This document shows, in pieces, positions 1 through 64,000 of a stretch of 64,000 nt of DNA. Source of the stretch: a virus (Duplodnaviria; Caudoviricetes); the IMG/VR virus record IMGVR_UViG_3300031519_008340, positions 23,898 to 87,897 of that record; one strand, given 5' to 3'. A program made the position numbers and the translations under genes. Numbering within the stretch: position 1 is the first letter of the stretch; each line of letters begins with the position of its first letter. The notes under the pieces were generated by a model, which was given only the letters and a program-made list of their open reading frames with translations, was not told the origin of the DNA and made no database searches.

Positions 1-302
1 TGGCGCATGGCTTCTATTGCAAGTTTTCTTACAGTATCGTCTGGAACACCTATGTAACTCATAAATGTTCTCATCTTTTGAGTAAGTCTTCTTCCACTCA
101 CGTAACTAGCCTTAAAGCCACAGTTAAAACAATGATAAGACACAGTACCGTCTGCACTGGTCATTATTCCGCCACGTTTTTTCTTGTCTTGTGATTCTCC
201 ATTATGTATACAACATGGAGCATTGAAAGCAATCCAACCAGAAGGAGTTTTCTTTCGGCCCGCAGGCAACGATGTCAGAATAGTAGACTGTATCAGGTTC
301 AT
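1..302 (-). CDS. gp61: DNA primase (T4 gp61-like), N-terminal zinc-binding domain; runs off the window edge
   Basis: Not in the ORF track; translated by hand from ATG at 302: MNLIQSTILTSLPAGRKKTPSGWIAFNAPCCIHNGESQDKKKRGG...SYHCFNCGFKASY. The CC-x-H...HCFNCG Zn ribbon is typical of phage primases. Confidence 0.8.
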   Translation of the reverse strand, partial: MNLIQSTILTSLPAGRKKTPSGWIAFNAPCCIHNGESQDKKKRGGIMTSADGTVSYHCFNCGFKASYVSGRRLTQKMRTFMSYIGVPDDTVRKLAIEAMR

Positions 303-309
303 AGTCTAT

Positions 310-338
310 ATTTTAATGTCTATAAAGTATTTTGTCAA
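310..338 (-). promoter_or_regulatory. Sigma70-type early promoter for primase
   Basis: Minus strand TTGACA (338-333), 17 nt spacer, TAAAAT (315-310), 7 nt, then ATG at 302. Confidence 0.8.
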
Positions 339-1119
339 CTATGCCGGTATTACCAGAAGCATTATCCCAAGTAAATTTTACAAATTGGTAAACGCCATTA
401 AAATTGTAATATTTTACTCCGGAAGTTGGAAGATCAGTGATTGTAGAAACAGTAAAGAAATCTGTTGTTGATGGAGTAGTATCCATTGTTGCTAAAACTT
501 TTAATGTGCCGCTAAAGCCCTGGGTGTAAACTGCAAATGTGTGTAAAGCGTCATTATTGTTTTGTCCTGGAAAAGATTGGATTGTACCATTGCTAACATA
601 TTTTAATGGATATTGATTAGGACTTGTTTGAGCTGTAAATGAATTTATTTCAACACTTGGATTAAATTGTGGAAATCCGCCATCTGCTAATTCAGCAGAC
701 CCGGCAGAATTGTACCCTGTATCAGAGTAGGTTACTTGATAATATGTGCTTGAACCATCAGATAAAACCTCCCTCACACTATAATCATAAAACTGAGAAT
801 CTAGTGATAGTAGGTCGCCATCTGTAATGTTAACAGAAGCAGTGCCCTTTGAAGCAAACGTAGATCCATCATCTAATGTGGTCATAGTTCTTGTAAGAAC
901 TGCTTTTTTGCTGTTTCTGTCTATTAAAGCAAATTCAAAAGTTTTTGATGTAATACTCTGGGCTTTCTGATCCTCATTCTTAAATGTGAATGTCACAGGA
1001 TTAGTTGCTCCTCTAAACAATTTTAAACGTCTGTCGTACACTTTAGAATTTCTCCCGTGATAACCATTTATGTAGGCTATTACCAAATTTGTAAGTAAAT
1101 ACCTTTGTACTGTTTGCAT
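313..1119 (-). CDS. Probable virion structural protein (BppU-like/Ig-like beta-rich)
   Basis: 268-aa Thr/Ser-rich, beta-strand-like ORF (NPVTFTFKNEDQKAQSIT); TAAATA late motif 6 nt upstream of the ATG. Confidence 0.5.
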   Translation of the reverse strand: MQTVQRYLLTNLVIAYINGYHGRNSKVYDRRLKLFRGATNPVTFTFKNEDQKAQSITSKTFEFALIDRNSKKAVLTRTMTTLDDGSTFASKGTASVNITDGDLLSLDSQFYDYSVREVLSDGSSTYYQVTYSDTGYNSAGSAELADGGFPQFNPSVEINSFTAQTSPNQYPLKYVSNGTIQSFPGQNNNDALHTFAVYTQGFSGTLKVLATMDTTPSTTDFFTVSTITDLPTSGVKYYNFNGVYQFVKFTWDNASGNTGIVDKILYRH

Positions 1120-1141
1120 ATAGCATATTTAACAGTATTTA

Positions 1142-1525
1142 TTGAATAGCATGAACGAAGTTTTTGAAACATTAGGCAAGAAATTTCCATTCTTATCGTT
1201 AGTAAGAAAGGGTGATCTAGAATTTATAGGTATAATTGCCAACCAAGACAACCAAGTCACTAGTTTCTACGATTATGGCAGAATAATGATGCCTGAAGAT
1301 AAAATGAAGTATCTCAAACTTGGAGAAACATGGTGGTGGGAATCAAATAGAAAAATCCCAATTAATATTTTTTTAAAAGGGGATTGGAAGTATTTCAAAT
1401 CAATATTGATTTCTTTATCAACCAAAGACATAGAAATTGTGCATGGTCCTTGTGTGCGATTAAGTGATATTGCCAAAAAACGTGTGAAACGTAGAACTAT
1501 TCAACTAGTTAGAAGACCTATTTAA
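1142..1525 (+). CDS. Hypothetical protein
   Basis: 127-aa ORF (TTG start; ATG alternative at 1151) with protein-like composition (WWWESNRKIPINIFL); fills the gap between two minus-strand genes. Confidence 0.7.
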   Translation: MNSMNEVFETLGKKFPFLSLVRKGDLEFIGIIANQDNQVTSFYDYGRIMMPEDKMKYLKLGETWWWESNRKIPINIFLKGDWKYFKSILISLSTKDIEIVHGPCVRLSDIAKKRVKRRTIQLVRRPI

Positions 1526-1790
1526 TATACCGCAAAAAAAAAGCACGATAACCACCGTGCCATTTAATTTCAACTTTTTTCTTTTTCCAAATAGTTTGCC
1601 ATTCGGGCAAGCAATTGGCTACCCATAACTTTATTTCAAATTCCGGATCCACCTTACATTTTATAGGTCTTCTTGTTTTGCGAACAAGATCAAGCTGTCT
1701 GGCTAATTCAACGCCGTAGTTCCAATCATTAGGTAGGTCTGCTGTGTGAAATTTTGGTTTTTTAGTGAGATTTTTTTTCCGGTTGTACAC
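1518..1790 (-). CDS. Hypothetical basic protein
   Basis: 90-aa ORF, GTG start, overlaps the 3' end of the mini-DnaE gene by 29 nt. Confidence 0.5.
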   Translation of the reverse strand: MYNRKKNLTKKPKFHTADLPNDWNYGVELARQLDLVRKTRRPIKCKVDPEFEIKLWVANCLPEWQTIWKKKKVEIKWHGGYRAFFLRYIK

Positions 1791-2361
1791 TAAAAGTATA
1801 TTTACCTGCGAGGATTAAATTCATCTGAACTACAATTGCTTGAGCATATGCAACAGCGTGAGACTTCTTAAAAAAATAACTTCCGTCAGTAGGCTTAACC
1901 CATACTTCCTTCATTATGTCGTCCCAACTCTTGTTAACTAATTGCCTTTTTGCAGGCCGTATTATAGCCAATACCGCGGCAAGTTGTTCTATGCTGGTTG
2001 GTTGTAGTTTTGATATAATGCTGAAATGTCCATTTAAATGAAACAGTTCATCAACATAACATCTTTCATTTAGTATACGCCAATCTGGTTCTTTAATCAT
2101 TAATTTAACTAACTCTTGTTCACTTTTTACGTTTTTGTAGATACTAACATTTAAACAGTCAATTTTGAAATATCCACGATCCTCGGCTTTTTTATAATCA
2201 AGACTTGCATGACCGGTAACAGGATTAGTTGGAATATTGTGAAAGTATACTCCTGTTTTATGTTTTTCAGTTTTATCTTCTTTTATTATAGTTGCTGGAG
2301 TATGTTGAAATAATTTTAAAACTTTATCTCTATCTACAAAGTCTATGTCTACATCAGGCAT
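1762..2361 (-). CDS. Minimal DNA polymerase III alpha (DnaE, family C)-like catalytic core
   Basis: Collinear DnaE motifs: MPDVDIDF (PDxDxD), KHKTGV, GYFKIDCL (third Asp), LFHL, KLQPTSIEQLAAVLAIIRP, YFFKKSHAVAYA; only 199 aa. Confidence 0.85.
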   Translation of the reverse strand: MPDVDIDFVDRDKVLKLFQHTPATIIKEDKTEKHKTGVYFHNIPTNPVTGHASLDYKKAEDRGYFKIDCLNVSIYKNVKSEQELVKLMIKEPDWRILNERCYVDELFHLNGHFSIISKLQPTSIEQLAAVLAIIRPAKRQLVNKSWDDIMKEVWVKPTDGSYFFKKSHAVAYAQAIVVQMNLILAGKYTFSVQPEKKSH

Positions 2362-2585
2362 TAGTGTAATTTTTTCTTGTTGCGTTTAATAAAATCTTTT
2401 TTGGTTCCTGGCTTTAACAACTCAAGCACTTCTAACATTTTTTTATATCCTTTTGTCTGCTGAATTTCCGGCGACATTTCTGGCAGTATCACTTTGCCAA
2501 TTGATCCATCTTTTTTGATCACGACAACACTGTCTCCAATTTCCATGTCTAAAGTATCATCAATCTCAATATTAATTCTACTCAA
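2361..2585 (-). CDS. Hypothetical protein
   Basis: ORF track gives 2361..2669; the likely start is TTG at 2585, overlapping the upstream stop. Its stop overlaps the mini-DnaE ATG (TAATG). Confidence 0.6.
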   Translation of the reverse strand: MSRINIEIDDTLDMEIGDSVVVIKKDGSIGKVILPEMSPEIQQTKGYKKMLEVLELLKPGTKKDFIKRNKKKLH

Positions 2586-3264
2586 TGTGTGCCTCCTTTG
2601 CAGTTTCTTGTACAAACAAATAATCTGCTGGATAATTTTTAAATTTATTTCGCCAAAATGCTGGATCAATATAAGTTTGTATCATTTGTAATTGTTCGTC
2701 AGTAAACGATTTTAACATTTTTTTACCTGCTTCACAACCTAGCACTATCCATGGCGATATTTTTCCTGATTGTATGTGCTGTACACTTCTGCTGGTATTA
2801 ACCAAACGAAAGTAATCAGACCATTGTACATTTTGTTCCTGTGCCCAATCCATCATTGTTGCAATTGATCTTCTTAGTGCGGCTTCTACAGGTTCAGTCT
2901 TAAGTGTATCCTTTAAGTATTGTTCATACAAATCATCTCTGCTCCAGTGGTCCAGTTTTACTTTTGAAAGTATTACGTAGTCAATATATTTTTCTGGATA
3001 CAAAGGACCAGTGTGCATCATGTAACGACCAAATTTGACAAAAGCATTGTAGTAAGAACTGTTGCAGAAGTCATCATATGTTTTTGTTTTTGTATGCCGT
3101 TGATGTATTTCATAAAATCTTTGAAAAACAATAAATCCGTTTTGCACCCATTTCTCATCTTTTTGTAGATGTCTTCTTTTTGGTTCACACATATGCACTT
3201 GTAAAGTTCTCTCTCTTTGAAAACTTTTATTACAGTAAGTGCATTTAAAACTATTCGATACCAT
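2578..3264 (-). CDS. Zn-finger protein, possible gp59-like helicase loader
   Basis: N-terminal C-x2-C...H-x-C (FKCTYCNKSFQRERTLQVHMC). The C-terminal HIQSGKISPWIVL resembles the remembered T4 gp59 segment LLQSNIISFETFIL. Lies in the replication cluster. Confidence 0.45.
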   Translation of the reverse strand: MVSNSFKCTYCNKSFQRERTLQVHMCEPKRRHLQKDEKWVQNGFIVFQRFYEIHQRHTKTKTYDDFCNSSYYNAFVKFGRYMMHTGPLYPEKYIDYVILSKVKLDHWSRDDLYEQYLKDTLKTEPVEAALRRSIATMMDWAQEQNVQWSDYFRLVNTSRSVQHIQSGKISPWIVLGCEAGKKMLKSFTDEQLQMIQTYIDPAFWRNKFKNYPADYLFVQETAKEAHIE

Positions 3265-3703
3265 GTGCCTCTAATAATTCTTCAAGCTCTCTATCAGTTA
3301 TAATTTTATCTAGCGTCTCTAGATCTTTTTCTTTTGCTGTAGGAAATATTAATTGTAGTTGCTTTAAACTTTTATTTGGCACACGCTTCATTGGTTTTAT
3401 CCATGGATGAAATTGCTGTTTTAAGCCACCACACATTGCAGTCAACATCCAGCACATTTTTTTGTGTTTGCTAGATAATGTGAACAAGTGTTTGTTAACG
3501 CATTCGTTAATCATTTCAACATAGTGTTCTTGATAAAACTTATCTCCTGAAACACTAGAAGCATATCGCATGATCATATAAGGACTGTATAAAGATCTTT
3601 CTTTGTCGTCAATACGATCCCAATAATCTTTGTTCCTGTAATCGATTGCCTTCAAGCCATTTCTTAACTCGAAAAATTTTCTATTTGTACTCTTTGCCTT
3701 CAT
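3251..3703 (-). CDS. gp62: Clamp loader small subunit (gp62-like)
   Basis: YSPYMIMRYAS...MINECVNKHLFTL...HKKMCW...QQFHPWIK pattern typical of T4-like gp62. Confidence 0.7.
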   Translation of the reverse strand: MKAKSTNRKFFELRNGLKAIDYRNKDYWDRIDDKERSLYSPYMIMRYASSVSGDKFYQEHYVEMINECVNKHLFTLSSKHKKMCWMLTAMCGGLKQQFHPWIKPMKRVPNKSLKQLQLIFPTAKEKDLETLDKIITDRELEELLEAHGIE

Positions 3704-3944
3704 ATATTAACCTAAATTTTGTTGCGTGTTTGTAATCTTTAAATCCTATTTTTACATACTGATGCATAAATTTTATTGTTGTTAGTTCTATTTTATACTC
3801 TTTAATTGTATCAAGCAAGTTTGGAAAAAAATCTTTTTCCATCCATACCGGCTCTTTTATATTTTTTCCTGTGTCAAGCATCATTACTGGTGCTTTTACT
3901 TTGACAAATTTGCTGTTTAATTTTTTTTTAGAAGCATTGACCAT
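3681..3944 (-). CDS. Hypothetical protein
   Basis: 87-aa ORF overlapping both neighbours in the operon. Confidence 0.6.
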   Translation of the reverse strand: MVNASKKKLNSKFVKVKAPVMMLDTGKNIKEPVWMEKDFFPNLLDTIKEYKIELTTIKFMHQYVKIGFKDYKHATKFRLIYEGKEYK

Positions 3945-4431
3945 AGTCTAATTGCTCACATTGTCTCGAGATGTCTTTTACAAAATATGCACACTGAGGA
4001 TCTGGACCATCGGATAACGGCACTGCTAATAACTGTCCTGCTTTAATTTTTGGAAAGTACCACTTAACTTCTGTGTAAATGTCAACTATATCCACATTTA
4101 AAAATTCTGGATGTCCACCAGTTAGTGGGTTGAATAAGAAAGCATCAAAGCCTCGGTCATTCAAACTTGTAATTGGCAAAACATGAAGTTCTCCTTGTTC
4201 TGCTTCACCTATGACCATTTTCCAATCAAGAGGCATTGAAATTTTATATTTGCCAATTTGTAAAACTGCCGCTGGTGCGTTAAAACTTTCTAAAAATATT
4301 AGAGGTATGTAAAAGTAGTCAGGATTGGTTGGATCTGAATTATCTAATACAGCAAACCGCATTTTTTCATCAACCCACTCAGGTATTTTTTCTAGTTTGT
4401 ATGTTTCGTTATCCAGTGAAAGAATTTTCAT
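3928..4431 (-). CDS. Hypothetical protein
   Basis: 167-aa ORF directly downstream of uvsW; no recognised motif. Confidence 0.75.
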   Translation of the reverse strand: MKILSLDNETYKLEKIPEWVDEKMRFAVLDNSDPTNPDYFYIPLIFLESFNAPAAVLQIGKYKISMPLDWKMVIGEAEQGELHVLPITSLNDRGFDAFLFNPLTGGHPEFLNVDIVDIYTEVKWYFPKIKAGQLLAVPLSDGPDPQCAYFVKDISRQCEQLDYGQCF

Positions 4432-5875
4432 AATTTATCTTTTCTATATTATACGGGTAATTTGCCTCTTTGTAAAACTTTTTTCTTTGTGTTAGGTGTC
4501 TTTTTGCAAATTTGCAACTGCTTGTTATATCCCATATTTCTACGTGATCCTTGTCTTTTGCTTTTCTTATACCACGTCCTATTGATTGAATTACTCGTAC
4601 AAATGATTTTCCTGGTTCTATGAGAACAAGATTAAAAATACGAGGAATATTAATGCCAACACTGGCAACTCCATATGTGGCAATAATAATTTTATTCGTT
4701 GCTGTAGATACTTCATCATATTGTTCCTTTCTGTCGGGGTTTTTGGTTGATCCTGATATAAAAACTGAGCCAGGTAATTTTTTCTTTAGGGTTTCACCTG
4801 CACTTATTCTATCAACAAGTATAAGGGTGTTTCCTGCACTTGATATTGATTTAATAGTTTGTGCAACAAAAGACATTCTCCGATCATCAGTTGTAAGCCA
4901 TTTTAGTTCTTCTTGATAGTTTGTAAACATTTTTGTTTCAATTGTTTGTATAATATTAACATTACAATTGGCAAGTACACCTTTGTCTTGCAGTGTCTTG
5001 GCCGCAATTTTGTTAACTACTTCGCCGATGGAACATTTGATTCCCATAAATTCAAAATCTGCTTTTGGCACTGTGCCTGTAAGGCCCCAACGTATACCAC
5101 AATGTGCAAAAGGCCCGGTCAACATTCTTTTTAAAACATCTGCTTTAGCCATGTGTACTTCATCGATTATAATTGTATTAATACCTTTTATTGCTTCTAA
5201 AAAATCTGCTGTGTGATCGTCTTTGCTTTTCTTTTCTAGTATATTCAATGATTGCCAAGTGGCAATTGTGTTGTATCTGCCTAATTCTTTTCTATCACCG
5301 TAATAAACACCTGTGTCTAAATTACAAGCAACAAAGTCTTCTTCTGTTTGTGTAACTAGACTTTTGTTTGGAACAATAGTAAGTGTTCGACCATATGGTT
5401 CGACTAACTGGCACAGTGCCGCTGTAATAATGGTCTTGCCTGCACCAGTTGCGATCTCTTGAATACATTGTGGATTCTCAATAAATTTATTAATTGTTTC
5501 AACTTGATAATCTCTTAACACAATTGGTTGTCCATCACATGGGTGTCCTTTGGGCCAGTTTATATTACTGAGATAATCTTTATCTATTTTATTAAACTCA
5601 AAATTGTGTTTTGTTCTTTGATCTTCAAAATCAACATACACTCCGCCGTCTTCTAGAATTGGCAAAATTTGATCAACCAGGCTCAAATAAGTTGTGCCTC
5701 CTAGTCCAAAAAATGCAATCTTGCCATCCCATCGTCCAAGTTTTACTGCTGGTAAATGTCTTGCATATGGAACTTCATATTTAAATTTGTTGGAAAGTCT
5801 TTTACGCCATTCCAAGGATAAATTTTCAAATTTAACGTTTACTTCGTCTTTGATTACTAGTTTGCATGAACTCAT
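4409..5875 (-). CDS. uvsW: UvsW-like SF2 DNA helicase
   Basis: Q motif LRDYQ, Walker A ATGAGKT, DEVH, motif III GLTGT, motif VI QSIGRGIR. Likely start ATG 5875 (track starts at 5902). Confidence 0.92.
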   Translation of the reverse strand: MSSCKLVIKDEVNVKFENLSLEWRKRLSNKFKYEVPYARHLPAVKLGRWDGKIAFFGLGGTTYLSLVDQILPILEDGGVYVDFEDQRTKHNFEFNKIDKDYLSNINWPKGHPCDGQPIVLRDYQVETINKFIENPQCIQEIATGAGKTIITAALCQLVEPYGRTLTIVPNKSLVTQTEEDFVACNLDTGVYYGDRKELGRYNTIATWQSLNILEKKSKDDHTADFLEAIKGINTIIIDEVHMAKADVLKRMLTGPFAHCGIRWGLTGTVPKADFEFMGIKCSIGEVVNKIAAKTLQDKGVLANCNVNIIQTIETKMFTNYQEELKWLTTDDRRMSFVAQTIKSISSAGNTLILVDRISAGETLKKKLPGSVFISGSTKNPDRKEQYDEVSTATNKIIIATYGVASVGINIPRIFNLVLIEPGKSFVRVIQSIGRGIRKAKDKDHVEIWDITSSCKFAKRHLTQRKKFYKEANYPYNIEKINYENSFTG

Positions 5876-7218
5876 AGTTTTTTTATAGCACGATCCTTCC
5901 ACTGGTAACTTAAAGGTTGTGATGTACTATAATACAACTTTTTTGGAAGATTATCAAGTAGTCTTTTCATTCTTTCTCCGCCTGTATGGTAAAATCCTCC
6001 ACCTATTGCAGTAAGCGAACACTTAAATTTAATATTTGCACGCATTAGTGATCTAGTTAATTTATTCCTTACAAAATAAACTTTAGTGTGTTGGTCTATT
6101 GTTTTAAAACTTTTACTCATTTGATATAAGTCGTAGGCATTTTGCCATACTGAATCTGCCATTTTATAAGGTTTGTTTTGTAAACCACCCTGATCAAGTT
6201 TTGTTGCCCATTTTTCGTCACTGTTTTTGTCTTTCCATTTTTTTGGTTCTTTTAATTCAAAACTAAAACCAAAGTTTTTACCTTCGTCAAATCCGTGCTT
6301 TTTAAAACATTCGAACCAGTCGTGCATGTCTATTGTATCTTCTATATTGTCTGTTATATCTCCAGACACAGGCATTACTAAAGGAAAACAATTTAGTTCT
6401 AATAGTCCTGCAACAATATTATCACGAGTGTATGTGTTTTTATCTATCCACAATGCAGTATTGTTGTTGTGAGCAATTTTATTTGCAATTTGTGTGTTTG
6501 AGTTTACTTCAATGGCACCCTGTTCAATTGCAAAGTTTTTTAAACTATCAAGTTGTAAAATTGTTTTTTGATCTGCAAAATTCGTATTCCAGTAATCTAA
6601 TAATTGGCCATTTACATTTTTCAAAACAATCTTGTTGTTTTTAATTGTTGCATCTGGTTTTTTATATTGTATTTTTAATTTTTTAATTTCTTCGTATTCT
6701 TCTATTAAATTTTCATCTGTAAAAGTAAAGTCATATCTAATACCTATAAGTGTTACGTAGTATGCAGTCACATCTGATTTGGTCACTGTCCAAGTTTTAT
6801 TTTCTCCATCGTACAAAAAATATCCTTCAGGCAAGTTTTTGCCTTTTAAGGTACGTATTAAAGTAACTAACTTTTTGTTATAAGGAAATTTCATAATTAA
6901 TTTTTCGCCATCATCATCCAATTCAGATTCTATAGTTTTTGCAGAATTTATTATTCTAAATGGATGTGCAAATTTTGGGTCATCAGTTAATGATTTAAGG
7001 TCTATGCCATACTTTAAAAATTTTGTAAGGTATCTTTTAACAAAAAAAGTTGCTAATTTTGCCTGTCTTTCTGTCCATGGATATTGTGCTTCGGCTAATG
7101 ATGTTATTGTTTTACGGTCCATGCTGTGAGGAGCCACTGACCCTATGGTCCACGCCCATTCATTATAGGCTAGTATTTTAATTGCTTCGTTAATGGTTTT
7201 TGGCATGTTGTCAGTCAT
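5872..7218 (-). CDS. Hypothetical protein with a possible HARP-like segment
   Basis: 448-aa ORF, first gene behind the sigma70 promoter at 7260-7287; contains MKFPYNKKLVTLIRTLKG...YDGENKTWTV. Confidence 0.7.
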   Translation of the reverse strand: MTDNMPKTINEAIKILAYNEWAWTIGSVAPHSMDRKTITSLAEAQYPWTERQAKLATFFVKRYLTKFLKYGIDLKSLTDDPKFAHPFRIINSAKTIESELDDDGEKLIMKFPYNKKLVTLIRTLKGKNLPEGYFLYDGENKTWTVTKSDVTAYYVTLIGIRYDFTFTDENLIEEYEEIKKLKIQYKKPDATIKNNKIVLKNVNGQLLDYWNTNFADQKTILQLDSLKNFAIEQGAIEVNSNTQIANKIAHNNNTALWIDKNTYTRDNIVAGLLELNCFPLVMPVSGDITDNIEDTIDMHDWFECFKKHGFDEGKNFGFSFELKEPKKWKDKNSDEKWATKLDQGGLQNKPYKMADSVWQNAYDLYQMSKSFKTIDQHTKVYFVRNKLTRSLMRANIKFKCSLTAIGGGFYHTGGERMKRLLDNLPKKLYYSTSQPLSYQWKDRAIKKL

Positions 7219-7259
7219 ATAGTGGTGTTATATTAAACTCCGTTATTACGATAATTACT

Positions 7260-7287
7260 AGTATAACACAACTGGTAAACTTGTCAA
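7260..7287 (-). promoter_or_regulatory. Sigma70-type early promoter of the helicase/replication operon
   Basis: Minus strand TTGACA (7287-7282), 16 nt spacer, TATACT (7265-7260) with an extended TGn. Confidence 0.7.
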
Positions 7288-7292
7288 TTGAT

Positions 7293-7760
7293 ATGAAGAA
7301 AAAACTTAAAAATACTAGAAGATCAATCAAATTTAGAGTGAAGAATGCTCTAAAAAAGAGACAACATATAAAGATATACAGACCAACTTTACCAGTAACA
7401 CAGAGCTGGTTTAGAACCCTTAACAGGGGCCTTTTTAGTGGTAGACTAGTTGAACCTGAACTGTTTGTTAAACGACTTGTAGGCGATTGGGGCAGATGTG
7501 TTGCTAATTGGGACAATAGGAAAGCAAGAAGAGGAACCTATGACCAAAGAGTTATTCCATATGCAAAAGCAGATATAGAATATAGATTAGAACTGCATTG
7601 CAAATTTCCAAATTGGAAAGACTTTATTGAAACACTAGCTCATGAAATGGTGCACTTATATCAAATGCAGGTCATGGAAGATCCTTATTCAAATCACAAT
7701 CACAACTTTTACAGTTTTAGATCTAGATTTAAACAGTTTGGTTTAACACTGTATCGTTAA
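7293..7760 (+). CDS. SprT-like zinc metalloprotease
   Basis: FIETLAHEMVHLYQM (HExxH) followed by NHNHNF. ATG at 7293 (track starts at 7200). Confidence 0.75.
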   Translation: MKKKLKNTRRSIKFRVKNALKKRQHIKIYRPTLPVTQSWFRTLNRGLFSGRLVEPELFVKRLVGDWGRCVANWDNRKARRGTYDQRVIPYAKADIEYRLELHCKFPNWKDFIETLAHEMVHLYQMQVMEDPYSNHNHNFYSFRSRFKQFGLTLYR

Positions 7761-8460
7761 ATTCTTTGTAAGAAATAGTTTTACTGTTTCCTAAATCTGT
7801 ACCTGTTTGTAAATTATTTAAAAATTCAGGTGGATTGTCATGTACTATTGTAAAATTGCAATAAGGTCTTTGTTTTATAAATCTTCTAAATTGTTTTAAC
7901 CATCCATCAAAAATTGCATCGTCGTGCCTCTCTCCGTAATTAGAAGTATCCTGGTATATGTTGTTTAATTTGTCTTTGCCATATTCTCTAAAGTCAAAAC
8001 CTAAGAGATATAAATTTTTATGTCCGTGGACTGTAGCGGTCCAAATTGCTTGATTGCCTGATATTACGTGTGGGTTGTTAGGTATTAGGTGTAACATTTT
8101 TTTACTGTATCTTCTATTCACTTCCAAAGAAGGCGCATAATGAATACATTTTTTTCCAACTTCATTTTGACACATTTCTAATGTAATTTTTGAATCAACA
8201 CTAAAGATAAAATCTGGAATAAAATCTCTGTATAATGCATTACAGCCGTAAGTTTGTCCGGTATTTTTTAACTTGCTTAGATCAAACTTTTTCCTAGAAG
8301 GTCCATTTCCTATTATGTAAGCGTGTCCTCTTGGCACAGCATTTACCTTATCTTTAACAAACTCTTTTTCAAAGACACGTTCTCCTTTCTTTATTATTGT
8401 GTTAAGAATTATAGTTTCTCCTTTATAAGGAGTCCATTCGATAGGTTCAATTTTTTCCAT
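7729..8460 (-). CDS. Maf/DUF115/GT42-like putative glycosyltransferase
   Basis: YIIGNGPSR...TYGCNALYRDF.PDFIFSVD...LYLLGFDF motifs; paralog of 59562..60188. Confidence 0.6.
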   Translation of the reverse strand: MEKIEPIEWTPYKGETIILNTIIKKGERVFEKEFVKDKVNAVPRGHAYIIGNGPSRKKFDLSKLKNTGQTYGCNALYRDFIPDFIFSVDSKITLEMCQNEVGKKCIHYAPSLEVNRRYSKKMLHLIPNNPHVISGNQAIWTATVHGHKNLYLLGFDFREYGKDKLNNIYQDTSNYGERHDDAIFDGWLKQFRRFIKQRPYCNFTIVHDNPPEFLNNLQTGTDLGNSKTISYKEFNDTVLNQTV

Positions 8461-9322
8461 CTAAATATTTTTCCTTTATTCGATTACGTATTCTTTCCCA
8501 TGGTGTGCCTTCTTTAATTTCGTCAGTCCACCATTCTGTGTATGCTAATTCTTGTGTCCACAACTCTCTGTCAGGAATAAGTGGTCTTGACATAGTTGAG
8601 TAATCTGGATTGCCAACATTGTATGACAAACTTGATTTAGAAACAAATACAGGTACACCGTTGAATACTGATTGCATAGCAGGATTTGAACTATGGTTTA
8701 CAACTGCCCATGCATTGTCCAATTGTTTTACAAAGTCTGTATCATCATAGGTGTTTGTGTCTCTTCTTGGCATTTGTGTTTCAACTCCAGCCATTTTAAT
8801 TGAAATAGGATTTCTTGGGTGTGGTCTAATTATAATTTTTTTGTCAGTTACCTTTTTAATTGCTGTGACTTGTTCTAGTAACCAGTTGTTCATCTTTGGA
8901 AGGTCACGCCACTGTTCACTGCTGTCATGTTGTCCACAAATTATTATATTGTCACCTCTGCGTTTCCAGGGTTTTAAGTCAATGTTAAACTTTTTCCATC
9001 TTGACTCAAAGTGTGGAGCAACTGCAAAATCAGCATCACGATTCACACCGTTAATTCCAATCTTCCAGGTAAAATTTCTTTTGATACCACCAACCTCTAA
9101 AACCACTACAGGTTTTTTAAGTGCTTGAAATTCTTTCCAAATTTGTAAGTTGTTACGCATTCTACCCTGCCATAACACACTCCATATGACGGCAACATCT
9201 GTATTGTGATCGTGCTTATTAATTTGGAAATCTTCATTTTTATTTTTTAAATTTTCAATGAAAGCATCAAACACAGGTTTTGAATTTAAACTTCCGTATG
9301 CTGGAAAAACACTTATCTTCAT
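8447..9322 (-). CDS. KpsS/KpsC-like (capsule synthesis family) glycosyltransferase, paralog 1
   Basis: IIIRPHPRN, VVNHSSNPAMQSVFNGVPVF, C-terminal LAYTEW...EIKEG. Confidence 0.6.
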   Translation of the reverse strand: MKISVFPAYGSLNSKPVFDAFIENLKNKNEDFQINKHDHNTDVAVIWSVLWQGRMRNNLQIWKEFQALKKPVVVLEVGGIKRNFTWKIGINGVNRDADFAVAPHFESRWKKFNIDLKPWKRRGDNIIICGQHDSSEQWRDLPKMNNWLLEQVTAIKKVTDKKIIIRPHPRNPISIKMAGVETQMPRRDTNTYDDTDFVKQLDNAWAVVNHSSNPAMQSVFNGVPVFVSKSSLSYNVGNPDYSTMSRPLIPDRELWTQELAYTEWWTDEIKEGTPWERIRNRIKEKYLDGKN

Positions 9323-9329
9323 ATTTTGA

Positions 9330-10253
9330 TTAGTTGCCTATTTTACCTTTCGCAACTTTACTTACGATGTCATTAGCTTGTTTAGGATCAAACTTGATAC
9401 CACCAAACGGATCGTAGTTTTCTACGTTTTTCCAGTATCCTTCTTCTCTTTGTATTCTCAAATCACTTCGAGAACTTTTGCCTTTAATTTTTCTTTTGCC
9501 TTTCATATGGTCAATGTATTCACCTAACACACTGTTAATAAAGACATGGTGCCCTTTTGCACCAGCACCCTTGCCAATGTCAACTCCGTCATTTGGTGCA
9601 ACTCTTTTTAATATCTGCCAAAAAAGATAACTGTCGTGCCATTCCAACTCTTTAAAAATAGTGTCCTTGTTGTAAAGATCTGTCCATGTTTTCATAAACT
9701 GATTAATTTTTGAATGCCTTCTATTGTAACATACCCAACCGCATTCTGGATATTTTTCACCTCTCCCTAAAAAATTTACTAGTTTGTCTTTAGGCAATAA
9801 GTCTGTAACAAATTTTTCAGTTATTGGTTTGAAAGTAAATGTATCTGCGTCAAGCCATAGTATGTAATCAACATCGATGTTTTTAATTGCATGATCTACT
9901 GCAAAAGTTTTATGACTAAATCGCACAGCGTCCCATAGATAACTGCCTTTGCCCTTGTCGTTTTTTCCTGCATTAGGATTTCGTCTAACACCTCCAGCAA
10001 TCTCATTTACTTCGCCGTTAGCAACCGGATCATTTTTATACTTGTTTTTAAATCTTACAAGGTCTGGATTAGCATCTTCAATATTGACATATTCAATTTT
10101 ATTGTGTTTTAAATTAGGAGTAGGTCCTTCGTGATAAGCAGTAATCTTAACATCGTTAGGCCAAAACTTTATGTGACTTTGTAACATCCTTTCCGCATAA
10201 GCATTCCATCTGTTTGGTGGAAAGGTTGTAATTACTCTAAGTGTACTCATCAA
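9330..10253 (-). CDS. Glycosyltransferase (GT-A, DxD)
   Basis: ILWLDADT DxD motif, WDAVRFSHK, EWHDSY; lies in the glycan island. Confidence 0.65.
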   Translation of the reverse strand: MMSTLRVITTFPPNRWNAYAERMLQSHIKFWPNDVKITAYHEGPTPNLKHNKIEYVNIEDANPDLVRFKNKYKNDPVANGEVNEIAGGVRRNPNAGKNDKGKGSYLWDAVRFSHKTFAVDHAIKNIDVDYILWLDADTFTFKPITEKFVTDLLPKDKLVNFLGRGEKYPECGWVCYNRRHSKINQFMKTWTDLYNKDTIFKELEWHDSYLFWQILKRVAPNDGVDIGKGAGAKGHHVFINSVLGEYIDHMKGKRKIKGKSSRSDLRIQREEGYWKNVENYDPFGGIKFDPKQANDIVSKVAKGKIGN

Positions 10254-10258
10254 ATTAT

Positions 10259-12013
10259 TTAATAGTTTTTAACATCAAACTTATCAAACCAGGTTGCCCA
10301 AATCATGTCAATACTTGCTCTTTTACCAGTTTTTTGATTCAATTGGTGCGGCATTTCTTTTCCTGTTTTTGTTTGATAAAACTTTTTTAGGTTATTATCT
10401 TTGTTCATCCAATAGGCCATTGGCGCAGTCCACCCAGTCTTTTCCTTGCCAATAATAAATTTAGGCAAGTGATCTATATATGCTCTCCTGCTCATATTTT
10501 TTAATTCAAATTTATTATCAAGTTTTTTTTTACCAAAAAACTGTGATAGTTTATGTAATGAATGCATTGACATACAATACTTCATAAAAGTTTTTGAAGC
10601 CAATGGGTAACGTCCTTCCATACTGTATGCCATTCCAAATTTGTCATTTCTTATAAGAAACTCTTCAGGACATACTGTTGCAAGTTCTAAACAACAAAAA
10701 CTGTTTAAAGGATCTGCAGGATTGTACATATCACTTCCAAATGTTTTTAAAAATTCTTCTAAAACTTCTTCTTTTGAATATTTGTTTTTGTTTACACTAG
10801 CAGTTGGTTTTTGTCCTAGTACTAGATATCGGCAAATGTCTTTCCAGTTCTTAATTTTAATTTTTCCTTGTTTAATTTCCATCATAAATCTTCTATGCCT
10901 TGGGTACCCGCAAAGCAACTCGTCGCCAAGATCTCCAGCCATTGTAATTTTGACATTATCTTCTCGCATTACTTTATTTGTGTAGATATTAGCAGGCAAG
11001 CTAGGACTTCTAATTAATTGCTCAAATGACTCTACTGATTTGTCCCAATATTCAAGATAAATTTCAGGAGTTATTGTAACTTGTCTGTGATTGTATCCTG
11101 CATGATCAGCCAACATTTTTGCAGTTCGAGAATCTGAATTATAGTCTTCATCTACTATATTAGGATCCGGGTCAAATCCATTTGTGTATGAATTAACTTC
11201 TCCGTGAATTGCTTTTAATTCATTAGATATCATACTTGAATCCATTCCGCCACTTAGAAACAAGCCAATTTTTTTATCGCCAATACTGCATCTACGAACA
11301 GCATCTTGCACTTGTTGTTTAAATTCTTTAGGATTGTAACTGTGATTATTAATTGGCAATATATTTTCTCTGGTGATTGTTAAAATTTTTTTACTTACAA
11401 CTCCGTAAATAATTGTTTCGCCTGGTAAAAGTTTTTTGATGTTACTGAAAAAAGTATTTCTTAAAGGATTCACAGTCATGTAATGGAAAATACTGTGGGC
11501 CATTTTATCTAATATGCGAGATCCAGGCACTTTGTCTAGCATACCTTTTATTTCAGAACCAAAAACAAGTCCTTCTTTTACTTCTGCATAAAATACAGGT
11601 TTAATGCCTGCATGGTCTCTGCTTAAAATAAGTTGTTGTTTTTGTATATCGTAATAAGCAAACCCGTGCATTGAATCTAATTCATTTACAAAAGTGCTAC
11701 CAAAGTTATCAAGACCCCAAGCAAGTAATTCTGTATCGCATTTGGTCTTTGGAGTAAAACTGTTTTTATACTTTTCTAGCAGTTCATAGTAATTAAAAAT
11801 TTCACCATTGTATACTAATATGTTTCCTTTGGGTGTTTTCCAAGGCTGTCTAGCCTGACTAGGTTCTCCCATAATACTCAATAAGTTATGTCCCAACGTA
11901 ACCTTATCATTGTTCCAAATATCAGAACCGTCAGGTCCTCTATGTTTGCAGATGTCAATGTACTTTGTTATAAAGTCTCTATCAACAGCAGTTATTCCGT
12001 ATATTCCACACAT
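10259..12013 (-). CDS. asnB: Asparagine synthase-like glutamine amidotransferase
   Basis: N-terminal MCGI (Ntn Cys), HRGPDG, YNGEIFN, SRDHAGIKP, LFLSGGMDSS, AGDLGDELLCGY, EGRYP. Confidence 0.9.
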   Translation of the reverse strand: MCGIYGITAVDRDFITKYIDICKHRGPDGSDIWNNDKVTLGHNLLSIMGEPSQARQPWKTPKGNILVYNGEIFNYYELLEKYKNSFTPKTKCDTELLAWGLDNFGSTFVNELDSMHGFAYYDIQKQQLILSRDHAGIKPVFYAEVKEGLVFGSEIKGMLDKVPGSRILDKMAHSIFHYMTVNPLRNTFFSNIKKLLPGETIIYGVVSKKILTITRENILPINNHSYNPKEFKQQVQDAVRRCSIGDKKIGLFLSGGMDSSMISNELKAIHGEVNSYTNGFDPDPNIVDEDYNSDSRTAKMLADHAGYNHRQVTITPEIYLEYWDKSVESFEQLIRSPSLPANIYTNKVMREDNVKITMAGDLGDELLCGYPRHRRFMMEIKQGKIKIKNWKDICRYLVLGQKPTASVNKNKYSKEEVLEEFLKTFGSDMYNPADPLNSFCCLELATVCPEEFLIRNDKFGMAYSMEGRYPLASKTFMKYCMSMHSLHKLSQFFGKKKLDNKFELKNMSRRAYIDHLPKFIIGKEKTGWTAPMAYWMNKDNNLKKFYQTKTGKEMPHQLNQKTGKRASIDMIWATWFDKFDVKNY

Positions 12014-12336
12014 TATTTTCCTTTAAAATATTTGTCAATTTTGTTTTCTTCATTCTGATGTTTTTCATAATCAGGCATTGGATCTTTTTTTGTTGTAATC
12101 TGTTGCCATTGTTTCGCCCATTCTCCGTTGAACTTTACCCATTCCTCCGTGCCTTCTTCGTTGTCTGACTTTATTGCGTCTTCAGGACACTCAGGTTCGC
12201 ATACGCCACAATCAATACATTCATCTGGATTAATGACCAGCATATTTTCTCCTTCATAGAAACAGTCAACAGGACAAACTTCTACACAACTTGTATGTTT
12301 ACATAGAATACATTTGTCGTTAACAATGTATGTCAT
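12013..12336 (-). CDS. fdxA: FdxA-type (7Fe/8Fe) ferredoxin
   Basis: [43 protein letters not shown]. Confidence 0.92.
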
Positions 12337-13319
12337 TACAAACCTAATATGGATTTAAATCTTTTATAAACTGTGCCGTCTTTGATTTCTTTAATGCTCC
12401 ACATCTTGTATCCTAAATCATGCAACCATTGCGTTCTATCAGGCATTTCTGGAGTTTCAATCTTTGTTAAATCTTTATTTGCTACAGGCCAACAAAGTGC
12501 AAGATCGCTAGTACAAAAGGTAGGAATCCCCCTAATGCAGGAGTCAGTTGAGGCAGTAGAATTGTGAGTAACAACAGCATGGCAATTAGTTATTGCTTGT
12601 TGGAAATGAAATCTATAGTGCTTTTTCTCATCTCCTTTAAAATGTTTTTCTCCAATATGCACATCAACATCACTTGGAAATTCGTTACGTCTCTGTTCAA
12701 TGTTAGCAACATTATTTGGATGTGGTCGAACAATAAACTTTCTTTTTGTAAGTGGCCTTAATTTTTTATACACGTCTTTAAACCAATCTATTGGATCTAG
12801 TTCGTTCATGCTCCAGTTGTCTTTTGGTTGTAAAACAAACAATATAGGATCTTCTAAATTTGATTTTCTCCACTCTTCGTGTTTAACATTGAAAAGTTTT
12901 TTCATCATTTCCCATCTATCAGAGGGTGAATTATTTGATAAAAAGTTTCCGTTATTCATAGGAGTGTTTAAAGCAACTCTAAAATGGTGATCTGGTGATG
13001 TAGAAACATTGCCAAAGCTAGACAGCACTCCGCCATCAAAAGTAATAACGTGTGTACCTTTTTTCTTTGCTCTTTCAACTAGATCTAATCTTCTTCCTTT
13101 GGTGTGATGTCTTTGATTTGTACCACCGTAACCAAACATTACGGCTATAGGTGCTGTTGGTTCCATTTCATTTTCTACAGTTGGGCCAGTTAACCTTTCG
13201 TTTACAATTACTGGTTCGTCTCCAGCCGCTTTGACTCCTTCAGCCATTTGATACAGTAGCTCATAACTGTTGCCTCTTCTACGATCTTTAACTGTTCTTC
13301 TAAATATTTCAACCTTCAT
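12336..13319 (-). CDS. KpsS/KpsC-like glycosyltransferase, paralog 2
   Basis: [43 protein letters not shown]...EIKDG. Confidence 0.6.
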
Positions 13320-14157
13320 TTTTATTTACAAATACTAATTCTAGCATTGCCTTTAATCTTTTTCTATTGATGAAAACATAATTATCTTTGCTCATTTTAG
13401 CACACATTTCTCTTATGTCGTTAAAATTGTCTTCGTAACTTCCGGTTAATCCTAGCTCCACTTCTGTTGCCCATACTTTAAATTTTATCTTTTTATCTAA
13501 CATTTCATTTGCAAACTCTTTCCAAAATCCTTCAATGTCTGTTTTTACTATGTCCAATTCTTGTAGATTTTTTTCCTGCATCAAAGTTTCAAGATTTTTA
13601 AATTTTACATCAACACTTTGTTTTGTGCCAGTAGGATCAAAGGCACTAAAACTTTTTGTGTGTGCTTGAACCGGAGCAAATTTGTCAGTGTTATTCATTT
13701 TAATTGCTTTATAATAAAACTTTCTTGTTCCATTAGTTGGAGCATAGCCAATTGCAGTATAGTTTATTTTTTTATTGATCCTTTTATTCCATTCTTTCCA
13801 TGACGCAACTTTGTACTTTTCTACAATTTCTTGTTGAATATTTTTTAATTCTTTTTTGCCACTTGCTTTTATAATGCCATATATATTTGTTTGTGTCCAC
13901 GGAGTAGGATCAAAAAGTTCAACTTCTAAGTTAGGATTATCAGTTAGTAAAAGTTTTTCAAAGCCAACATCACCTCCAACACCAAAACTCATAACGCTAC
14001 TAGATTTTAAAACAATTTCTTTTGGTAAAAAATAATTTCTATAACGCTTAAAATTGTGCTTTGTTGGAGCAATCTCTTTTTCTAGTATTCTTATTTTTTC
14101 TACTATTTCTTTATGTTCGGGTTTTAATCTATCAGCCATGTAATATATTCCATGCAA
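13309..14157 (-). CDS. FkbM/Methyltransf_22-like SAM-dependent methyltransferase
   Basis: VMSFGVGGDVGFE, ELFDPTP, VKTDIEG; the start may be a few codons downstream. Confidence 0.65.
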   Translation of the reverse strand: MHGIYYMADRLKPEHKEIVEKIRILEKEIAPTKHNFKRYRNYFLPKEIVLKSSSVMSFGVGGDVGFEKLLLTDNPNLEVELFDPTPWTQTNIYGIIKASGKKELKNIQQEIVEKYKVASWKEWNKRINKKINYTAIGYAPTNGTRKFYYKAIKMNNTDKFAPVQAHTKSFSAFDPTGTKQSVDVKFKNLETLMQEKNLQELDIVKTDIEGFWKEFANEMLDKKIKFKVWATEVELGLTGSYEDNFNDIREMCAKMSKDNYVFINRKRLKAMLELVFVNKNEG

Positions 14158-14950
14158 CTCCTTTTTGCATTTCTTCCATTGTAAAATTATTATACGCTAA
14201 ATTGGAAAACAATGCAATCCTATCTTCATATTTTGGAGTTTCAATTTTACTAAAATCAGTTTCTGAAATTGGTAAAGCCGCACTGTTGTCTGTGTCACAG
14301 AACACAGGTACTCCATTAGTTAGACTCGCAATCATAGTGTTGCTGTTATAAAGCACTGTTGCAAAATAGTCATTCCAATTGATTAATCCTTGGTGGTTCG
14401 TGGGCTTATCAATTTTTACAGTGGCGCCAACATGGTCAACTGCAATTGTTGGATTGTATGGCTTTTCTCTAATGTCAATTTCTCTATCTGTGCTATTTTT
14501 TAATGTTTTTATTGTATCATCTAACCAACTTTGTGCATTGAAATGATTTGCTACTGCATTTGTAGGAGGCAAAACTAAAATTTTCTTTCCTGCTTTGTTC
14601 CACGGTTTTAAATCTCTTTTGAAATATTTTTCATATCGATCAGGTTTATCTGTTATCATTTTGTTTTGACAGTGTGCATTCTTTGTAATTCGCAACCAGT
14701 GAGGTTTATCATGAGCATTTGTAAAATAGCCATGGTCCATAAAATAAAAATCACGATTTTCTTTCTCACACCATTTATATACTTCACCGGATCCTGCAAG
14801 AATTCCGTACATTACTAAATGTTCAGGAGGCAATTCTTTAAGGTCTCTAAAGTTATAAATTTTGTATTCGCCTGGAGTGCCTTTTACAAAGGATTCTACA
14901 TATCTTTGTGTTCGTGGTTTAGTTGTATGAATACCAGCAACGTTTATCAT
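14132..14950 (-). CDS. KpsS/KpsC-like glycosyltransferase, paralog 3
   Basis: FYFMDHGYF, IREKP, VLYNSNTMIASLTNGVPVF, LAYNNFTMEEMQKG. Likely start ATG 14950 overlapping the upstream TGA. Confidence 0.6.
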   Translation of the reverse strand: MINVAGIHTTKPRTQRYVESFVKGTPGEYKIYNFRDLKELPPEHLVMYGILAGSGEVYKWCEKENRDFYFMDHGYFTNAHDKPHWLRITKNAHCQNKMITDKPDRYEKYFKRDLKPWNKAGKKILVLPPTNAVANHFNAQSWLDDTIKTLKNSTDREIDIREKPYNPTIAVDHVGATVKIDKPTNHQGLINWNDYFATVLYNSNTMIASLTNGVPVFCDTDNSAALPISETDFSKIETPKYEDRIALFSNLAYNNFTMEEMQKGVAWNILHG

Positions 14951-16071
14951 TCTTTTATCCCTGCCTCTTCCATTGAGTTTTTTAAATATGTCCATTGTAA
15001 ATCAAACTTAAACAAGTCATTTAGCCGTTTTACTCCCGGGGGCTTTTTCCCATCAATCAACTCTTCTTCTTTTATATCAGGACAACGTGTAGTAAACGGC
15101 AGGTCCAAATGATGTGCTAGTACTGGATAAACTTTTTTACCTAGCATAGTATCTCTTTGAAATTCTAAAATTCTTGTGCCTGATTGGCACCATAATAAAT
15201 TTGTAAGGCCAGCGCCATGTGGTGCAATTATAGATTTTGCTTCTGCAAAAATTTGCATTTGTTTTCCTATAGGTAATTTTTCTAGTTGAACAAATTCCCA
15301 ACCTTTTAATTTCATAAACAGTGCTTGTTCGTTTTGTATATGTCTTGCTACAGCATTTTTTCTACTGATCCATAACTTCCTAAATGGTTTTACTTTAATT
15401 TTTGGTGAAAATTTGTGTCTTAGCCATCGCACCATGTCAGCATTTGTGATACCGTCATGAACGTTGCTCATTGATGGCACTAGTAAATGTTTGAACGCCC
15501 AAGTTTCACCTCTGGGCATTACATAATATTTTAAATTAGGAAAACAATGCTTGGCAACTTTATCAAAATAGGCACTTCTATTTGGCAATATTGGAACAAT
15601 TGATTGCCAACTACGGCCATATCTTTTTTCTATCAATCTAAATTTTGATATTAAATCTATCCATATGTGCCATGGATTGCCTGCACTTTCTTTATCAATT
15701 GGCAACCACACATAGGTATCCTGTTCGTTAAACGTCTTTGAAACTTCAGGAATTTTTAGGTCAATGTGGCTTCTATTTTTTTGATTCCATGGCATGCTCC
15801 ACAGGCCGTGTTTGTATGGTTTGGCCTTAAACTTAGATAGTATTGGCCAAATATGATCACTAATAATTTCATTATCTTCTGTGTGCAAGAGTGGCAACGT
15901 ATGCGCTTTTACATTATTAAATTCTATCATAAAAGTTGGCGGACTACTAAAAACTCTAAAAGGTTGGTCTTTGTGGTAATCTACTTTGTAAACATCACCA
16001 TTATCAATTTTGTCACCGCGCTTAAGAAACCAGTTTTTACTTTCAATTATTTTTGTGAGTGAACTCATCAA
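14947..16071 (-). CDS. GT61/DUF563 family glycosyltransferase
   Basis: GNPWHIWID, LWISRKNA, QMQIFAEAKSIIAPHGAGLTNLLW. Confidence 0.75.
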   Translation of the reverse strand: MMSSLTKIIESKNWFLKRGDKIDNGDVYKVDYHKDQPFRVFSSPPTFMIEFNNVKAHTLPLLHTEDNEIISDHIWPILSKFKAKPYKHGLWSMPWNQKNRSHIDLKIPEVSKTFNEQDTYVWLPIDKESAGNPWHIWIDLISKFRLIEKRYGRSWQSIVPILPNRSAYFDKVAKHCFPNLKYYVMPRGETWAFKHLLVPSMSNVHDGITNADMVRWLRHKFSPKIKVKPFRKLWISRKNAVARHIQNEQALFMKLKGWEFVQLEKLPIGKQMQIFAEAKSIIAPHGAGLTNLLWCQSGTRILEFQRDTMLGKKVYPVLAHHLDLPFTTRCPDIKEEELIDGKKPPGVKRLNDLFKFDLQWTYLKNSMEEAGIKE

Positions 16072-16112
16072 CAGTAATTATCGTGCATTGCCACACCCTA
16101 TTAAATAACAGC

Positions 16113-16931
16113 ATGGACCAATTCACAGAGCGTTATGGCTCAAATAATTTTAAACGTGGCTATATACCAGAACCTTTTGGTAAAGATCAATACATCACAG
16201 ATCCGTTTGAAAAACTAGATTATACAGCAAACAGTTATATCCAATGGGATAACTTTAAGGACTGTCAAATTAAAAGCAACAAATATGATTATCGAATTCT
16301 TATCAGTGGTGGTGACACTGTGTATGGCAAGGACAAATGGCCTTTTGCAGTTTTTAAAGCACTTGTTGAAAAAGAATTAAAAAATCAAATACCGTCACTT
16401 AAACGGGTGGCAATTTTTAATCTTAGTTTACCTGGTGCTGACAATGATTGGACTGCAAAATCAATCATGAATGCATATCATATTTTACATCCTGACTTTG
16501 TTTGTGCAGTATGGCAACCAGGACAGAATCAATATGAATTTGAAAAGTTGCAATATATGATGGATTGTTTCTTCTTAATGATTCAAAGAAAATACAACGC
16601 ATTGAATAAACAAGATTCAAAGCAAAGAACAATAGACTATAATCCATTAATGGCCGATGACCCATTGAGAGATTATAGTACTAAAGTATTCAAATACGTA
16701 GTAGGACACATTAAGAGATTAAAAAATTTACACTTCAGTAAAGAATTGCCAGCAAAAAAACAAATAAAATTAATTGATGATGATGGAAAAAATTGTGTAA
16801 TTAATGATCCTTTATTGTTTGCAAGACATTTAAAAGATTATCATATAAAACAAAAAAGAAGAAAGTGTTATGCTTTTAATGGCACATGGAGTGTAGATGA
16901 AGATCTAGTTAGAAAGGTGCAAACAAAATAA
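16113..16931 (+). CDS. Hypothetical protein, possibly a degenerate SGNH fold
   Basis: ILISGGDTVYG, FNLSLPGADNDW resemble SGNH blocks I/II. ATG 16113 lies 5 nt after TAAATA (track starts at 16059). Confidence 0.55.
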   Translation: MDQFTERYGSNNFKRGYIPEPFGKDQYITDPFEKLDYTANSYIQWDNFKDCQIKSNKYDYRILISGGDTVYGKDKWPFAVFKALVEKELKNQIPSLKRVAIFNLSLPGADNDWTAKSIMNAYHILHPDFVCAVWQPGQNQYEFEKLQYMMDCFFLMIQRKYNALNKQDSKQRTIDYNPLMADDPLRDYSTKVFKYVVGHIKRLKNLHFSKELPAKKQIKLIDDDGKNCVINDPLLFARHLKDYHIKQKRRKCYAFNGTWSVDEDLVRKVQTK

Positions 16932-17597
16932 ATGAAGATATTCTCAAATGGTTGTAGTTTTTTAGGGCCAAGACCAAAAGATGGCATAGAAACATATACT
17001 ACTAAAGTGATTGCAGACAACTGGCAAGTTCCATTAATTGATTCAGCCGCAGGTGGTAGAGGTAACGATAGAATATGCTTTACAACAAAATTATTTTTTG
17101 CACAAAATAAAGAAAAGTTTTTTGCTATTATTGGGTGGAGCAGTGCTGAACGAATGGATTATGTAACGAATGACGGATGGAAAGCAGGACGTTTTCCTTG
17201 GAGTAAAACAACTTGGCGTACTTGGAAAGTACAAGAACCAACTGCATTAAGATTTGTAATGAAACAAAAAGGATACGATATTGAAATGACTTCTGCAAAA
17301 AGAATTGTAACACAGGTTTTAGATTTACAAAACTTTTTTAAGTTGAACGATATAGAGTATGTAATGTACAATTCACTTAAACAAAATTGGGGATTAACAA
17401 ATCCTGATATGAAAATACTATACGATCAAATAGATAAAAAAAGATATTTTAAAATTGATTATTCTCAGCAGGAATACATTCACAAACACGGTTATATAAG
17501 TTCAAAAAATGATCCGCACCCAAATACACAAGGGCACACACTATGGGCAAAACAACTAATGGAGTTTATTGATGCTAACAATTTACGCACCAAGTAA
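16932..17597 (+). CDS. SGNH/GDSL hydrolase-like protein
   Basis: IFSNGCSF, AAGGRGNDRI, DPHPNTQGH; paralog of 53044..53748. Confidence 0.7.
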   Translation: MKIFSNGCSFLGPRPKDGIETYTTKVIADNWQVPLIDSAAGGRGNDRICFTTKLFFAQNKEKFFAIIGWSSAERMDYVTNDGWKAGRFPWSKTTWRTWKVQEPTALRFVMKQKGYDIEMTSAKRIVTQVLDLQNFFKLNDIEYVMYNSLKQNWGLTNPDMKILYDQIDKKRYFKIDYSQQEYIHKHGYISSKNDPHPNTQGHTLWAKQLMEFIDANNLRTK

Positions 17598-18390
17598 TAA
17601 ACCACAGAGTAAATGTTGGGAAGTTTTTAAAGGCATACAAACAAGCTGGCCATCTGCAGTAAAAATTGCAGACAACAGTTTGCCTTACTATCTAAACGAC
17701 GACAACGACTCTATGTTTTGGGGTCTTGTCAATAATAACACTAATCTTATACATCAAATTGCAGAACGCGGACAAACTTATTGGTTTACAGATACTCCGT
17801 ATTTTGGAAGATTTGACAACAACAATTTACAACCCAACAATCATTATTGGAGATTTTGTAAGGACAATATCCATACAACAAAAATTTTAGATTGTGACTC
17901 TGATAGATTTAAAAAATTTAATATTACTGTTAAAGAACATAATCCGGGAAAAGAATATATTTTAATTTGTCCTAGTAGTGCAGGAGTTCATTTGTATCTT
18001 GGAGTGCCAAATTGGCTTGATGAGACAATCAAAGAAATAAAAAAACACACAGATCGTCCAATTAAGATTAGAAATAAACCAAGAGGAAAAGGAACCAGTG
18101 GTCCTGCTGTAGCTACCATACCCTTAGCAGAAGATCTAAAAAATGCTTACTGTTGTGTGACAAGTTGTAGTATTAGTGCTGTTGAATCTTTAGCGACAGG
18201 AATTCCTGTTATATGTAGCACAAGAAGTTTTGCTTCGCCAATTGCAGAAACAAATCTAAATAATATAGAAAAACCTCTTTATCATGAACCTACAAAATGG
18301 CTGAACAGTTTGGCTTATCAACAATTTACGCCAGAAGAATATGCAAACGGCACTGCTATATCAATTTTAAAAAATTTTAAGATTATCTAA
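17569..18390 (+). CDS. KpsS/KpsC-like glycosyltransferase, paralog 4
   Basis: YWFTDTPYF, IRNKPRG, VTSCSISAVESLATGIPV, WLNSLAYQQFTPEEYANG. Confidence 0.6.
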   Translation: MMLTIYAPSNKPQSKCWEVFKGIQTSWPSAVKIADNSLPYYLNDDNDSMFWGLVNNNTNLIHQIAERGQTYWFTDTPYFGRFDNNNLQPNNHYWRFCKDNIHTTKILDCDSDRFKKFNITVKEHNPGKEYILICPSSAGVHLYLGVPNWLDETIKEIKKHTDRPIKIRNKPRGKGTSGPAVATIPLAEDLKNAYCCVTSCSISAVESLATGIPVICSTRSFASPIAETNLNNIEKPLYHEPTKWLNSLAYQQFTPEEYANGTAISILKNFKII

Positions 18391-18842
18391 TATTTACAAA
18401 GTAAGTCTAGTCTTTTTCCAGTCTCGGGGTCAAATTCTAATCTCACATTTAATAATTTTGTACCGGCTTTGTTTTTTTTAGGATTTTTTAGTTGCCAATT
18501 TAATTTCCTCTTACACAAAAGCATATAATTTGGCGATATAGTAACATCGTGTCCGTCAATCATAATTGATACGTTAGTACGATCTGTGCGTTGTAAAAAG
18601 AAGTATGTACCATACCATGTGTCATCGTTTTCTCTATAATCCGCATGGATTTCTTCACACCAGGACAACATGGTTACGTCATTGTTTACTAAAAATTGTT
18701 CCCAAGCACCATATGTTGGCTTGCCCCAATGTTCGTATAAGGCATCGTATTTGTTAGGCTCTATAGGATGTGTGCATTTAATAAATTTATCTGTTTTTGG
18801 AGCAGTTTCTATTCTACCTAGTATTGGTGTTGTGTAACTCAT
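18387..18842 (-). CDS. Hypothetical protein, possible compact 2OG-Fe(II)/DSBH relative
   Basis: 151 aa; EIHADY (HxD) and weak resemblance to the N-terminus of 20282..21034. Confidence 0.4.
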   Translation of the reverse strand: MSYTTPILGRIETAPKTDKFIKCTHPIEPNKYDALYEHWGKPTYGAWEQFLVNNDVTMLSWCEEIHADYRENDDTWYGTYFFLQRTDRTNVSIMIDGHDVTISPNYMLLCKRKLNWQLKNPKKNKAGTKLLNVRLEFDPETGKRLDLLCKY

Positions 18843-18848
18843 ATTTTT

Positions 18849-20282
18849 TTAACCTACAGATCCTTCCATGCTTATTTCTAGCAGTTTATTTGCTTCTGCG
18901 GCAAACTCCATTGGTAATTTTTGAAATACTTCTTTACAAAAGCCACTAACCAACATATTAATTGTGTCTTCAGTTGGTATGCCTCTTTGCATACAGTAAA
19001 ACATCTGCTCGTCACTCAACTTGCTTGTGGTTGCTTCGTGTTCACAAGTTGAACTGCTGTTTCTATTTGATATCACAGGCACAGTTGAAGCACTACATCC
19101 TGATCCCATCATTAAACTGTCACACTGAGTAAAGTTTCTACTGTTGGTTGCCCGTTTCATTATCTTTACTTCTCCACGATAGGTGTTGGCACTTTTGCCT
19201 GCACTTATACCTTTTGATATGATTGTGCTTTTGGTGTTTTTGCCTATGTGTATCATTTTGGTTCCTGTGTCTGCTTGTTGTCTACCATTGGTCAAAGCCA
19301 CACTGTAAAATTCTCCCACACTGTGATCACCCATTAAAATACAACTTGGATACTTCCAAGTCAATCTAGATCCTGTTTCAAACTGTGTCCAAGTTATCTT
19401 ACTGTGTTTTCCTATGCACTTGCCACGTTTGGTAACAAAGTTGTAGATACCACCTTTGCCTGTGATAGGATCTCCAGGATACCAATTCTGTATAGTTGAA
19501 TACTTTATTTCTGCATTATCCAACGCAACCAATTCAACATTGGCGGCATGCAATTGATTCTCATCTCTCATAGGTGCTGTACACCCTTCAAGGTAACTGA
19601 CATAACTGTCTCTTTCTGCTATGATAAGTGTTCTTTCAAATTGTCCTGTGTTGGCCGCATTTATTCTAAAGTATGTTGATAATTCCATTGGGCATCTTAC
19701 TCCTGGTGGAATATACACAAAGGATCCGTCTGTGAACACTGCACTGTTTAAGGCCGCAAAACTATGGTCACTGATCGGGATTACCGAACCCAAATACTTT
19801 TTTACTAGTTTAGGATGGTTCTGCACTGCTTCACTAAAACTGCAAAAGATGATTCCCATCTTTTTTAATTCATCTGAAAAGGTTGTAGCGACTGATACAG
19901 AATCAAATACAGCGTCAACAGCCACTCCAGCAAGTTTTGATCTTTCATGTAAAGGTATTCCTAGTCTTTCAAAATCCTTCTTGATCTCAGGATCAACTTC
20001 ATCATATGATGCAGGGCCTTTTTTTGGTGCTGAGTAATAACTCATTGCTTGATAGTCAATGGGCTCAATGTCTAGGTTGGCCCAATTAGGTTTTTTTAAA
20101 ATTTTCCATCTGTCAAATGCTTTTAGTCTAAAATTTAACAACCATTTAGGTTCTTTTTTAATTTTACTAATTTGTCTTACAGTATTTTCGTTAAGTCCAG
20201 GGGGTAAAGTTTCAGATTCTACGTTCGTAGTAAATCCTGCTTCATATTTTTTGTCTAGAGTTTTTTGAAGTACGTCCTGCAT
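18849..20282 (-). CDS. sufB: Fe-S cluster assembly scaffold SufB
   Basis: [64 protein letters not shown]; full length, no intein. Confidence 0.96.
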
Positions 20283-21034
20283 TATACTTTTTTAATAGGA
20301 AACATTTTGTATTGTCTGTCTGTAACTTCAGCAATGATGTTTATGCTTAATCTTTCTGTCTCAGAATTTAATCTTGGAGTCACTCCATGCACAGCTCTAT
20401 TTGTGTTTAAGAACATTACAAAACAATTTGGCTTATATTTTATAGTTTTAACAACTTCTCTTTTTGTTTTTTCTAACAGTTCTCTACCGTTTTGTCTTGA
20501 TACTTCAAACACAGGATCAGATTTGTAAATTACAAAATCTCCACCTTCTGCTTTATCTTCAGGTTTACGCATATACAATAGTCCTGCATAAATTTCAACA
20601 GGATTATCCAAATGATCAGTTCTTGTTGTTTCTTTTACTGGATTATGTATAACAAATTGTGTTTCAGTAACAACTTTGCTTTCTCCCGAACCTCTTACAG
20701 CAACTTTTTGTTGTTTTAAAAAGTCTATATGTTGTATATGTTTTTCAAACAAATTTAAAACCTTACTATAATATTCTTGGGAGGTATGAGCTTTAAAAAA
20801 GTTTTCCCAGTCTTCAGATACAGGCACAATTTTTTTATTCAATACATCATTAGACATATATCTAAAAGTGTGTCCGCCGATAATTTCAAGTTTGTCTTTT
20901 ATTTCCTGTACTGGCCAATTGTTGTATAATTTTTTATATACGTCTTCGGGTAGTGCATCTTCTATTATTACGTGAGGATACGGATCTTCAAAGTAGTGTT
21001 TGGCAGGATCAAATTTGTCTAATACTGTAATCAT
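20282..21034 (-). CDS. 2OG-Fe(II) oxygenase
   Basis: DHLD (HxD), [13 protein letters not shown]...AVHGVTPR...RLSIN. Start ATG 21034 overlaps the upstream TAA; its stop overlaps the sufB ATG. Confidence 0.8.
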
Positions 21035-21708
21035 TAACTTGAAAATAGGTTGATTAATTCTTTTTTCCACACGTCGGCATATTCGCACTCTCTGTATCCA
21101 TCAAACCATGGACCACCCTCTGTGTAGTGTAGTATTTTTGGTTTGCCATCTTGTGGTTCTTTGTACCACTCAACAAGCCAATTGTATTCTAGAGGAAGTT
21201 GTCCAATTTCATTGTCTTCCAACCAACTAAATCTGTGTAAAAATTTTGCATCTTTTTCGTTTAGTAATTCTGGAGTGAGCAGTTTGTTCTTTGGATGTTC
21301 GCAGTTCCAAAGCACCATGCTTGACCAATTTTTTCTAGGATATACTGTTTGTACTTGCCCGTCCATTTTTGTGCCTTCTTTGGGTTTGTAATCGTGTTGC
21401 ACACAGACAACTGCTTTCGATGGGTCACAGTATTTTACTAATTCATGACTAGGAATTTGCCATACAAAATCACAATCACAAAACACTGCCCAACCTTTAA
21501 AATCGTTTAGGTAAGGAATAAAAAATCTTGTAAATGTAAATTCTGTAGATGCTAATTTATCAACAGGTCTGGTGTACATACCCTGTTCTCTCATCTGTCT
21601 TTGTTTTAATGGTATAACTTCAGCTGATGGGTCTCTTCTTTTAATACTGTGTTCACACACTTGGTAAGCAATATCTTCTCTGCTGTCGTGTCCTACATAA
21701 ACTTTCAT
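21034..21708 (-). CDS. GT8-like glycosyltransferase
   Basis: MKVYVGHDSRE, STEFTFTRF, FCDCDFVW (DxD), RKNWSS, ILHYTEGGPWF. Start 21708 is 5 nt after TAAATA. Confidence 0.75.
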   Translation of the reverse strand: MKVYVGHDSREDIAYQVCEHSIKRRDPSAEVIPLKQRQMREQGMYTRPVDKLASTEFTFTRFFIPYLNDFKGWAVFCDCDFVWQIPSHELVKYCDPSKAVVCVQHDYKPKEGTKMDGQVQTVYPRKNWSSMVLWNCEHPKNKLLTPELLNEKDAKFLHRFSWLEDNEIGQLPLEYNWLVEWYKEPQDGKPKILHYTEGGPWFDGYRECEYADVWKKELINLFSS

Positions 21709-21737
21709 AGTCATATTTACACTATAAATATCAGCAC

Positions 21738-22463
21738 ATGAAAATTTCCGAACGTTGTAGAGCATATGAACAAAAGTTTCCTTTTACTCCTTGTGAGGGC
21801 GATACAAAAGTTGAAACAAATACCAAAGGGTGGAGTAGGCACAAACAATACAGCATACCTAACAGCATCAGAAACGAAAGTAGAATGTTCTGGTGTTTTG
21901 GTGTATCAAGAGAAATTAGATTTGAACTAGCTTGTAGAAAGTATAATAAAAAAGCAAAAATTTTAACTTTTGATCCAACACCGTTATCACAACAAACAGT
22001 AGACAGTGCTAATAGAGGAAACTATAAAATTGAACATACACCAAAAGCATACGATACTGAAAGCGGAAAAACATTAAATTTTTATGCAATTGATGAAAGT
22101 TTAAAATGTTATCAATTAGACAAACCCGAAATATTTTACAACATAATAGAAGTAGAAACAATTAATTTAAAATCAATACTTGATACACATGGTCCTAATG
22201 TTGATGTAATTAAATTAGACATTGAAGGACGTTGGTATGAAATGCTTAAAGAAATACAAGATTTAAAATTGCAACCAATAATAGTTTTAGTTGAGTGCGA
22301 AATGTACATTGGCAACACTGATGAAGCATTTGCTAAACTAGACTCAATAGTAGAACTCTATGAACAAGCAGGGTACACTGTGCGTACTAACAGACAATTA
22401 AGAAATAATTCTAACTGTGTTGAACTTTGTTTTATTAAACAAGGACACGGAATAGAGCTTTAG
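21738..22463 (+). CDS. FkbM-like methyltransferase
   Basis: MFWCFGVS, LTFDPTP, VIKLDIEG; TATAAATA at 21723-21730, 7 nt before the ATG. Confidence 0.65.
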   Translation: MKISERCRAYEQKFPFTPCEGDTKVETNTKGWSRHKQYSIPNSIRNESRMFWCFGVSREIRFELACRKYNKKAKILTFDPTPLSQQTVDSANRGNYKIEHTPKAYDTESGKTLNFYAIDESLKCYQLDKPEIFYNIIEVETINLKSILDTHGPNVDVIKLDIEGRWYEMLKEIQDLKLQPIIVLVECEMYIGNTDEAFAKLDSIVELYEQAGYTVRTNRQLRNNSNCVELCFIKQGHGIEL

Positions 22464-22831
22464 TTTAGCTGTCCGCTGTCCCTCATTTTTTGTCTTATTT
22501 TAGTGGCTGATATTTTTTGAACTGCTTCTGGTAGCACAATTTCTTCTATTTTATAACCAACACCTCTGCCATAACATATATTTGTAATATTAGGCACTAA
22601 AATAATTTTAAATTGTCCAGTATATTGTTCAAGTGCAGTTTCAATGTTAGCTTTTACAGTTTCAAAATCAAATGGATTGTCATCTATCCCTTTTACATCT
22701 CTAACCATTATTAAAACTTGTCCTGTTTTCTTTAAGATTTCTTCAAATAGTTTTTGATGGCCCGCATGCCATGGTTGCCATCTGCCTAACATTTGTGCCG
22801 TTGGTTTTCTATTGTCCCAATTATTTTTCAT
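22460..22831 (-). CDS. HxGH-superfamily nucleotidyltransferase
   Basis: MLGRWQPWHAGH and C-terminal ISATKIR. Confidence 0.75.
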   Translation of the reverse strand: MKNNWDNRKPTAQMLGRWQPWHAGHQKLFEEILKKTGQVLIMVRDVKGIDDNPFDFETVKANIETALEQYTGQFKIILVPNITNICYGRGVGYKIEEIVLPEAVQKISATKIRQKMRDSGQLN

Positions 22832-23264
22832 TTTTATCTATATCCTGTTTAATTAAAAACGCCCACATCTCTGCGTCCATATGTGGTACTTTGTAATTAA
22901 AATGTTTAGGTGGTACAAACATTTTATTTGTGTCTTCAAATCTACCTTCTTTTATTGTGTCCATCCAGATTACATAATCAGCGTTAAAGTCTTCTCTTGT
23001 TTTTTCTGTTGGACAGACAAAATCAGCAATTACATTTCTGTTTTCTTTCACTGCGGCTTCTGCCATGTCTTTCATTCTGTTTGCTTGTCTAGTTCTACCT
23101 TCGGGAGAAAAATCCCAATCGTTTGCTTTTTTTCTTACTTCATCTGCATTAAGCCATACTGCATTTAGCATTGGTACCAATTTTTGTGCTAATGTAGTTT
23201 TTCCTGATCCGGGCAAGCCACAGATTAATATTTTCATTTTTGGTTTATCGCTGTGTACTTGCAT
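22821..23264 (-). CDS. cysC: Adenylylsulfate kinase-like P-loop kinase
   Basis: ILICGLPGSGKTT, WLNADEVR, DWDFSPEGRTRQA, F..P motif; the start may be ATG 23237. Confidence 0.7.
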   Translation of the reverse strand: MQVHSDKPKMKILICGLPGSGKTTLAQKLVPMLNAVWLNADEVRKKANDWDFSPEGRTRQANRMKDMAEAAVKENRNVIADFVCPTEKTREDFNADYVIWMDTIKEGRFEDTNKMFVPPKHFNYKVPHMDAEMWAFLIKQDIDKNEK

Positions 23265-23279
23265 TTGATATTATTTTCT

Positions 23280-23864
23280 TTAGGTTACTAGTTTATGTAT
23301 TTCTGACCAATTATTTACTCTTGTAATATTTTCATCGTAAAATTCTTCGTTGTAACTATGGCTATAAAGTATTGGCTTCAGCCCGTACTCAAGACCTTTT
23401 TTTGCATTTGTCCACTTGTCTTCTATCCACCAAAGTCCTGTACCGTGAAATTCAGCAAGTGCAGAATCTTTGTGATCACCTGTTTTAAGTATAATAAAAT
23501 TCTCAAAAACAGTGCCACCAAACAAATCTTTTAATCTTCTTTTTCTTAATTCTTGTGCTGGTATGTCCATTGTTTGTGATGTGATTGGAATAAAAGTCCA
23601 ACCTTCTGCGTGTAGTAATTTTACCCATGTTTGTGAGTCAGGCATGGGTTCTTGTATCGCCATCCACGCGGATCTATTAAATTCTTCTATTAAATTTTCT
23701 TTTAAAATTTTCTTAATACCATAACGTTCCTCCATTGAATATGTTTTGTGATAACCAGATTGCAATTCAAAACCTCTCATTGTCATCCATTTACTGAAAT
23801 GTTTTTCCCATTGCAGTAGTACTCCGTCAACGTCTGTAAGTATTATTCTACTTGATAGTGGCAT
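23280..23864 (-). CDS. HAD-family 5'(3')-nucleotidase-like phosphatase
   Basis: ILTDVDGVL (DxDG), ITSQ, WWIEDK. Confidence 0.75.
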   Translation of the reverse strand: MPLSSRIILTDVDGVLLQWEKHFSKWMTMRGFELQSGYHKTYSMEERYGIKKILKENLIEEFNRSAWMAIQEPMPDSQTWVKLLHAEGWTFIPITSQTMDIPAQELRKRRLKDLFGGTVFENFIILKTGDHKDSALAEFHGTGLWWIEDKWTNAKKGLEYGLKPILYSHSYNEEFYDENITRVNNWSEIHKLVT

Positions 23865-24306
23865 CTTCCATTCCTGCTACTCTTAATTTTACAATGTTTG
23901 TAATTTGCCATTGTTTTTGATCTAACCCTTTGGTGATGCCTAACCAACGATTACGTAAAAGAGCAAATTCATTTATAATTTTTTCTAAATCAACAACGTC
24001 TGCTTCGCCGTCAACATATTTTTCACAATCTCTAGAACTTAATGCTCTTTGATAATTTTCTAAATATTTTTTAAATCTTTCAGCTCTTAAACGTCTACGT
24101 TCAATGTTAAGATATTCTAATATTGCTTCAATCTCTTGTAGTTGTTGAAATCTGTGTTCTACTATTCCAGGCATAGATGCACTAGCTCTTTCTAAATTGC
24201 CCCAGATACCGCATTCTTTACGTGCAGATTTATATTCGTCGTTGTAATGTATTATGCAATCAGGAATTTTAGAAATGTCTTTGCTTACTGTTGTATACCA
24301 ACCCAT
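23848..24306 (-). CDS. uvsY: Recombination mediator UvsY
   Basis: KKYLENYQRALSSRDCEKYVDGEADV...KGLDQKQWQITNIVKLRVAGMED. Confidence 0.8.
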   Translation of the reverse strand: MGWYTTVSKDISKIPDCIIHYNDEYKSARKECGIWGNLERASASMPGIVEHRFQQLQEIEAILEYLNIERRRLRAERFKKYLENYQRALSSRDCEKYVDGEADVVDLEKIINEFALLRNRWLGITKGLDQKQWQITNIVKLRVAGMEDATIK

Positions 24307-24563
24307 TAATCCTCACGCCAGTTTTCGTCGTTGTCGTTATCACCGTAAGCATCGTCTGCATCGTCTTCTAGAACAATTTTGATTGCTTCGGTAAGTTTTT
24401 CGTCATATTCCATTGACGCCTTTAAAATTTGATAATCTATGCTTTGGTCAACTAATGTTTTTACAAAGTCAACTGCACAATCTAGTTTTTGTCTTTCGGG
24501 TACGTAGTGGGAAATAGTAGTCCAAATTTCTTCAATGTGCGTACTATCCATTGTCTGTTCCAT
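24306..24563 (-). CDS. Hypothetical acidic protein
   Basis: 85-aa ORF coupled between uvsX and uvsY. Confidence 0.65.
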   Translation of the reverse strand: MEQTMDSTHIEEIWTTISHYVPERQKLDCAVDFVKTLVDQSIDYQILKASMEYDEKLTEAIKIVLEDDADDAYGDNDNDENWRED

Positions 24564-25602
24564 CTTCTGCTGTCTCCTGGTCAGTTATATTAGCAAAGTC
24601 ATGCATGACTTTTGTTAATTTATCACCTGTCCAGTTTTTTCGGAACTCTATTATCTCTACCCCTTTAGGATCAACATACTTTAATCTGTTACCTTGTTGC
24701 TTTATTATGCCTTTTTTCTCAAATAAATCAAGCAATCCTGAATACGGATTCATTCCTGTTTCGTATGGAATTTTAACTTGTACACTTTCAAAAGGTTTAG
24801 CATACCTTGTTTTCATTACTTTACAAGCCGCTCTAATACCTCGTACATCTGTAACTTTGTTGCCTGCTTCATCTTCTTTTAATTTAAGTTTCTTCATTGC
24901 AACAACAATACTAGACGCATATATAAATCCTTGTCCTCCTGATATCTTGTCGTCTGGATCAAACATATCTTGCGATGCGTATGTGTGGTTCGTAGCCATA
25001 AGTCCTACGTTCCATGAACCAAACATATTAACACAGTTTCTTACAAGAGCTGTCAATGCCTTAGGCTTACGACCCAAGTCACCTTTCATCTCACCTTTGT
25101 TAAACTGATCTACGTCAGTTGGAGTAAGCAACATACCTAACGAGTCAACTACAAATAAAACTTTTGGTGCGGCTTCTCTGTTCTCCGAGTGTTCTGCTTT
25201 GTATTCTTTCATAAACTCAGATACAGTTTTTGCTACATCATCAACCATTGATAAACTTAATTTTAATAATTTTTTTTCATCTGTGTCAACGCCTAGTGCT
25301 TTCAACCATGCTTCGTCTAGTGCATTCTCAGAATCAACTAATATTACAAATATTCCTTGATCCTGTGCATTTTTAATAATGTTGCCTGATGCAATATATG
25401 ATTTACCTGCACCAGACTCACCGGCAAGTACTGATACTTTGCCTAGGGGAATTCCTTTTTCAAAGTCTCCGGATATCAAATAGTTTAAGGCAAAGTTTCC
25501 TGTTGAAATCCAATCTGTTGGATCATTAAATCCTATGCCTAATCCTTGAATACTTTTTGTAATACTTTTTCTAAATTTTGTAGCGTCAAATACTTTTGTC
25601 AT
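24544..25602 (-). CDS. uvsX: RecA-like recombinase UvsX
   Basis: LAGESGAGKS Walker A, VDSENALD, VVDSLG, NHTY, SGGQGFIYASS. Confidence 0.93.
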   Translation of the reverse strand: MTKVFDATKFRKSITKSIQGLGIGFNDPTDWISTGNFALNYLISGDFEKGIPLGKVSVLAGESGAGKSYIASGNIIKNAQDQGIFVILVDSENALDEAWLKALGVDTDEKKLLKLSLSMVDDVAKTVSEFMKEYKAEHSENREAAPKVLFVVDSLGMLLTPTDVDQFNKGEMKGDLGRKPKALTALVRNCVNMFGSWNVGLMATNHTYASQDMFDPDDKISGGQGFIYASSIVVAMKKLKLKEDEAGNKVTDVRGIRAACKVMKTRYAKPFESVQVKIPYETGMNPYSGLLDLFEKKGIIKQQGNRLKYVDPKGVEIIEFRKNWTGDKLTKVMHDFANITDQETAEDGTDNG

Positions 25603-25609
25603 GTGTGTC

Positions 25610-25708
25610 CTATAATATTATCCAGAGTACTATCACAACCAATATTGCCCATGCAGGAACTTGTTTGTATAATATCCAGTCAATTGCTTTTTTAATTTTG
25701 TTTTTCAT
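25610..25708 (-). CDS. 32-aa single-pass membrane peptide (not in ORF track)
   Basis: MKNKIKKAIDWILYKQVPAWAILVVIVLWIIL*; starts 6 nt after a consensus -10 and ends 7 nt before the uvsX ATG. Confidence 0.65.
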   Translation of the reverse strand: MKNKIKKAIDWILYKQVPAWAILVVIVLWIIL

Positions 25709-25714
25709 ACTATA

Positions 25715-25766
25715 ATAATACTACCGTTTGGCTTCAGTGTCAATATGTTTGCTGAAGCCAATGGTA
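25715..25766 (-). promoter_or_regulatory. Sigma70 promoter overlapped by a long inverted repeat (also a likely gp32 terminator)
   Basis: TTGACA (25743-25738), 17 nt, TATTAT (25720-25715); inverted repeat TACC..TTGGCTTCAG / CTGAAGCCAATGGTA with the -35 largely in the loop. Confidence 0.75.
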
Positions 25767-25774
25767 ATTTGTGT

Positions 25775-26752
25775 TTACTTCGCTTGTCTTGATCTTATTA
25801 ACTTTAAGATGTCTTCCGCTCTTTTAGCACTGTCTGTGTTTGGCTGTGCTGGAGCAGGAGTAGACTCTGCAGGTTTTGCCGCTTCTACAACTGTTTCTGC
25901 TTTTGTTTCAGTTGTTGTTGCAGTTGCTGGTGCACTAGCAACAGGTGTTCTATTACCTGTCATAGCCGCCATGCCTGCTGGTCTAAAGTATTGTCCATAC
26001 TTCTCAAGATCATAAGCCTCACCGTCTACAGATTTTTCAAATAATTCTTTGATTATTTTTACTTCTGCATCGGTTGGTTCTTTGGGTCTAAAGTCCGACA
26101 AATTGTGTAAACTATTTTTGTCAATTGCGGCTCTTTCTGCTTCATCAAGTGGTCTTTCTCTTCTTGACCATTTTGATGTTGAGTAGTCTGCATAACCACC
26201 TTTTGACGTTTTAGTTATTCTAAAGTCAACACCTTTCACGTAATCAGTTGGCAGTTCTTCCATTTCTGGATCAAGTAGTGCCGCTCTGATAATGTTAAAA
26301 ATTTGAGGACCAATAATAAATCTTCTTATTGGATTCTCTGGTGTTGCATCTTCATTTAATGGATTTTGTGTAACAAAACCTTGGAAAATGTATGATTTTT
26401 TCTTCCAATATTTTCTACCCATGTCTTCCATTGATTTGTCTTTGAACCATGGTCTTACCTCTGTAAGAATTGGACAAGTTTTTCCGTACATCTCCATACA
26501 AGGTACTTGTACCTGTACAGGTCTTGAATCTGTTTGTCCTTTGATCCCTGCAAATGGCAGTTTGATCATGTTCCTTTCAGTCCAGAAAAAAGTGTTTGCA
26601 GAATCCTTATCTGGTAAGAATCTTAGAACTGCTTCTTGTCCTTCCTGTATATTCCAATGTGGATATATGGCGTTGTCTCCGCCTGTGTTAGAAGTGGAGC
26701 GATTCACTTCTTGGGATTTTAACTTCGCTCTTATTTCAGCCAATGTAGCCAT
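25775..26752 (-). CDS. gp32: Single-stranded DNA-binding protein
   Basis: AVLRFLPD, VPCMEMYGKTCPI, YWKKKSYIFQGFV, KGGYADYSTSKW; AGGAGG SD upstream. Confidence 0.88.
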   Translation of the reverse strand: MATLAEIRAKLKSQEVNRSTSNTGGDNAIYPHWNIQEGQEAVLRFLPDKDSANTFFWTERNMIKLPFAGIKGQTDSRPVQVQVPCMEMYGKTCPILTEVRPWFKDKSMEDMGRKYWKKKSYIFQGFVTQNPLNEDATPENPIRRFIIGPQIFNIIRAALLDPEMEELPTDYVKGVDFRITKTSKGGYADYSTSKWSRRERPLDEAERAAIDKNSLHNLSDFRPKEPTDAEVKIIKELFEKSVDGEAYDLEKYGQYFRPAGMAAMTGNRTPVASAPATATTTETKAETVVEAAKPAESTPAPAQPNTDSAKRAEDILKLIRSRQAK

Positions 26753-26853
26753 AATGTAAGCCTCCTTTAGTTGTGCCTATGTTTGTTTGTGCCTAAATGT
26801 ATCTTAAGCATTACACTTAATATACACACTTATTTATCTAAAGTCTACTACTA

Positions 26854-28968
26854 TTATTGGTATTTTGCTAATTTGACGATTCTGGTTAGTTCGTCCTCAA
26901 CGCCTGCAATGTTTGACGCAGTGTTGTCTTCTTTGGATTCGGTTATTGATTCTTTAACTTCTGTTTCTTCTTCTTGGAAAAATTCATTTAAATTTAAGCC
27001 TGCTAGTTCAATAGCATCTTTCAGTGTGTACTCTTTGTCGCCTACTTTAAATTTATCTCCAGACTTCATGCCTGCCGCTTTGGCTTTTTGCACTGCCTGT
27101 GCAAATTCATTGCCTTCTGTTTTTGGAGTTTCTTCTGTTTCGACTGCTTCACCTTTTCTAAGCATATCGTAATTTTTATGTAAAAACTTCTCTGCCGCAT
27201 CTCCGTCAGCAGTTTTCATTGCTGAGTTGCTGTGAGCATCTAATACATCGTATACCATTTTGCCGTCTTCACCCCTGTACATTGACACATAAGGTTTAAT
27301 TTTTGAACCTTGTCCTTCTAGTTCAACATTGTCTGCCCAAGTTTCAAATTGTTCTGCTTCTTTGGCCTTGCCTTGTCTGTCTTTTTTAGGAGCGTAAGCA
27401 CCTGGTTCCATTCTTATTTCGTCACCGTATGTAGCATCCGCTTGCATTTTTTTGTAATCATCAATATATCTTTTTGCCAATTGAATTGCAATTTTTTTAT
27501 TTTTTACGTAGTCTTTAGTTGGTTTGAAAAAAGGTTGTCCTTCTCCGTCTAATTCATCTGCGACTCTTGAAGCAAAGTTTGCCACTCTGTCTTCTTCACC
27601 ACCCTTTGTAAGCATTCTACTTGCAATATCAGAAAGTATAGAACTTAACATTGTGTTTTTGTTTGTAAATTTTGTAACTTTTAGCATGTTGTCAGCAGTG
27701 TCGTCTTTTCTTAAAACTAGTTTTTTTGCAGGGTCTGCTAAAAAGCCTTGTACAACTGCACCGTGATCAACTGGCGCTGGCATGTCTGCTTCTTTGTCTT
27801 TGAATTCTTTCATATCTTCAGCATCTCCGTCATTTTTAAATTTAGGTTTCAGTTCTTTGCCTTTGAACGCTGTGATTCCAGGTTGAACTTTTTCAACTTC
27901 TCCACCTTTAGCCATAAACGATTTCATCATTTTTTCTCTTTCCGCTCTTTTTTCTGGTGTGTCGTATTCTTGCATTACTCTATGAATAATTGGTAAAGCG
28001 TCTTCTACTCTATTATCTAAATTTTTTAATGTAAATTTGTCTTTGTATGAATTAGCAGTTTCGTCATCTAGTTCAACTGCTTCAGATTTTTTATAGTCTC
28101 CTATTGCTGTTTCATAATGGCCTTGTTTGCTAATATTTTTTACATACATTCTTAAGTTTTCTAATTGTAATTTTGTTTGTTCTATGATATCACCGGCTGA
28201 ATCATTTAATTGATCTTTGTTTGAAACATATCTTTGAAATGAAGATAATTTTGCAATGTCTTCAGAAGTTTGTATAATGTGTTGACCAAAGTCGTCATGT
28301 GGTCTTCCACCATTGGCAACGTGTCTTGTCATTGCTCTTGCACCTGCTAAATGAATCACAGGATATTTGAATCTTTCACCGTCTTCGTTTTCAATATACA
28401 TTGAATTTATGTGTCTTGATCTTGCACCAGGCACATTTTCATCAACTGGTCCTGTGTGTCTAACTATTAATCTAGTTTTGTCTAAGTTTTCGTACGAACT
28501 TTTACGTGTTCCTGTTAAACCTTCTTTGACTTCTATACCTGCTAATTTTGTGATTCTGTTTAGTTCTTCTTGCATTTCGTCAGTATTTACCGTTTTGTTT
28601 GCATCTGCAAGATTTTGATAATCCTGCTTCGTTAGGTTCGTTTTAGTAATGTCTCTAATATCAAATTCTAATTGATGTTCAACAGCAAAATCTTTTAGTT
28701 CTTTAATAAACGCATACCAATCACTTTTGTCGTCTTCTTCAATTTTAGCAACCATGTCTCGATTGTAAAACACCTTCATCGACTCGCCATCAGCTAAACT
28801 TATGCTTACTCGACCGAACTTGTCTTCGTCTTCTGTGAATTCAAAGTCAAAAAATACTGCTTGTTTTGGATCTGCTGTTGCACTACCCTCACTATCACCT
28901 ATAGTAATATTGCCAAATTTGCTTCTTATTTTAGCAAAAAGGTCATTTGATGTTTTTTCTGAGATCAT
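26854..28968 (-). CDS. Large hypothetical late protein, probable internal head protein
   Basis: 704 aa, charged; TATAAATA 4 nt upstream; three (K/E)LAG-type helices. Confidence 0.6.
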   Translation of the reverse strand: MISEKTSNDLFAKIRSKFGNITIGDSEGSATADPKQAVFFDFEFTEDEDKFGRVSISLADGESMKVFYNRDMVAKIEEDDKSDWYAFIKELKDFAVEHQLEFDIRDITKTNLTKQDYQNLADANKTVNTDEMQEELNRITKLAGIEVKEGLTGTRKSSYENLDKTRLIVRHTGPVDENVPGARSRHINSMYIENEDGERFKYPVIHLAGARAMTRHVANGGRPHDDFGQHIIQTSEDIAKLSSFQRYVSNKDQLNDSAGDIIEQTKLQLENLRMYVKNISKQGHYETAIGDYKKSEAVELDDETANSYKDKFTLKNLDNRVEDALPIIHRVMQEYDTPEKRAEREKMMKSFMAKGGEVEKVQPGITAFKGKELKPKFKNDGDAEDMKEFKDKEADMPAPVDHGAVVQGFLADPAKKLVLRKDDTADNMLKVTKFTNKNTMLSSILSDIASRMLTKGGEEDRVANFASRVADELDGEGQPFFKPTKDYVKNKKIAIQLAKRYIDDYKKMQADATYGDEIRMEPGAYAPKKDRQGKAKEAEQFETWADNVELEGQGSKIKPYVSMYRGEDGKMVYDVLDAHSNSAMKTADGDAAEKFLHKNYDMLRKGEAVETEETPKTEGNEFAQAVQKAKAAGMKSGDKFKVGDKEYTLKDAIELAGLNLNEFFQEEETEVKESITESKEDNTASNIAGVEDELTRIVKLAKYQ

Positions 28969-28981
28969 ATTGTATTTATAG

Positions 28982-30511
28982 CTATTTTATGTATTTTCTA
29001 CATTCTTCTAATTGTGGTATATAGGCCGCTAATTTTGAACCTCTATGTTTGTCTAAGGTATCGTTATAATAGAAGAAGTTTTTTAATTTTTCTTTGTCAA
29101 ACTTATTATTTTTAGAATAATGATCGTAAAGTCCATCAACCATAGTCCTTGACCCTCTTTCTTGATGATAATAGCATTTTGTTTGTTTTGCTTTTTGTAA
29201 ACTTTTTAAAATCATTTCTCTATTAGGATGGTTCAACGCTGATAAAATATCATTTCTGTACCCAGCGTAATTAAGTTGTATAGTAGCATAAGGAAACTCT
29301 TTGTCAAAAAAATTCATTGTTTCTCCTATCTCATGGACAGTGTACATAGATAATACTGATATAATGTGTATGCCTGCCCCGTTCTTTTTTAACCTGTGAA
29401 TGTTTTCAATTTGTTTTTTACTTGTTGTCCCCCATCTAACATATTCTGTAGTTTTTCCTATGCCGTCTATACTGCAGGTAAACCATAATTTAGGAAACTT
29501 TGAAAAAAGATCAAAAAGTTTGTCACTTATTTTTACTGCATTTGTATTGATATTAATTTCAAAATCTGTTTTTCCTTTGGCAATACATTTACGTAAGAAT
29601 GCGTAAACCGATGGCATTACCGTAGGTTCACCTCCTGCAATATAAATTCTTACCATTGAGTCTAAATTTACTAAATTAAAACTAGGAGTGTTTACAATTG
29701 GATCTGTTTCTGGTCTTACTATTGATTGAAATTTTTTGTCTTGTATTTTACTTGTCTCTTCTGCTATAAGATGACTCCATTTAGGCCTACACATTCTACA
29801 TTTTAAATTACATTTGTTTGAAGGTCTAATTTCAAAATACGCAGGATCTTTAATTTTTTTGAGATCGTCTGGAGATTTTATTTTTAAACGTGTAATCCAG
29901 TCAAAAGAATCAGTCCATCTCATGTCTCTCATTCCTTTTTTTTCAAAAAAGTAACACTCCCTACAGCCAGAAATTTTTTCTCCTTTTAGCATTTTATTCC
30001 TAACTTTACTATATGCTGGATCTGTTTTCCAATTTACTATATCTTCTCTTTTTTTAATTTTATCCCAATTTCTTCCACATAAATTTGTATTGCCGTCTTG
30101 CCCATCGTGCATCAGTATCCAGGGATTCATACAAATACTCTTATTGTTACTGAAAATCTTTTCCCAATTATCAAGGTATGCCATATTATTTTTGTTAATA
30201 ATTTCAAGTTTCAAACCCAACGCTTCCATGTCTTTTACAAGTTTCCACATTGCTAAAAAAATACGTGAGTGTGAAAATTGTTCTTGTGTTTGATCTAGTA
30301 AAACTATTTTGTCAAATTTTTTAGCACTTTCAATAATGTCTTTTTGTTGGGAAATAACTGGGCCTGCATAATAACAGCCTGCTTCTAATTTATTACTTTC
30401 TGGTAGGGCGCCTCTAAATGTAATACTATTTTCCTTAGCATATTTTTCAGTTAATTTGTGTCCCCACGCCTTGCCAGACGAGTTGTCAGCCAAGCATAAT
30501 ATTTTTTGCAT
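28982..30511 (-). CDS. Radical SAM protein with N-terminal SPASM/twitch-like Cys cluster
   Basis: NKCNLKCRMC (CxxxCxxC), IAGGEPT, NTNA, SIDG; upstream CMNPW...LC...CREC. Confidence 0.88.
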   Translation of the reverse strand: MQKILCLADNSSGKAWGHKLTEKYAKENSITFRGALPESNKLEAGCYYAGPVISQQKDIIESAKKFDKIVLLDQTQEQFSHSRIFLAMWKLVKDMEALGLKLEIINKNNMAYLDNWEKIFSNNKSICMNPWILMHDGQDGNTNLCGRNWDKIKKREDIVNWKTDPAYSKVRNKMLKGEKISGCRECYFFEKKGMRDMRWTDSFDWITRLKIKSPDDLKKIKDPAYFEIRPSNKCNLKCRMCRPKWSHLIAEETSKIQDKKFQSIVRPETDPIVNTPSFNLVNLDSMVRIYIAGGEPTVMPSVYAFLRKCIAKGKTDFEININTNAVKISDKLFDLFSKFPKLWFTCSIDGIGKTTEYVRWGTTSKKQIENIHRLKKNGAGIHIISVLSMYTVHEIGETMNFFDKEFPYATIQLNYAGYRNDILSALNHPNREMILKSLQKAKQTKCYYHQERGSRTMVDGLYDHYSKNNKFDKEKLKNFFYYNDTLDKHRGSKLAAYIPQLEECRKYIK

Positions 30512-30526
30512 ATAATGTTATTTAAA

Positions 30527-32122
30527 CTATGTGCCGAGGTTGGCAAAAATAGGCATTGGTGCTGTGTATTCAGATGTTCTATTGGTCCATTGCTCAAATA
30601 TTTGTGGATCAAAATCTGCTAACACCTTAATCATACGAGTTGCTAACAAACAAGAACTTACAAGATCGTCGTGTTCGCCGGGCTTGCCTTTGTAACTTAC
30701 TCCTGAAGCAACAAAGTTTTTTAATTCAGATATAAGAGGTTTTGAATTGAGCTCCATTTTATTATTTTCAACAAGTTCTTTGAATTTTGCACAGGCATCA
30801 ATTTTATGTTTTGCTGTTGTGTTAAATCCTCTTCTAAACTTACGTCTGTGTCCTTTTCTAATAGGTTCACTTAAAAATGCACCCATTATGTTTTCTTCAC
30901 CTATGTCCATGACTCTGTTTAATGCCGCTTCACCAAGTGTGTTATTTTCCATACTGTAAAATATACTAGGGTTGGCAGTTGAATCTTGTTCTATTATTGT
31001 TTCGTGAATATATTTTGTAATACTTTGTAAAATTCTTATTTGATGATTAGCGGGTGTGGTGTTATGATGCCATTCGGCTACCTGTTTAAATGTAGGTAGT
31101 TCAAATACCTGTATGGCCGAGTAATCACCACCTGATCCTAGTGATGGATCCAGGGCCACCATATAGGTGTGTTTAGGTTTTGGTTTTGAGTACCATCTAA
31201 CTTGTCCTTGATTTAATACTGGGTCAACACCTTCAAGTTCAACTAATCTCACACTTGATATTAATGTTTCATCGTAAATTAAGAATTCACATTCGTGTTC
31301 CCTTCTAAATCTTTCATCGCCAATTCTTGACTTTTCTTGTTCTGCCCATGCTTCATCTCTGTCAGGGTGTTCCGACCAATGGGCTTTCATGGCATAAAAA
31401 CCGTTTGTGCCTACAATATTGTCATTGCCAAAGTCATCATATCTTTTGCAGGCTTCTTTCCATATCAATGCAAATTGATCTTCATCTGAATTAGGCGTTG
31501 AGGTAATTAGACATTTTCCTCCTGTACTCAAAGTTGGAGACAGTGAAGTCCAAAACTCAACTGCTTTTTCAGGTGGTTGAACGAATGCAAACTCATCACA
31601 ATATATTAATGTCAAGGACATACCCCGTCCTGTGTTTTCTGTTGTGGTGGTTGCCATAATTTTTGAACCGTTATCAAATTCAATACTGTTTCTGTTGTAC
31701 TGTGTTACACCTGCCTTGATCCAACTAGGCAACATTTCATAGGCATAACGCACTCTTGACATGATGTCTGATGCACCTGCATATTTGTGTGCCGCAATTA
31801 GTATTTGAGAATCTGGTTTAAACATGGCGTACCAAATTAGATATCCTGATGCACAGGTTGTTTTACCAGTTTGTCTTGGTAGCATAGCAATACTAAACCT
31901 ATGATCATTGTAACTTTGTATTAATCTTTTTTGATAATCAAAAGGTTTAAAAGACATTGATCCTTTAGTAGGATGTTGAATCTTCATAAAACTTTCCATA
32001 AAGAAAAGTGGACCAACTTTTTCGTCCATACATTTTTCAAGTTGTAACACTTGATCTTTTGTATATTTGTGTTTCTTGTGCGCCTTTTTAATTTGGTCGC
32101 TGTCTAATGATACATACGCCAT
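30527..32122 (-). CDS. gp17: Terminase large subunit
   Basis: LPRQTGKTT, IYCDEFAFV, ITSTPN, FRREHECEF, nuclease ALDPSLG...DYS, GEHDDLV. Confidence 0.95.
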   Translation of the reverse strand: MAYVSLDSDQIKKAHKKHKYTKDQVLQLEKCMDEKVGPLFFMESFMKIQHPTKGSMSFKPFDYQKRLIQSYNDHRFSIAMLPRQTGKTTCASGYLIWYAMFKPDSQILIAAHKYAGASDIMSRVRYAYEMLPSWIKAGVTQYNRNSIEFDNGSKIMATTTTENTGRGMSLTLIYCDEFAFVQPPEKAVEFWTSLSPTLSTGGKCLITSTPNSDEDQFALIWKEACKRYDDFGNDNIVGTNGFYAMKAHWSEHPDRDEAWAEQEKSRIGDERFRREHECEFLIYDETLISSVRLVELEGVDPVLNQGQVRWYSKPKPKHTYMVALDPSLGSGGDYSAIQVFELPTFKQVAEWHHNTTPANHQIRILQSITKYIHETIIEQDSTANPSIFYSMENNTLGEAALNRVMDIGEENIMGAFLSEPIRKGHRRKFRRGFNTTAKHKIDACAKFKELVENNKMELNSKPLISELKNFVASGVSYKGKPGEHDDLVSSCLLATRMIKVLADFDPQIFEQWTNRTSEYTAPMPIFANLGT

Positions 32123-32159
32123 AGTAATGTATTTAAGGTAAAATTAGCTTGCTAAAGTA

Positions 32160-33080
32160 TTACTTTTTGCTTTTGATCTTGTCAGCAATATTGTGAGCTT
32201 TTTTAATTGTGCTTTTTTCTAAAGGTGGTTTGTCACCAGTTGATTTCATTGCTTGAGCCATACCGATTGCATAAGGTGATTGTTTTTTAGCTTCTGCTTG
32301 GTAAGTTTTTTTGAAACTTTCGTACTGTGTAGTCAAACTGTTAGCAAGGTCTTCTGCTGTAAGTTCGTTGTCGCCTGGATGGCCTTTTTTGACTTGAACT
32401 TTTTGTCTGTTTAATCCACCCGAGTGTAAATTTACTAAATCATCAATTGATTGAACTTTTTGATCACCGTGATATCCTGCTGGCGAATTTGCAAGTTCTG
32501 TTTCATCAGTTGGCATATCTGTTGGTTCTTCTGCACCCATCATTTTTGCATCAACTGGTTTTACACCTGCTAGTTTTAAAATTTGCATCATCATACCCAT
32601 TTCTTGTGGACTGTCTGAGGTTACGTGAATGTCTTCTTTAATTTCTTTTTTCATTTCTTTATCCTTTGCCGCTTTTTTCATTGGCTCTGTTTTGTTACCG
32701 TCTTTGTCTAAGTCGATATAATCTGGTTTTGCTTTTGTTTCAACAGTTGGTTCTACAGTTTCTTCAACTGCTTTTCCCATGTCATCAAATTTTTCATCAA
32801 CCATCTTCATTGCAGTTTCTATTTCGTAACTTTGTGGAAATGTTGCTTTGGTTTTTTCTGTAGCCATTGCTTTCATTACATCCGCTTTTGGCATTTTAAG
32901 ATCACCGTTATCATCAACGTAATCTCCAATAAATTCTTGTGCACCAATGTGTACATCTGACATTCCGCCAACTTCGTCCATTTTAGGTTGAGTCATTTCA
33001 GTGCTTTTAATTGCATCACCAACACTTTGTCCTGCTCTTTCGTATTCTCTTAACTTTGCTAGTATGTCGATCATTTCCAT
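32160..33080 (-). CDS. Hypothetical late protein, probable internal head/prohead protein
   Basis: 306 aa, low complexity; QILKLAGV motif; DYIDLDKDG motif. Confidence 0.55.
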   Translation of the reverse strand: MEMIDILAKLREYERAGQSVGDAIKSTEMTQPKMDEVGGMSDVHIGAQEFIGDYVDDNGDLKMPKADVMKAMATEKTKATFPQSYEIETAMKMVDEKFDDMGKAVEETVEPTVETKAKPDYIDLDKDGNKTEPMKKAAKDKEMKKEIKEDIHVTSDSPQEMGMMMQILKLAGVKPVDAKMMGAEEPTDMPTDETELANSPAGYHGDQKVQSIDDLVNLHSGGLNRQKVQVKKGHPGDNELTAEDLANSLTTQYESFKKTYQAEAKKQSPYAIGMAQAMKSTGDKPPLEKSTIKKAHNIADKIKSKK

Positions 33081-33084
33081 AGTG

Positions 33085-33690
33085 TTATTTCCTTTTTGGG
33101 TCTGGGTGTTTGTTGTCTGATTTGCTTAATGGACTCATTGTACCTTTTGGATTTTTTTCCATTTGTGGTTGTGCAGTTTCTTTTTTCTCTGCTTCAATTT
33201 TTTCTTTTCTGTCTTTTAATAATTGTTTAAACAAACTTTGATTTGCTTGGTCGCCAAATGCTTTTTCTTTTGGAACTTCTGGTGCATCTTTGTATTCCAC
33301 ATCTTGTAGAACTGATTTAAATTCTGATTCGTCTTTTTCTTTAGCCATAGCGTCTTGATATTCTTCAGTTGCTTCACCTGGCTTTTTAACAACAACTTGA
33401 TTTCTTGCTAGATTCATATAATTGGCAATGTATTCTGCCATTTCAAATACAGACGCTGGATAATTTGTTGTTAATTCGTAAATTGTAACATTTGTATTTT
33501 TAAATTGTGGGAAGTCTAACGGTGCTTCTTGTATTGGAGTTGTTTTACCTGCTGAAAGTTTTTCAACTTCAAATTTTTGAAGTCCTTGTTCTAATTTTGT
33601 ACCAAAATCTTTGTCTAATTCGCCTGCTACTTTAATACGATAATCGTATTGTTGTGCAGATTCTGATAGATATTTTCTGAAATCACCCAT
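33085..33690 (-). CDS. Hypothetical late protein
   Basis: 201 aa; TAAATA 7 nt upstream; N-terminal YLSE resembles a gp21 cleavage site. Confidence 0.65.
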   Translation of the reverse strand: MGDFRKYLSESAQQYDYRIKVAGELDKDFGTKLEQGLQKFEVEKLSAGKTTPIQEAPLDFPQFKNTNVTIYELTTNYPASVFEMAEYIANYMNLARNQVVVKKPGEATEEYQDAMAKEKDESEFKSVLQDVEYKDAPEVPKEKAFGDQANQSLFKQLLKDRKEKIEAEKKETAQPQMEKNPKGTMSPLSKSDNKHPDPKRK

Positions 33691-33700
33691 AGTGCTGTAT

Positions 33701-34219
33701 TTAGTCTTTCTTCATTAGTTTTTTCATTAATTCGTTTCGATCTGTTATTATAGTGCCCTCTGCTTCTACAGTGTCGCCTATATCGTCATTGCCATCCTTG
33801 TCAATTTTGAGCTTTTTTAACTGTAATTCTACCATTTTAAGTTTCTTATCAATCTTGTTACTTTTGGCATCTATTGCGTTCCTTAACATTGTACTTGCAA
33901 CTTCAAATATTCTACCAGAATATCTAGAGTCTACGTTCATTCCTAAATCCATTAAGTTTTTATATGACTCTTCCGCCTCTAATGCTAACTTGTCTAGTTC
34001 TAGATCTGATAACTCACCCAGTCCTTTTACTTGGGGCAAAGCGGCGGCAACTTTATCAAATTCTGCATACGTTTTTTTTAAAGCTTCTTGTGTTTTAGGA
34101 TCAAGATTTTTTCCTACTATGTTTTCATTAAACTTTTTTTCTTTATCTTTTTTGTCTACTTTTGAAAACTCAGCTTTAACATTTGGTAAATTAAGTATTT
34201 CTTCTAATTTTTTTGTCAT
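33701..34219 (-). CDS. Probable terminase small subunit (gp16-like)
   Basis: SGRIFEVASTML and IITDRNELM resemble remembered T4 gp16 segments (SPRHMEVFATLM, FMGSPTELM); size 172 aa; close to gp17. Confidence 0.5.
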   Translation of the reverse strand: MTKKLEEILNLPNVKAEFSKVDKKDKEKKFNENIVGKNLDPKTQEALKKTYAEFDKVAAALPQVKGLGELSDLELDKLALEAEESYKNLMDLGMNVDSRYSGRIFEVASTMLRNAIDAKSNKIDKKLKMVELQLKKLKIDKDGNDDIGDTVEAEGTIITDRNELMKKLMKKD

Positions 34220-34226
34220 GTTTTAT

Positions 34227-34670
34227 TTACTTACGAGTTCCGTTATGAAATAAGTCTTCTTCTGACACAACTCTAAATCTAATTTTTCTTTGCTTTGCAT
34301 AGGCAGTGGCCGCTTCCCATTTAGCGTAATTGATAACAACTTGCTTTCTTTTGCCCATACTTTTACCAGCCGCCTCCATGGTCATTTGCGATTTAGGTTT
34401 AACTTCAACCATCTCGGCATGTTTTTTTCCGTTCTTGTCCATGTAAACTATAAAAAAATCTGGAACATAGACTGTGTACTTTCCTGATATAGGATGTCTG
34501 TAGGGAATTTTTATAGATTCGCTAGCCCATTGATATACATTTGGGTGTTCATCACACAATCTCATAAATGAATGTTCCCAACTACTTCTGTATGTTGGTG
34601 TTTTTAAGCCAATGTATTTTCCTGTGTTTTTTGGCGAAAACTTTCCTCGAGCAAATCTTGGAAGAGTCAT
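34227..34670 (-). CDS. gp4: Head completion protein (gp4, TnsA-like nuclease fold)
   Basis: YRSSWE, WASESIKIPY, YVPDF, EVKP, NYAKWEAA. Confidence 0.88.
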   Translation of the reverse strand: MTLPRFARGKFSPKNTGKYIGLKTPTYRSSWEHSFMRLCDEHPNVYQWASESIKIPYRHPISGKYTVYVPDFFIVYMDKNGKKHAEMVEVKPKSQMTMEAAGKSMGKRKQVVINYAKWEAATAYAKQRKIRFRVVSEEDLFHNGTRK

Positions 34671-35047
34671 TAGTCAACTATGTTTCTTGATACAACGTCT
34701 TTAGCAGTTCTATTTGTTCTTACTCCTAATCTACTAGACTTGTATCTGTTGGCATTAAGAATTGTTGAAACTAATTCTGAAAGTGTTGTGGGATTAGCAT
34801 AAGTCAATGAATCAAGTATTTTACCAATTGGTGTGCTATCAATTTTTGCCTGTTTAAGAATCATATATGCGGTATCTTCAGCAGTTTGTCTTGAGAATCC
34901 TCTCTTAACAAAAAAGCCAATAGTAGAATCATAATCATTTACATTAAATTGGAATTTTTCTTGATACACATTCTTGACTAAATTGTCTTGTGTCTTGTCT
35001 AAACTGTCTTTGTCTTTTTGTGGAAGATTTGAATAAAATTCACTCAT
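34670..35047 (-). CDS. Hypothetical protein (tail/baseplate module)
   Basis: 125-aa ORF coupled to gp4 and to the upstream gene. Confidence 0.6.
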   Translation of the reverse strand: MSEFYSNLPQKDKDSLDKTQDNLVKNVYQEKFQFNVNDYDSTIGFFVKRGFSRQTAEDTAYMILKQAKIDSTPIGKILDSLTYANPTTLSELVSTILNANRYKSSRLGVRTNRTAKDVVSRNIVD

Positions 35048-36453
35048 TATACATTAACCTTTTCTGCTGTTATACTAACGTTTTGTGTGTTTCTACTTAT
35101 TTTTAAATATCCAGTAGCAACTAAATTATTCACTTTAGTATTGACTTGATTTCTATATACATCTTTTGCAATATTACTTAGAGCGGCATATGCAATGTCA
35201 CTTTCGGCTATTGTAATATTATTTCTAGATCCTACTTGTTGATAGTACAATGCGGATGCAACTTTGTCTTTTGCAATTTCATTAGTAGTAACTAAAGTTG
35301 TTGCTTCGGTAGGAGTTAAAAAATCACCGTAACTTACATTGGCTGTAGCAACAACATTTGTGTTAGTAGCGTTGTTGCTGTCAATATATCCTTTTGCTGT
35401 GGCAAGAGCCGCAACTGTTGCAACATTGGCAACTGCGGCACTTCCTACACTGAAGTTTCCTACAGGATTAGTAATTGTGCCGGCTTGTTTGCCAAAATCA
35501 ATTACTCCTTCTTTTACAATTCCTTTTATTTCTTCTTTGACTGCATCTTTGGCCTTAATTTTTTTTGCATTGTTGTAAGTGTTGATGCCTCTCAAAATTG
35601 TTGCCACACTAAAATTATTGTCGTTAATATCTCTTATAACAGAACCAATACCGTCCACTATACCTCCTGGACCAAATATGCTTGTAGTGCCTCCACCTAA
35701 TACTGATAAAGGAGAAGGTTCCAAGTCATAATGTATTTTTGCAAAACCAGGAACGCCGTTATTTTTTACAAGTCCCGCACCATATAGAACTGTTTCATAA
35801 AATATTTGCATAGTATTTTGCATAATCCCTTGTCCGTCTGTTTGGTCAAGATTATCATGAGACCATGATCCAATGACCGGATTAACCAGTGTGAATGATG
35901 TAAATCTTTGTTTGTGTAAACAAAATATTTCTATGTTTTTTAAGAAAGGTTTTTTTCTCTTTTGGGCACCATCTCTTCCGTATTGAGTAACCAATCCATC
36001 ACTTAGTGGATCATACATATTGTCTTTAGTATTATTGCCGTTCAGGCCAAACTCTGCAGTCAGAGAATCTGCTATGTTGTATTCATAATATGCTTTCCAA
36101 AAAGCATTCACAGTATCGGCATGATCGTCATGGAATGTAATTGTCACAGGTGCGTAGCTTATTTTGGTTCCTATATAAGTTTTTTTATTGTACTGTTGCT
36201 TTTCTTCTAAGTTCATGTCAAATTTTGGAAGGTCAGCATTCTTTACTAACATATTAAGTTCTAATTGTTCGTTGTTTGTAAATGCTCTGAAAGGAATAGT
36301 ATTGTCAATGTTGAAAACTGTATGAAATAAAAATTTCTGTTTTGGTAAAAGTTTAAAGTTGTCATCAAGATACAATCTCGAAGCATGACGATAATCTTTC
36401 ATGCCGGGTAAACCGTTTGAAAATGAATTTAAAAAGTTGTTTATACTTGGCAT
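35047..36453 (-). CDS. Tail-tube-fold baseplate/tail tube initiator-like protein
   Basis: LVKNADLPKF...YAPVTITFHDD resembles the gp19/gp54 fold. Start 36453 is 5 nt after TAAATA (track starts at 36471). Confidence 0.55.
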   Translation of the reverse strand: MPSINNFLNSFSNGLPGMKDYRHASRLYLDDNFKLLPKQKFLFHTVFNIDNTIPFRAFTNNEQLELNMLVKNADLPKFDMNLEEKQQYNKKTYIGTKISYAPVTITFHDDHADTVNAFWKAYYEYNIADSLTAEFGLNGNNTKDNMYDPLSDGLVTQYGRDGAQKRKKPFLKNIEIFCLHKQRFTSFTLVNPVIGSWSHDNLDQTDGQGIMQNTMQIFYETVLYGAGLVKNNGVPGFAKIHYDLEPSPLSVLGGGTTSIFGPGGIVDGIGSVIRDINDNNFSVATILRGINTYNNAKKIKAKDAVKEEIKGIVKEGVIDFGKQAGTITNPVGNFSVGSAAVANVATVAALATAKGYIDSNNATNTNVVATANVSYGDFLTPTEATTLVTTNEIAKDKVASALYYQQVGSRNNITIAESDIAYAALSNIAKDVYRNQVNTKVNNLVATGYLKISRNTQNVSITAEKVNV

Positions 36454-36471
36454 AATGATATTTATGGCCAT

Positions 36472-36501
36472 AAAAAAAGCGCCGTTAAAGGCGCTCTTTT
36501 T
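36472..36501 (-). terminator. Intrinsic terminator after the tail tube gene
   Basis: Stem AGCGCC/GGCGCT flanked by A and T tracts. Confidence 0.75.
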
Positions 36502-36524
36502 ACTTTACAAATGCGAATTTTTTA

Positions 36525-37151
36525 TTAGATACCACCGCCAGTTGCTAGAGTGCTTATTGTTCTAGTTACTGCTGTGCCTATTCCTGTTCCTTGTGGAGTT
36601 TGAATAGCATTGTCGTATCTGATGTTCATAGTAATTGTTGCTGGATCTGATGTAGCATACGCCAATGTGTTGTAGTTCACTGACTCAATGTAAGCACCAT
36701 ATAATTCAAATGTTTCTAATACATTTGGAGTACTTGCACCGTTACCACCATCAAGCATTTCAATTCTTGAAGTAAATTTGTAATCAATACCAGATGCCGC
36801 TGATGCTTGTTCAAAGAAATCAAATTGTTTCTGAACTTGTTCACCAACTAATTTAGTCACTGCGTTGTTTACGTCATCTCTTACTGTTATGGTAATTGGA
36901 TCCCAAGTATGTTTGCCTGCCATGTAAACTTTTGAGTTGTAAACATCTAGTGTTATGTTGTCAAAAGTTAAATTTGGTCTTGAAGCATCTATTACTTGTT
37001 TTGTTAATTCTGACCTTGGAGTAGAAACACCAAAGTTTTCCAATATTACTCTAAAACGATACTGTAATTTTGGCATCAACAAACCTTGTGATGCTGAACT
37101 TTGGTCGTTTGCTAAAGGTACTGTAAATTTTGATAAAGTCGATATTGCCAT
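36525..37151 (-). CDS. gp19: Tail tube protein
   Basis: PKLQYRFRV, RPNLTF, GKHTWDPITITVRDD, ITMNIRYDNA; follows the sheath gene. Confidence 0.85.
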   Translation of the reverse strand: MAISTLSKFTVPLANDQSSASQGLLMPKLQYRFRVILENFGVSTPRSELTKQVIDASRPNLTFDNITLDVYNSKVYMAGKHTWDPITITVRDDVNNAVTKLVGEQVQKQFDFFEQASAASGIDYKFTSRIEMLDGGNGASTPNVLETFELYGAYIESVNYNTLAYATSDPATITMNIRYDNAIQTPQGTGIGTAVTRTISTLATGGGI

Positions 37152-37175
37152 ATGTTTCTCCTATTTATTCCAAAA

Positions 37176-40100
37176 TTAGTTCCCTAAATTTGCAATCTCT
37201 CCTGTGTTTTTAATTCTTAATGGTATGTAGATAAATTCAACTGATTTAACTGGCTCAATTGCTATGTCAACATATAGTTCATTTCTGTCTATTCTAGTAG
37301 GTGTGTTGTTTGTATCATCACAAACTACTAAGAAGTCAAATAATGCTCTTTGTCCAACAAGTTCTAACATGAACGATTCAATTGCTTGTTTAATTTCATT
37401 TCTAGTTAATTGATCATTAGGTTCGAATATGAAAGGTTTTGCAATAGCATCTAATTGTGTTCTTAAAAACACAACCAATCTTGAAACATTTATTCTGTCA
37501 AGAGCTGATGTACCCGATACTTTAGTTAAGTTTCCAAAGTTTACTATACCTGCTCCGCTAAAGAAAGTAATTGGATTTATTTTTGCTGTGTGTAATGCAT
37601 CTCTAGTTGATTCAGTTAATGACACTGCTTCAAACTCGCCAGTAGCACTGTCTATGTGACCTACTCCTGTTGCATTGTCAACAATACCTCTTCTAGTACC
37701 CGCTGGTGCAAACCATGGGAAGCCAATGTTGTCGTTGTTTGCCAACACTCTTAATATCATGTGTGCTGGTGGAACAACAATTGCTGTACCTGTGTTGTCT
37801 GTAGTCTGACCTGAAGGATAAAATATTCCTAATTGGTCACTTGCAGATGTTAGGCCGTCTTCGCCGTCGCTTGTTGCGCCTGCTGAATTATTTGCCCAGT
37901 TGCTCACTGCTGTTGATGTACCTGCCAGTCTTAATGGTGTGTCACCTACTACAAACGCTGTACTGTTTCTGTCTGTGTTTAGGCCAATCATGTTAGATAT
38001 AACTTCTGGGTAACCAGGACAAGCAATAACATTAAATCCTCTTTGATCTTCTCTAATGGCTTGGTTTGTATCTATCTCTGATTTTAATTGATTTACAACA
38101 ACTTGTCTCTGTGCTTTTCTTCCAAAAGTTCCAGAACCGTCTGCATTATTAGTAGATTTTGTAACCCATCTGTCTGGATAGTAATTGTTTACTGTTTCGT
38201 TACTTTGTCTTACGTTTCCTAAGCCAGTTGAACCCGAACCTGGGTATACAGTTGTTGATATGTAATTGTTTTTGTATTCTTTAACATTGTATCCTGATCT
38301 TCTTGTGTTGAATAACAATATAGATTGTGGAAATAAAGCCGGATCAGGAGCATCTGGATCTAAAAAGTCATCGCTTAAAAGATCTTTTATTGAACTTGCT
38401 GTTCCTGCACCTGTAGCACTGCCTGGTTTAGCATCTGCTGTGGTATGATATCTTGCATCTGCAAATAGAACTCCGTCTTCTGTTGTTTGATCTGCTTTGT
38501 CAATTAGTTCAAATTTAGCACCTGTTGTTGTAACAGTTGTTCCATTTGAAGTGTTTGTTGAACTTATTGTTGCAGATGTGTTGTATCTGTAAAGTTGTGG
38601 ATAGTTTTCTAAGTCTGACGTGTCAATCCATAAGTCATTGTTAGCCAATGCTGTACCATCTGATTGTGTAGTTGGTTCAGTTGCACTAAACTGTGGACCA
38701 TTTGGATCTGTACTTGCATAAACTTCTAAGTAACCTTTGAACGTTGTACCATTGTGTACCATGATGTCAGCATCTAAGTTTGTATTGTACCATAATGTTC
38801 CGTCTGCTGGTTCATTTGTTGGTTCAGTTGTTGATGCTGTGTACGATAGACGCTTCCAATTTGTTGCAATTATTGTTGCTGGAAGTGCTGTTGAATCTTC
38901 TGTAGCACCTGCTGGTACATCATAAAGATTGTCTATTAATGTTGATGAATTTGTTGTGAATGTGCCATACGAATGAGCAGTTGAGGCACTAAAGCCTGCA
39001 GTTGCTAATGGAGTATTGGTTACATCATACATTCTAATCTCACCACCTAGTTTGTGTTTGATTTGAATTGCACCTTTGAATTGTCCTGAAGACACCACTG
39101 ATGCTTCAACGTTTGTAAATCCTGCACTTGATATGCCTGCTACAAAGTCTTCTGCGTCTGCAACTGTTGAACCATCTAAGTTGGAAACTGTTACAGTCTT
39201 GCTTGAAAGTGCCGCTTGTCCTTTTATAGATTCAGCCATAACAAAAGTACCCTGTAATGCAGTTGCAAATGTAGTTTTTGAAGTTACAATTGTTTCTCCA
39301 CCTTCGTATCTTAATATTTGGAAATCACCTACTGGTAATGTTACGTCAGTGTCGTTGACAGCAGTTTGTTCTGTAACATTAAATTGTGCATATAAGTCGC
39401 CTGCTGTTAATCCTGTTCCACCTAAGTTTGGATCTAAGTTGAAAATAGCAGTGTGGTTGTTAGCATACATTGGTGTACTAACTGTACTGAAAGAAGCTGT
39501 AGTTGAACTGTATAATTTTGAAATTATGTCAGTTCCACCATTAGGTGTTGTAGTTTTAAACCAAACCGATCCTGTTGGTCTGTCATCTTCTGCAGTTTTC
39601 CAAGTTGGTCTGCTAGAGTGTGCCGCTTGTAAAAATTCTGCACCTTTATAAGTGCCTGCTGTGATACCTGTTGTTGTTAAAATTGTACCTGTGCCAGCTT
39701 CGATGTCTATTGTGTTAGCACCGCCTACTGAATCACCATAGTTTGTACCGTTGTGATAAATTTCAACTTTTCCTGAAACTGCATCAACTGCCGCTGTAAC
39801 ACCTGGAACTGCCGCATTGTTTATTGAAGTTGCTAAGTTTGCAAAAGTTGTTCCTGATAAGGTTACTGTAACTCCATTTATAACAATCGTGTGTGCGTTT
39901 GTTAATGTGCCTGATGTTGCAGTTCCTTCAATTGTTGGATGACTAATGTGCCAATCAGTTGACCCTACTTGTACCCAACTGTTGGCGTCGTTTTTAAAAT
40001 ATATTGGATTAGTTACTGTTGTAGTGTTTATAGCGTATTGGCCTTTTGAACCATAACTTGTTAAAGGTGCTCCTGTAGTTGAACCTCCTACTAAGTCACT

Positions 40101-40604
40101 TGTTGACGTAATGTATTTTGCAGTAATTGTTGTAAATGCTTGATTAGTTGCTGACCATTCAAATAGTCCAATAGTTGAACTTGTAAGGTCAAACCAATAT
40201 GTACCGTTCACTGGTCTGTCAGTTGGCGCTGTTGTTGAACCAATTAAGTCGTCAGTGTCTACATTAACTCTTAAAATAAATGCTTTGTTAGCTACTCCAA
40301 GGAATGAGTAAGCCGCTTGTAGTCCATATTCATTTAATTCATAACCGTTTAATGAGTTACCCGCCGCATCTGTATAAAATTTTGGATCACCAAATGTTTC
40401 TGTTAATTCTCTTTGTGATGATATTAAAAAAGCAGTGTTAGCGTTTGCTGTTTGTGTGCCAGACGCTGTGCCGTCACCTGCTCCGTTCTTTTTGTCTTGT
40501 CCAGATGCTACTATTATAAGTGGAGTTGTACCTGCATCTGATGGTACGTAAAAACTTTCATCTACTACTGAAACGTTTACTCCTGGACTAACTAAATTTG
40601 CCAT
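37176..40604 (-). CDS. gp18: Tail sheath protein, enlarged (1142 aa)
   Basis: N-terminal LVSPGVNVSVVDES; C-terminal WFAPAGTRRG, LDRINVSRL, FIFEPND, VEFIYIP; AAGGAG SD. Confidence 0.92.
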   Translation of the reverse strand: MANLVSPGVNVSVVDESFYVPSDAGTTPLIIVASGQDKKNGAGDGTASGTQTANANTAFLISSQRELTETFGDPKFYTDAAGNSLNGYELNEYGLQAAYSFLGVANKAFILRVNVDTDDLIGSTTAPTDRPVNGTYWFDLTSSTIGLFEWSATNQAFTTITAKYITSTSDLVGGSTTGAPLTSYGSKGQYAINTTTVTNPIYFKNDANSWVQVGSTDWHISHPTIEGTATSGTLTNAHTIVINGVTVTLSGTTFANLATSINNAAVPGVTAAVDAVSGKVEIYHNGTNYGDSVGGANTIDIEAGTGTILTTTGITAGTYKGAEFLQAAHSSRPTWKTAEDDRPTGSVWFKTTTPNGGTDIISKLYSSTTASFSTVSTPMYANNHTAIFNLDPNLGGTGLTAGDLYAQFNVTEQTAVNDTDVTLPVGDFQILRYEGGETIVTSKTTFATALQGTFVMAESIKGQAALSSKTVTVSNLDGSTVADAEDFVAGISSAGFTNVEASVVSSGQFKGAIQIKHKLGGEIRMYDVTNTPLATAGFSASTAHSYGTFTTNSSTLIDNLYDVPAGATEDSTALPATIIATNWKRLSYTASTTEPTNEPADGTLWYNTNLDADIMVHNGTTFKGYLEVYASTDPNGPQFSATEPTTQSDGTALANNDLWIDTSDLENYPQLYRYNTSATISSTNTSNGTTVTTTGAKFELIDKADQTTEDGVLFADARYHTTADAKPGSATGAGTASSIKDLLSDDFLDPDAPDPALFPQSILLFNTRRSGYNVKEYKNNYISTTVYPGSGSTGLGNVRQSNETVNNYYPDRWVTKSTNNADGSGTFGRKAQRQVVVNQLKSEIDTNQAIREDQRGFNVIACPGYPEVISNMIGLNTDRNSTAFVVGDTPLRLAGTSTAVSNWANNSAGATSDGEDGLTSASDQLGIFYPSGQTTDNTGTAIVVPPAHMILRVLANNDNIGFPWFAPAGTRRGIVDNATGVGHIDSATGEFEAVSLTESTRDALHTAKINPITFFSGAGIVNFGNLTKVSGTSALDRINVSRLVVFLRTQLDAIAKPFIFEPNDQLTRNEIKQAIESFMLELVGQRALFDFLVVCDDTNNTPTRIDRNELYVDIAIEPVKSVEFIYIPLRIKNTGEIANLGN

Positions 40605-40715
40605 ATGTTTTAACTCCTTGCAAGTGTTCTATTGCTCTATTTATTGTAGTTTTCACAAAACAGCAAGAAACCGCCACTTATAAAGGTACCTATATAGGGC
40701 ACGTAAATACAGTTA

Positions 40716-41066
40716 ATGAAAAGACCGTTATGTAAAAACTGTAGAAACATGCCTCGTGCATATGCCTATAAAAAGGGTAAAGTTATCTATTGGAGAAGTC
40801 AATGTGATGCTTGTATCAGGAAGAAAAACAAGTTAAAAACAGGATACTCACCAAAATGGCATAAAGATGGATACCGCAAAAAAAGAAAGTGTGAATTGTG
40901 TGGATTCAAGCAAGTAAATTCAACTCAGATGGATGTATATCATGTTGATGGAAACAGAAACAACACTTCCGTATATAATTTAAAAACTATTTGTGCTAAT
41001 TGCCAAAGATTGAAATCTACGCAGAATCTCGGTTGGTCTCTTGGAGATCTGGAAGTAGATAATTAG
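40716..41066 (+). CDS. HNH-like zinc-binding protein
   Basis: CKNC...CDAC...CELCG...HVDGNRNN...NLKTICANCQ; TAAATA 6 nt upstream. Confidence 0.7.
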   Translation: MKRPLCKNCRNMPRAYAYKKGKVIYWRSQCDACIRKKNKLKTGYSPKWHKDGYRKKRKCELCGFKQVNSTQMDVYHVDGNRNNTSVYNLKTICANCQRLKSTQNLGWSLGDLEVDN

Positions 41067-41619
41067 TCATATCATATATTTGCTTGTATAAAGATTCAAT
41101 AGTGTTTGTATTTTCTAGAACATAATCGTAGTCAGCACCAATCCAATCCCATTCTGATTTGTGTGCGCCTGCCTCAATCATTTCTTGTTTGTTTGGCATT
41201 TTTGTACGTTTCACTAGCACAATTTTTCCGCCTTGCGCTCTTATTTGTTTTATTTCGTTTACAAATCTTGTGTCTGAAATTACTGTGTTTTTGCCTGTGT
41301 ATCTAACCATGCAAGAATCTACCCAAATGGAATCTAGCATATTGCCTCTACAAACTTCTGTGCCAAAGTATTGTAATACCCATCTTGGTGTAACAGGCTT
41401 ACCAAATTTTTTACTCCAAAAATCATCTGGCTGTTCTCTCCATACTCTAGATTCTTTTGTATCACCTTCAAGGAGTTCTCTATCCCAATTGAATATGTTA
41501 GCAACAGCATCTTTTAAACTTTTTGCAAATGAATCTTGTATAAACCCGTGATGAGACACCAGTCTGCTAGCCACAGTGTCTTTACCAGAACCAATCAATC
41601 CTACTAATCCTATTAACAT
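41017..41619 (-). CDS. gp1: Deoxynucleoside monophosphate kinase (gp1-like)
   Basis: GLIGSGKDT, SFAKSLK, PRWVLQYFGTE, VISDTRFVNE, HKSE. Confidence 0.88.
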   Translation of the reverse strand: MLIGLVGLIGSGKDTVASRLVSHHGFIQDSFAKSLKDAVANIFNWDRELLEGDTKESRVWREQPDDFWSKKFGKPVTPRWVLQYFGTEVCRGNMLDSIWVDSCMVRYTGKNTVISDTRFVNEIKQIRAQGGKIVLVKRTKMPNKQEMIEAGAHKSEWDWIGADYDYVLENTNTIESLYKQIYDMTNYLLPDLQETNRDSA

Positions 41620-41625
41620 TAAATT

Positions 41626-41654
41626 ATATTAACAGGATTTTATACGTTTTTCAA
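41626..41654 (-). promoter_or_regulatory. Sigma70-type promoter for dNMP kinase
   Basis: TTGAAA (41654-41649), 17 nt, TAATAT with TGn extension (41631-41626), 6 nt, then ATG 41619. Confidence 0.6.
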
Positions 41655-41802
41655 GTTCTATTTTTGTTTGTCTAATTGTCTTAATGATTAGGTTTCGGAT
41701 ACTTTCATTAACTGCAATTTTAGCTATATTTTCAAGTGAAGAAACCATGTCTTCTAGTTCTTTAAAGGTAAGGTTAGATATTTTTTTTGGTAGTTGCGCC
41801 AT
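41629..41802 (-). CDS. 57-aa hypothetical helical protein (not in ORF track)
   Basis: MAQLPKKISNLTFKELEDMVSSLENIAKIAVNESIRNLIIKTIRQTKIELEKRIKSC*; fills the gap after gp13. Confidence 0.55.
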   Translation of the reverse strand: MAQLPKKISNLTFKELEDMVSSLENIAKIAVNESIRNLIIKTIRQTKIELEKRIKSC

Positions 41803-41852
41803 AATGTTTGCCTGTTCGGTTTTTGTTTTATTTAATGTAGGAAGAAAAAGAA

Positions 41853-42614
41853 TTAACCGATAACAAAACTATGTGGTGTGCCACCGTCAGCAAAGTCTTT
41901 AATTTCAAGATCAAGTCGTTCCATTTCTGCAACACCTTGTAATTTAAGTTCAGCACCATTTAATGTTGTACCACCCTGTGGTCCAGCAATAGTGTTAAAT
42001 TTTCCTCTGGCTTCACCTAATATAGTTTTGCAAACTGCAAGTGTGTAATCTCTTATCCACGGTTTAGAATAGATATCTTTTAGCAGTGTAATATCAGGTC
42101 TAAAGTTATCAGTGTGCATAAGAATTGTTTCATCATCAGCTCTTGGACGCTGTGTGATTGTTAATTGTTTTGTTGCAACATCATAGTGAAACTGAATAAA
42201 ACTGCCAAATAATTTCCCAACTAATTCTTGATAACTTGCAAAAGCATAGTAAGTTGCAAGGCCACCTGTGGCACCTGCTCTTAAAAGATATGTGTTTGTG
42301 TAGGCTAGGTTAAACGGTTCAAACAGTGTACCACCTTCTCCGCCTTCGGTTCTAGAGCCAACTGTTCTTCTAAACAATTTTCTCACATTAATAACTTCGT
42401 CTGGCAAAATGTATTTGTTCTGGTTCTGTTTTAAAGTTAAAAAAGCATAAGATTCTTCAACAGCATTTGATGATCTCTGTCTGTATCTGTTTATTGCTCT
42501 TTCTAGTGCAGTTTCGTAGTGTTTTGGGTCCAATTCAACCTCAATCATGCCCTCACCAAGATTATTTTTGACATAATCGAATACTTCTTGTTGCATGGTT
42601 TGTAGTTCTGACAT
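41853..42614 (-). CDS. gp13: Neck protein gp13-like
   Basis: LGEGMIEVEL, WIRDYTLAVCKTILG, GPQGGTTLNG; start 42614 is 5 nt after TAAATA. Confidence 0.82.
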   Translation of the reverse strand: MSELQTMQQEVFDYVKNNLGEGMIEVELDPKHYETALERAINRYRQRSSNAVEESYAFLTLKQNQNKYILPDEVINVRKLFRRTVGSRTEGGEGGTLFEPFNLAYTNTYLLRAGATGGLATYYAFASYQELVGKLFGSFIQFHYDVATKQLTITQRPRADDETILMHTDNFRPDITLLKDIYSKPWIRDYTLAVCKTILGEARGKFNTIAGPQGGTTLNGAELKLQGVAEMERLDLEIKDFADGGTPHSFVIG

Positions 42615-42657
42615 GCACATATTTACCGTTAACATCATTACAATAAATATGTGTGAT

Positions 42658-43827
42658 ATGCCACGACTATCTATTTTTAAGCCAGAAAAAGGCCATGACT
42701 ATAAATTTTTTGATCGTAACATTAAAGAGATGTTTACAGTCGGCGGTACAGATGTGCATTTCCACAAATATCTAGGACCGTATAAACAAGGTGATACTAA
42801 CAAAGATGGGGCGGCATCACCAACACAACCAAATTACGCATCCAGCGAAACTAACGAAAGAACCATTCAAGATTTGTTGTTTTTAGAAAACAGGGACAGA
42901 CAATATGCACCTGACATATACACAATAAGAGGCATATACAATGTGCAAGATGTTGATTTCAATTTAAGTCAATTTGGAATGTTTTTACAAAATGATACTT
43001 TGTTCATGACTGTGCATATGAACGATATAGTAGAGAGAATTGGAAGAAAACCAATGTCGGGAGATGTTGTTGAATTTCCGCACATGAAGGATGATTTCAG
43101 TTTAGATGCTAGTATACCAATTGCTTTAAAAAGGTACTATGTGATTGAAGATGTTAACAGAGCCGCTGAAGGATTTTCTCAAACTTGGTGGCCTCATTTA
43201 TTAAGATTAAAATTAAAAACAATTGTTGACGCACAAGAATTTAGAGACATTATTGGCGATGCTGAAACAGAAGGTTCTTTAGCAAGTTACATGAGCACAT
43301 TTAATAAAGAAAAAGATATTAATGATGCTGTTGTAAATCAAGCCGAAGAAGATGCTCCTAAGGCAGGATTCAATTATAAACAATATTATGTGGCACCTAT
43401 TGATGAAAGAGGTAACATAAGAACTAAAAATATTAACGATGATCAAACATTAGCAAGTTCAGACAATACCGTAAACGCAGTGCTTGACACACCGGCCTCA
43501 AGTCATTATGGCTTTTATTTGGACGGAGATGGTGTTGCACCCAATGGTTATCCTGCAGGATTTGGAACTAGTTTTCCTACCAGCGGAGTTGATAAAGGTG
43601 ACTATTTCTTAAGGACAGATTTTTTACCTAATAGGCTTTTTAGATATGACGGTTTAAGATGGGTGAAAATTGAAGACTCTGTAAGAATTACTAAAACCAA
43701 CAACGATAGTAGAGCTAATTACAAAACAAAGTTTATCAATGAATCAGACACGCAAACAATTAATGGTTTGACTGTAGAACAAAGACAAGCACTGACCGAC
43801 GCATTGAAACCAAAGGCTGACAATTAA
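42658..43827 (+). CDS. gp14: Neck protein gp14-like with C-terminal extension
   Basis: IQDLLFLENRDR, LSQFGMFL, GDVVEFPH; start 42658 is 8 nt after TAAATA. Confidence 0.75.
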   Translation: MPRLSIFKPEKGHDYKFFDRNIKEMFTVGGTDVHFHKYLGPYKQGDTNKDGAASPTQPNYASSETNERTIQDLLFLENRDRQYAPDIYTIRGIYNVQDVDFNLSQFGMFLQNDTLFMTVHMNDIVERIGRKPMSGDVVEFPHMKDDFSLDASIPIALKRYYVIEDVNRAAEGFSQTWWPHLLRLKLKTIVDAQEFRDIIGDAETEGSLASYMSTFNKEKDINDAVVNQAEEDAPKAGFNYKQYYVAPIDERGNIRTKNINDDQTLASSDNTVNAVLDTPASSHYGFYLDGDGVAPNGYPAGFGTSFPTSGVDKGDYFLRTDFLPNRLFRYDGLRWVKIEDSVRITKTNNDSRANYKTKFINESDTQTINGLTVEQRQALTDALKPKADN

Positions 43828-45296
43828 TGTTACATTTTTACGAAGGACAGATTAGAAAGTTTCTTACACAATTTATAAGGATTTTAAGTAATTTTTCTGT
43901 TGAGACAGGAAAAGGTAGTGATGGTGCTGTAAAACTTAGAAGTATTCCTGTGATGTATGGCGATATTACAAGACAAGTTGCTAATATTTTACGTAACAAT
44001 TCAGAAAACGCTTTACAATATACACCAAGGATGGCGGCTTATGTCACTAGTTTAGATTACGACAGAGAAAGGATGCAAAATCCTTATCATATAGAAAAAC
44101 AACATTTAAAAGAAAGACAGTTCGATGAGGCAACAGGTGAATATACGGATAAACTTGGTGCAGGCTATACAGTTGAAAAAGTTATGCCATCTCCTTTTAG
44201 ATTGAACGTGGCGTGTGATATTTTTACAACAAATACAGATCAAAAATTACAAATTTTAGAACAAATATTATATCTTTTCAATCCAGATTTTGAAATTCAA
44301 AAGTCAGACAATTACATAGACTGGACCAGTTTAAGTTATGTAGAACTAACAGATATTTCATTTAGTTCAAGAACAATTCCTGTTGGCGCTGATTCAGAAA
44401 TAGATGTTGCTAGTATAAAATTTAGTATGCCAATTTGGTTAAGTCCACCAGTTAAAATATCTAAACTAGGCGTGATACAAAAAATTATTATGAGCATATA
44501 CGACGATGACGGCGGTATTACGAAAGGATTAATTGATGGTGATTTAATTTCTAGACATTATATTACTCCAAACAATTTTAATGTCCTTTTAACAGGCAAT
44601 CAACTAAGACTAATTGGTTCAACCGGAACTAACACCAAATCCGGCGGAGATGGTTTTTATACAGGAGCTAAAGAACCAAGCAACTTTGACCCATTAGAGC
44701 CGTTTGGTCCTCCAGTAAATTGGAACATACTTTTAGATCAATATGGAAAAATTACAAATGGCACTAGCCAAATAAAATTACAGCAAGAAGGTGGAAACGA
44801 AATAGTAGGCACTATATCAACTACTCCCCTGGACGAAACTATATTGTTATTCAACATTGATAATGATACTATACCTGCAAACACCTTGACTGCTGTGTCA
44901 AAAATTATAAATCCTTTAACTTACAACCCAGGCACTCCAAATTCAAATGTGAGATTTTTAATCACTGATCAAATAGGTGACTCAACAAACACAATTGATG
45001 CAGAAGCATGGGGTAATTTAAGAGCTGGAATAAATGACATTATTCAATATAACACTACCGAAGGCAAATGGGAAGTTGTCTTTGATGCATCTAATCCGGA
45101 CTCTACACAAAATTACGTAACAAATTCAAACACAGGTATACAATATAGATTCAATGGTACCAGCTGGGTCAAATCATACGAGGGTATCTACATTGCTGGT
45201 AAATGGACTATGGTTTTACCAGGTGGCTCTACGCAGTACAACGCTGATGAAGATGTTTCAGGACAATCAGGTTCAGGTTCAGACGTCAATCATTAA
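43827..45296 (+). CDS. gp15: Tail terminator/sheath stabiliser gp15-like with C-terminal extension
   Basis: HFYEGQIRKFL, IPVMYGD, PRMAAY, QILEQILYLFNP; follows gp14. Confidence 0.78.
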   Translation: MLHFYEGQIRKFLTQFIRILSNFSVETGKGSDGAVKLRSIPVMYGDITRQVANILRNNSENALQYTPRMAAYVTSLDYDRERMQNPYHIEKQHLKERQFDEATGEYTDKLGAGYTVEKVMPSPFRLNVACDIFTTNTDQKLQILEQILYLFNPDFEIQKSDNYIDWTSLSYVELTDISFSSRTIPVGADSEIDVASIKFSMPIWLSPPVKISKLGVIQKIIMSIYDDDGGITKGLIDGDLISRHYITPNNFNVLLTGNQLRLIGSTGTNTKSGGDGFYTGAKEPSNFDPLEPFGPPVNWNILLDQYGKITNGTSQIKLQQEGGNEIVGTISTTPLDETILLFNIDNDTIPANTLTAVSKIINPLTYNPGTPNSNVRFLITDQIGDSTNTIDAEAWGNLRAGINDIIQYNTTEGKWEVVFDASNPDSTQNYVTNSNTGIQYRFNGTSWVKSYEGIYIAGKWTMVLPGGSTQYNADEDVSGQSGSGSDVNH

Positions 45297-45310
45297 AATA
45301 ATTAATACAA

Positions 45311-45739
45311 ATGGATAATAATATTATTTGCTCAGGTGCATTATTCTATGCAACAAGCACTAAAAGATTTTTGTTTTTACAAAGAAATGATCCAAAAACA
45401 AAAGGACTTTGGGGGTTGGTTGGTGGCAGAGCAAGATGGACAGAATCAGCGTTTGATGGTTTGAAAAGAGAAATAAATGAAGAAGTTGGACAAGCTCCTG
45501 CTTTTAAAAAAGTTATTCCTTTAGAACTTTTTACATCCAACGATCAAAAGTTTCATTTTAATACGTATGTAATAGCAATCGCAAATGAATTTATCCCAAA
45601 ATTGAACGGTGAGCATTCAGGATACTGTTGGACCGCATTTGGCTGTTGGCCAAAAAATCTACATGGTGGACTTAAAAATACTTTGAATAACAAAGCAATT
45701 AAAGGTAAGTTGCAAACTATACTTGATCTTATAACTTAA
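45311..45739 (+). CDS. Nudix hydrolase
   Basis: WGLVGGR...ESAFDGLKREINEEVG Nudix box. Confidence 0.85.
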   Translation: MDNNIICSGALFYATSTKRFLFLQRNDPKTKGLWGLVGGRARWTESAFDGLKREINEEVGQAPAFKKVIPLELFTSNDQKFHFNTYVIAIANEFIPKLNGEHSGYCWTAFGCWPKNLHGGLKNTLNNKAIKGKLQTILDLIT

Positions 45740-46177
45740 TTAACCAGCACTAATTTTTACAGTACCGTTATCATTCCAAAGTTGACCAGAATTGCTAGGA
45801 TCGCTAGTGGGCAAGTCTGTTGCCATTACTTTGCCTTTGTTGTTGATCATCAATGTACCGTTGTCATCAGGTAGATCTATGTTTCTTTTGGTAGTTGATG
45901 CACCTGACAAGAAGGTCTTATAACCGTCTTCTGTTTGCAGGCATAATGGAACATCACGATGTGCGTAGATGGCATTGTTGGCGATGGTTAATAGAGGTTT
46001 GTGCTGTCCGTCTTTTCTGCCAATTATCTGTATTATGCTCTGGTCTGCACCTTTCTTGTTGTCTTTGATGCTACCTTTGATCGAACCTATTCTGATCTCA
46101 TCTCCGGCATCGTTATTGCCTTTGAATTCAAGCCAAGTGTCTGCGTGGAGTGTAATATTTTTTCCTACTTTAAACAT
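45740..46177 (-). CDS. Small fibre-associated protein
   Basis: C-terminal DLPTSDPSNSGQLWNDNGTVKIS is a common fibre-tip motif; TATAAATA upstream. Confidence 0.5.
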   Translation of the reverse strand: MFKVGKNITLHADTWLEFKGNNDAGDEIRIGSIKGSIKDNKKGADQSIIQIIGRKDGQHKPLLTIANNAIYAHRDVPLCLQTEDGYKTFLSGASTTKRNIDLPDDNGTLMINNKGKVMATDLPTSDPSNSGQLWNDNGTVKISAG

Positions 46178-46193
46178 ATGTGTATGTATTTAT

Positions 46194-46224
46194 AAAAAAA
46201 AGGGCGACCGAAGCCACCCTTTTT
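46194..46224 (-). terminator. Intrinsic terminator with C(UUCG)G tetraloop
   Basis: Minus-strand RNA GGGUGGC-UUCG-GUCGCCC followed by a U tract. Confidence 0.85.
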
Positions 46225-46250
46225 AACTACTTAGGAAGTGTAGATACTTA

Positions 46251-47258
46251 TTAGTTGTTTGTTCTCACTGCACAATTTACCAAATCAACGTTGTCATCGT
46301 ATTTGTTTTCTAATGCTCTGCCAATTACATGGAAAGGATTGATTGTGTCTGAATCTGTTACACCTCTTGCTGTGCCTTTAATAGACGAAGCAACAAGTCT
46401 TTGACCTTTGCTTACTGGTCCTGTAACTCTTACAGGTGTTCTTCCTGTCATTGCCACAAAAGGATGTGAATCGTTATTACCTGCACCAGCGTTCATTGCA
46501 TATGCTGGTTTAGTTGATACAACGCCGTATACATCGTCTGAAAGTTCACTGTTAACTTCTGTAATTTCTTGTGAACCACCTAACATTACTACTGCGCCTT
46601 CCGCCATTGGAGCATCTGCGGCAAATCGCTCCGCAACGTCCGCATATTGAGCTGACGTTGAAATAGCATGAATTACGTTTGCACGTATATCTACTAAATC
46701 TCCTGCTTCTGGTGTTGAATCATTGTCTGCTGATCTTCTGAATGCTGTCCAAGCACCACCACTGTTTCCAAAAATTGTAGTACCGTCATCTTCAAAGCCG
46801 TTGTCCCAAGCCCAAAGCAAATTCATCGCTCCGGCAGTAGAACCTTCACCTCTGTTAACTTCCAAACCTGTGATGGCTGGCATGCCAAGGTCACTTGAAA
46901 TATTTCTGTTTAGTTCAATGATGTTATCTTCAACTGATAGTGTTGAAGTGTTTATTACTGTGTTGTCACCGTCTACTGTTAAGTCACCGTGTATTCTAAG
47001 ATGTCCTTCAGTAGCAGTCATGTTTGTTACACCAGCAACAGTGGTTGTGACTGATCCTGCCGCCGCTGTTACGTTGGTTGTGCCAGCTACAATAAATGTT
47101 GCTAGATCAATTTGATCGTCTACATATTTTTTATTGGCAAATTGTCCATCAGCTGATGGCGCCGCTGTTGCACCGCCTACGATGGTGTTGGCAGAAGCAG
47201 ATATTACTATATCTCCTACTTCTAAGCCGTTGTTAACTCTAAAGTTACGTGTTGTCAT
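46251..47258 (-). CDS. Tail fibre protein with C-terminal chaperone/peptidase-like domain
   Basis: LSVEDNIIELN, SAQYADVAERF, GVVSTKPAYAMN, VAMTGRTPVRV, VIGRALE. Confidence 0.7.
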   Translation of the reverse strand: MTTRNFRVNNGLEVGDIVISASANTIVGGATAAPSADGQFANKKYVDDQIDLATFIVAGTTNVTAAAGSVTTTVAGVTNMTATEGHLRIHGDLTVDGDNTVINTSTLSVEDNIIELNRNISSDLGMPAITGLEVNRGEGSTAGAMNLLWAWDNGFEDDGTTIFGNSGGAWTAFRRSADNDSTPEAGDLVDIRANVIHAISTSAQYADVAERFAADAPMAEGAVVMLGGSQEITEVNSELSDDVYGVVSTKPAYAMNAGAGNNDSHPFVAMTGRTPVRVTGPVSKGQRLVASSIKGTARGVTDSDTINPFHVIGRALENKYDDNVDLVNCAVRTNN

Positions 47259-47317
47259 GGTTCCATTTCTCCCGCATGATTGTTGTTAAAATGTAAAACA
47301 TTGTTTTACAATAGTAT

Positions 47318-50300
47318 TTAGCTGGCTAATAGGTTTATTCTGTAGGCGTTAACCACTGTGGAAGCACCCGATGTTGATGCTGATTTCAGTTCAAATGTGT
47401 TGTGAACACTGGTTGAAAATCCTGCTGTAAATTCTAATTGAGTTGTTTCTTTGCTTGATACAAAACCACCATTTCCTACTGAAGCAATTGTGAACGATGC
47501 CGCTGTGAAAATTTCCTGCACACTGAACACCCCTTCTGTGGCATTTTTTCCGACCACATAATATACTGCTCCTGTTGTTTCGTCTAGATTATAAGTGTCC
47601 AATGATGTTGCACTTGAACTGACTGTTGTTGCTCCAATGACTTTTTGATTGCTGTTTTCCGCCGCGGTCATGCTGTCTGATAATAAAATTTTATGCACTG
47701 TCACATTTAAATTTGTTGTCAAGCCAGCGGCACTTAATACAACGTTATCACCGCTTATAGCCGCAGACAAAGTGATCATGTCATTGTTTCCTGTATTGAC
47801 ATTTCCGTATTGTGACACAAATGCATTGGTTCCATCGTGTACAACCAAAGCTTCTGTAACTCCTGATTCTGTTTTTGCATTATCATCTATTAAGATTGTG
47901 TATTTTGCCGCTCGGAAACTAGCATGAGCAAAAGTATCAATACTTTCAGTTGAAGAATCAACATCGGTGTTACTAGTGGTCACAGTATTACCTCTTGTGG
48001 CATCTGCTGTGTTAGCAGTTGATAAAGGAATTTTGTACATACTAACTTTCGTATTAGCAGAAGGACCAGCCAATTTTAGTCTGACCATGTTACTTGAACT
48101 GTCTGCAGTGAATGTAGAAAAATTATTTGATGTGTGTGTTCCTGAACCTCTTATTGATCCTACAAAACCTGTTGTATCGTTGTGTACTAGATTGAAACTC
48201 ATTGTGCTAACTCTGTCATTTGTTATATCGTTCTGAACCATTACGTAATGAACAGCATCTGTAACGGCTTCGCTGAATGAATCAACTACTTGGGCATCTG
48301 TGCCTATTGCTTTGTTTGACTTCACAGAAGCCAACGTGTCATCAGAAAATGTACTGGTTACTGTGCCAAAACTTAGTGTACCAGAACCATCAGTAATTAA
48401 TGCTTGACCACTATCTCCATCTGCTACTGGCAGACCAAATGCTGTACCACCCGATGTGATTGTAAGTTTAGAACCATCTGATTCAATTTTTTCATTTGCA
48501 TCTGTAAAGTGCAAACCTATATTGGTTGGAATGATAACATCTGCCGCGGCAGTTAGTTTTATATTGTTACCTGTGATAATAAGGTCTGTGCCGTCACCTT
48601 CAATTTTTTCGTCATCAGTACCAAAAGTTAATCCAATGTTTGCTGGTATGTTGATATCACCATTTGCTCCTACACTGATTGATATGTCTGTGCCATCTGA
48701 TTCTATTTTTTCTGCACCTGCGCCATCTAAAACTATACCAATGTTTACAGGTATTACAACATCAGCTCCTGCCGTCAAATTAATATTACCTGTGCCTGTT
48801 GGGTCTAATGTGATGTCCGCGTTTGAACCATTAGATACAATTTCGTTTGTTGTTACTGCACCGATCGTAGCATTACCTACAATAGTCGTGTTCGTAATAG
48901 TTGGACTGTTAATTGTTGGACTTGTTAATACTTTGTTTGTTAGCGTTTGTGAACCATCCAATGTTGCCACTGTGCTATCAATGTTTAATGTAACTGTTTG
49001 ACTGCCTGCTACAGATGCCAACCCAGTACCACCTGCAATGGTAAGTGATTGTGAATCAAGATCTACTGCTCCAGTTCCGCTGTCGCCTGCTAAATCTAAA
49101 TCTTGTGCGGTAACCTGTGCATCAACATAAGTTTTAATTGCTTTTGCTGATGCCAATGTTGTGTCTGTGCCTGCAACACTTGATATGTCTGTGTCTAAAA
49201 CACCTGATTTAAGATTATCAACTTCAATATTGGTTATTGTGTTGTTGTCAAAATCTATACTTTTATTTGTAAGTGTTTGTGAATCTGTTAATGTTGCAAC
49301 TGTTGAGTCAATTGTAAATGTTACAGTGTTAGTTGAAGAGCTTGTTGTTATGCCTGTACCACCAGCAAAATGTAAAGTTTCACTATCTAGATCAATAGAT
49401 AAAGCTGTAGAATCGTCTGTGCTAAAATCCAAGTCGGATGCTGTAACCTGTGCATCAACATAAGTTTTAATTGCTTTTGCGGAAGCCAATGTGTCATCAC
49501 TGCCAGATACAGAACTAATGTTTGTATCAAGTACACCAGATTTTAAGTCTGCAACATCAATGTTAGAAATACTGTTGCCAGTAGCTTCAACGTCAAAAGT
49601 TTTATTTGTAAATGTTAATGTGTCAGATGCAATATTGGCATCGTGTGTATCTACATATGCTTTGATTGCTTTTGCTGATGCCAAGGTATCATCACTGCCA
49701 GATACAGAACTAATGTCTGTATCAAGTACACCAGATTTTAAATCTGCAACATCAATATTACTAATACTGTTACCTGTGCCTTCAACGTCAAAAGTTTTAT
49801 TTGTAAATGTTAATGTGTCAGATGCAATATTGGCATCGTGTGTATCTACATATGCTTTTATAGATTGTTGTGTGGCAAGTGATGTAGCACTATCACTGCC
49901 CATTGCATCTTCATCCAAAATTGTTGTAACTGTGGCACCGCTAGTACCTACTTTTAAATTTTCTAATTGTACCGTGCCTGTACCGCTGGCGCTGAGTTTA
50001 AGATCATCGTTGGATCTGTTGGTTGTAATTGTATTGTCATTGATACTAATATCATTTAAAATTATGTTTCCTGTACCTGCTGTAAGGATTGTAAAATCTG
50101 CGTTCGAAGGTGCTGTTAAAGTTGAGCCAATTGATCCAATATCACCTAGATCTTCAAGTGTGCTAAATTCAAGTCCACTACCTGCGGCGTTTACTCTTAA
50201 AATCTGTAATGAAGAACCTATACTAGACAGTCCTGTACCACCAAAGGCCGTTCCTACGGTCTCTCCGGATTGGAATTCTGCCATTCCTGTGGCTACATTT

Positions 50301-50341
50301 GAGGCGTTAAAGACGACTCGTACTGGTGTTTTATCTGCCAT
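47318..50341 (-). CDS. Long tail fibre protein with internal repeats
   Basis: 1007 aa, Thr/Ser/Asp/Gly-rich; repeated LASAKAIKxYVD and TLTNK motifs. Confidence 0.75.
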   Translation of the reverse strand: MADKTPVRVVFNASNVATGMAEFQSGETVGTAFGGTGLSSIGSSLQILRVNAAGSGLEFSTLEDLGDIGSIGSTLTAPSNADFTILTAGTGNIILNDISINDNTITTNRSNDDLKLSASGTGTVQLENLKVGTSGATVTTILDEDAMGSDSATSLATQQSIKAYVDTHDANIASDTLTFTNKTFDVEGTGNSISNIDVADLKSGVLDTDISSVSGSDDTLASAKAIKAYVDTHDANIASDTLTFTNKTFDVEATGNSISNIDVADLKSGVLDTNISSVSGSDDTLASAKAIKTYVDAQVTASDLDFSTDDSTALSIDLDSETLHFAGGTGITTSSSTNTVTFTIDSTVATLTDSQTLTNKSIDFDNNTITNIEVDNLKSGVLDTDISSVAGTDTTLASAKAIKTYVDAQVTAQDLDLAGDSGTGAVDLDSQSLTIAGGTGLASVAGSQTVTLNIDSTVATLDGSQTLTNKVLTSPTINSPTITNTTIVGNATIGAVTTNEIVSNGSNADITLDPTGTGNINLTAGADVVIPVNIGIVLDGAGAEKIESDGTDISISVGANGDINIPANIGLTFGTDDEKIEGDGTDLIITGNNIKLTAAADVIIPTNIGLHFTDANEKIESDGSKLTITSGGTAFGLPVADGDSGQALITDGSGTLSFGTVTSTFSDDTLASVKSNKAIGTDAQVVDSFSEAVTDAVHYVMVQNDITNDRVSTMSFNLVHNDTTGFVGSIRGSGTHTSNNFSTFTADSSSNMVRLKLAGPSANTKVSMYKIPLSTANTADATRGNTVTTSNTDVDSSTESIDTFAHASFRAAKYTILIDDNAKTESGVTEALVVHDGTNAFVSQYGNVNTGNNDMITLSAAISGDNVVLSAAGLTTNLNVTVHKILLSDSMTAAENSNQKVIGATTVSSSATSLDTYNLDETTGAVYYVVGKNATEGVFSVQEIFTAASFTIASVGNGGFVSSKETTQLEFTAGFSTSVHNTFELKSASTSGASTVVNAYRINLLAS
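49469..49858. repeat. Tandem 195-bp (65-aa) duplication inside the fibre gene
   Basis: Identical stretches at 49585-49663 and 49780-49858 (offset 195). A further 38-bp identity at 49110-49147 and 49443-49480 (offset 333). Confidence 0.9.
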
Positions 50342-50419
50342 AGTTTAGTTCTGTGCTCCGCCTTGTTAAACTTACGGAATGCATTTCCTTTTAACTTATG
50401 TGTATTTAAGTAATTTTAA

Positions 50420-51403
50420 TTAAAATTGAAACAGAGTGATGCCTGCGGCAGTAGCAGAAAGATCACTTCCGTTGGCAAGGGTGAATGTTTGTCCTGCATC
50501 AGTATACACAGGTACGTCTTCTACTGTAGCATTAAACTCCAGTTCTAAGTTTGCTGTACCCGCCAGCAGTTGATCATCTGTGAATGTTGTACTGCCATCG
50601 CTTACAAATATGCCAACTTTTTGCACTGGTCTAGACGCAGTACCTGCTGTGGCACCATTGAGAGCTATGGGTTGAGCCGCTACTTTTGATCCTATAGGTA
50701 AAGTTGCACCGGTGGCCGCTATAGTTAATGCTCCAGAACCATCTGACTTGATTGTGGCTCCGCCTAAGTCAATTGTTTCCGCGGCAACAAATACAGTTTG
50801 CCATCTACGGGTGGTACTACCAAGTGTGAAAACACCGTTTTGACTTGGAATTAAGTTTCCTGCTATTTCTATACCCGGAGTTGAATCTTCTGTGGCTATT
50901 GTAGTGCCTGCTATCCTAATGCCTTCAATTACAACATTACCGTTGCTTGATGTCAAAGTTAAATCTGCATTACTAGGAGCGGCTATTGTTGAACCTATTA
51001 CTGATAAATCTCCAACGTGTGTATCAGAAATGTGTGCGTCAACATATGCTTTTATTGATTGTTGCGTGGCCAATGCTGTGGCTGAGTTTGTGCTAAAACT
51101 GTCTTCGTCTAAAATTGTTGTCACACTTGCTCCGGTGCCAATTTTAAATGTATCGTCTACAACAACAACTCCTACACCTGAAGTTTTTAGGGTCAGGTCC
51201 GCACTTGATGGTGCAAAAAGAGTTGAGCCTACTGCTGTAATATCACCTAAACCGCCTGTGCTTATTGCGATACCGCCGGGTGTAGTACCGTCTCCTAATA
51301 CTAAACTTCCTGTGTCAACGTCTACTGCAAGATAGCCGTCTTCGATAACTGTTGTTGATAAAGTGTAATCTTTGTATGAACCTACTAGTTTTCTGAATGC
51401 CAT
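50420..51403 (-). CDS. Tail fibre/collar-like protein sharing modules with 47318..50341
   Basis: GDIxxxGSTLxAPSxADLTL twice; VTTILDED...LATQQSIKAYVD. Confidence 0.65.
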   Translation of the reverse strand: MAFRKLVGSYKDYTLSTTVIEDGYLAVDVDTGSLVLGDGTTPGGIAISTGGLGDITAVGSTLFAPSSADLTLKTSGVGVVVVDDTFKIGTGASVTTILDEDSFSTNSATALATQQSIKAYVDAHISDTHVGDLSVIGSTIAAPSNADLTLTSSNGNVVIEGIRIAGTTIATEDSTPGIEIAGNLIPSQNGVFTLGSTTRRWQTVFVAAETIDLGGATIKSDGSGALTIAATGATLPIGSKVAAQPIALNGATAGTASRPVQKVGIFVSDGSTTFTDDQLLAGTANLELEFNATVEDVPVYTDAGQTFTLANGSDLSATAAGITLFQF

Positions 51404-51413
51404 TTACGCTCTC

Positions 51414-51854
51414 CTATTGTTGGCCAGATAATTTTTTTAATGTTTGAATAAATTCACTCTCGTTTTTTGGTTCTTTATTTTTCATTGACGCTGGTATACC
51501 GGGTTGTTGTGCGTCAGTAACTTCTGGCGTCTGTACTAATGGCTCTTCTTCTTTTACTTCTGGTCCTTTGTCCTGTTGATCTTTTGTAACATTGGCAATA
51601 GTTTCTGAATCTTTGCCTAGTTCTGCTTTTTTCATTTCAATTTCTTGTTGTAAAGGATAAACTGCTGGAGCGTCGTTGGGATCATCTGATGCTACTTTTC
51701 CTGGATTGTCTTCTGGTCCTGTGCTTTGTGAATTTTGTACGTCTGTGTCTGTAGAAACTGTGGCACCTTTGGCACCAATTAATTGTTGTAATAATGCTTC
51801 ATCTTCTTTGTCGGGTGATGCTTTGATGTTAATTTCTATATCTTTAAATCTCAT
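51414..51854 (-). CDS. Hypothetical acidic late protein
   Basis: 146 aa; YPLQQEIEMKK; C-terminal IQTLKKLSG. Confidence 0.6.
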   Translation of the reverse strand: MRFKDIEINIKASPDKEDEALLQQLIGAKGATVSTDTDVQNSQSTGPEDNPGKVASDDPNDAPAVYPLQQEIEMKKAELGKDSETIANVTKDQQDKGPEVKEEEPLVQTPEVTDAQQPGIPASMKNKEPKNESEFIQTLKKLSGQQ

Positions 51855-51855
51855 T

Positions 51856-52191
51856 TTAATTAAATCCTACGTGGGTACTTCCTTGTTTTTTAAATTTATT
51901 TGCTTCTATGTTGTACATTTCAATTTCATCATAGGCCTGTGTGTCTTTGTCAGCAACGTTTTTGTTTAGCCAATCCATACTTGTTTGAATAAAATCATCA
52001 ATTGCTATAGGCATAGTGTTTTCAAAATTTGTTTCAAGTCTTAGTCTTTTTAAAACTTCACGAGCCGCAAAATTACTTCTGTGTGGTGTGGTTGTTTGCA
52101 AGTTATCTGTTACCCGATAGGTGTTGTCTTTTTTAGTATAACCACTGAAGTCTGCGCCTTCTTTAATGTTTGTTATTTCGTTTATTTTCAT
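51856..52191 (-). CDS. Hypothetical protein
   Basis: 111 aa starting MKINEI...IKE, a pattern seen in proteolytically processed head proteins. Confidence 0.6.
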   Translation of the reverse strand: MKINEITNIKEGADFSGYTKKDNTYRVTDNLQTTTPHRSNFAAREVLKRLRLETNFENTMPIAIDDFIQTSMDWLNKNVADKDTQAYDEIEMYNIEANKFKKQGSTHVGFN

Positions 52192-52193
52192 AT

Positions 52194-52427
52194 CTAAATT
52201 TCAATATCATTTGAAAAATATCTCCACACGCCACCACTATAGTAAACAGGACGATCTTGAGTAGAGTCACCGTCTGATGCCATTGCAATCATGCCATCTG
52301 CTAGATCTGATCTTGCATTTAATTGTGTCTTTGTCTGTGGATTTAACTTGATTACTGATTCAAATGTAGTCAATCCTGAGCCACTTGATATGGTATATGC
52401 GCCTGATGTTCGTAATATTTTTGTCAT
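52194..52427 (-). CDS. Small virion-like protein
   Basis: 77 aa; TAAATA 6 nt upstream; GMIAM...RPVYYSGGVW. Confidence 0.55.
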   Translation of the reverse strand: MTKILRTSGAYTISSGSGLTTFESVIKLNPQTKTQLNARSDLADGMIAMASDGDSTQDRPVYYSGGVWRYFSNDIEI

Positions 52428-52443
52428 TTGTAATATTTATATG

Positions 52444-52472
52444 AAAAATGGGGGAAGTAAAAACTCCCCCCA
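52444..52472 (-). terminator. Intrinsic terminator
   Basis: Minus-strand UGGGGGGAG / CUUCCCCCA stem, then U5. Confidence 0.8.
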
Positions 52473-52497
52473 CCTTATAAGCACGTGATCGAATATA

Positions 52498-52917
52498 TTA
52501 CTGATCTGTAATAACGTCGATGTTACCAACACCCGATACATTGGCTTCGTCAGTACCCTCTGTATTCAATTGATACACGATTGTACCCGTTGTGCCTGCC
52601 GCTGTCACATAGTGAACAGTGTTGTTGAAGAATTTTTCAACATAAGCTACGGTTGAGTCGTCTAATATCATCTGTACACAGAACTGATTAGAAGTATTTG
52701 CTAATGATCCTGGTGCAACTGCTTTAAGTTCGTAAATTCCAGTAGATGAATCATCTAATGATATTTTGAACAGTTTAGAACCTCTTTGGTTTATAATATA
52801 AGCCGTGGTTGAATCAACTTTAGCCGCACCAGATGGTCTGTACGCAGTTACCGCAATGTTACCTGCAACACCTGAAGCGTTGTTGGCCATTTTTGTCTTT
52901 TTTATAGGTCGTCCCAT
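52498..52917 (-). CDS. Probable abundant virion structural protein
   Basis: 139 aa (MGRPIKK...), own late promoter, strong SD and own terminator. Confidence 0.6.
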   Translation of the reverse strand: MGRPIKKTKMANNASGVAGNIAVTAYRPSGAAKVDSTTAYIINQRGSKLFKISLDDSSTGIYELKAVAPGSLANTSNQFCVQMILDDSTVAYVEKFFNNTVHYVTAAGTTGTIVYQLNTEGTDEANVSGVGNIDVITDQ

Positions 52918-52924
52918 TTGTTTT

Positions 52925-53003
52925 CTCCTTAATAGGAGTCCAATCCTAGTTCTCCTAGGTACGCGGTTGTTATCCGCATAAGTCTTTTACTTAGATGTAA
53001 AAG
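52925..53003 (-). promoter_or_regulatory. Structured 5' leader with four tandem hairpins, the last containing the SD
   Basis: Stems at 52984-53003, 52963-52977, 52945-52959 and 52925-52938; late motif TAAATA at 53026-53021. Confidence 0.65.
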
Positions 53004-53043
53004 CACGTTTGAACTGTAGATATTTATTTGTATTTGGTAATTT

Positions 53044-53748
53044 TTAAAGCGGGTGTTTTTCCATGAGCTGTTCAGAGTCGATGTAACGTTGCAATAATTT
53101 TGCGTATTTTTTAACGCCTATCTCACTTGCATGGCCATCGTTATGTAACTCCATATTTCTACTTACACAAAAGTTTCTGTGAACCCACCTAGGATCATCA
53201 AACTTGAAAAATCTTTTTTTAAGAACATATTCTTTGAATGCTACAAATTCTATTGCATCAGTATCTAGGTCATTTTCTAATCCGTTGTACATCAAATAAG
53301 GTATATTGTGTATTTTAAAAAAGTTTTGTAAATTTATGACACAACTAAAATATTTTTGTTGTAACCAGGCAGGTAAGTCCATCTTGGCAAAGTGTTCAAA
53401 AGTTTCTTTTCCGTGTTTGCCATCTTTCAAGACATTGATTGATCGCCATTGTAGATCAAACCCTTCAAAAATATCTTCTTTTTTGATGTTGGTCCTAGGA
53501 TAATCAAATCTTGCGGCAGAAGACCATTGTATCAATGCAAAACTATTTTTCATACGTGAAGAGTTTTGTAAAAACCAGTTCATTGTAGTGGTCACTATAC
53601 GATCATTGCCTTTGCCACCAGCTGACATATTAGTCAAATCTAGGTTATAGTGTTTGGCTATCTCTTGTCCTACACATGTTTGTACGTTGTGTGGTGCAAC
53701 TGTTCTCCATTGATTGTAAGAACATCCGTTTGTAAAAAGATTTTGCAT
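53044..53748 (-). CDS. SGNH/GDSL hydrolase-like protein
   Basis: LFTNGCSY, SAGGKGNDRI, DGHASEIG; paralog of 16932..17597. Confidence 0.68.
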   Translation of the reverse strand: MQNLFTNGCSYNQWRTVAPHNVQTCVGQEIAKHYNLDLTNMSAGGKGNDRIVTTTMNWFLQNSSRMKNSFALIQWSSAARFDYPRTNIKKEDIFEGFDLQWRSINVLKDGKHGKETFEHFAKMDLPAWLQQKYFSCVINLQNFFKIHNIPYLMYNGLENDLDTDAIEFVAFKEYVLKKRFFKFDDPRWVHRNFCVSRNMELHNDGHASEIGVKKYAKLLQRYIDSEQLMEKHPL

Positions 53749-53770
53749 TGCTATATTTAACTATTTGCTT

Positions 53771-53795
53771 GGGCGATGTAAGAACTACACCGCCC
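53771..53795 (-). terminator. Hairpin after the 77-aa membrane protein gene
   Basis: GGGCGGUGUA / UACAUCGCCC 10-bp stem; no clear U tract. Confidence 0.5.
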
Positions 53796-53809
53796 CGTGT
53801 ACTAAGTGA

Positions 53810-54043
53810 CTACTTCTTCTGGTAGATTGAGTATAATATGTATACTGCAACTAGGCCTGTCAAGCCTTCAGCAGAAAATGTTTTCACCATTCCTGTGATC
53901 CCCTCGATAACTTGAATGTTCGGCCAGAACGGAATGTTTTGACCTTTAAACAGTATCTCGAGTACGATACCCAGGGCGATAAGACCTACGCCAACTTCTG
54001 ATAAAGATTTAGCCCAGCCTTTTATTTTATTAAGAATGTCCAT
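53810..54043 (-). CDS. Small two-TM membrane protein (holin candidate)
   Basis: 77 aa, two hydrophobic segments, basic C-terminus; AAGGAG SD and upstream TAAATA. Confidence 0.55.
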   Translation of the reverse strand: MDILNKIKGWAKSLSEVGVGLIALGIVLEILFKGQNIPFWPNIQVIEGITGMVKTFSAEGLTGLVAVYILYSIYQKK

Positions 54044-54164
54044 ATTGGATCTCCTTTTGTTATACGATTCTTATTGAATCGCAGAATTATTTAGAACTAT
54101 TACAGTGAAGTAAAACGGCCTTATTTGGATTGGCTGTATTATGACGGTGAAAAAAATTCTTTAA

Positions 54165-54878
54165 CTACTTACAAAACTGTTCATAAAGTTTATAATCATA
54201 GTTGTTATAACTCCTATGCCATAATTTAAATTCGTCGGTGCAGTCGGAAATATTTTTTAATTTTTTGTAATCTTTTCCTGACCTATTAGATTGTAGTCTA
54301 GGTTCTTTATCAATTTTTAGTTCTGCACAAATTTTGTCCCACGATTCTTCAAATTTGTCAGAATCATACACAGTTACTTTTTCTTTTTTTAAAGTTTCAA
54401 CCACAGTATTGTATCTGTGTTCCATTGACACTGAGTCGTGTTTACCTAAATATTTTCCATATAGCCATAAAACTAAAAAATTTCCAGACATCATTGATAA
54501 GTGGTTTGTAAAATTATCATCCAAGGTATTTTTATATTTTGCGTCATAATTGTAGTGACTGACATCTCTTGCGAGAGGTTCTCTTAACCATAAAAAATGC
54601 TTGCCTGGTTGTTTAATGTTTGTGTAATGCCCACAAACAATTGATGCAGTACCATCACTACTAGAATTTTTATGTGTGCGTAAGAATGCTTCTTTGATGG
54701 GTTTATCAGCATCAAATCCGGGGTCTTCGCTTACTCTATAGAAGCTCATTTCGTTGTACATAGGATACACAACTAGTGTTGACCCTTTAGGTAATTGTCC
54801 TATATGCTCTCTGTGTGCAAGGCGTAATTGTAATGAACTGCCTGCTGTTTTTGGTACATGATGAAAACAATATTCCAT
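54165..54878 (-). CDS. Sulfotransferase family protein
   Basis: 5'-PSB motif FHHVPKTAGSSL; 3'-PB motif LREPLARDVSHY. Confidence 0.8.
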   Translation of the reverse strand: MEYCFHHVPKTAGSSLQLRLAHREHIGQLPKGSTLVVYPMYNEMSFYRVSEDPGFDADKPIKEAFLRTHKNSSSDGTASIVCGHYTNIKQPGKHFLWLREPLARDVSHYNYDAKYKNTLDDNFTNHLSMMSGNFLVLWLYGKYLGKHDSVSMEHRYNTVVETLKKEKVTVYDSDKFEESWDKICAELKIDKEPRLQSNRSGKDYKKLKNISDCTDEFKLWHRSYNNYDYKLYEQFCK

Positions 54879-54899
54879 GTGTTATTATACAATACTTTG

Positions 54900-55508
54900 T
54901 TAAAAACTCCAAATTTGATCTGGAAATCTTTTGTAAATCCTTTTCAAGCCTAGTTCTTTAAACAATTGATACACCGCTTGTTTATGGCTTTTTTTAATTT
55001 CAACCTGTATTAGAGGTTTATTGCTTTTAATAGTTTCTATTGCACCCATTAACACATCATGTTCGTGGCCTTCAACATCAATTTTTATTATATCCACTTC
55101 TTTAAAATTGTAATGATCTAGTGTCTGTGTCTGCACTTTGTTTCCATAATTTTTTCCGAAAAAAATTTTTCTTTTCATTCCATAAGTGCCAGAGTGTGTT
55201 TCCGGTCCCATGTAACCAATTCCTTGTTGACTTGATAGTGCAACATTGTGTATTTCAACGTTTGAATATTCCTTTAAATTTTCTGCAAGTAGTGGCTGTA
55301 TGTCAACATTGGCTTCAAAACATTTTACATTTTCAGCAGTGCTTAACATTTCAAGAGTCCACGGACCCCACCAAGCACCTATGTCAATTACTGTTCTAAT
55401 TTTTCTAGAAGCAACTAAACGTTGTAGATCCGCAACGTTTTTTGAATTGTACTGTGTGGTTGGGCAACCGTTGTACATTGGCACAATTAGGGTTTTTGTT
55501 TGTGGCAT
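54900..55508 (-). CDS. FkbM family methyltransferase
   Basis: VIDIGAWWG, CFEAN, HNVALS, IIKIDVEGHE...VLMGA. Confidence 0.85.
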   Translation of the reverse strand: MPQTKTLIVPMYNGCPTTQYNSKNVADLQRLVASRKIRTVIDIGAWWGPWTLEMLSTAENVKCFEANVDIQPLLAENLKEYSNVEIHNVALSSQQGIGYMGPETHSGTYGMKRKIFFGKNYGNKVQTQTLDHYNFKEVDIIKIDVEGHEHDVLMGAIETIKSNKPLIQVEIKKSHKQAVYQLFKELGLKRIYKRFPDQIWSF

Positions 55509-55522
55509 GCTTTATTTAAGGT

Positions 55523-55555
55523 AAAAAAAAAGGGGACAATAAATGCCCCCTTTTT
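55523..55555 (-). terminator. Intrinsic terminator after the major capsid gene
   Basis: GGGGGCA / UGUCCCC stem followed by U9. Confidence 0.85.
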
Positions 55556-55573
55556 GAAATTGAAGTAAAAGAC

Positions 55574-56746
55574 TTACTTGAATTTTAGGTTCGTTGAGTT
55601 CACACCTACTAAACCTACGTAGTCAGCCGCGTTACCAAGAGATGATGCAGTGTTAGTTAACTCTACATAACCGTATCTTGTTAAGAAGCCTACTACTGGT
55701 TCGAAAGTAGCTGGATCTAGAACAACACCTGAGCTCATTAAAGGTATGTAAGGACAATAAAATGCCGGAGCATCTGCCTCACTTGCACCTTTGTAACCTA
55801 CAAGTATTGAAGTGTTATCAGAAGCGTATGCATCAACGTATACTCTCATCGCCGCATTTAAAGTACCTACAAATTTTGTATTTGTTGGTGACTCAAATGT
55901 ACCTTCAGTTGATCTTGCGAACGCTGAAGTTGTAGCAGATTGAAGAATAGTTAAAGCTGTTGGAGATACTACTGCGTAGTTTCCAGCGCCTCTTCTTGTT
56001 CTAGTTGCGATTTGGTTTGCAACTCTGTTGATTAATACTGCTAATGCCGCGTGTTCATCACCCACGAATGTTGCAGTACCTGATACAGCACTTTGGTCAA
56101 AAGACTCAGAAGCAGTTCCTGCTAATGTTCTTAATGATCCAATGATTTCTTGGTCGATTTCTGCAGTAATCTCTTGAGCTAATGCCGCCATGATTTCTGC
56201 TTCTACATCGATACCTTGTTGTGCTTGTGCATCTTGAGCCGCTTCAAAAGTCCATCTAGCTGATAGTTTTCTTGATTTAGCTTCAACAGGTTGTTTCAAG
56301 ATTTGAATTGATAATCTTTTACCAGCAGTACCTTCTAAAGATGCTGTTGAAGCCGCTTTAGGAGTTGTGTTGTTGGTATTACCAGAGTATGCTTTCGCAA
56401 TCTTGAATGGAGATAATGCTTCTTCACCAGCTGTCGCGTTTGACGCTACTGTGTCTGCATATCTTATTCTTAATGTGTGGATTTGTCCTACAGGACCAGA
56501 CATTGGTTGTACACCTACGATCTCGTTCGCGATCACAGTTGGCATAACCCTTCTGATTACTGGAAGAATAACCCTGTTTAACGTAGCAACGTTACCAGCA
56601 GATGTCGCACCTGCAGTGGCTTGCTCAGACAAATGTCTTTTTGTGTTTTCTAACACAACGTCCATTGTCTTTTTCTTGTTGCCTGCTAAACCTTCAGTTA
56701 ATGCGGCTTTTGTTTCGCCCCATTTAGATTCAAATATATCTGACAT
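55574..56746 (-). CDS. gp23: Major capsid protein
   Basis: VGVQPMSGPVGQI, KSRKLSARWTFEAAQD, LAQEITAEIDQE, FYCPYIPL, FLTRYG. Confidence 0.96.
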   Translation of the reverse strand: MSDIFESKWGETKAALTEGLAGNKKKTMDVVLENTKRHLSEQATAGATSAGNVATLNRVILPVIRRVMPTVIANEIVGVQPMSGPVGQIHTLRIRYADTVASNATAGEEALSPFKIAKAYSGNTNNTTPKAASTASLEGTAGKRLSIQILKQPVEAKSRKLSARWTFEAAQDAQAQQGIDVEAEIMAALAQEITAEIDQEIIGSLRTLAGTASESFDQSAVSGTATFVGDEHAALAVLINRVANQIATRTRRGAGNYAVVSPTALTILQSATTSAFARSTEGTFESPTNTKFVGTLNAAMRVYVDAYASDNTSILVGYKGASEADAPAFYCPYIPLMSSGVVLDPATFEPVVGFLTRYGYVELTNTASSLGNAADYVGLVGVNSTNLKFK

Positions 56747-56768
56747 TTGATCTTTCCCCTTATGTTTG

Positions 56769-57845
56769 TTATATACCCGCTAATTTACGGATACTGTTAA
56801 TATCAGCATCTCCTCTAGTCTGTCTGACATCCGCTTTGTCGCCTGAAGACTCGGAAATAATTTTCTTTGCCTGTGCAACTGGTTTGTCATCCATAACTGC
56901 TGGAAGATACTTGTCGTATGCAGATTTAAGTTTCCCTGTTTGAACTGATTCTAACAGTTGAGACATTACTTCTGCTTTTTCCTTACTTAGAGGTCTAAGT
57001 AAAGAACCCATCGTTTCCTTACGTTCCATCAAATCGTTTGCAATAGAAATTTCTTTCTGCTTGGATTCAATCACCGCGTTCTTTTCTTCGATGGCTTTCT
57101 CTGCGTCTTTAAGTTTCAAAGTGCTTTCGTCAACAACTTTCATGAGTTTAGACGTTTCCGACTTCTCATTCAAGTATGATGCTTGGTACTCTGAAGCAAA
57201 CGCTTCGAATATTTTCTTACCAAAGTTAATTTCTCTAGCATTTCCAATATCTTCTTTTAATTGATCAATTTCTTGACCTAATTTTTTGGAAACTGCAGAT
57301 TCTACAACTTTAGCAGATCTCTTAATGAAAGTTTCTTTTAGTTTTGCCAATTGTACTTTGGCTTCTTTCACTAGTTTGACTTTTGTTTCTACAACACCTT
57401 TTTTGTCTTCAGCAAATTCTTTAATTTCTGTAGCAAGAGCTTTTACTACAAACTCTTCTAATTTTTTAAAGTTTTCGTGAACACCTTGTCTGTCAGTGTG
57501 TAATTCCTTAAGCTCATTAGTTAATTTGCTTAATACAAACTCTTCTAATTTGCCTGAGTGTTTGCCTACGCTTTCTTTGTAAGCAATTTTTTCTTGTGCA
57601 AGTGACTTTCTGTCCTCAACAAATTTGCTAATTTCTTCAGATAATTTTTCTGACATCATCTTATCAATGGCTTCCACCATGTTTCCTTTGTCATGCTCAT
57701 ATCTTTTAGCAAACTCTTCTCTAAGTTCAGCAGTTACTTGATCTCTGTTCTCTTTAACTTGCGAGTTCCATGCTTCTTCGATTGAAACTTTTGTTTCTTC
57801 TCCAATAACACCTGACTCAACTAGTTTTGATATTGCGTCGATCAT
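56769..57845 (-). CDS. gp22: Prohead core scaffolding protein
   Basis: Coiled-coil, charged protein between gp21 and gp23; ends IRKLAGI. Confidence 0.8.
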   Translation of the reverse strand: MIDAISKLVESGVIGEETKVSIEEAWNSQVKENRDQVTAELREEFAKRYEHDKGNMVEAIDKMMSEKLSEEISKFVEDRKSLAQEKIAYKESVGKHSGKLEEFVLSKLTNELKELHTDRQGVHENFKKLEEFVVKALATEIKEFAEDKKGVVETKVKLVKEAKVQLAKLKETFIKRSAKVVESAVSKKLGQEIDQLKEDIGNAREINFGKKIFEAFASEYQASYLNEKSETSKLMKVVDESTLKLKDAEKAIEEKNAVIESKQKEISIANDLMERKETMGSLLRPLSKEKAEVMSQLLESVQTGKLKSAYDKYLPAVMDDKPVAQAKKIISESSGDKADVRQTRGDADINSIRKLAGI

Positions 57846-58477
57846 TATTTTAGTCCTTTTATTACGTTGGTTATTGCATCCTTAAGATACCTTTGAGCTT
57901 TTTTGTCATTTCTAACTTCAGCCGCCATGCCCAATATCTTGTTTCCGCCTCTTGAATTCATCAAGTGTTCGTAAATTGGTGTTGGGTAAGCTCCTGGTGC
58001 CGAAGGTTGGGCCACAACATCTACAGTGATGATCTCAAAGTCTGATACTTGTCCGCCGCCGTATTCGGAAATGTTTCCACTTCCTCTAGAGCTAACTCCA
58101 AGTTTCACACCTGATTCCAACATTGTTCTGACAAGTTGACCCATTGGTGTCGGCAAAATTTTCATTTTGCCATATCCATTTGGACCGTCCATCCACATTT
58201 CAGTGATCATGTGGGACACTCGGTCCAAATTAATTTTTAAATCATCGGGATGATCTACTTCTCCAAGAACTGAATAACCAGAACCGATCTGATCATTGAG
58301 TGTTTTTACTGCTGTTTGTATTTCGTTAACAGGGTAAACTCTTTGATTAGCGTTCTTGATTCCACCTTGAATACAGATACCTTTCATGTACAAATCCTTG
58401 CCGTCTTTGCCTTCGTGCAAAACCTGTACTCTAGCCTGATCATAGGTTAAATGTTCTCTTAGATATATTGATGACAT
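57845..58477 (-). CDS. gp21: Prohead protease
   Basis: NANQRVYP, LGEVDHP, LGVSSRGSG, DVVAQPSAPGAYP. Confidence 0.93.
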   Translation of the reverse strand: MSSIYLREHLTYDQARVQVLHEGKDGKDLYMKGICIQGGIKNANQRVYPVNEIQTAVKTLNDQIGSGYSVLGEVDHPDDLKINLDRVSHMITEMWMDGPNGYGKMKILPTPMGQLVRTMLESGVKLGVSSRGSGNISEYGGGQVSDFEIITVDVVAQPSAPGAYPTPIYEHLMNSRGGNKILGMAAEVRNDKKAQRYLKDAITNVIKGLK

Positions 58478-58514
58478 CCGATGCTCCTTAATGGTTGTCT
58501 ACAATCAATAGCAA

Positions 58515-59456
58515 TTACTTGCCAGAGATTGGAGATTTTCCTGATTTATCTGATCCGTCAGCAGTATTAGGTTTCATCTCTTTTTTGAAAGATGTTCCTT
58601 TGTCTTTACCGCCACTGTTTTCAAACTCACCCATTTTTTCTGCATTTGGTGCGGCTCTGCCTTTTTCGTCAGCTCCACCTTTAGCTATATTAGAACCTCT
58701 TGTGGTTTTCATATCAGCTCCACCTTTTTGCGTGATTGGAGAAGCTCCTGCATCGCTGTGGTCAGCGTTATCAGCATTTTTTTGGATTTTGTATTCTTTT
58801 ACTTCTTCCTTTTTCATGCCTTTATCTTTATGCATTGCTTCCATGGATAAATCAGCGTTAACATCAGCTATTGGTTGTTCCATAGACTCCTCTTTGTCCA
58901 TTTCTTCACCGTCTTCGTCGCCTTTGCCACCCATCATTTTCTCGAATTCTGCTTTTAGTTCATCTAAAGCATCTTCTAAATCAGCCACTCTTTCTTCAGT
59001 TTCGCCTTCTTCACCATCTGCGTCCATGTCTTTTTCCATGTCATCAGCGGCATGTTCTGCTTCACCTGTTTCGTCTGCGGCGATATCTTTGACTAATTCG
59101 TCAGTTGCATCTCCACCTACTTCTTCGATTGACTCTTCTTCTTTAGTTTCTGCTTCGTCAGTTTTCTCGTCTTCGATTGCTACTTCTACGTCTTCGCCTT
59201 CGTTAGCTTCATCTGACTTAGATTCTTCAGTTTCTTTAACTGCTTCATCTTTAGACTCTTCTTTTACTGCTTCGTCTTTTGACGCTTCAGTTTCTTCTAC
59301 TTTAGCTTCTTCTTTAGCTTCAGTTTTTGTTTCGTCTGCTAATCCTTCGTAGATGTCTCTAGACTTCTCTACTACGATTTCATGAAATAACGCTTCCGCT
59401 TTTTCATTTTCTTCGTTTATTAGCAATTCTAATAATTGTTCAAATTTATTTGACAT
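58515..59456 (-). CDS. Acidic prohead core/scaffold-like protein
   Basis: 313 aa, extremely Glu/Asp-rich; ERVADLEDALDELKAEFEKMM; AAGGAG SD; upstream of gp21. Confidence 0.65.
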   Translation of the reverse strand: MSNKFEQLLELLINEENEKAEALFHEIVVEKSRDIYEGLADETKTEAKEEAKVEETEASKDEAVKEESKDEAVKETEESKSDEANEGEDVEVAIEDEKTDEAETKEEESIEEVGGDATDELVKDIAADETGEAEHAADDMEKDMDADGEEGETEERVADLEDALDELKAEFEKMMGGKGDEDGEEMDKEESMEQPIADVNADLSMEAMHKDKGMKKEEVKEYKIQKNADNADHSDAGASPITQKGGADMKTTRGSNIAKGGADEKGRAAPNAEKMGEFENSGGKDKGTSFKKEMKPNTADGSDKSGKSPISGK

Positions 59457-59561
59457 TGCACGTGCTCCTTTTATTGTTTTGCAAGGTTTGTTGCTTATAA
59501 GTGAAGTATTTACGCCAAAAGACTAATTTTGGGCAATTATTGGGCTAAAACTGTAACTTTT

Positions 59562-60188
59562 TTACTTTTGTTGAGTTAAATTATATATCTTCAGGAATTT
59601 TTCAATATCTATGTGTTTAAAGTTTTTATTAAATTCTAGATCATGAGGTTTGAATGAATTATTTCCTGCTACTCTACGAAACTGAATGTGATCATAATCT
59701 CTCAAAACACGTTTGGTTTGATTCATCCAGTTGCCATAAAATGTGGCTTCATCGACTGATCTTTTGTAATTTCTAGAATCGCCAAACAGGTTGTTTAATT
59801 TAAATCTGTTTTTTCCTTCTTCTCGTTCAATTCCTATAAAATCAAAACCTAAAATATAAATTGTTTTGTAGTCTTTGTCAGCGGCCATTTTAAGGGCTGT
59901 AGGGCCACTGCTCCAACCCAGACTTGGTTTGAACCAATTTACATGGTCAAGAATATTTGGCTTTTTATTGTATTGATGATTGAAATTGGACCAAACCTGA
60001 TGTTTTGCAGGATAATCTGTTTCTCCTATCTCATAAATCATTTTTGGATCAACTGCTACAAGGTAATCTGGAGTTTCTGTTCTGAAGACTGCATTACATG
60101 CAAACACCGTGCCGTGTTCTTGCAAGTCGGCGATTTTTATCCCCTTACGAGAAGTCCCATTCCCGAGTACAAATGCTGTGTCTTTCAT
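59562..60188 (-). CDS. Maf/DUF115/GT42-like putative glycosyltransferase inside the head operon
   Basis: FVLGNGTSR, FACNAVFR...PDYLVAVD, WSSG, IYILGFDF; paralog of 7729..8460. Confidence 0.62.
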   Translation of the reverse strand: MKDTAFVLGNGTSRKGIKIADLQEHGTVFACNAVFRTETPDYLVAVDPKMIYEIGETDYPAKHQVWSNFNHQYNKKPNILDHVNWFKPSLGWSSGPTALKMAADKDYKTIYILGFDFIGIEREEGKNRFKLNNLFGDSRNYKRSVDEATFYGNWMNQTKRVLRDYDHIQFRRVAGNNSFKPHDLEFNKNFKHIDIEKFLKIYNLTQQK

Positions 60189-60430
60189 TACAATGTTAAA
60201 TTATCGTCTGTGGTAGGTTGTCCATACATCTTTTGGACAAAAAGTGCTTCTTCTTGTTGCTCTGCTTCGTGTTGTTCTGAAGCAAGCCTCATTTTATTGA
60301 TGTTTTTTAAAGTAAGTCTTGTTTTTCGTGTGTCTGCTTTATCAAGTACAGAAATGTCATCTTCAGCATTATAGTTTTTTTGCTGTTCAAGACCCTGTTC
60401 ACCTGCTGTAAAAAATTCTTTAAGTATCAT
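60188..60430 (-). CDS. Small prohead-associated protein (80 aa)
   Basis: Likely start ATG 60430 (MILKEFF...RKTRLTLKNINKMR), 5 nt after TAAATA; the track extends it to 60559 inside the portal gene. Confidence 0.65.
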   Translation of the reverse strand: MILKEFFTAGEQGLEQQKNYNAEDDISVLDKADTRKTRLTLKNINKMRLASEQHEAEQQEEALFVQKMYGQPTTDDNLTL

Positions 60431-60443
60431 CGTTGTATTTATT

Positions 60444-62168
60444 TTATGTTCGGCCTCCGCCGCCGCCTGTTGTTGTGCCTGGAATTGGTGGTTGTCCTGG
60501 AGTTGCTCCTGGAGTCTGTGCTGGTGGTTCAGCAATATCTGGTGCTTGTGGATCTTCAAAGTTATCTAGATCAGAACTAATACCCGATTGTGTTACCCCG
60601 CCCTGTCTCAGTTCAGCTGACTTGGTGGCTTGTTTTTGTTTGATTGCATTTTCTTCTGCCCATGCACCTGCATTCTCACTCATTTCTTCTTCAGTTAGAC
60701 CAAGGTATCTCTTTAACGCAAATCTTTTTGACATATATGGCAGTTCTGCTACCTGTACAAATGTACCAACTCGTTGTTGATCCATTTCTGTCTGTCTGTA
60801 TTGTGCAAAGTTTTGTGGTGGATTCAGTTTCAATTCAAATAAAGAATTGTCAATGCTGTAACCTTTGTTGTGTATCCATAATTTAAATTCTTCATCAAAC
60901 ACTGGACTTATGTTTCTTTGTAGTCTTTCACAGTATTTGTTAAATCTTAATTCTTGAATGTATGCTGTACCAACTCTGCCATCATTGTATTGTTGTGCTC
61001 CGTCGTCTGCTCCTGTAGGCAAGTAAGAACTTGGAATTCTCAAACCTCTAAACAGTTTGTTAGTAAAGAATCTTAAGTCATCAATTTCACCTAGGTTAGT
61101 ACCACCCGGAAGTGTGTCTACTTTAGATCCTCTTCCTTCTGCTGTCTGTGGGAAGAAGTAATCTTCATTTATACTCATGGGATTGTAAGTGGCATCAACA
61201 TAGTTCATACCGCCCGATGTACTTGGAATTCTTCTTTGGTTGATTTCGTTCTTAACTCTTTCAACAAATTGCATTGCCAAGTGTGTAGGCATATTACCTA
61301 CGTCAATGTAAAACACTCTTCTTTCAGGTGCTCTTTGAACTCTGTAAATGATTATTGCGTCTTCTAGCAATTCTTTTTGTTTGTAAACTTTGAAAACTTG
61401 TTCTAGTACTGATTGGCCAAAAGGAAATAAATTATCTAGTCCATCACTCATTGACATATGGACTACGTGTTCAGCATTTATACTATATTGATTCATTGCT
61501 CTGTAGAATCTTCCACCTGCTCCTGCTGATCCCATGTTGGCATTGGTCATTGTAGTGCCTTGGCCTGCACCTGCATAGTTTTGATTGTAAGTTCCACCTG
61601 TTGTACCACCTCCACCATAAGTTTGATTTGGTGTTATTTGTGTTGCACTTAATCTTTGTAAGTTAGGATTGATATCTCTAACAACATATTGTTCTGGCAT
61701 TTTGCCTTCTGATTCGTTTACAATAATTCTGTCTACTTTGGCAGGGTCAATATAAAGTAATCTGTTTGTTTCAGGATCTCTTACAAAGAAACAGTCACCG
61801 TATTTTAATGTGTTTCTAAAAATTCTAAATACTCTTTTTTGAAATTTGTTAGACTTGGTCCATTGTTGTAGAGCCTTCTTTAATAATTTTGTTTCTGAAT
61901 CTGTAACATCGCCTTTGAACACAATGTCAAAAGGAGTTTCATTTTCTTTATTGCTTTGTGTGCAAAATTCTGCAAGAATATCTAGTGCCGCATTTACTTC
62001 TGAATCTGAATCCATTTGGTCGTATTGAAAGTATCTTTGAATTCTGTTTGGGTGTCCTGTGTAAACATCAGGAAGATATGATGAGTAGTTTCTTTTTGCA
62101 AACTGTGGACTACGATCTCCTGCTAATGGAGACATGTTCGCATCTTTAAAATATTTTTTCCAAGCCAT
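60444..62168 (-). CDS. gp20: Portal vertex protein
   Basis: LEDAIIIYRVQRAPERRVFYIDVGNMP, EDYFFP, GRGSKVDTLPGG, LFRGLRIPSS. Confidence 0.95.
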   Translation of the reverse strand: MAWKKYFKDANMSPLAGDRSPQFAKRNYSSYLPDVYTGHPNRIQRYFQYDQMDSDSEVNAALDILAEFCTQSNKENETPFDIVFKGDVTDSETKLLKKALQQWTKSNKFQKRVFRIFRNTLKYGDCFFVRDPETNRLLYIDPAKVDRIIVNESEGKMPEQYVVRDINPNLQRLSATQITPNQTYGGGGTTGGTYNQNYAGAGQGTTMTNANMGSAGAGGRFYRAMNQYSINAEHVVHMSMSDGLDNLFPFGQSVLEQVFKVYKQKELLEDAIIIYRVQRAPERRVFYIDVGNMPTHLAMQFVERVKNEINQRRIPSTSGGMNYVDATYNPMSINEDYFFPQTAEGRGSKVDTLPGGTNLGEIDDLRFFTNKLFRGLRIPSSYLPTGADDGAQQYNDGRVGTAYIQELRFNKYCERLQRNISPVFDEEFKLWIHNKGYSIDNSLFELKLNPPQNFAQYRQTEMDQQRVGTFVQVAELPYMSKRFALKRYLGLTEEEMSENAGAWAEENAIKQKQATKSAELRQGGVTQSGISSDLDNFEDPQAPDIAEPPAQTPGATPGQPPIPGTTTGGGGGRT

Positions 62169-62176
62169 TTGTTATA

Positions 62177-64000
62177 TTATACAAGATTACTGTTCAGATT
62201 TGCAAGTTTTCTTGTACTATTTTCCGTATTTTTTTCTGTTTTGGCACTAATGCCTACAAGTGTATTTAAATGTTTTTCCATTTTAGCAGAAACTTCTGTA
62301 AATGACCTTAAATTGGTATTTTGTTCAGTTGCTAGTGTTTCAAGTCTAGCAAAACTGCCACCACCTGCTGGTTCTGCTGTTACTCCGGTTGATGCACTTT
62401 TAATTACCATAGGTTCAACGTTGCCTGCTGTATTAGGTAAAAATAGTTCAGGTCCTCTTTCACCAACCAATGCTGGTTGACCTTGTGATAACGGACCACC
62501 AAACTGTTTCTTGTCTAATCCTGCTCCTATCAGTCCTCCACCAAAACCACCTATCGTGGCTCCAACACCAGCACCAATCAAAGTGCCAACTCCTGGGATA
62601 AAAGATCCTGCCAAAGCACCTGCCGCCGCACCTGCCAACATACCTGTACCTTGCTTGTTGTTGCCTGCGTCGTCGTCCATTAACATTCGAGCGCCTGTAA
62701 ATGCTGTCAACAGTCCAGCCAACGGTGCCAGTACTCTTCCAAAAACTGCAAGTCCTCTACCTATTCTTCCCAACGGACCTAACAATGCTTTGTTGGTTCC
62801 TATTTGAGTACCTAGTGCTACTATGCCTACTTCTTTTGCAAAGTTGGCTGTGTATTTTAATAATGAAGCACCTGCCACTGCCGCGGCCATGGTGCCTGGA
62901 GCATTATTAGTAAATCTTTCTAAGGCTCCGCCTATTACGCCTATGCCTTTTCCTGTTATTCCCAATGCTGATGCAATCCTAACACTGAACACTTCTAAAA
63001 AATTTGTTTGTAAACCTTCAATTTGACTTTTGAACACTCTGAAGCCTTCTTGAGTTATACCGATTTGTTTGGTCAATTCATCGCCAGCCGCAGTTTGCTG
63101 TTTTACAATAGCATCAAGGTCACCAAATCTGTTTCTAACACTGATTAATGCATTACCCACTTCGCCCACGTTGCCTGCCGCTCTTAGCACAGCGGGATCA
63201 AAATTGTTTAAGAATGTGTTACCGCCTTGTTCCAATGTTTTGGCAAACTGTGCTGTTGATATGTTTCCTTCTCTCAATGCAAGAATATTATCTAAAAGTC
63301 CATCAGTGGTTCCTACAAGTGTTTGTTCAAATTCTCCCAGAGGAAATCCTGTTGCTAAAATGTTTTTTACTGCACTGCCTAATGCAGGATTGATATTGTC
63401 AAGTCCTGCTGAAAATATTTGCAACTGGTCTGCTCTGGTCTTTTCTAGTCCTTGTAAAAATGTTGAAAACACTGCATCTGCTTTTTGTGCTCGTACAGCC
63501 TCGTTCAATTGTTCTCTTTGTATGCCAGTCAGTTTGGCTACTTGATCAATTTCTGCGGTGTAGTTTCTTAATGCTTCAGTTGTTGCCGCTTGACTTCTAA
63601 AATCTTCTCTTCCTTGTGTTCTTTGTTGGTCTAAAAATGTTGAAAAGAAATCTAAATATTGTTCTGTGGTTATTCCCAAACCAGCAAATTGTGGTATAAG
63701 TTCATCTCTAACCTGTGAAGCCAATCTACCAATCTGTACTGCTCCGGTTGTGGCATCACCAAATAAGCCTGCTAGTACTTCGTTGTTGCCTGCAATGAAA
63801 TCTGTAAATTCTAACAACGGCAATCTGCTGTCTCTGGCCGCAATTCTTAAGCCAACTAAACTTTGATTAAAGTCAGCGCCAATACTTGCCAATGCTCTGA
63901 AGTTGTTGATGTTAAAGTCTAGACTTTTGCCTAGGTCATTTATTGCAGGTCCAAGTATAGGAAACTGTTTTAGGCCACTGGTAAAAAATTCAATTTGTTC
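62177..64000 (-). CDS. Tape-measure-like tail protein (5' end beyond the window)
   Basis: Frame stays open to position 64000; helical Ala/Gly/Leu-rich sequence, GAAAG stretches, C-terminal GGPLSQGQPALVGERGPELF motif. Confidence 0.65.
   Translation of the reverse strand, partial: EQIEFFTSGLKQFPILGPAINDLGKSLDFNINNFRALASIGADFNQSLVGLRIAARDSRLPLLEFTDFIAGNNEVLAGLFGDATTGAVQIGRLASQVRDELIPQFAGLGITTEQYLDFFSTFLDQQRTQGREDFRSQAATTEALRNYTAEIDQVAKLTGIQREQLNEAVRAQKADAVFSTFLQGLEKTRADQLQIFSAGLDNINPALGSAVKNILATGFPLGEFEQTLVGTTDGLLDNILALREGNISTAQFAKTLEQGGNTFLNNFDPAVLRAAGNVGEVGNALISVRNRFGDLDAIVKQQTAAGDELTKQIGITQEGFRVFKSQIEGLQTNFLEVFSVRIASALGITGKGIGVIGGALERFTNNAPGTMAAAVAGASLLKYTANFAKEVGIVALGTQIGTNKALLGPLGRIGRGLAVFGRVLAPLAGLLTAFTGARMLMDDDAGNNKQGTGMLAGAAAGALAGSFIPGVGTLIGAGVGATIGGFGGGLIGAGLDKKQFGGPLSQGQPALVGERGPELFLPNTAGNVEPMVIKSASTGVTAEPAGGGSFARLETLATEQNTNLRSFTEVSAKMEKHLNTLVGISAKTEKNTENSTRKLANLNSNLV

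Follow-up and report, generated by a model that had tools for sequence, protein, structure and literature searches.

The 64,000-nucleotide stretch of viral DNA analysed here (the window) carries close to its left edge an open reading frame of 199 codons whose translation begins at the catalytic motif of bacterial DNA polymerase III alpha (DnaE), and the question raised by this locus is whether such a short chain is a whole polymerase, a broken one, or one part of an enzyme encoded in several pieces. The open reading frame is a member of phrog_11778, the C-terminal unit (C-unit) of an already published split minimal Pol III alpha, and it probably encodes the C-terminal subunit in a minimal C-family (Pol III alpha-like) DNA polymerase that is specific to phages and made of two pieces.

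The frame was found to be intact on the minus strand from its ATG start, as the earlier sequence-only reading had reported, and translation of the plus strand gave many stops. The features of the C-unit were located as follows.

Positions 1762 to 2361, minus strand: coding sequence (199 aa) of the C-unit of split minimal Pol III alpha, its Mg2+- and template-binding part, from the open reading frame, phrog_11778, AlphaFold and dN/dS.
Positions 2338 to 2358, minus strand: codons of P2-F8 (PDVDIDF), the strand with catalytic D3 and D5 at the extreme N-terminus, from conservation; equivalent to E. coli D401/D403.
Positions 2158 to 2166, minus strand: codons of K66-I67-D68, in which D68 is the third catalytic Asp and K66 the Lys paired with it, from profile alignment to 2hnh; equivalent to E. 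coli K553-F-D555.
Positions 1954 to 2010, minus strand: codons of residues 118-136 (KLQPTSIEQLAAVLAIIRP), a finger-base helix ending in R135-P136, from conservation and alignments.
Positions 1843 to 1878, minus strand: codons of residues 162-173 (YFFKKSHAVAYA), the K-S-H motif of the fingers; equivalent to E. coli K758-S759-H760.

All the motifs listed in that reading were present in the order given, with MPDVDIDF at residues 1-8, KHKTGV at 33-38, KIDCL at 66-70 and LFHL at 106-109, followed by the finger-base helix and the K-S-H segment; chance was ruled out by the end-to-end match to phrog_11778 and the Pol III alpha profile matches. The finger-base helix was aligned to approximately residues 620-640 of E. 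coli alpha and to residues 293-314 of a 577-aa DnaE encoded nearby, and when the family profile was compared to the PDB the helix ending in IRP fell on approximately E. coli 632-640. The K-S-H segment was aligned to E. coli 754-765 (YGFNKSHSAAYA), with FKKSHAVAYA placed on 756-765 by the family profile. In E. coli alpha, H760 of this motif is the residue that discriminates between sugars.

The 199-aa protein matched phrog_11778 with an E value of 6.8e-69, its residues 3-185 covering positions 8-193 of the 197 in the profile, and the profile matched the 87.9-kb contig with an E value of 2.1e-70. A single-sequence PDB search with the protein returned nothing; the family profile alone reached Pol III alpha, whose chains were its sole matches. 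Pfam gave 0 families at E <= 0.01 on the 199-aa chain, where PF07733 stayed below its gathering threshold, and the PF07733 search of the contig reported only the gene of the 577-aa DnaE. No close genome was found when the first 8 kb were compared to phage records by megablast. The expectation that similar short DnaE-like frames would be annotated in related large phages was borne out by 96 phage records with the C-unit family, all of the RaK2/121Q/PA5oct/Atu_ph07 type. In a computational study of "group 2.2" jumbo phages, Iyer, Anantharaman, Krishnan, Burroughs and Aravind (2021, Viruses 13:63; PMC7824862) described the split minimal Pol III alpha in phages of this type and stated that Pol III domains are otherwise missing from these phages, which depend on a family B polymerase. 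No biochemical evidence for any member of the split family was found in the literature, in agreement with the earlier remark that no biochemical function was known.

Residue conservation was scored in 90 representatives that were 29-52% identical to the query. D3 and D5 were present in 88 of the 90, the remaining two having gaps, and K66 and D68 were invariant in 90/90. D7 was conserved in 96%, R135 and P136 in 98% and 100%, and K165, H168 and A173 in 91%, 97% and 92%, respectively. Thus the three catalytic aspartates, whose loss in homologs had been named in advance as the observation that would count against a polymerase core, are essentially invariant. Among marine copies, 73 of 73 distinct sequences start with MPDVDIDF.

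The other half of the enzyme, the N-unit (phrog_11127), is in relatives a separate gene of approximately 170 aa (157-183 aa), at least 11 kb from the C-unit, and its product ends in GRGSSV.S...EFL[KN]*. When the N-unit profile was aligned to the contiguous 577-aa DnaE it extended up to residue 109, and the C-unit begins at residue 115 of the same chain; Pfam PF07733 positions of approximately 16-99 matched N-units only and no C-units. The two units occur together in 11/11 complete cultured genomes that have a C-unit, and a family B polymerase is also present in all 11. Three natural N+C fusions of 375-376 aa were found in different assemblies. These speak for the two-piece model, and biochemical work could make use of them as a handy single-chain construct. 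The fusion model gave Z scores of 13.8-18.7 against Pol III alpha over residues 82-375 (E. coli 279-773), compared to at most 10.1 for the C-unit alone; its confidence was moderate (pLDDT 70.7) because only a small verified alignment was used, MAFFT alignments mixing N-units, C-units and fusions having been discarded since N-units were forced onto the C-half. A search for longer homologs of the C-unit returned only a 350-aa protein (P0121), which was rejected as a fusion and judged to come from a chimeric 2-kb contig because its N-terminus is unrelated and only the last 61% of the query was covered. Two near-complete IMG/VR contigs contain an N-unit and no clear C-unit, and therefore pairing may not be obligatory. 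A small "NARGD" gene is conserved right after the N-unit in RaK2, SCTP-2 and Phosso; no homolog of it was found in the 87.9-kb contig.

The N-unit was not detected in the 87.9-kb contig, which is 23% complete, or in 31 related IMG/VR fragments. Nor was it detected on long contigs of the marine clade in the approximately 105 kb that follow the C-unit downstream, and none was met in a ten-step exact-protein walk of approximately 115 kb along an 88.8-kb metagenome record and two contigs of approximately 190 kb. In total, approximately 167 kb around the gene yielded no N-unit and no family B polymerase. PF00136 (family B) had no match in the contig or in the 31 related fragments, all of which are incomplete, and a GS-motif regular expression run over all open reading frames of the contig found the 577-aa DnaE only. 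Among the 21 genomes in which both units were mapped, a span of 167 kb would be wide enough to include the N-unit in roughly 12; in nine of these approximately 21 genomes the units lie farther apart. The genome is estimated at approximately 380 kb, of which more than half is unsampled. Other contigs were considered as informants on the N-unit in this exact lineage and rejected as too distant: three marine N-unit contigs (G046-G048) have few genes in common with the contig, at 27-56% identity, and a fourth (G044) represents a sister lineage whose C-unit is 50% identical.

The 577-aa DnaE is an unsplit, PHP-less protein encoded 4.6 kb from the C-unit and matched by PF07733 (E 1.7e-40) and PF17657. 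Its residues 115-122 (LPDVDIDF) are identical to the N-terminus of the C-unit at seven of eight positions. The arrangement of the two genes 4.6 kb apart is kept across many contigs and, among the lineages examined, was seen in the marine one alone. Thus the search for a separate replicative polymerase, which the earlier reading had proposed, yielded an unsplit DnaE and, in approximately 167 kb, neither a family B enzyme nor an N-unit. The presence of an unsplit DnaE beside the C-unit in an abundant marine lineage is new and contrary to the 2021 generalization; since that generalization is a descriptive and not a structural criterion, the open reading frame is still placed in the split family.

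The N-unit gene of the marine lineage probably lies in the unsequenced part of the genome. It is unlikely, but would be remarkable for a lineage with a T4-type replisome, that only C-family polymerases are used (the 577-aa DnaE and the mini-polymerase, without a gp43-type family B enzyme), and/or that the C-unit has lost its N-unit and acts outside the 2021 model, for example by complementation in trans. A related explanation, that the marine C-unit lost its partner and became a non-catalytic DNA- and metal-binding accessory or a partner of the 577-aa DnaE, would fit the failure to find an N-unit in approximately 167 kb and the proximity to an unsplit DnaE in this lineage alone. However, the catalytic aspartates and the dNTP-side residues are under strong purifying selection in the marine lineage, which an accessory would not need, and the 577-aa DnaE already has a complete palm and therefore needs no donated half. 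With more than half of the genome unsampled and the units so often wider apart than the searched span, we consider the loss of the partner quite unlikely.

The subunit reading of the C-unit is also consistent with its structure. The AlphaFold (AF2) model of the 199-aa chain had a pLDDT of 95.8, and when it was compared to known structures with VIA-align, 16 C-family polymerases were matched with Z scores of 6.4-10.1 and 185-197 of 199 residues aligned, compared to 3.3 for the next fold. Residues 1-192 of the model superpose on E. coli alpha 400-786, and D3, D5 and D68 align to D401, D403 and D555, respectively. These findings show that the chain is the second half of a Pol-beta-like palm, with the DxD strand at its start and the third-Asp strand, and that it keeps a stripped-down finger base with the helix ending in IRP and the K-S-H motif. 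They also show that nothing is left of the PHP, thumb, clamp-binding and OB domains or of the distal fingers. The earlier proposal was correct in that the chain has no thumb and has lost the greater part of the fingers (192 residues cover E. coli 400-786) and that the PHP and C-terminal domains are gone, nothing preceding or following that equivalent segment. It was not correct in regarding the chain as a whole miniature polymerase, as the chain starts partway through the palm and is missing the nucleotide-binding GS (GRGSS) segment; no GRGS-type motif was found in the 199-aa frame.

The same structure bears on a stand-alone mini-polymerase or primer-extending nucleotidyltransferase, in which the single chain would bind metal, primer-template and dNTP. 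The conservation of all three aspartates and of the finger motifs, the compact fold confidently predicted from one chain, and the lack of an N-unit in approximately 167 kb of the marine lineage would all agree with it. However, the model begins at approximately E. coli residue 400 and does not include the GS-motif segment, by which Pol-beta-like nucleotidyltransferases hold the triphosphate; in 11/11 complete relatives a separate, conserved gene encodes this segment, and in three natural proteins it is fused to the C-unit. For the chain alone, we thus regard the primer-extending or priming enzyme suggested earlier as very unlikely.

The neighborhood of the C-unit consists of the following features.

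Positions 2361 to 2669, minus strand: small open reading frame upstream of the C-unit (conserved in relatives at 63-84 aa), with a one-base overlap between its stop and the start codon of the C-unit.
Positions 4409 to 5902, minus strand: SF2 helicase of the UvsW type (ResIII/DEAD/Helicase_C; phrog_16 DNA helicase), which anchors the conserved replication block upstream and whose RaK2 orthologue is annotated uvsW.
Positions 1 to 302, minus strand: 5' part of a gp61-type primase, the downstream anchor, 334 aa in full and running past the left edge of the window.

The small upstream frame had no Pfam or PHROG match, and the same arrangement is found in marine relatives and in Phosso gp436. The full primase frame (L004:9196-10200) had a weak Toprim_2 match, and in RaK2 and PA5oct the gene at the syntenic position carries the annotation DNA primase. 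The order UvsW, C-unit, structural protein, primase and helicase is conserved in RaK2, Phosso, PA5oct, SCTP-2 and the marine contigs. Of the neighbors named earlier, the primase and the UvsW-type helicase were confirmed; the gp59-like gene was not, as Pfam gp59_N had no match in the contig.

A non-templated Pol-beta-fold nucleotidyltransferase, such as a terminal transferase or a signaling-nucleotide synthase in phage-host conflict, would fit a chain that has no thumb, clamp-binding or duplex-binding domain. This is highly improbable, as the structural neighbors are exclusively C-family DNA polymerases (TUT7 and mtPAP, other Pol-beta-fold enzymes, reached a Z score of at most 2.7 against the C-unit and fusion models), DnaE-specific finger motifs including K-S-H are kept, and the gene lies in a replication block, the RaK2 N-unit likewise adjoining topoisomerase gp52 and clamp-loader gp44.

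Clustering of the C-unit family at 90% identity gave more than 5,900 clusters; at 50% identity there were 448, whose representatives are nearly all 185-215 aa long, with a PDxDxD start and a match beginning at residues 1-10. When dN/dS was determined for marine copies, as had been recommended, it was approximately 0.06 with near-saturated synonymous sites. The full-length DnaE that had been suggested as a sign of recent breakage does have a counterpart in the 577-aa gene, but this is a separate, distant paralogue with motif-level similarity only, and it was rejected as the parent of the 199-aa frame. That the frame is a pseudogene or was recently broken off a full-length DnaE is therefore effectively refuted despite the longer DnaE close by and the abrupt start at the catalytic motif, by the hundreds of clusters with a common architecture of approximately 200 aa, the low dN/dS, the distance of the paralogue, and a gene order common to Klebsiella through Agrobacterium phages; the earlier description of the frame as streamlined and under selection stands.

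As a subunit, the C-unit alone would be unable to bind dNTP productively, since it has neither the GRGSS (GS-motif) segment nor the first elements of the palm. The separately encoded N-unit of approximately 170 aa is predicted to dock on it and to complete a joint beta-sheet and the active site, and the heterodimer would be a small, non-proofreading and probably distributive DNA polymerase. Its gene context within a T4-like replication and repair module (UvsW, gp61 primase, gp41 helicase) suggests an auxiliary polymerase beside the main replicase, which may extend primers, fill gaps or take part in repair. No derivative of the bacterial replicase fold is known that is smaller than the split mini-Pol III, which has approximately 290 structured residues in two chains and is conserved in big phages that form a large group, abundant worldwide. 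If the two pieces rebuild an active polymerase, the minimal catalytic core of the C family would be defined, and T4-like replisomes would have a second, non-family-B polymerase, comparable to the division of labor between PolC and DnaE or between Pol delta and epsilon. To this the window adds conservation figures for the C-unit family and a marine lineage in which the mini-enzyme and a compact unsplit DnaE coexist.

Compared to DnaE (2HNH, 2HPI, 5LEW) and PolC (3F2B), the C-unit has in common the second half of the palm, the finger base, the three aspartates, the lysine equivalent to K553, the helix ending in RP and K-S-H. In contrast, it has approximately one sixth of their length, is without PHP, thumb, distal fingers, clamp-binding motif, HhH and OB domain, and the palm of the minimal enzyme is split over two polypeptides. 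Cyanobacterial DnaE is encoded by two distant genes whose split-intein halves are spliced to give the full-length protein, with the break in the fingers. Here the break is inside the palm just before the DxD strand, and no split-intein halves were met at it: N-units end in EFL[KN]*, C-units start with MPDxDxD, and both consist entirely of polymerase structure with no room for an intein. Unsplit PHP-less phage DnaE proteins (577 aa here, 575 aa in the uncultured phage LR756508.1, and the actinophage "DnaE-like" proteins) are also phage-encoded and have a C-family palm. The 577-aa DnaE resembles the C-unit in its identical PDVDIDF, its lack of PHP and the common replication block; unlike the C-unit it is a single chain with a complete palm, a thumb-sized insert, a Pfam finger domain and a C-terminal extension of approximately 190 aa. 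In LR756508.1 the unsplit form is present and the split units are absent. The marine lineage differs from the phages of the 2021 study in also having this DnaE and in that the N-unit and family B polymerase were not found in the approximately 167 kb of an incomplete genome. In profile match, in the architecture of approximately 200 aa with a PDxDxD start, in conserved residues and in its position between UvsW and the primase and helicase, the open reading frame is like the split minimal Pol III of PHROGs 11778 and 11127.

The 199-aa C-unit of the split minimal Pol III alpha was read from an ATG on the minus strand, and the plus strand at the same position gave no open reading in translation, with many stops.

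1762..2361, minus strand: C-unit CDS, ATG start, 199 codons
2361..2669: small upstream ORF, its stop sharing one base with the C-unit start codon
2578-3264, minus strand: 228-aa protein (phrog_11058), N-terminal C2H2-type zinc finger below the Pfam threshold

The motifs MPDVDIDF (residues 1-8), KHKTGV (33-38), KIDCL (66-70) and LFHL (106-109), the helix end AAVLAIIRP (128-136) and YFFKKSHAVAYA (162-173) were found in the C-unit translation, and all those listed by the sequence-only reading were present in the order it had claimed. The one-base stop/start overlap recurs in relatives. The phrog_11058 gene is kept just upstream of the C-unit throughout the group, and its product or neighbours may be the source of an earlier "gp59-like" call. 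The parent IMG/VR contig is 87.9 kb long, with a CheckV completeness of 23%, and the window covers its bases 23898-87897.

No match to the C-unit protein was obtained in a Pfam search or in a single-sequence query of PDB sequences. In PHROGs, it matched phrog_11778 ("DNA polymerase") end to end (E 6.8e-69; residues 3-185 against positions 8-193 of the 197-position profile), and phrog_405 (DnaE, 1190 positions) gave a weak local match. Against PDB sequences, the C-unit family profile retrieved Pol III alpha and nothing else (E approximately 1e-5), placing K66/D68 on K553/D555 and the K-S-H motif on K758-S759-H760. A C-unit homologue was detected by tblastn in 96 phage records, with coverage of at least 80% in 95 of them and identity below 60% in all; every one is a large myovirus of the RaK2/121Q/PBECO4/GAP32/CBB/PA5oct/Atu_ph07/SCTP-2/Xoo-sp13 type, and part of them already carry the labels "DNA polymerase" or "DnaE-like DNA polymerase III alpha".

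The C-unit lies in a replication module. The order is UvsW helicase, several small unknown genes, C-unit, a small opposite-strand gene, a structural protein, gp61 primase and gp41/DnaB helicase, and it is shared by Klebsiella, Sinorhizobium, Pseudomonas and Salicola phages and by marine metagenome contigs. Next to this block lie the structural genes of a phage with a contractile tail.

28982-30511: 509-aa protein with a radical-SAM-like match, between structural protein and terminase
30527-32122, minus strand: large terminase
35047-36471, minus strand: tail tube
37176-40604, minus strand: tail sheath, 1142 aa
60444-62168, minus strand: portal protein

The AlphaFold2 model of the C-unit (90-sequence alignment) had a mean pLDDT of 95.8 and a pTM of 0.88. 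Each of the top 14 Foldseek hits in the PDB was a DnaE-type Pol III alpha; PolC came next. With VIA-align, 185-197 of the 199 residues were aligned to 16 C-family polymerase chains at Z 6.4-10.1, compared to Z 3.3 for the next unrelated chain. The model, over residues 1-192, corresponded to residues 400-786 of E. coli alpha, 461-860/871 of the T. aquaticus enzyme and 971-1328 of PolC, so that 387 residues of E. coli alpha are represented by 192 in the C-unit. The boundaries ascribed to Lamers et al. in 2006 reportedly place the E. coli thumb at approximately 433-510; on these boundaries, all that is left of the thumb in the C-unit model is one short helix with a hairpin, and the insertions of the fingers are gone. 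Counterparts of the E. coli PHP, clamp-binding motif, HhH and OB are absent from the C-unit.

The point of the split was located by comparison with a contiguous enzyme encoded on the same contig, just beyond the window.

G000:C1 19324-21057 (= L004:5325-7058), minus strand, outside the window: 577-aa DnaE, 4.6 kb from the C-unit

Residues 1-122 of this DnaE matched the PHROGs profile phrog_11127 (171 positions), the N-unit with its GRGSS dNTP-binding motif, in an alignment that runs to the last profile positions and stops just short of the DxD motif. The N-unit is a gene of its own, of approximately 170-180 aa, in RaK2, Phosso, PA5oct and SCTP-2, and is also separate in Atu_ph07, Xoo-sp13, GAP32, 121Q, CM1, XaC1 and Slicko01. 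It ends in ...W-G-x-G-R-G-S-S-V-x-S...E-F-L-K/N-stop, at the point where contiguous DnaE runs on as ...FLNP-x-R-x-x-PDxDxDF. In profile comparison this end is residue 109 of the 577-aa DnaE; the C-unit MPDVDIDF is residues 115-122, and C-unit 31-137 corresponds to 200-315. The Pfam Pol III alpha model was matched by N-units only at positions of approximately 16-99. By these alignments the C-unit ORF is the C-terminal unit and not a whole enzyme.

The N-unit was present in all 11 complete cultured genomes with a C-unit, as was a family B polymerase. The two genes were never adjacent where both were mapped. Their separation was 11-15 kb, to one side, in phages of Xanthomonas, Stenotrophomonas and Alishewanella; to the opposite side, a distance of 31-44 kb was seen in RaK2, 121Q, GAP32, XaC1, PA5oct and a number of IMG/VR contigs. 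SCTP-2 is among those in which the distance exceeds 110 kb. In RaK2, the N-unit is flanked by topoisomerase gp52 and clamp-loader gp44. Alishewanella phage vB_AspM_Slicko01 (OQ508956.1, L209), a non-jumbo phage of 141 kb, carries both units 11 kb apart, so the split enzyme is not confined to genomes above 200 kb; its family B polymerase is apparently split into frames of 578 and 322 aa. No recognisable C-unit was found in two near-complete N-unit contigs, G033 (L110; 359 kb, 94% complete) and G043 (L157; 349 kb, 100%), the sole trace in the latter being a 12-bit, stop-interrupted match 5 kb from the contig end. Loss, extreme divergence or assembly gaps could explain these two cases, which may be a mild warning that pairing is not universal.

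An exhaustive representative search recovered one natural fusion of the two units, P0175 (375 aa). It consists of an N-unit (...GVGRGSSSASL...IKEFIK), a nine-residue linker and ADFDIDT..., with residues 190-370 matching the C-unit. Two more, P0272 and P0273 (376 aa, 78-81% identical), came from other assemblies. These three clusters stand against thousands of split forms, and their sources are metagenome contigs of 2.4-5.8 kb. P0121, the only other longer match, was rejected as a chimera (unrelated N-terminus, last 61% of the query only, 2-kb contig). A natural fusion folded with a small alignment, verified column by column, gave a moderate model (pLDDT 70.7, pTM 0.67). Its residues 82-375 aligned with residues 279-773 of E. 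coli alpha and 307-800 of M. tuberculosis DnaE1; Z was 13.8-18.7 for the 16 C-family chains and 2.7 for the best-scoring other fold. Compared with the C-unit by itself, the structural score was nearly doubled, indicating that the N-unit completes the start of the palm; N-unit residues 1 to approximately 80 had no DnaE counterpart and modelled poorly. As "Rosetta-stone" sequences, the fusions independently support the N-unit and C-unit as one enzyme.

When a large protein database was clustered at 90% identity, C-unit homologues in the 109-349-aa band fell into more than 5,900 clusters. The best 120 of these were 196-204 aa long, many from Tara or other marine samples. Clustering at 50% left 448 representatives (E ≤1e-3), nearly all of 185-215 aa and with the match starting within residues 1-10. 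Across 90 full-length representatives sharing 29-52% identity with the query, metal-ligand and finger motifs were conserved: there was no variation at K66, D68 or P136, D3 and D5 were kept in 88 of 88 ungapped sequences, D7, H34, G37, R135 and H168 were conserved at 96-98%, and K165 at 91%. All 73 distinct marine-clade coding sequences started with MPDVDIDF, and these showed strong purifying selection, with median pN 0.107 compared to pS 0.74 and a median dN/dS of 0.06 (439 pairs, 0.05 < dS < 1.5). The conserved architecture and residues and the low dN/dS show that the ORF is not a pseudogene and did not arise by recent breakage.

The 577-aa DnaE directly follows endonuclease III and a DnaB-type helicase. 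Two Pfam domains were recognised in it, DNA_pol3_alpha at residues 35-244 (E 1.7e-40) and DNA_pol3_finger at residues 260-386 (E 2.2e-16). It carries TRGSAGS and LPDVDIDF motifs of its own, is extended at the C-terminus by approximately 190 aa, and contains no PHP domain. Its likeness to the C-unit is confined to motifs; it is therefore a distant paralogue, and derivation of the C-unit from it by splitting was rejected. Among phages, it has a sole close relative, of 575 aa, with which it shares 38.5% identity across 94% of its length. This is a gene of LR756508.1, an uncultured phage of 484 kb that has a family B polymerase but lacks the split Pol III units. No long DnaE of this kind was found in 18 IMG/VR N-unit contigs or in four cultured relatives tested. 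Pairing of the C-unit with a DnaE of approximately 565 aa is steady across the marine clade, which contradicts the generalisation that other Pol III domains are lacking wherever the minimal form is present in a phage (Iyer et al. 2021, PMC7824862). This DnaE may be the main or repair polymerase of the lineage. Host-like genes are numerous downstream of the replication block in related marine contigs (L299-L312): several radical-SAM/SPASM enzymes, TctA and DctP transporter components, a TonB-dependent receptor, ClpP/ClpX/ClpS, HSP20, SufBD, ThyX, class I ribonucleotide reductase, and ribosomal proteins L7/L12, S21 and a weak L33.

No N-unit was found in the 87.9-kb contig. None was found in 31 related IMG/VR fragments either, the DnaE of approximately 565 aa being all that the N-unit profile matched there. 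A downstream walk by exact protein matches started at a C-unit of 81% identity, on a marine contig of 88.8 kb, and continued along two longer contigs (194 and 189 kb). It reached approximately 105 kb downstream of the C-unit through DnaB, endonuclease III, the 565-aa DnaE, a radical-SAM/sugar-modification run, ClpP, DNA ligase, ribonucleotide reductase and ClpX. Searches along it (regex, and HMM from N-units and fusions) gave no N-unit and recovered the C-unit and DnaE as positive controls. Thus, approximately 167 kb around the C-unit, including 62 kb upstream in the window, contained no N-unit, and no gene there was labelled family B polymerase. A span of this size would capture the N-unit in approximately 12 of 21 genomes with both genes mapped, and the marine genome is probably approximately 380 kb, so its absence lowers our estimate only modestly, and we still consider an N-unit elsewhere in the genome likely. 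One further ORF was observed in the window.

12016-12354 (contig 35913-36251), minus strand: 113-aa ORF

Its homologues (52-64% identical) lie approximately 4 kb downstream of the N-unit in the marine N-unit contigs L131, L137, L168, L173, L178 and L184, and its position varies among lineages.

In the proposed mechanism, the N-unit would give the GS-motif loop and the first palm elements, and the two chains together would build one active site. The split enzyme would be a DNA-templated DNA polymerase, because the K-S-H motif is kept, whose His is the sugar-discriminating residue of E. coli alpha, and because the structural neighbours are only DNA polymerases. Since thumb, clamp-binding, proofreading and OB modules are missing, it is probably distributive and error-prone unless held on DNA by other replisome proteins. 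Speculatively, it would most likely serve as an auxiliary enzyme that extends primers after gp61, fills gaps or carries out synthesis linked to damage. The single-chain P0175-type fusions would be convenient constructs for biochemistry.

Iyer et al. (2021, PMC7824862) proposed that the minimal Pol III may work with the family B polymerase in one-strand synthesis or repair, and full-text literature searches found no later papers or biochemical tests of it. The sequence-only reading of a streamlined, functional C-family protein holds; its view of a complete enzyme does not, as the ORF starts mid-palm and the N-unit is separate, and the type had been recognised in 2021. The C-unit is a new marine member of this known kind, to which the present analysis adds, modestly, the presence of a compact unsplit DnaE alongside it, as well as the natural N+C fusions.

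Follow-up and report, generated by a model that had tools for sequence, protein, structure and literature searches.

A conserved glycan-assembly island in an uncultured marine T4-like jumbo phage and its candidate acceptors

What does a phage assemble with a long block of glycan enzymes, and to which acceptor is the product attached? The question is raised by positions 7729-23264 of the window (the whole 64,000-nucleotide stretch of viral DNA analyzed here), a conserved glycan-assembly island of an uncultured, marine, very abundant, T4-like giant phage. The carrier is a jumbo phage, whose capsid protein shares 68-72% identity with those of the best cultured matches, the jumbo phages Phosso, Vibrio 2.275.O, PA5oct and GAP32; the contig (88 kb) represents only ~23% of the genome. 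A sequence-only reading had proposed a late-expressed glycan factory in this region. Our analysis bore out the factory gene by gene, with most of the enzyme assignments correct, and the island is very likely a glycan assembly line, whatever its target. As for that target, virion proteins are our tentative choice, the host envelope is a somewhat less likely one and DNA is improbable.

Gene content and genomic context of the island

At least seven glycosyltransferases, and probably eight, are encoded by the island. Five of them (four KpsC/WbbB-like and one GT42/Maf-like) belong to folds whose characterized members use CMP-activated ulosonic or nonulosonic acids, meaning here Kdo and sialic-acid-like sugars; the remaining ones are a GT61, a GT8-like and a probable GT-A enzyme. 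They are accompanied by a tailoring set (an AsnB-type amidotransferase, FkbM methyltransferases, an SGNH de/acylase and a 2OG oxygenase), while sulfotransferase-like genes lie on the same contig outside the island. The locus is part of the replication/recombination module, not of the structural module, and is fixed between a helicase gene and UvsY/UvsX. In 4/4 mapped contigs of relatives its position is identical, and its core genes were found again in 57-80 of 80 related loci. Hydrophobic segments are absent from every island enzyme (maximum KD19 1.43).

First, four enzymes had been described as KpsS/KpsC-like. These genes are true paralogs (BLASTP E 1e-9 to 3e-25) without a Pfam match, Capsule_synth being absent even at E 10. 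By alignment, paralog a (8447..9322, minus strand) retains the acidic base E76, a Q-H-D133 and an H168-P motif, and paralog b (12336..13319, minus strand), which opens with TAAATA-N3-ATG, retains D95, Q-P-K-D167 and H200-P. The Asp and His are replaced by Asn146 and Lys178 in paralog c (14132..14995, minus strand) and by Ala138 and Lys170 in paralog d (17569..18390, plus strand). Paralog c is present in 80/80 related loci (median 73% identity), and the best PDB matches of its AF2 model (pLDDT 85) are KpsC and WbbB (Foldseek E 3.5e-6), with a VIA Z of 11.3 (rmsd 4.7, 227 aligned) as against <=7.7 for ordinary GT-B enzymes. Judging from the model of this one copy, the four paralogs are predicted to form an unannotated family with the KpsC/WbbB beta-Kdo transferase fold, in agreement with the earlier description. 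Compared with KpsC/KpsS (GT107) and WbbB (GT99), which are retaining beta-Kdo glycosyltransferases, they share the unusual variant of the GT-B fold (VIA Z 10-11), and three paralogs retain the residues that KpsC uses for catalysis (an acidic base, the Q..D nucleophile and the HP histidine; from PMC10148158) with matching spacing, the D-to-H distance being 32-35 residues in the KpsC-like paralogs and 34 in E. coli KpsC-N. In contrast, these putative enzymes are phage-encoded and only ~10-12% identical to the bacterial ones; each consists of one short module (273-327 aa) in which the helical subdomain is shorter and a membrane-anchoring tail is lacking, and Asp and His are both replaced in two of them.

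Second, the gene at 7729..8460 (minus strand), previously called Maf/GT42-like, encodes a predicted GT42/Maf-fold (sialyltransferase-like) glycosyltransferase. Its profile matched GT42 sialyltransferases in the PDB (E 8.5e-8 to 1.9e-5), and its AF2 model (pLDDT 90), which has an additional N-terminal beta-hairpin (residues 14-36), gave MptE, CstII and Maf 5MU5 as top Foldseek matches, so that the assignment holds.

The remaining transferases were assigned as follows. The GT61-family gene (~14947..16071, minus strand) matched Pfam PF04577 (E ~2e-22), as had been claimed. The GT8-like gene (21034..21708, minus strand) is the best-conserved island gene (median 87% identity, 77 loci), and its proposed family is supported by 4/12 close homologs that match PF01501 (best E 2.7e-7). 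Finally, p307 (9330..10250, minus strand) is a probable GT-A (DxD) transferase and probably corresponds, from its sequence, to a further DxD glycosyltransferase mentioned previously: D134-x-D136 is invariant in 17 sequences, family matches are weak (GT2 E 0.073), and an Atlas lead points to nucleotide-diphospho-sugar transferases. Both the GT8-like gene and p307 open with TAAATA-N5-ATG.

Most tailoring enzymes expected from the sequence-only reading were recovered with Pfam. The AsnB-type glutamine amidotransferase (10259..12013, minus strand; 24/80 related loci) has a Met-Cys start and matches Asn_synthase (E 1e-46) and GATase_7 (E 4e-25). Two FkbM-type methyltransferases match PF05050 at E 4e-5 (13309..14157, minus strand) and FkbM at E 1.5e-10 (21738..22463, plus strand), the second opening with the full TATAAATA-N7-ATG. 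The SGNH-type esterase/acyltransferase (16932..17597, plus strand) matches DUF6071 (E 5e-6) and has all four signature blocks invariant (S9, G42, N45, D194/H196). A P4H-like 2OG-Fe(II) oxygenase (20282..21088, minus strand; PF13640, E 2e-6) has invariant residues H159-x-D161...H234...R246, and in relatives its gene is part of the transferase operon.

Other genes of the island are non-glycan passengers: a 7Fe-type ferredoxin (12013..12336, minus strand; DUF3470 and Fer4) and a SufB/SufD Fe-S assembly protein (18849..20282, minus strand; SUFBD_core, E 3.5e-77), each in 1/80 related loci and both overlooked previously. A P-loop kinase and a 123-aa nucleotidyltransferase (22460..23264, minus strand; 3/80 loci), a single fused ORF in the related locus L004, are probably passengers too, accessory genes whose part in the glycan system is uncertain; the kinase (22821-23264) matches AAA_33 (E 6.5e-14) and, as had been noted, an APS-kinase-like family (1.3e-9). 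No function was assigned to p272 (16113..16931, plus strand), which opens with TAAATA-N5-ATG and had no family match and no match in the 80 related loci, being unique to this contig, or to p151 (18387..18842, minus strand), without a match in family searches.

Late-type starts and DNA as a candidate target

The TAAATA core is rare in the window (49 copies, both strands). In 23/49 copies an ATG follows at N3-10, and 22 of these open ORFs of >=60 aa, namely structural genes and five island genes (ATGs at 10250, 13319, 16113, 21708 and 21738), with no replication gene among them; likewise, across the 80 related loci, 0 of >500 instances of replication genes carry the motif. The earlier description of the sites at 16102, 21714-21719 and 21723-21730 was confirmed. 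The full TATAAATA shows no enrichment (4 copies where 5.9 are expected). The designation of TAAATA as late is carried over by analogy from T4. With this reading, the proposed late expression would apply to four island units headed by TAAATA-ATG (~13/19 genes) but not to the head of the longest minus-strand unit, which begins with GT61 (followed by KpsC-like c and FkbM) and has no TAAATA motif upstream. Across the 80 related loci the motif precedes epimerase (23/28), FkbM (11/11, the orthologs of methyltransferase 2), p307 (19/62), GT8 (7/77) and GT61 (6/72) genes. The GT8-like gene is without it in 66/78 close relatives, and directly follows NT5C/UvsY/UvsX in the mapped relatives L009 and L080.

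Late timing had been used as an argument against DNA modification. This argument is weak, since most pyrimidine hypermodifications, according to Lee et al. (2026; PMC13326640), are installed on DNA at a late stage, before it is packaged, so that group transfer to DNA can itself be late. On a DNA reading, the enzymes would glycosylate hydroxylated pyrimidines, a hypermodification that lets phage DNA escape host nucleases. The island lies amid replication and recombination genes, beside an NT5C-type nucleotidase, and includes a 2OG oxygenase; the T4 beta-glucosyltransferase gene adjoins uvsX. Against this, the 2OG oxygenase is of the P4H-like and not of the TET/JBP type, and neither ThyA-family nor TET/JBP genes were found on the contig. 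We know of no DNA modification pathway with CMP-ulosonic-acid transferase folds, FkbM, SGNH, AsnB or sulfotransferases. Because the transferase families use CMP-ulosonic-acid chemistry and a ThyA-family gene is also absent from the complete genomes of two cultured phages with parts of the module, Mosig and HTVC008M, we consider DNA a very unlikely target.

A GT42-like paralog in the head operon

A second GT42-like gene (59562..60188, minus strand; 33% identical to the island copy) lies between the portal gene (72/80 related loci) and the protease/scaffold/capsid genes (protease 68/80), in a unit headed by TAAATA-N5-ATG at 60430. Both phage proteins have the fold and nucleotide-binding motifs (GNGxS, CN, SG..A, G.D) of GT42 CstI/CstII and Maf, but at 243 and 208 aa they are far shorter than Maf (632 aa in chain 5MU5), score below Pfam thresholds and have one copy fixed in the head operon. 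The capsid gene is immediately followed by three further genes (53044..55508, minus strand), encoding an SGNH paralog (53044-53748), a sulfotransferase-like protein with a PKTAGSS loop (54165-54878) and an FkbM protein (54900-55508). These post-capsid genes also favor a virion target in this phage, two of them carrying the late motif; in relatives, FkbM and SGNH are not conserved at that place, and the sulfotransferase-like gene occurs in 11/80 head-operon loci.

It is also conceivable, if rather improbable, that the head-operon protein is not a capsid-acting enzyme but packaged cargo that enters the next host along with the DNA and acts there, or a purely structural part of the prohead core, in which case it tells nothing about the target of the island. 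Its gene fills the slot between portal and prohead protease, which in T4 holds prohead core proteins, and a neighboring gene (58515-59456) encodes a ~40-residue stretch with 97-100% identity in three relatives amid otherwise divergent sequence, which resembles a capsid-targeting tag. However, the GT42-like protein retains every family-invariant nucleotide-binding residue, and no N-terminal tag common to it and the neighboring protein was seen.

Virion proteins or host envelope

We propose that a complex acidic oligosaccharide is built by the enzymes of the island, which would work as a soluble assembly line in the cytoplasm. Since the 88-kb contig has no CMP-sugar synthetase, the host would supply donors such as CMP-Kdo. 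Much of the line would be made alongside structural proteins, from leaderless TAAATA-ATG starts, and the acceptor would most likely be one or more virion proteins, giving a finished particle that bears an acidic glycan with methyl, amide and possibly sulfate groups. Maf enzymes, which have the common fold, glycosylate flagellin, a protein, in the cytoplasm. The explanation as a whole (assembly line, host donors, co-production and virion target) is put forward tentatively. Gene position and promoter motif are what suggest a virion target, and the paralog fixed in the head operon is the best new argument for it over the host surface, a choice that sequence alone cannot decide.

A host-envelope target, which we regard as possible though not probable, would mean that lipid-linked glycans of the host (LPS core or O-chain, or a Kdo-linked capsule anchor) are the substrates, which the enzymes lengthen or cap at the membrane's inner face, with export by host machinery; the altered surface would then block superinfection or keep progeny from sticking to debris. 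The characterized relatives of the KpsC-like (KpsC/KpsS/WbbB), GT8 and GT42 (CstII) enzymes all act on lipid-linked envelope glycans (PMC10148158 and, in part, general knowledge), which counts against a virion target, as do the placement of the island in the replication/recombination module and the unmarked head of its longest unit. From their gene order, part of the island appears to be co-transcribed with recombination genes in many relatives. The envelope is also the published reading of the glycosyltransferase-rich regions of pelagimyophages, in which GT8 is the commonest family (PMC7029224), and of large cyanomyoviruses (PMC12801897); in S-SCSM2R a GT8-like homolog (48% identical) lies three ORF numbers from kdsB and kdsA. 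However, no membrane anchor was seen, and no priming phosphoglycosyl transferase, flippase, polymerase, ligase or exporter was matched among the ORFs of the 88 kb covered by a general family scan. Exporters may lie elsewhere, or those of the host be used, because only a fraction of the genome is seen. An envelope target also leaves unexplained both the paralog fixed in the head operon and the late-type starts, and the phage looks strictly lytic, with no integrase match among the scanned ORFs.

Comparison with other viral glycan systems

The island resembles the LPS-type clusters of marine T4-like phages (P-SSM2, S-SCSM1, S-SCSM2R and pelagimyophage HRC), in which many glycosyltransferases and sugar-tailoring genes occupy a plastic region. 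GT8-like homologs occur in S-SCSM2R and in the cultured Pelagibacter phage Mosig, whose genes 183-191 are a mini-version of the island (two FkbM, a p307 homolog, GT8, two KpsC-like, a sulfotransferase and a glycosyltransferase) located after nrd and RuvC genes, without a clear late motif. In contrast to these clusters, the present carrier is a jumbo phage with a fixed locus, late-type starts and a head-operon paralog, and its set is dominated by ulosonic-acid-type transferases, which published annotations call hypothetical.

In mycobacteriophages, according to PMC12619734 (citing Freeman et al., 2023, on virion glycosylation), phage genes for transferases and methyltransferases are co-expressed with the structural ones, and a glycan coat on capsid or tail has been proposed. 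The present system, known from sequence, differs in its enzyme families, its far larger set and its Gram-negative marine host. A virus-encoded, multi-enzyme cytoplasmic glycan pathway is also found in giant viruses (chloroviruses, mimiviruses and Tetraselmis virus 1, TetV-1), although their hosts are eukaryotic and gene order is not shared. To our knowledge, the glycans of TetV-1 are uncharacterized; this virus encodes four proteins structurally related to the KpsC-like one (Foldseek E 5e-12 to 2e-8).

A conserved glycan island within the replication module

The glycan-assembly island proposed by the sequence-only reading (window 7729-23264) was confirmed, and the individual enzyme calls were largely correct, as judged from Pfam families, AlphaFold2 models of the KpsC-like and GT42-like proteins, and SGNH signature blocks. 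As a phage glycan gene cluster the island is of a known kind, with one enzyme family that had gone unrecognised. The window comprises the final 64 kb of an 87.9-kb IMG/VR contig whose CheckV completeness is 23%, which implies a full genome of roughly 380 kb. The capsid protein shares 68-72% identity with those of the best-matching cultured jumbo phages (Sinorhizobium phage Phosso, Vibrio phage 2.275.O, PA5oct, and GAP32). The terminase, portal, sheath, tube, and capsid genes were identified through PHROGs, and the island lies outside them. One of its flanks holds a helicase gene (4409-5902), a gene for a 448-aa protein of no known function, and a SprT-like gene, and the other an NT5C-type nucleotidase, UvsY, UvsX, and gp32; a split Pol III alpha, a DnaB-like helicase, and a primase are also encoded in these flanks. 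Scans for sigma-70 promoters and terminators gave counts at chance level, with one convincing site, a near-consensus promoter on the minus strand (window 7260-7287; TTGACA-16-TG-TATACT, 11/12) that precedes the unit of the 448-aa gene and the helicase, and which would mark the early-type edge of the island.

The island occupies the same position in all four related contigs that were mapped. Its core, comprising the GT42-like, four KpsC-like, p307, GT61, SGNH, 2OG oxygenase, and GT8-like genes, was found in 57-80 of 80 related loci and is accompanied by a variable shell of AsnB (24 of 80 loci), FkbM (23), the kinase pair (3), SufB (1), ferredoxin (1), and p272 (16113-16931; 0). The KpsC-like family is encoded on at least 534 IMG/VR viral contigs. 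Among 50,697 GenBank phage records, homologs were confined to Pelagibacter phages and a small number of giant phages, uncultured or of Caulobacter, and megablast of the island DNA against GenBank phages gave no match. Parts of the module are carried by two cultured SAR11 phages: Pelagibacter phage Mosig EXVC030M has a compact version of the island (genes 183-191), and HTVC008M carries a GT42-like gene flanked by gp59 and gp32, with genes for a carbamoyltransferase and 2OG oxygenases next to it. An IMG/VR search for long relatives returned no related contig above 71 kb; one homolog, P0134, is located on a 312-kb contig.

A family of KpsC-like proteins

An all-against-all BLASTP comparison revealed a five-member paralog family, four of whose members lie in the island (a, 8447-9322; b, 12336-13319; c, 14132-14995; d, 17569-18390) and one in the sequence upstream of the window (L002:13695-14603). 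The family had no match in Pfam, PHROG, or NCBIfam, the Pfam Capsule_synth profile had no match on the contig even at E 10, and a PDB profile search with the five sequences returned nothing useful. An AlphaFold2 model of paralog c was built from 28 sequences (pLDDT 85), and both Foldseek and VIA-align ranked KpsC, WbbB, and KrkA first, the retaining beta-Kdo transferases. Foldseek gave E 3.5e-6 to KpsC, and the VIA Z scores were 11.3 for KpsC (rmsd 4.7, 227 aligned), 10.2 for WbbB, and 8.9 for KrkA, with ordinary GT-B enzymes at 7.7 or less. The modelled paralog is thus predicted to have the GT-B variant fold with a helical subdomain that is characteristic of GT99/GT107. Because both structural searches place these three enzymes first, the earlier naming of the family as KpsS/KpsC-like proved right despite the missing Capsule_synth match.

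For motif comparison, KpsC of E. coli CFT073 was taken from its genome record (L167:16743-17717), and catalytic residues were assigned by motif position, not by structural superposition. The R-P-H-P of the family aligns to the K-V-H-P of KpsC in hhalign (E 0.04). By count on the CFT073 sequence this HP motif is H194-P195 and residue 94 is a Tyr, and the KpsC general acid printed as 'His94' (PMC10148158) therefore looks like a slip. By position, the Q..D motif (QXXXD in KpsC-N, with the nucleophilic D160) is exact in the upstream copy (QNPGD) and reads QPKD in paralog b and QHD in paralog a; PPTN-A and PSSAG stand at this place in paralogs c and d. The upstream copy and paralogs a and b also keep the HP histidine, an acidic residue where KpsC has E66, and a K-aromatic pair like K133-Y134, with a D-to-H spacing of 32-35 residues against 34 in KpsC. 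In paralogs c and d, the Asp is replaced by Asn (c) or Ala (d) and the His by Lys in both, and these two are still present in 80 of 80 related loci. The KpsC-like proteins may represent a previously unrecognised phage family of putative retaining ulosonic-acid transferases, with two members that could have a re-engineered catalytic centre; paralogs c and d, which have neither the Asp nor the His, are also interesting from the standpoint of how glycosyltransferases work.

Structural relatives of the KpsC-like protein in BFVD comprise a protein of Caulobacter phage CcrColossus and four Tetraselmis virus 1 proteins. A single-protein scan for cellular homologs found only two contigs, VGUW01000086.1 and NHDJ01000070.1, filed under a Gammaproteobacteria MAG and a Verrucomicrobia MAG, which encode paralog b at 75-77% identity; both are probably phage sequences that were binned with bacterial genomes.

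Other transferases and tailoring enzymes

Pfam gave firm calls for AsnB, GT61 (PF04577, 80.7 bits with a cut-off of 27), two FkbM proteins, a P4H-like 2OG oxygenase, SufB, a 7Fe ferredoxin, and a P-loop kinase, and NCBIfam and PHROGs scans of the unknown genes returned almost no matches. A full HMMER search with the GT42-like protein (7729-8460) collected 1,028 relatives. The best match to PF01973/PF06002 scored 18.9 bits, below the cut-off of 34.6, and of 46 family members just 8 and 3 gave any match to these profiles. A profile of these 46 sequences matched GT42 sialyltransferases in the PDB with E values from 8.5e-8 (9C08) to 1.9e-5, CstII lying at about 1e-6, and Foldseek searches with the structural model (pLDDT 90) returned MptE, CstII, and Maf at probability 1.0. 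The protein is accordingly modelled with a GT42/Maf (MptE-like) fold, together with nucleotide-binding motifs. Since these hypothetical proteins are KpsC/WbbB-like and GT42-like, the product of the island is predicted to be an acidic ulosonic-acid glycan. The island GT42-like copy also has a confident two-strand beta-hairpin ahead of its catalytic domain (residues 14-36), which is absent from the head-operon copy (59562-60188) and from most relatives.

Homologs of the GT8-like protein (21034-21708, 224 aa) form more than 6,800 clusters, some of which carry PF01501 or the title 'lipopolysaccharide biosynthesis glycosyltransferase'. PF01501 matched 4 of 12 homologs with 71-83% identity (best E 2.7e-7) and did not match the window protein itself; D78-C-D80 (DxD) is conserved in the family, and its PDB profile search gave no match. 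An invariant DxD is also present in p307 (9330-10250), whose family matches are weak, and PDB profile searches with p307 and the 2OG oxygenase returned nothing useful. A kinship between p307 and the GT8-like protein was rejected, as hhalign shows no relation, and a role of the 2OG oxygenase as a KdoO-type Kdo hydroxylase is not supported, PF11004 having no match on the contig. The DUF6071 protein has SGNH blocks I, II, III, and V, with S9, G42, N45, D194, and H196 invariant in nine sequences, and by these signature blocks is assigned as a putative SGNH hydrolase. Further glycan-type genes lie outside the island, including three FkbM genes, a TylF-type O-methyltransferase, a PhyH-type dioxygenase, a nucleotide-sugar epimerase/dehydratase, two sulfotransferase-like genes, and two more SGNH paralogs, and the 88 kb hold about 27 such genes altogether.

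At the island end (22460-23264), an APS-kinase-like P-loop kinase and a 123-aa nucleotidyltransferase, the latter with a sub-threshold ATP-sulfurylase match (E 0.027), correspond to one fused 259-aa ORF in a related contig (L004:1835-2614). This pair could be a miniature PAPS synthase that supplies the sulfotransferase-like genes.

A start motif in common with the structural genes

The eight-base TATAAATA is not enriched in the window. The TAAATA core is rare, with 49 copies in the window, 23 of which have an ATG 3-10 nt downstream, and 22 of these 23 open a real ORF. The ORFs in question are structural genes and five island genes (p307, KpsC-like b, p272, GT8-like, and FkbM-2), with no replication gene among them; across the 80 related loci, the motif precedes 0 of more than 500 replication/recombination genes. 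Because it opens structural and island genes and never replication genes, the TAAATA element is, on this distribution, real and the mark of a structural-gene regulon, which by analogy with T4 would be late. The five island starts have in common with the structural genes a TATAAATA-like -10 element, as in T4-type late units. For these starts the earlier description of the island as late-expressed would stand; it does not extend to the GT61 gene that heads a nine-gene minus-strand unit, which has no TAAATA motif upstream, or to the GT8-like gene in 66 of 78 close relatives. In the related loci, the motif was found before the epimerase in 23 of 28 cases, FkbM-2 in 11 of 11, p307 in 19 of 62, GT8 in 7 of 77, and GT61 in 6 of 72, and in two mapped relatives (L009 and L080) the GT8-like gene directly follows NT5C on the UvsX-UvsY strand.

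At 22 sites (window 1119-60430), structural genes without a Shine-Dalgarno sequence have TAAATA 3-10 nt (mostly 4-7) ahead of their ATG, an arrangement that would imply leaderless or near-leaderless late messages. Strong AGGAG sites occur at other genes (gp32, capsid, and protease), and in HTVC008M, TATAAATA-N5-ATG is found ahead of a 2OG oxygenase, CsgF, and a cyclase gene. Short near-identical contigs cover many island genes in three marine metatranscriptome runs of one study; DNA carry-over is possible, and as these contigs show neither timing, ends, nor strand, they were not counted as evidence.

The head operon and the carrier of the glycan

A second GT42-like gene (59562-60188) is fixed in the head operon between the portal gene and the prohead protease/scaffold/capsid genes (72 of 80 loci for the portal, 68 for the protease), and its product retains all family-invariant residues. 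That this copy is packaged cargo and not a capsid-modifying enzyme is a separate caveat to which we give little weight. The placement and intact residues of the paralog, the start motif common to island and structural genes, and the apparently soluble nature of all island enzymes, with none of the ORFs scanned on the 88 kb matching a primer transferase, flippase, polymerase, or exporter, each favour a phage-made acceptor. We tentatively propose such an acceptor, probably a virion protein. Against it stand the location of the island in the replication module and a late signal that is patchy across the lineage, with three quarters of the genome unseen.

To our knowledge, marine T4-like phage glycan clusters have for twenty years been labelled 'LPS genes that change the host surface', without a test, and all characterised relatives of the island enzymes act on envelope glycolipids. 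The latter counts against a virion acceptor and speaks for an alteration of the host envelope or surface, which we consider possible but not likely. It would also fit the published interpretation, in which glycan-type genes of such phages are read as host-surface change (PMC7029224, PMC12801897).

Hypermodification of phage DNA by the island enzymes appears very improbable. The sequence-only reading had argued against it from late timing, an argument that does not hold (PMC13326640). What speaks against it is that the enzyme families are unsuited to DNA chemistry and that the complete Mosig and HTVC008M genomes contain no ThyA-family gene; the TET search of these two genomes was run without a positive control. 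On the 88-kb contig, about 23% of the genome, neither a ThyA-family hydroxymethylase/hydroxylase nor a TET/JBP enzyme was found.

Extending the proposal of a virion acceptor, a group that ranks among the most abundant marine giant phages, together with the module-sharing SAR11 myophages, might bear on its particles a coat of phage-built acidic glycan made by the putative new ulosonic-acid transferase family, an idea we put forward as speculative. In such a coat, Kdo-like or sialic-acid-like sugars would be abundant and would then be methylated, amidated, and sulfated. If true, the coat would represent the first system for virion glycosylation among phages that infect Gram-negative bacteria, and it would add a new factor to the sticking, aggregation, decay, and recognition of marine viruses. 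With at least 534 viral contigs for the KpsC-like gene and more than 6,800 protein clusters for the GT8-like one, the family abounds in ocean metagenomes, and a particle coat, if present, would matter for how these viruses decay, aggregate, and adsorb in the sea.

Additional head-operon and iron-sulfur genes

The gene after the head-operon GT42-like copy (58515-59456) encodes an acidic 313-aa protein in which some 40 consecutive residues show 97-100% identity across three relatives and the remainder has diverged (median 54%), a pattern that would suit an internal head protein with a capsid-targeting tag. Directly after the capsid gene, 54165-54878 encodes a 237-aa protein with no Pfam match that begins FHHVPKTAGSS; this PKTAGSS-type start corresponds to the 5'-phosphosulfate-binding loop of sulfotransferases, and the gene is present in 11 of 80 related head-operon loci.

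The contig also carries a kit for Fe-S supply, composed of SufB/D (18849-20282), the 7Fe ferredoxin (12013-12336), and a SufT-like FeS_assembly_P protein (L002:2887-3261), as well as three radical-SAM genes (window 28982-30511, L002:7154-8284, and L002:8271-9269). SufB and the ferredoxin lie inside the glycan island, yet each is found in a single one of the 80 relatives.
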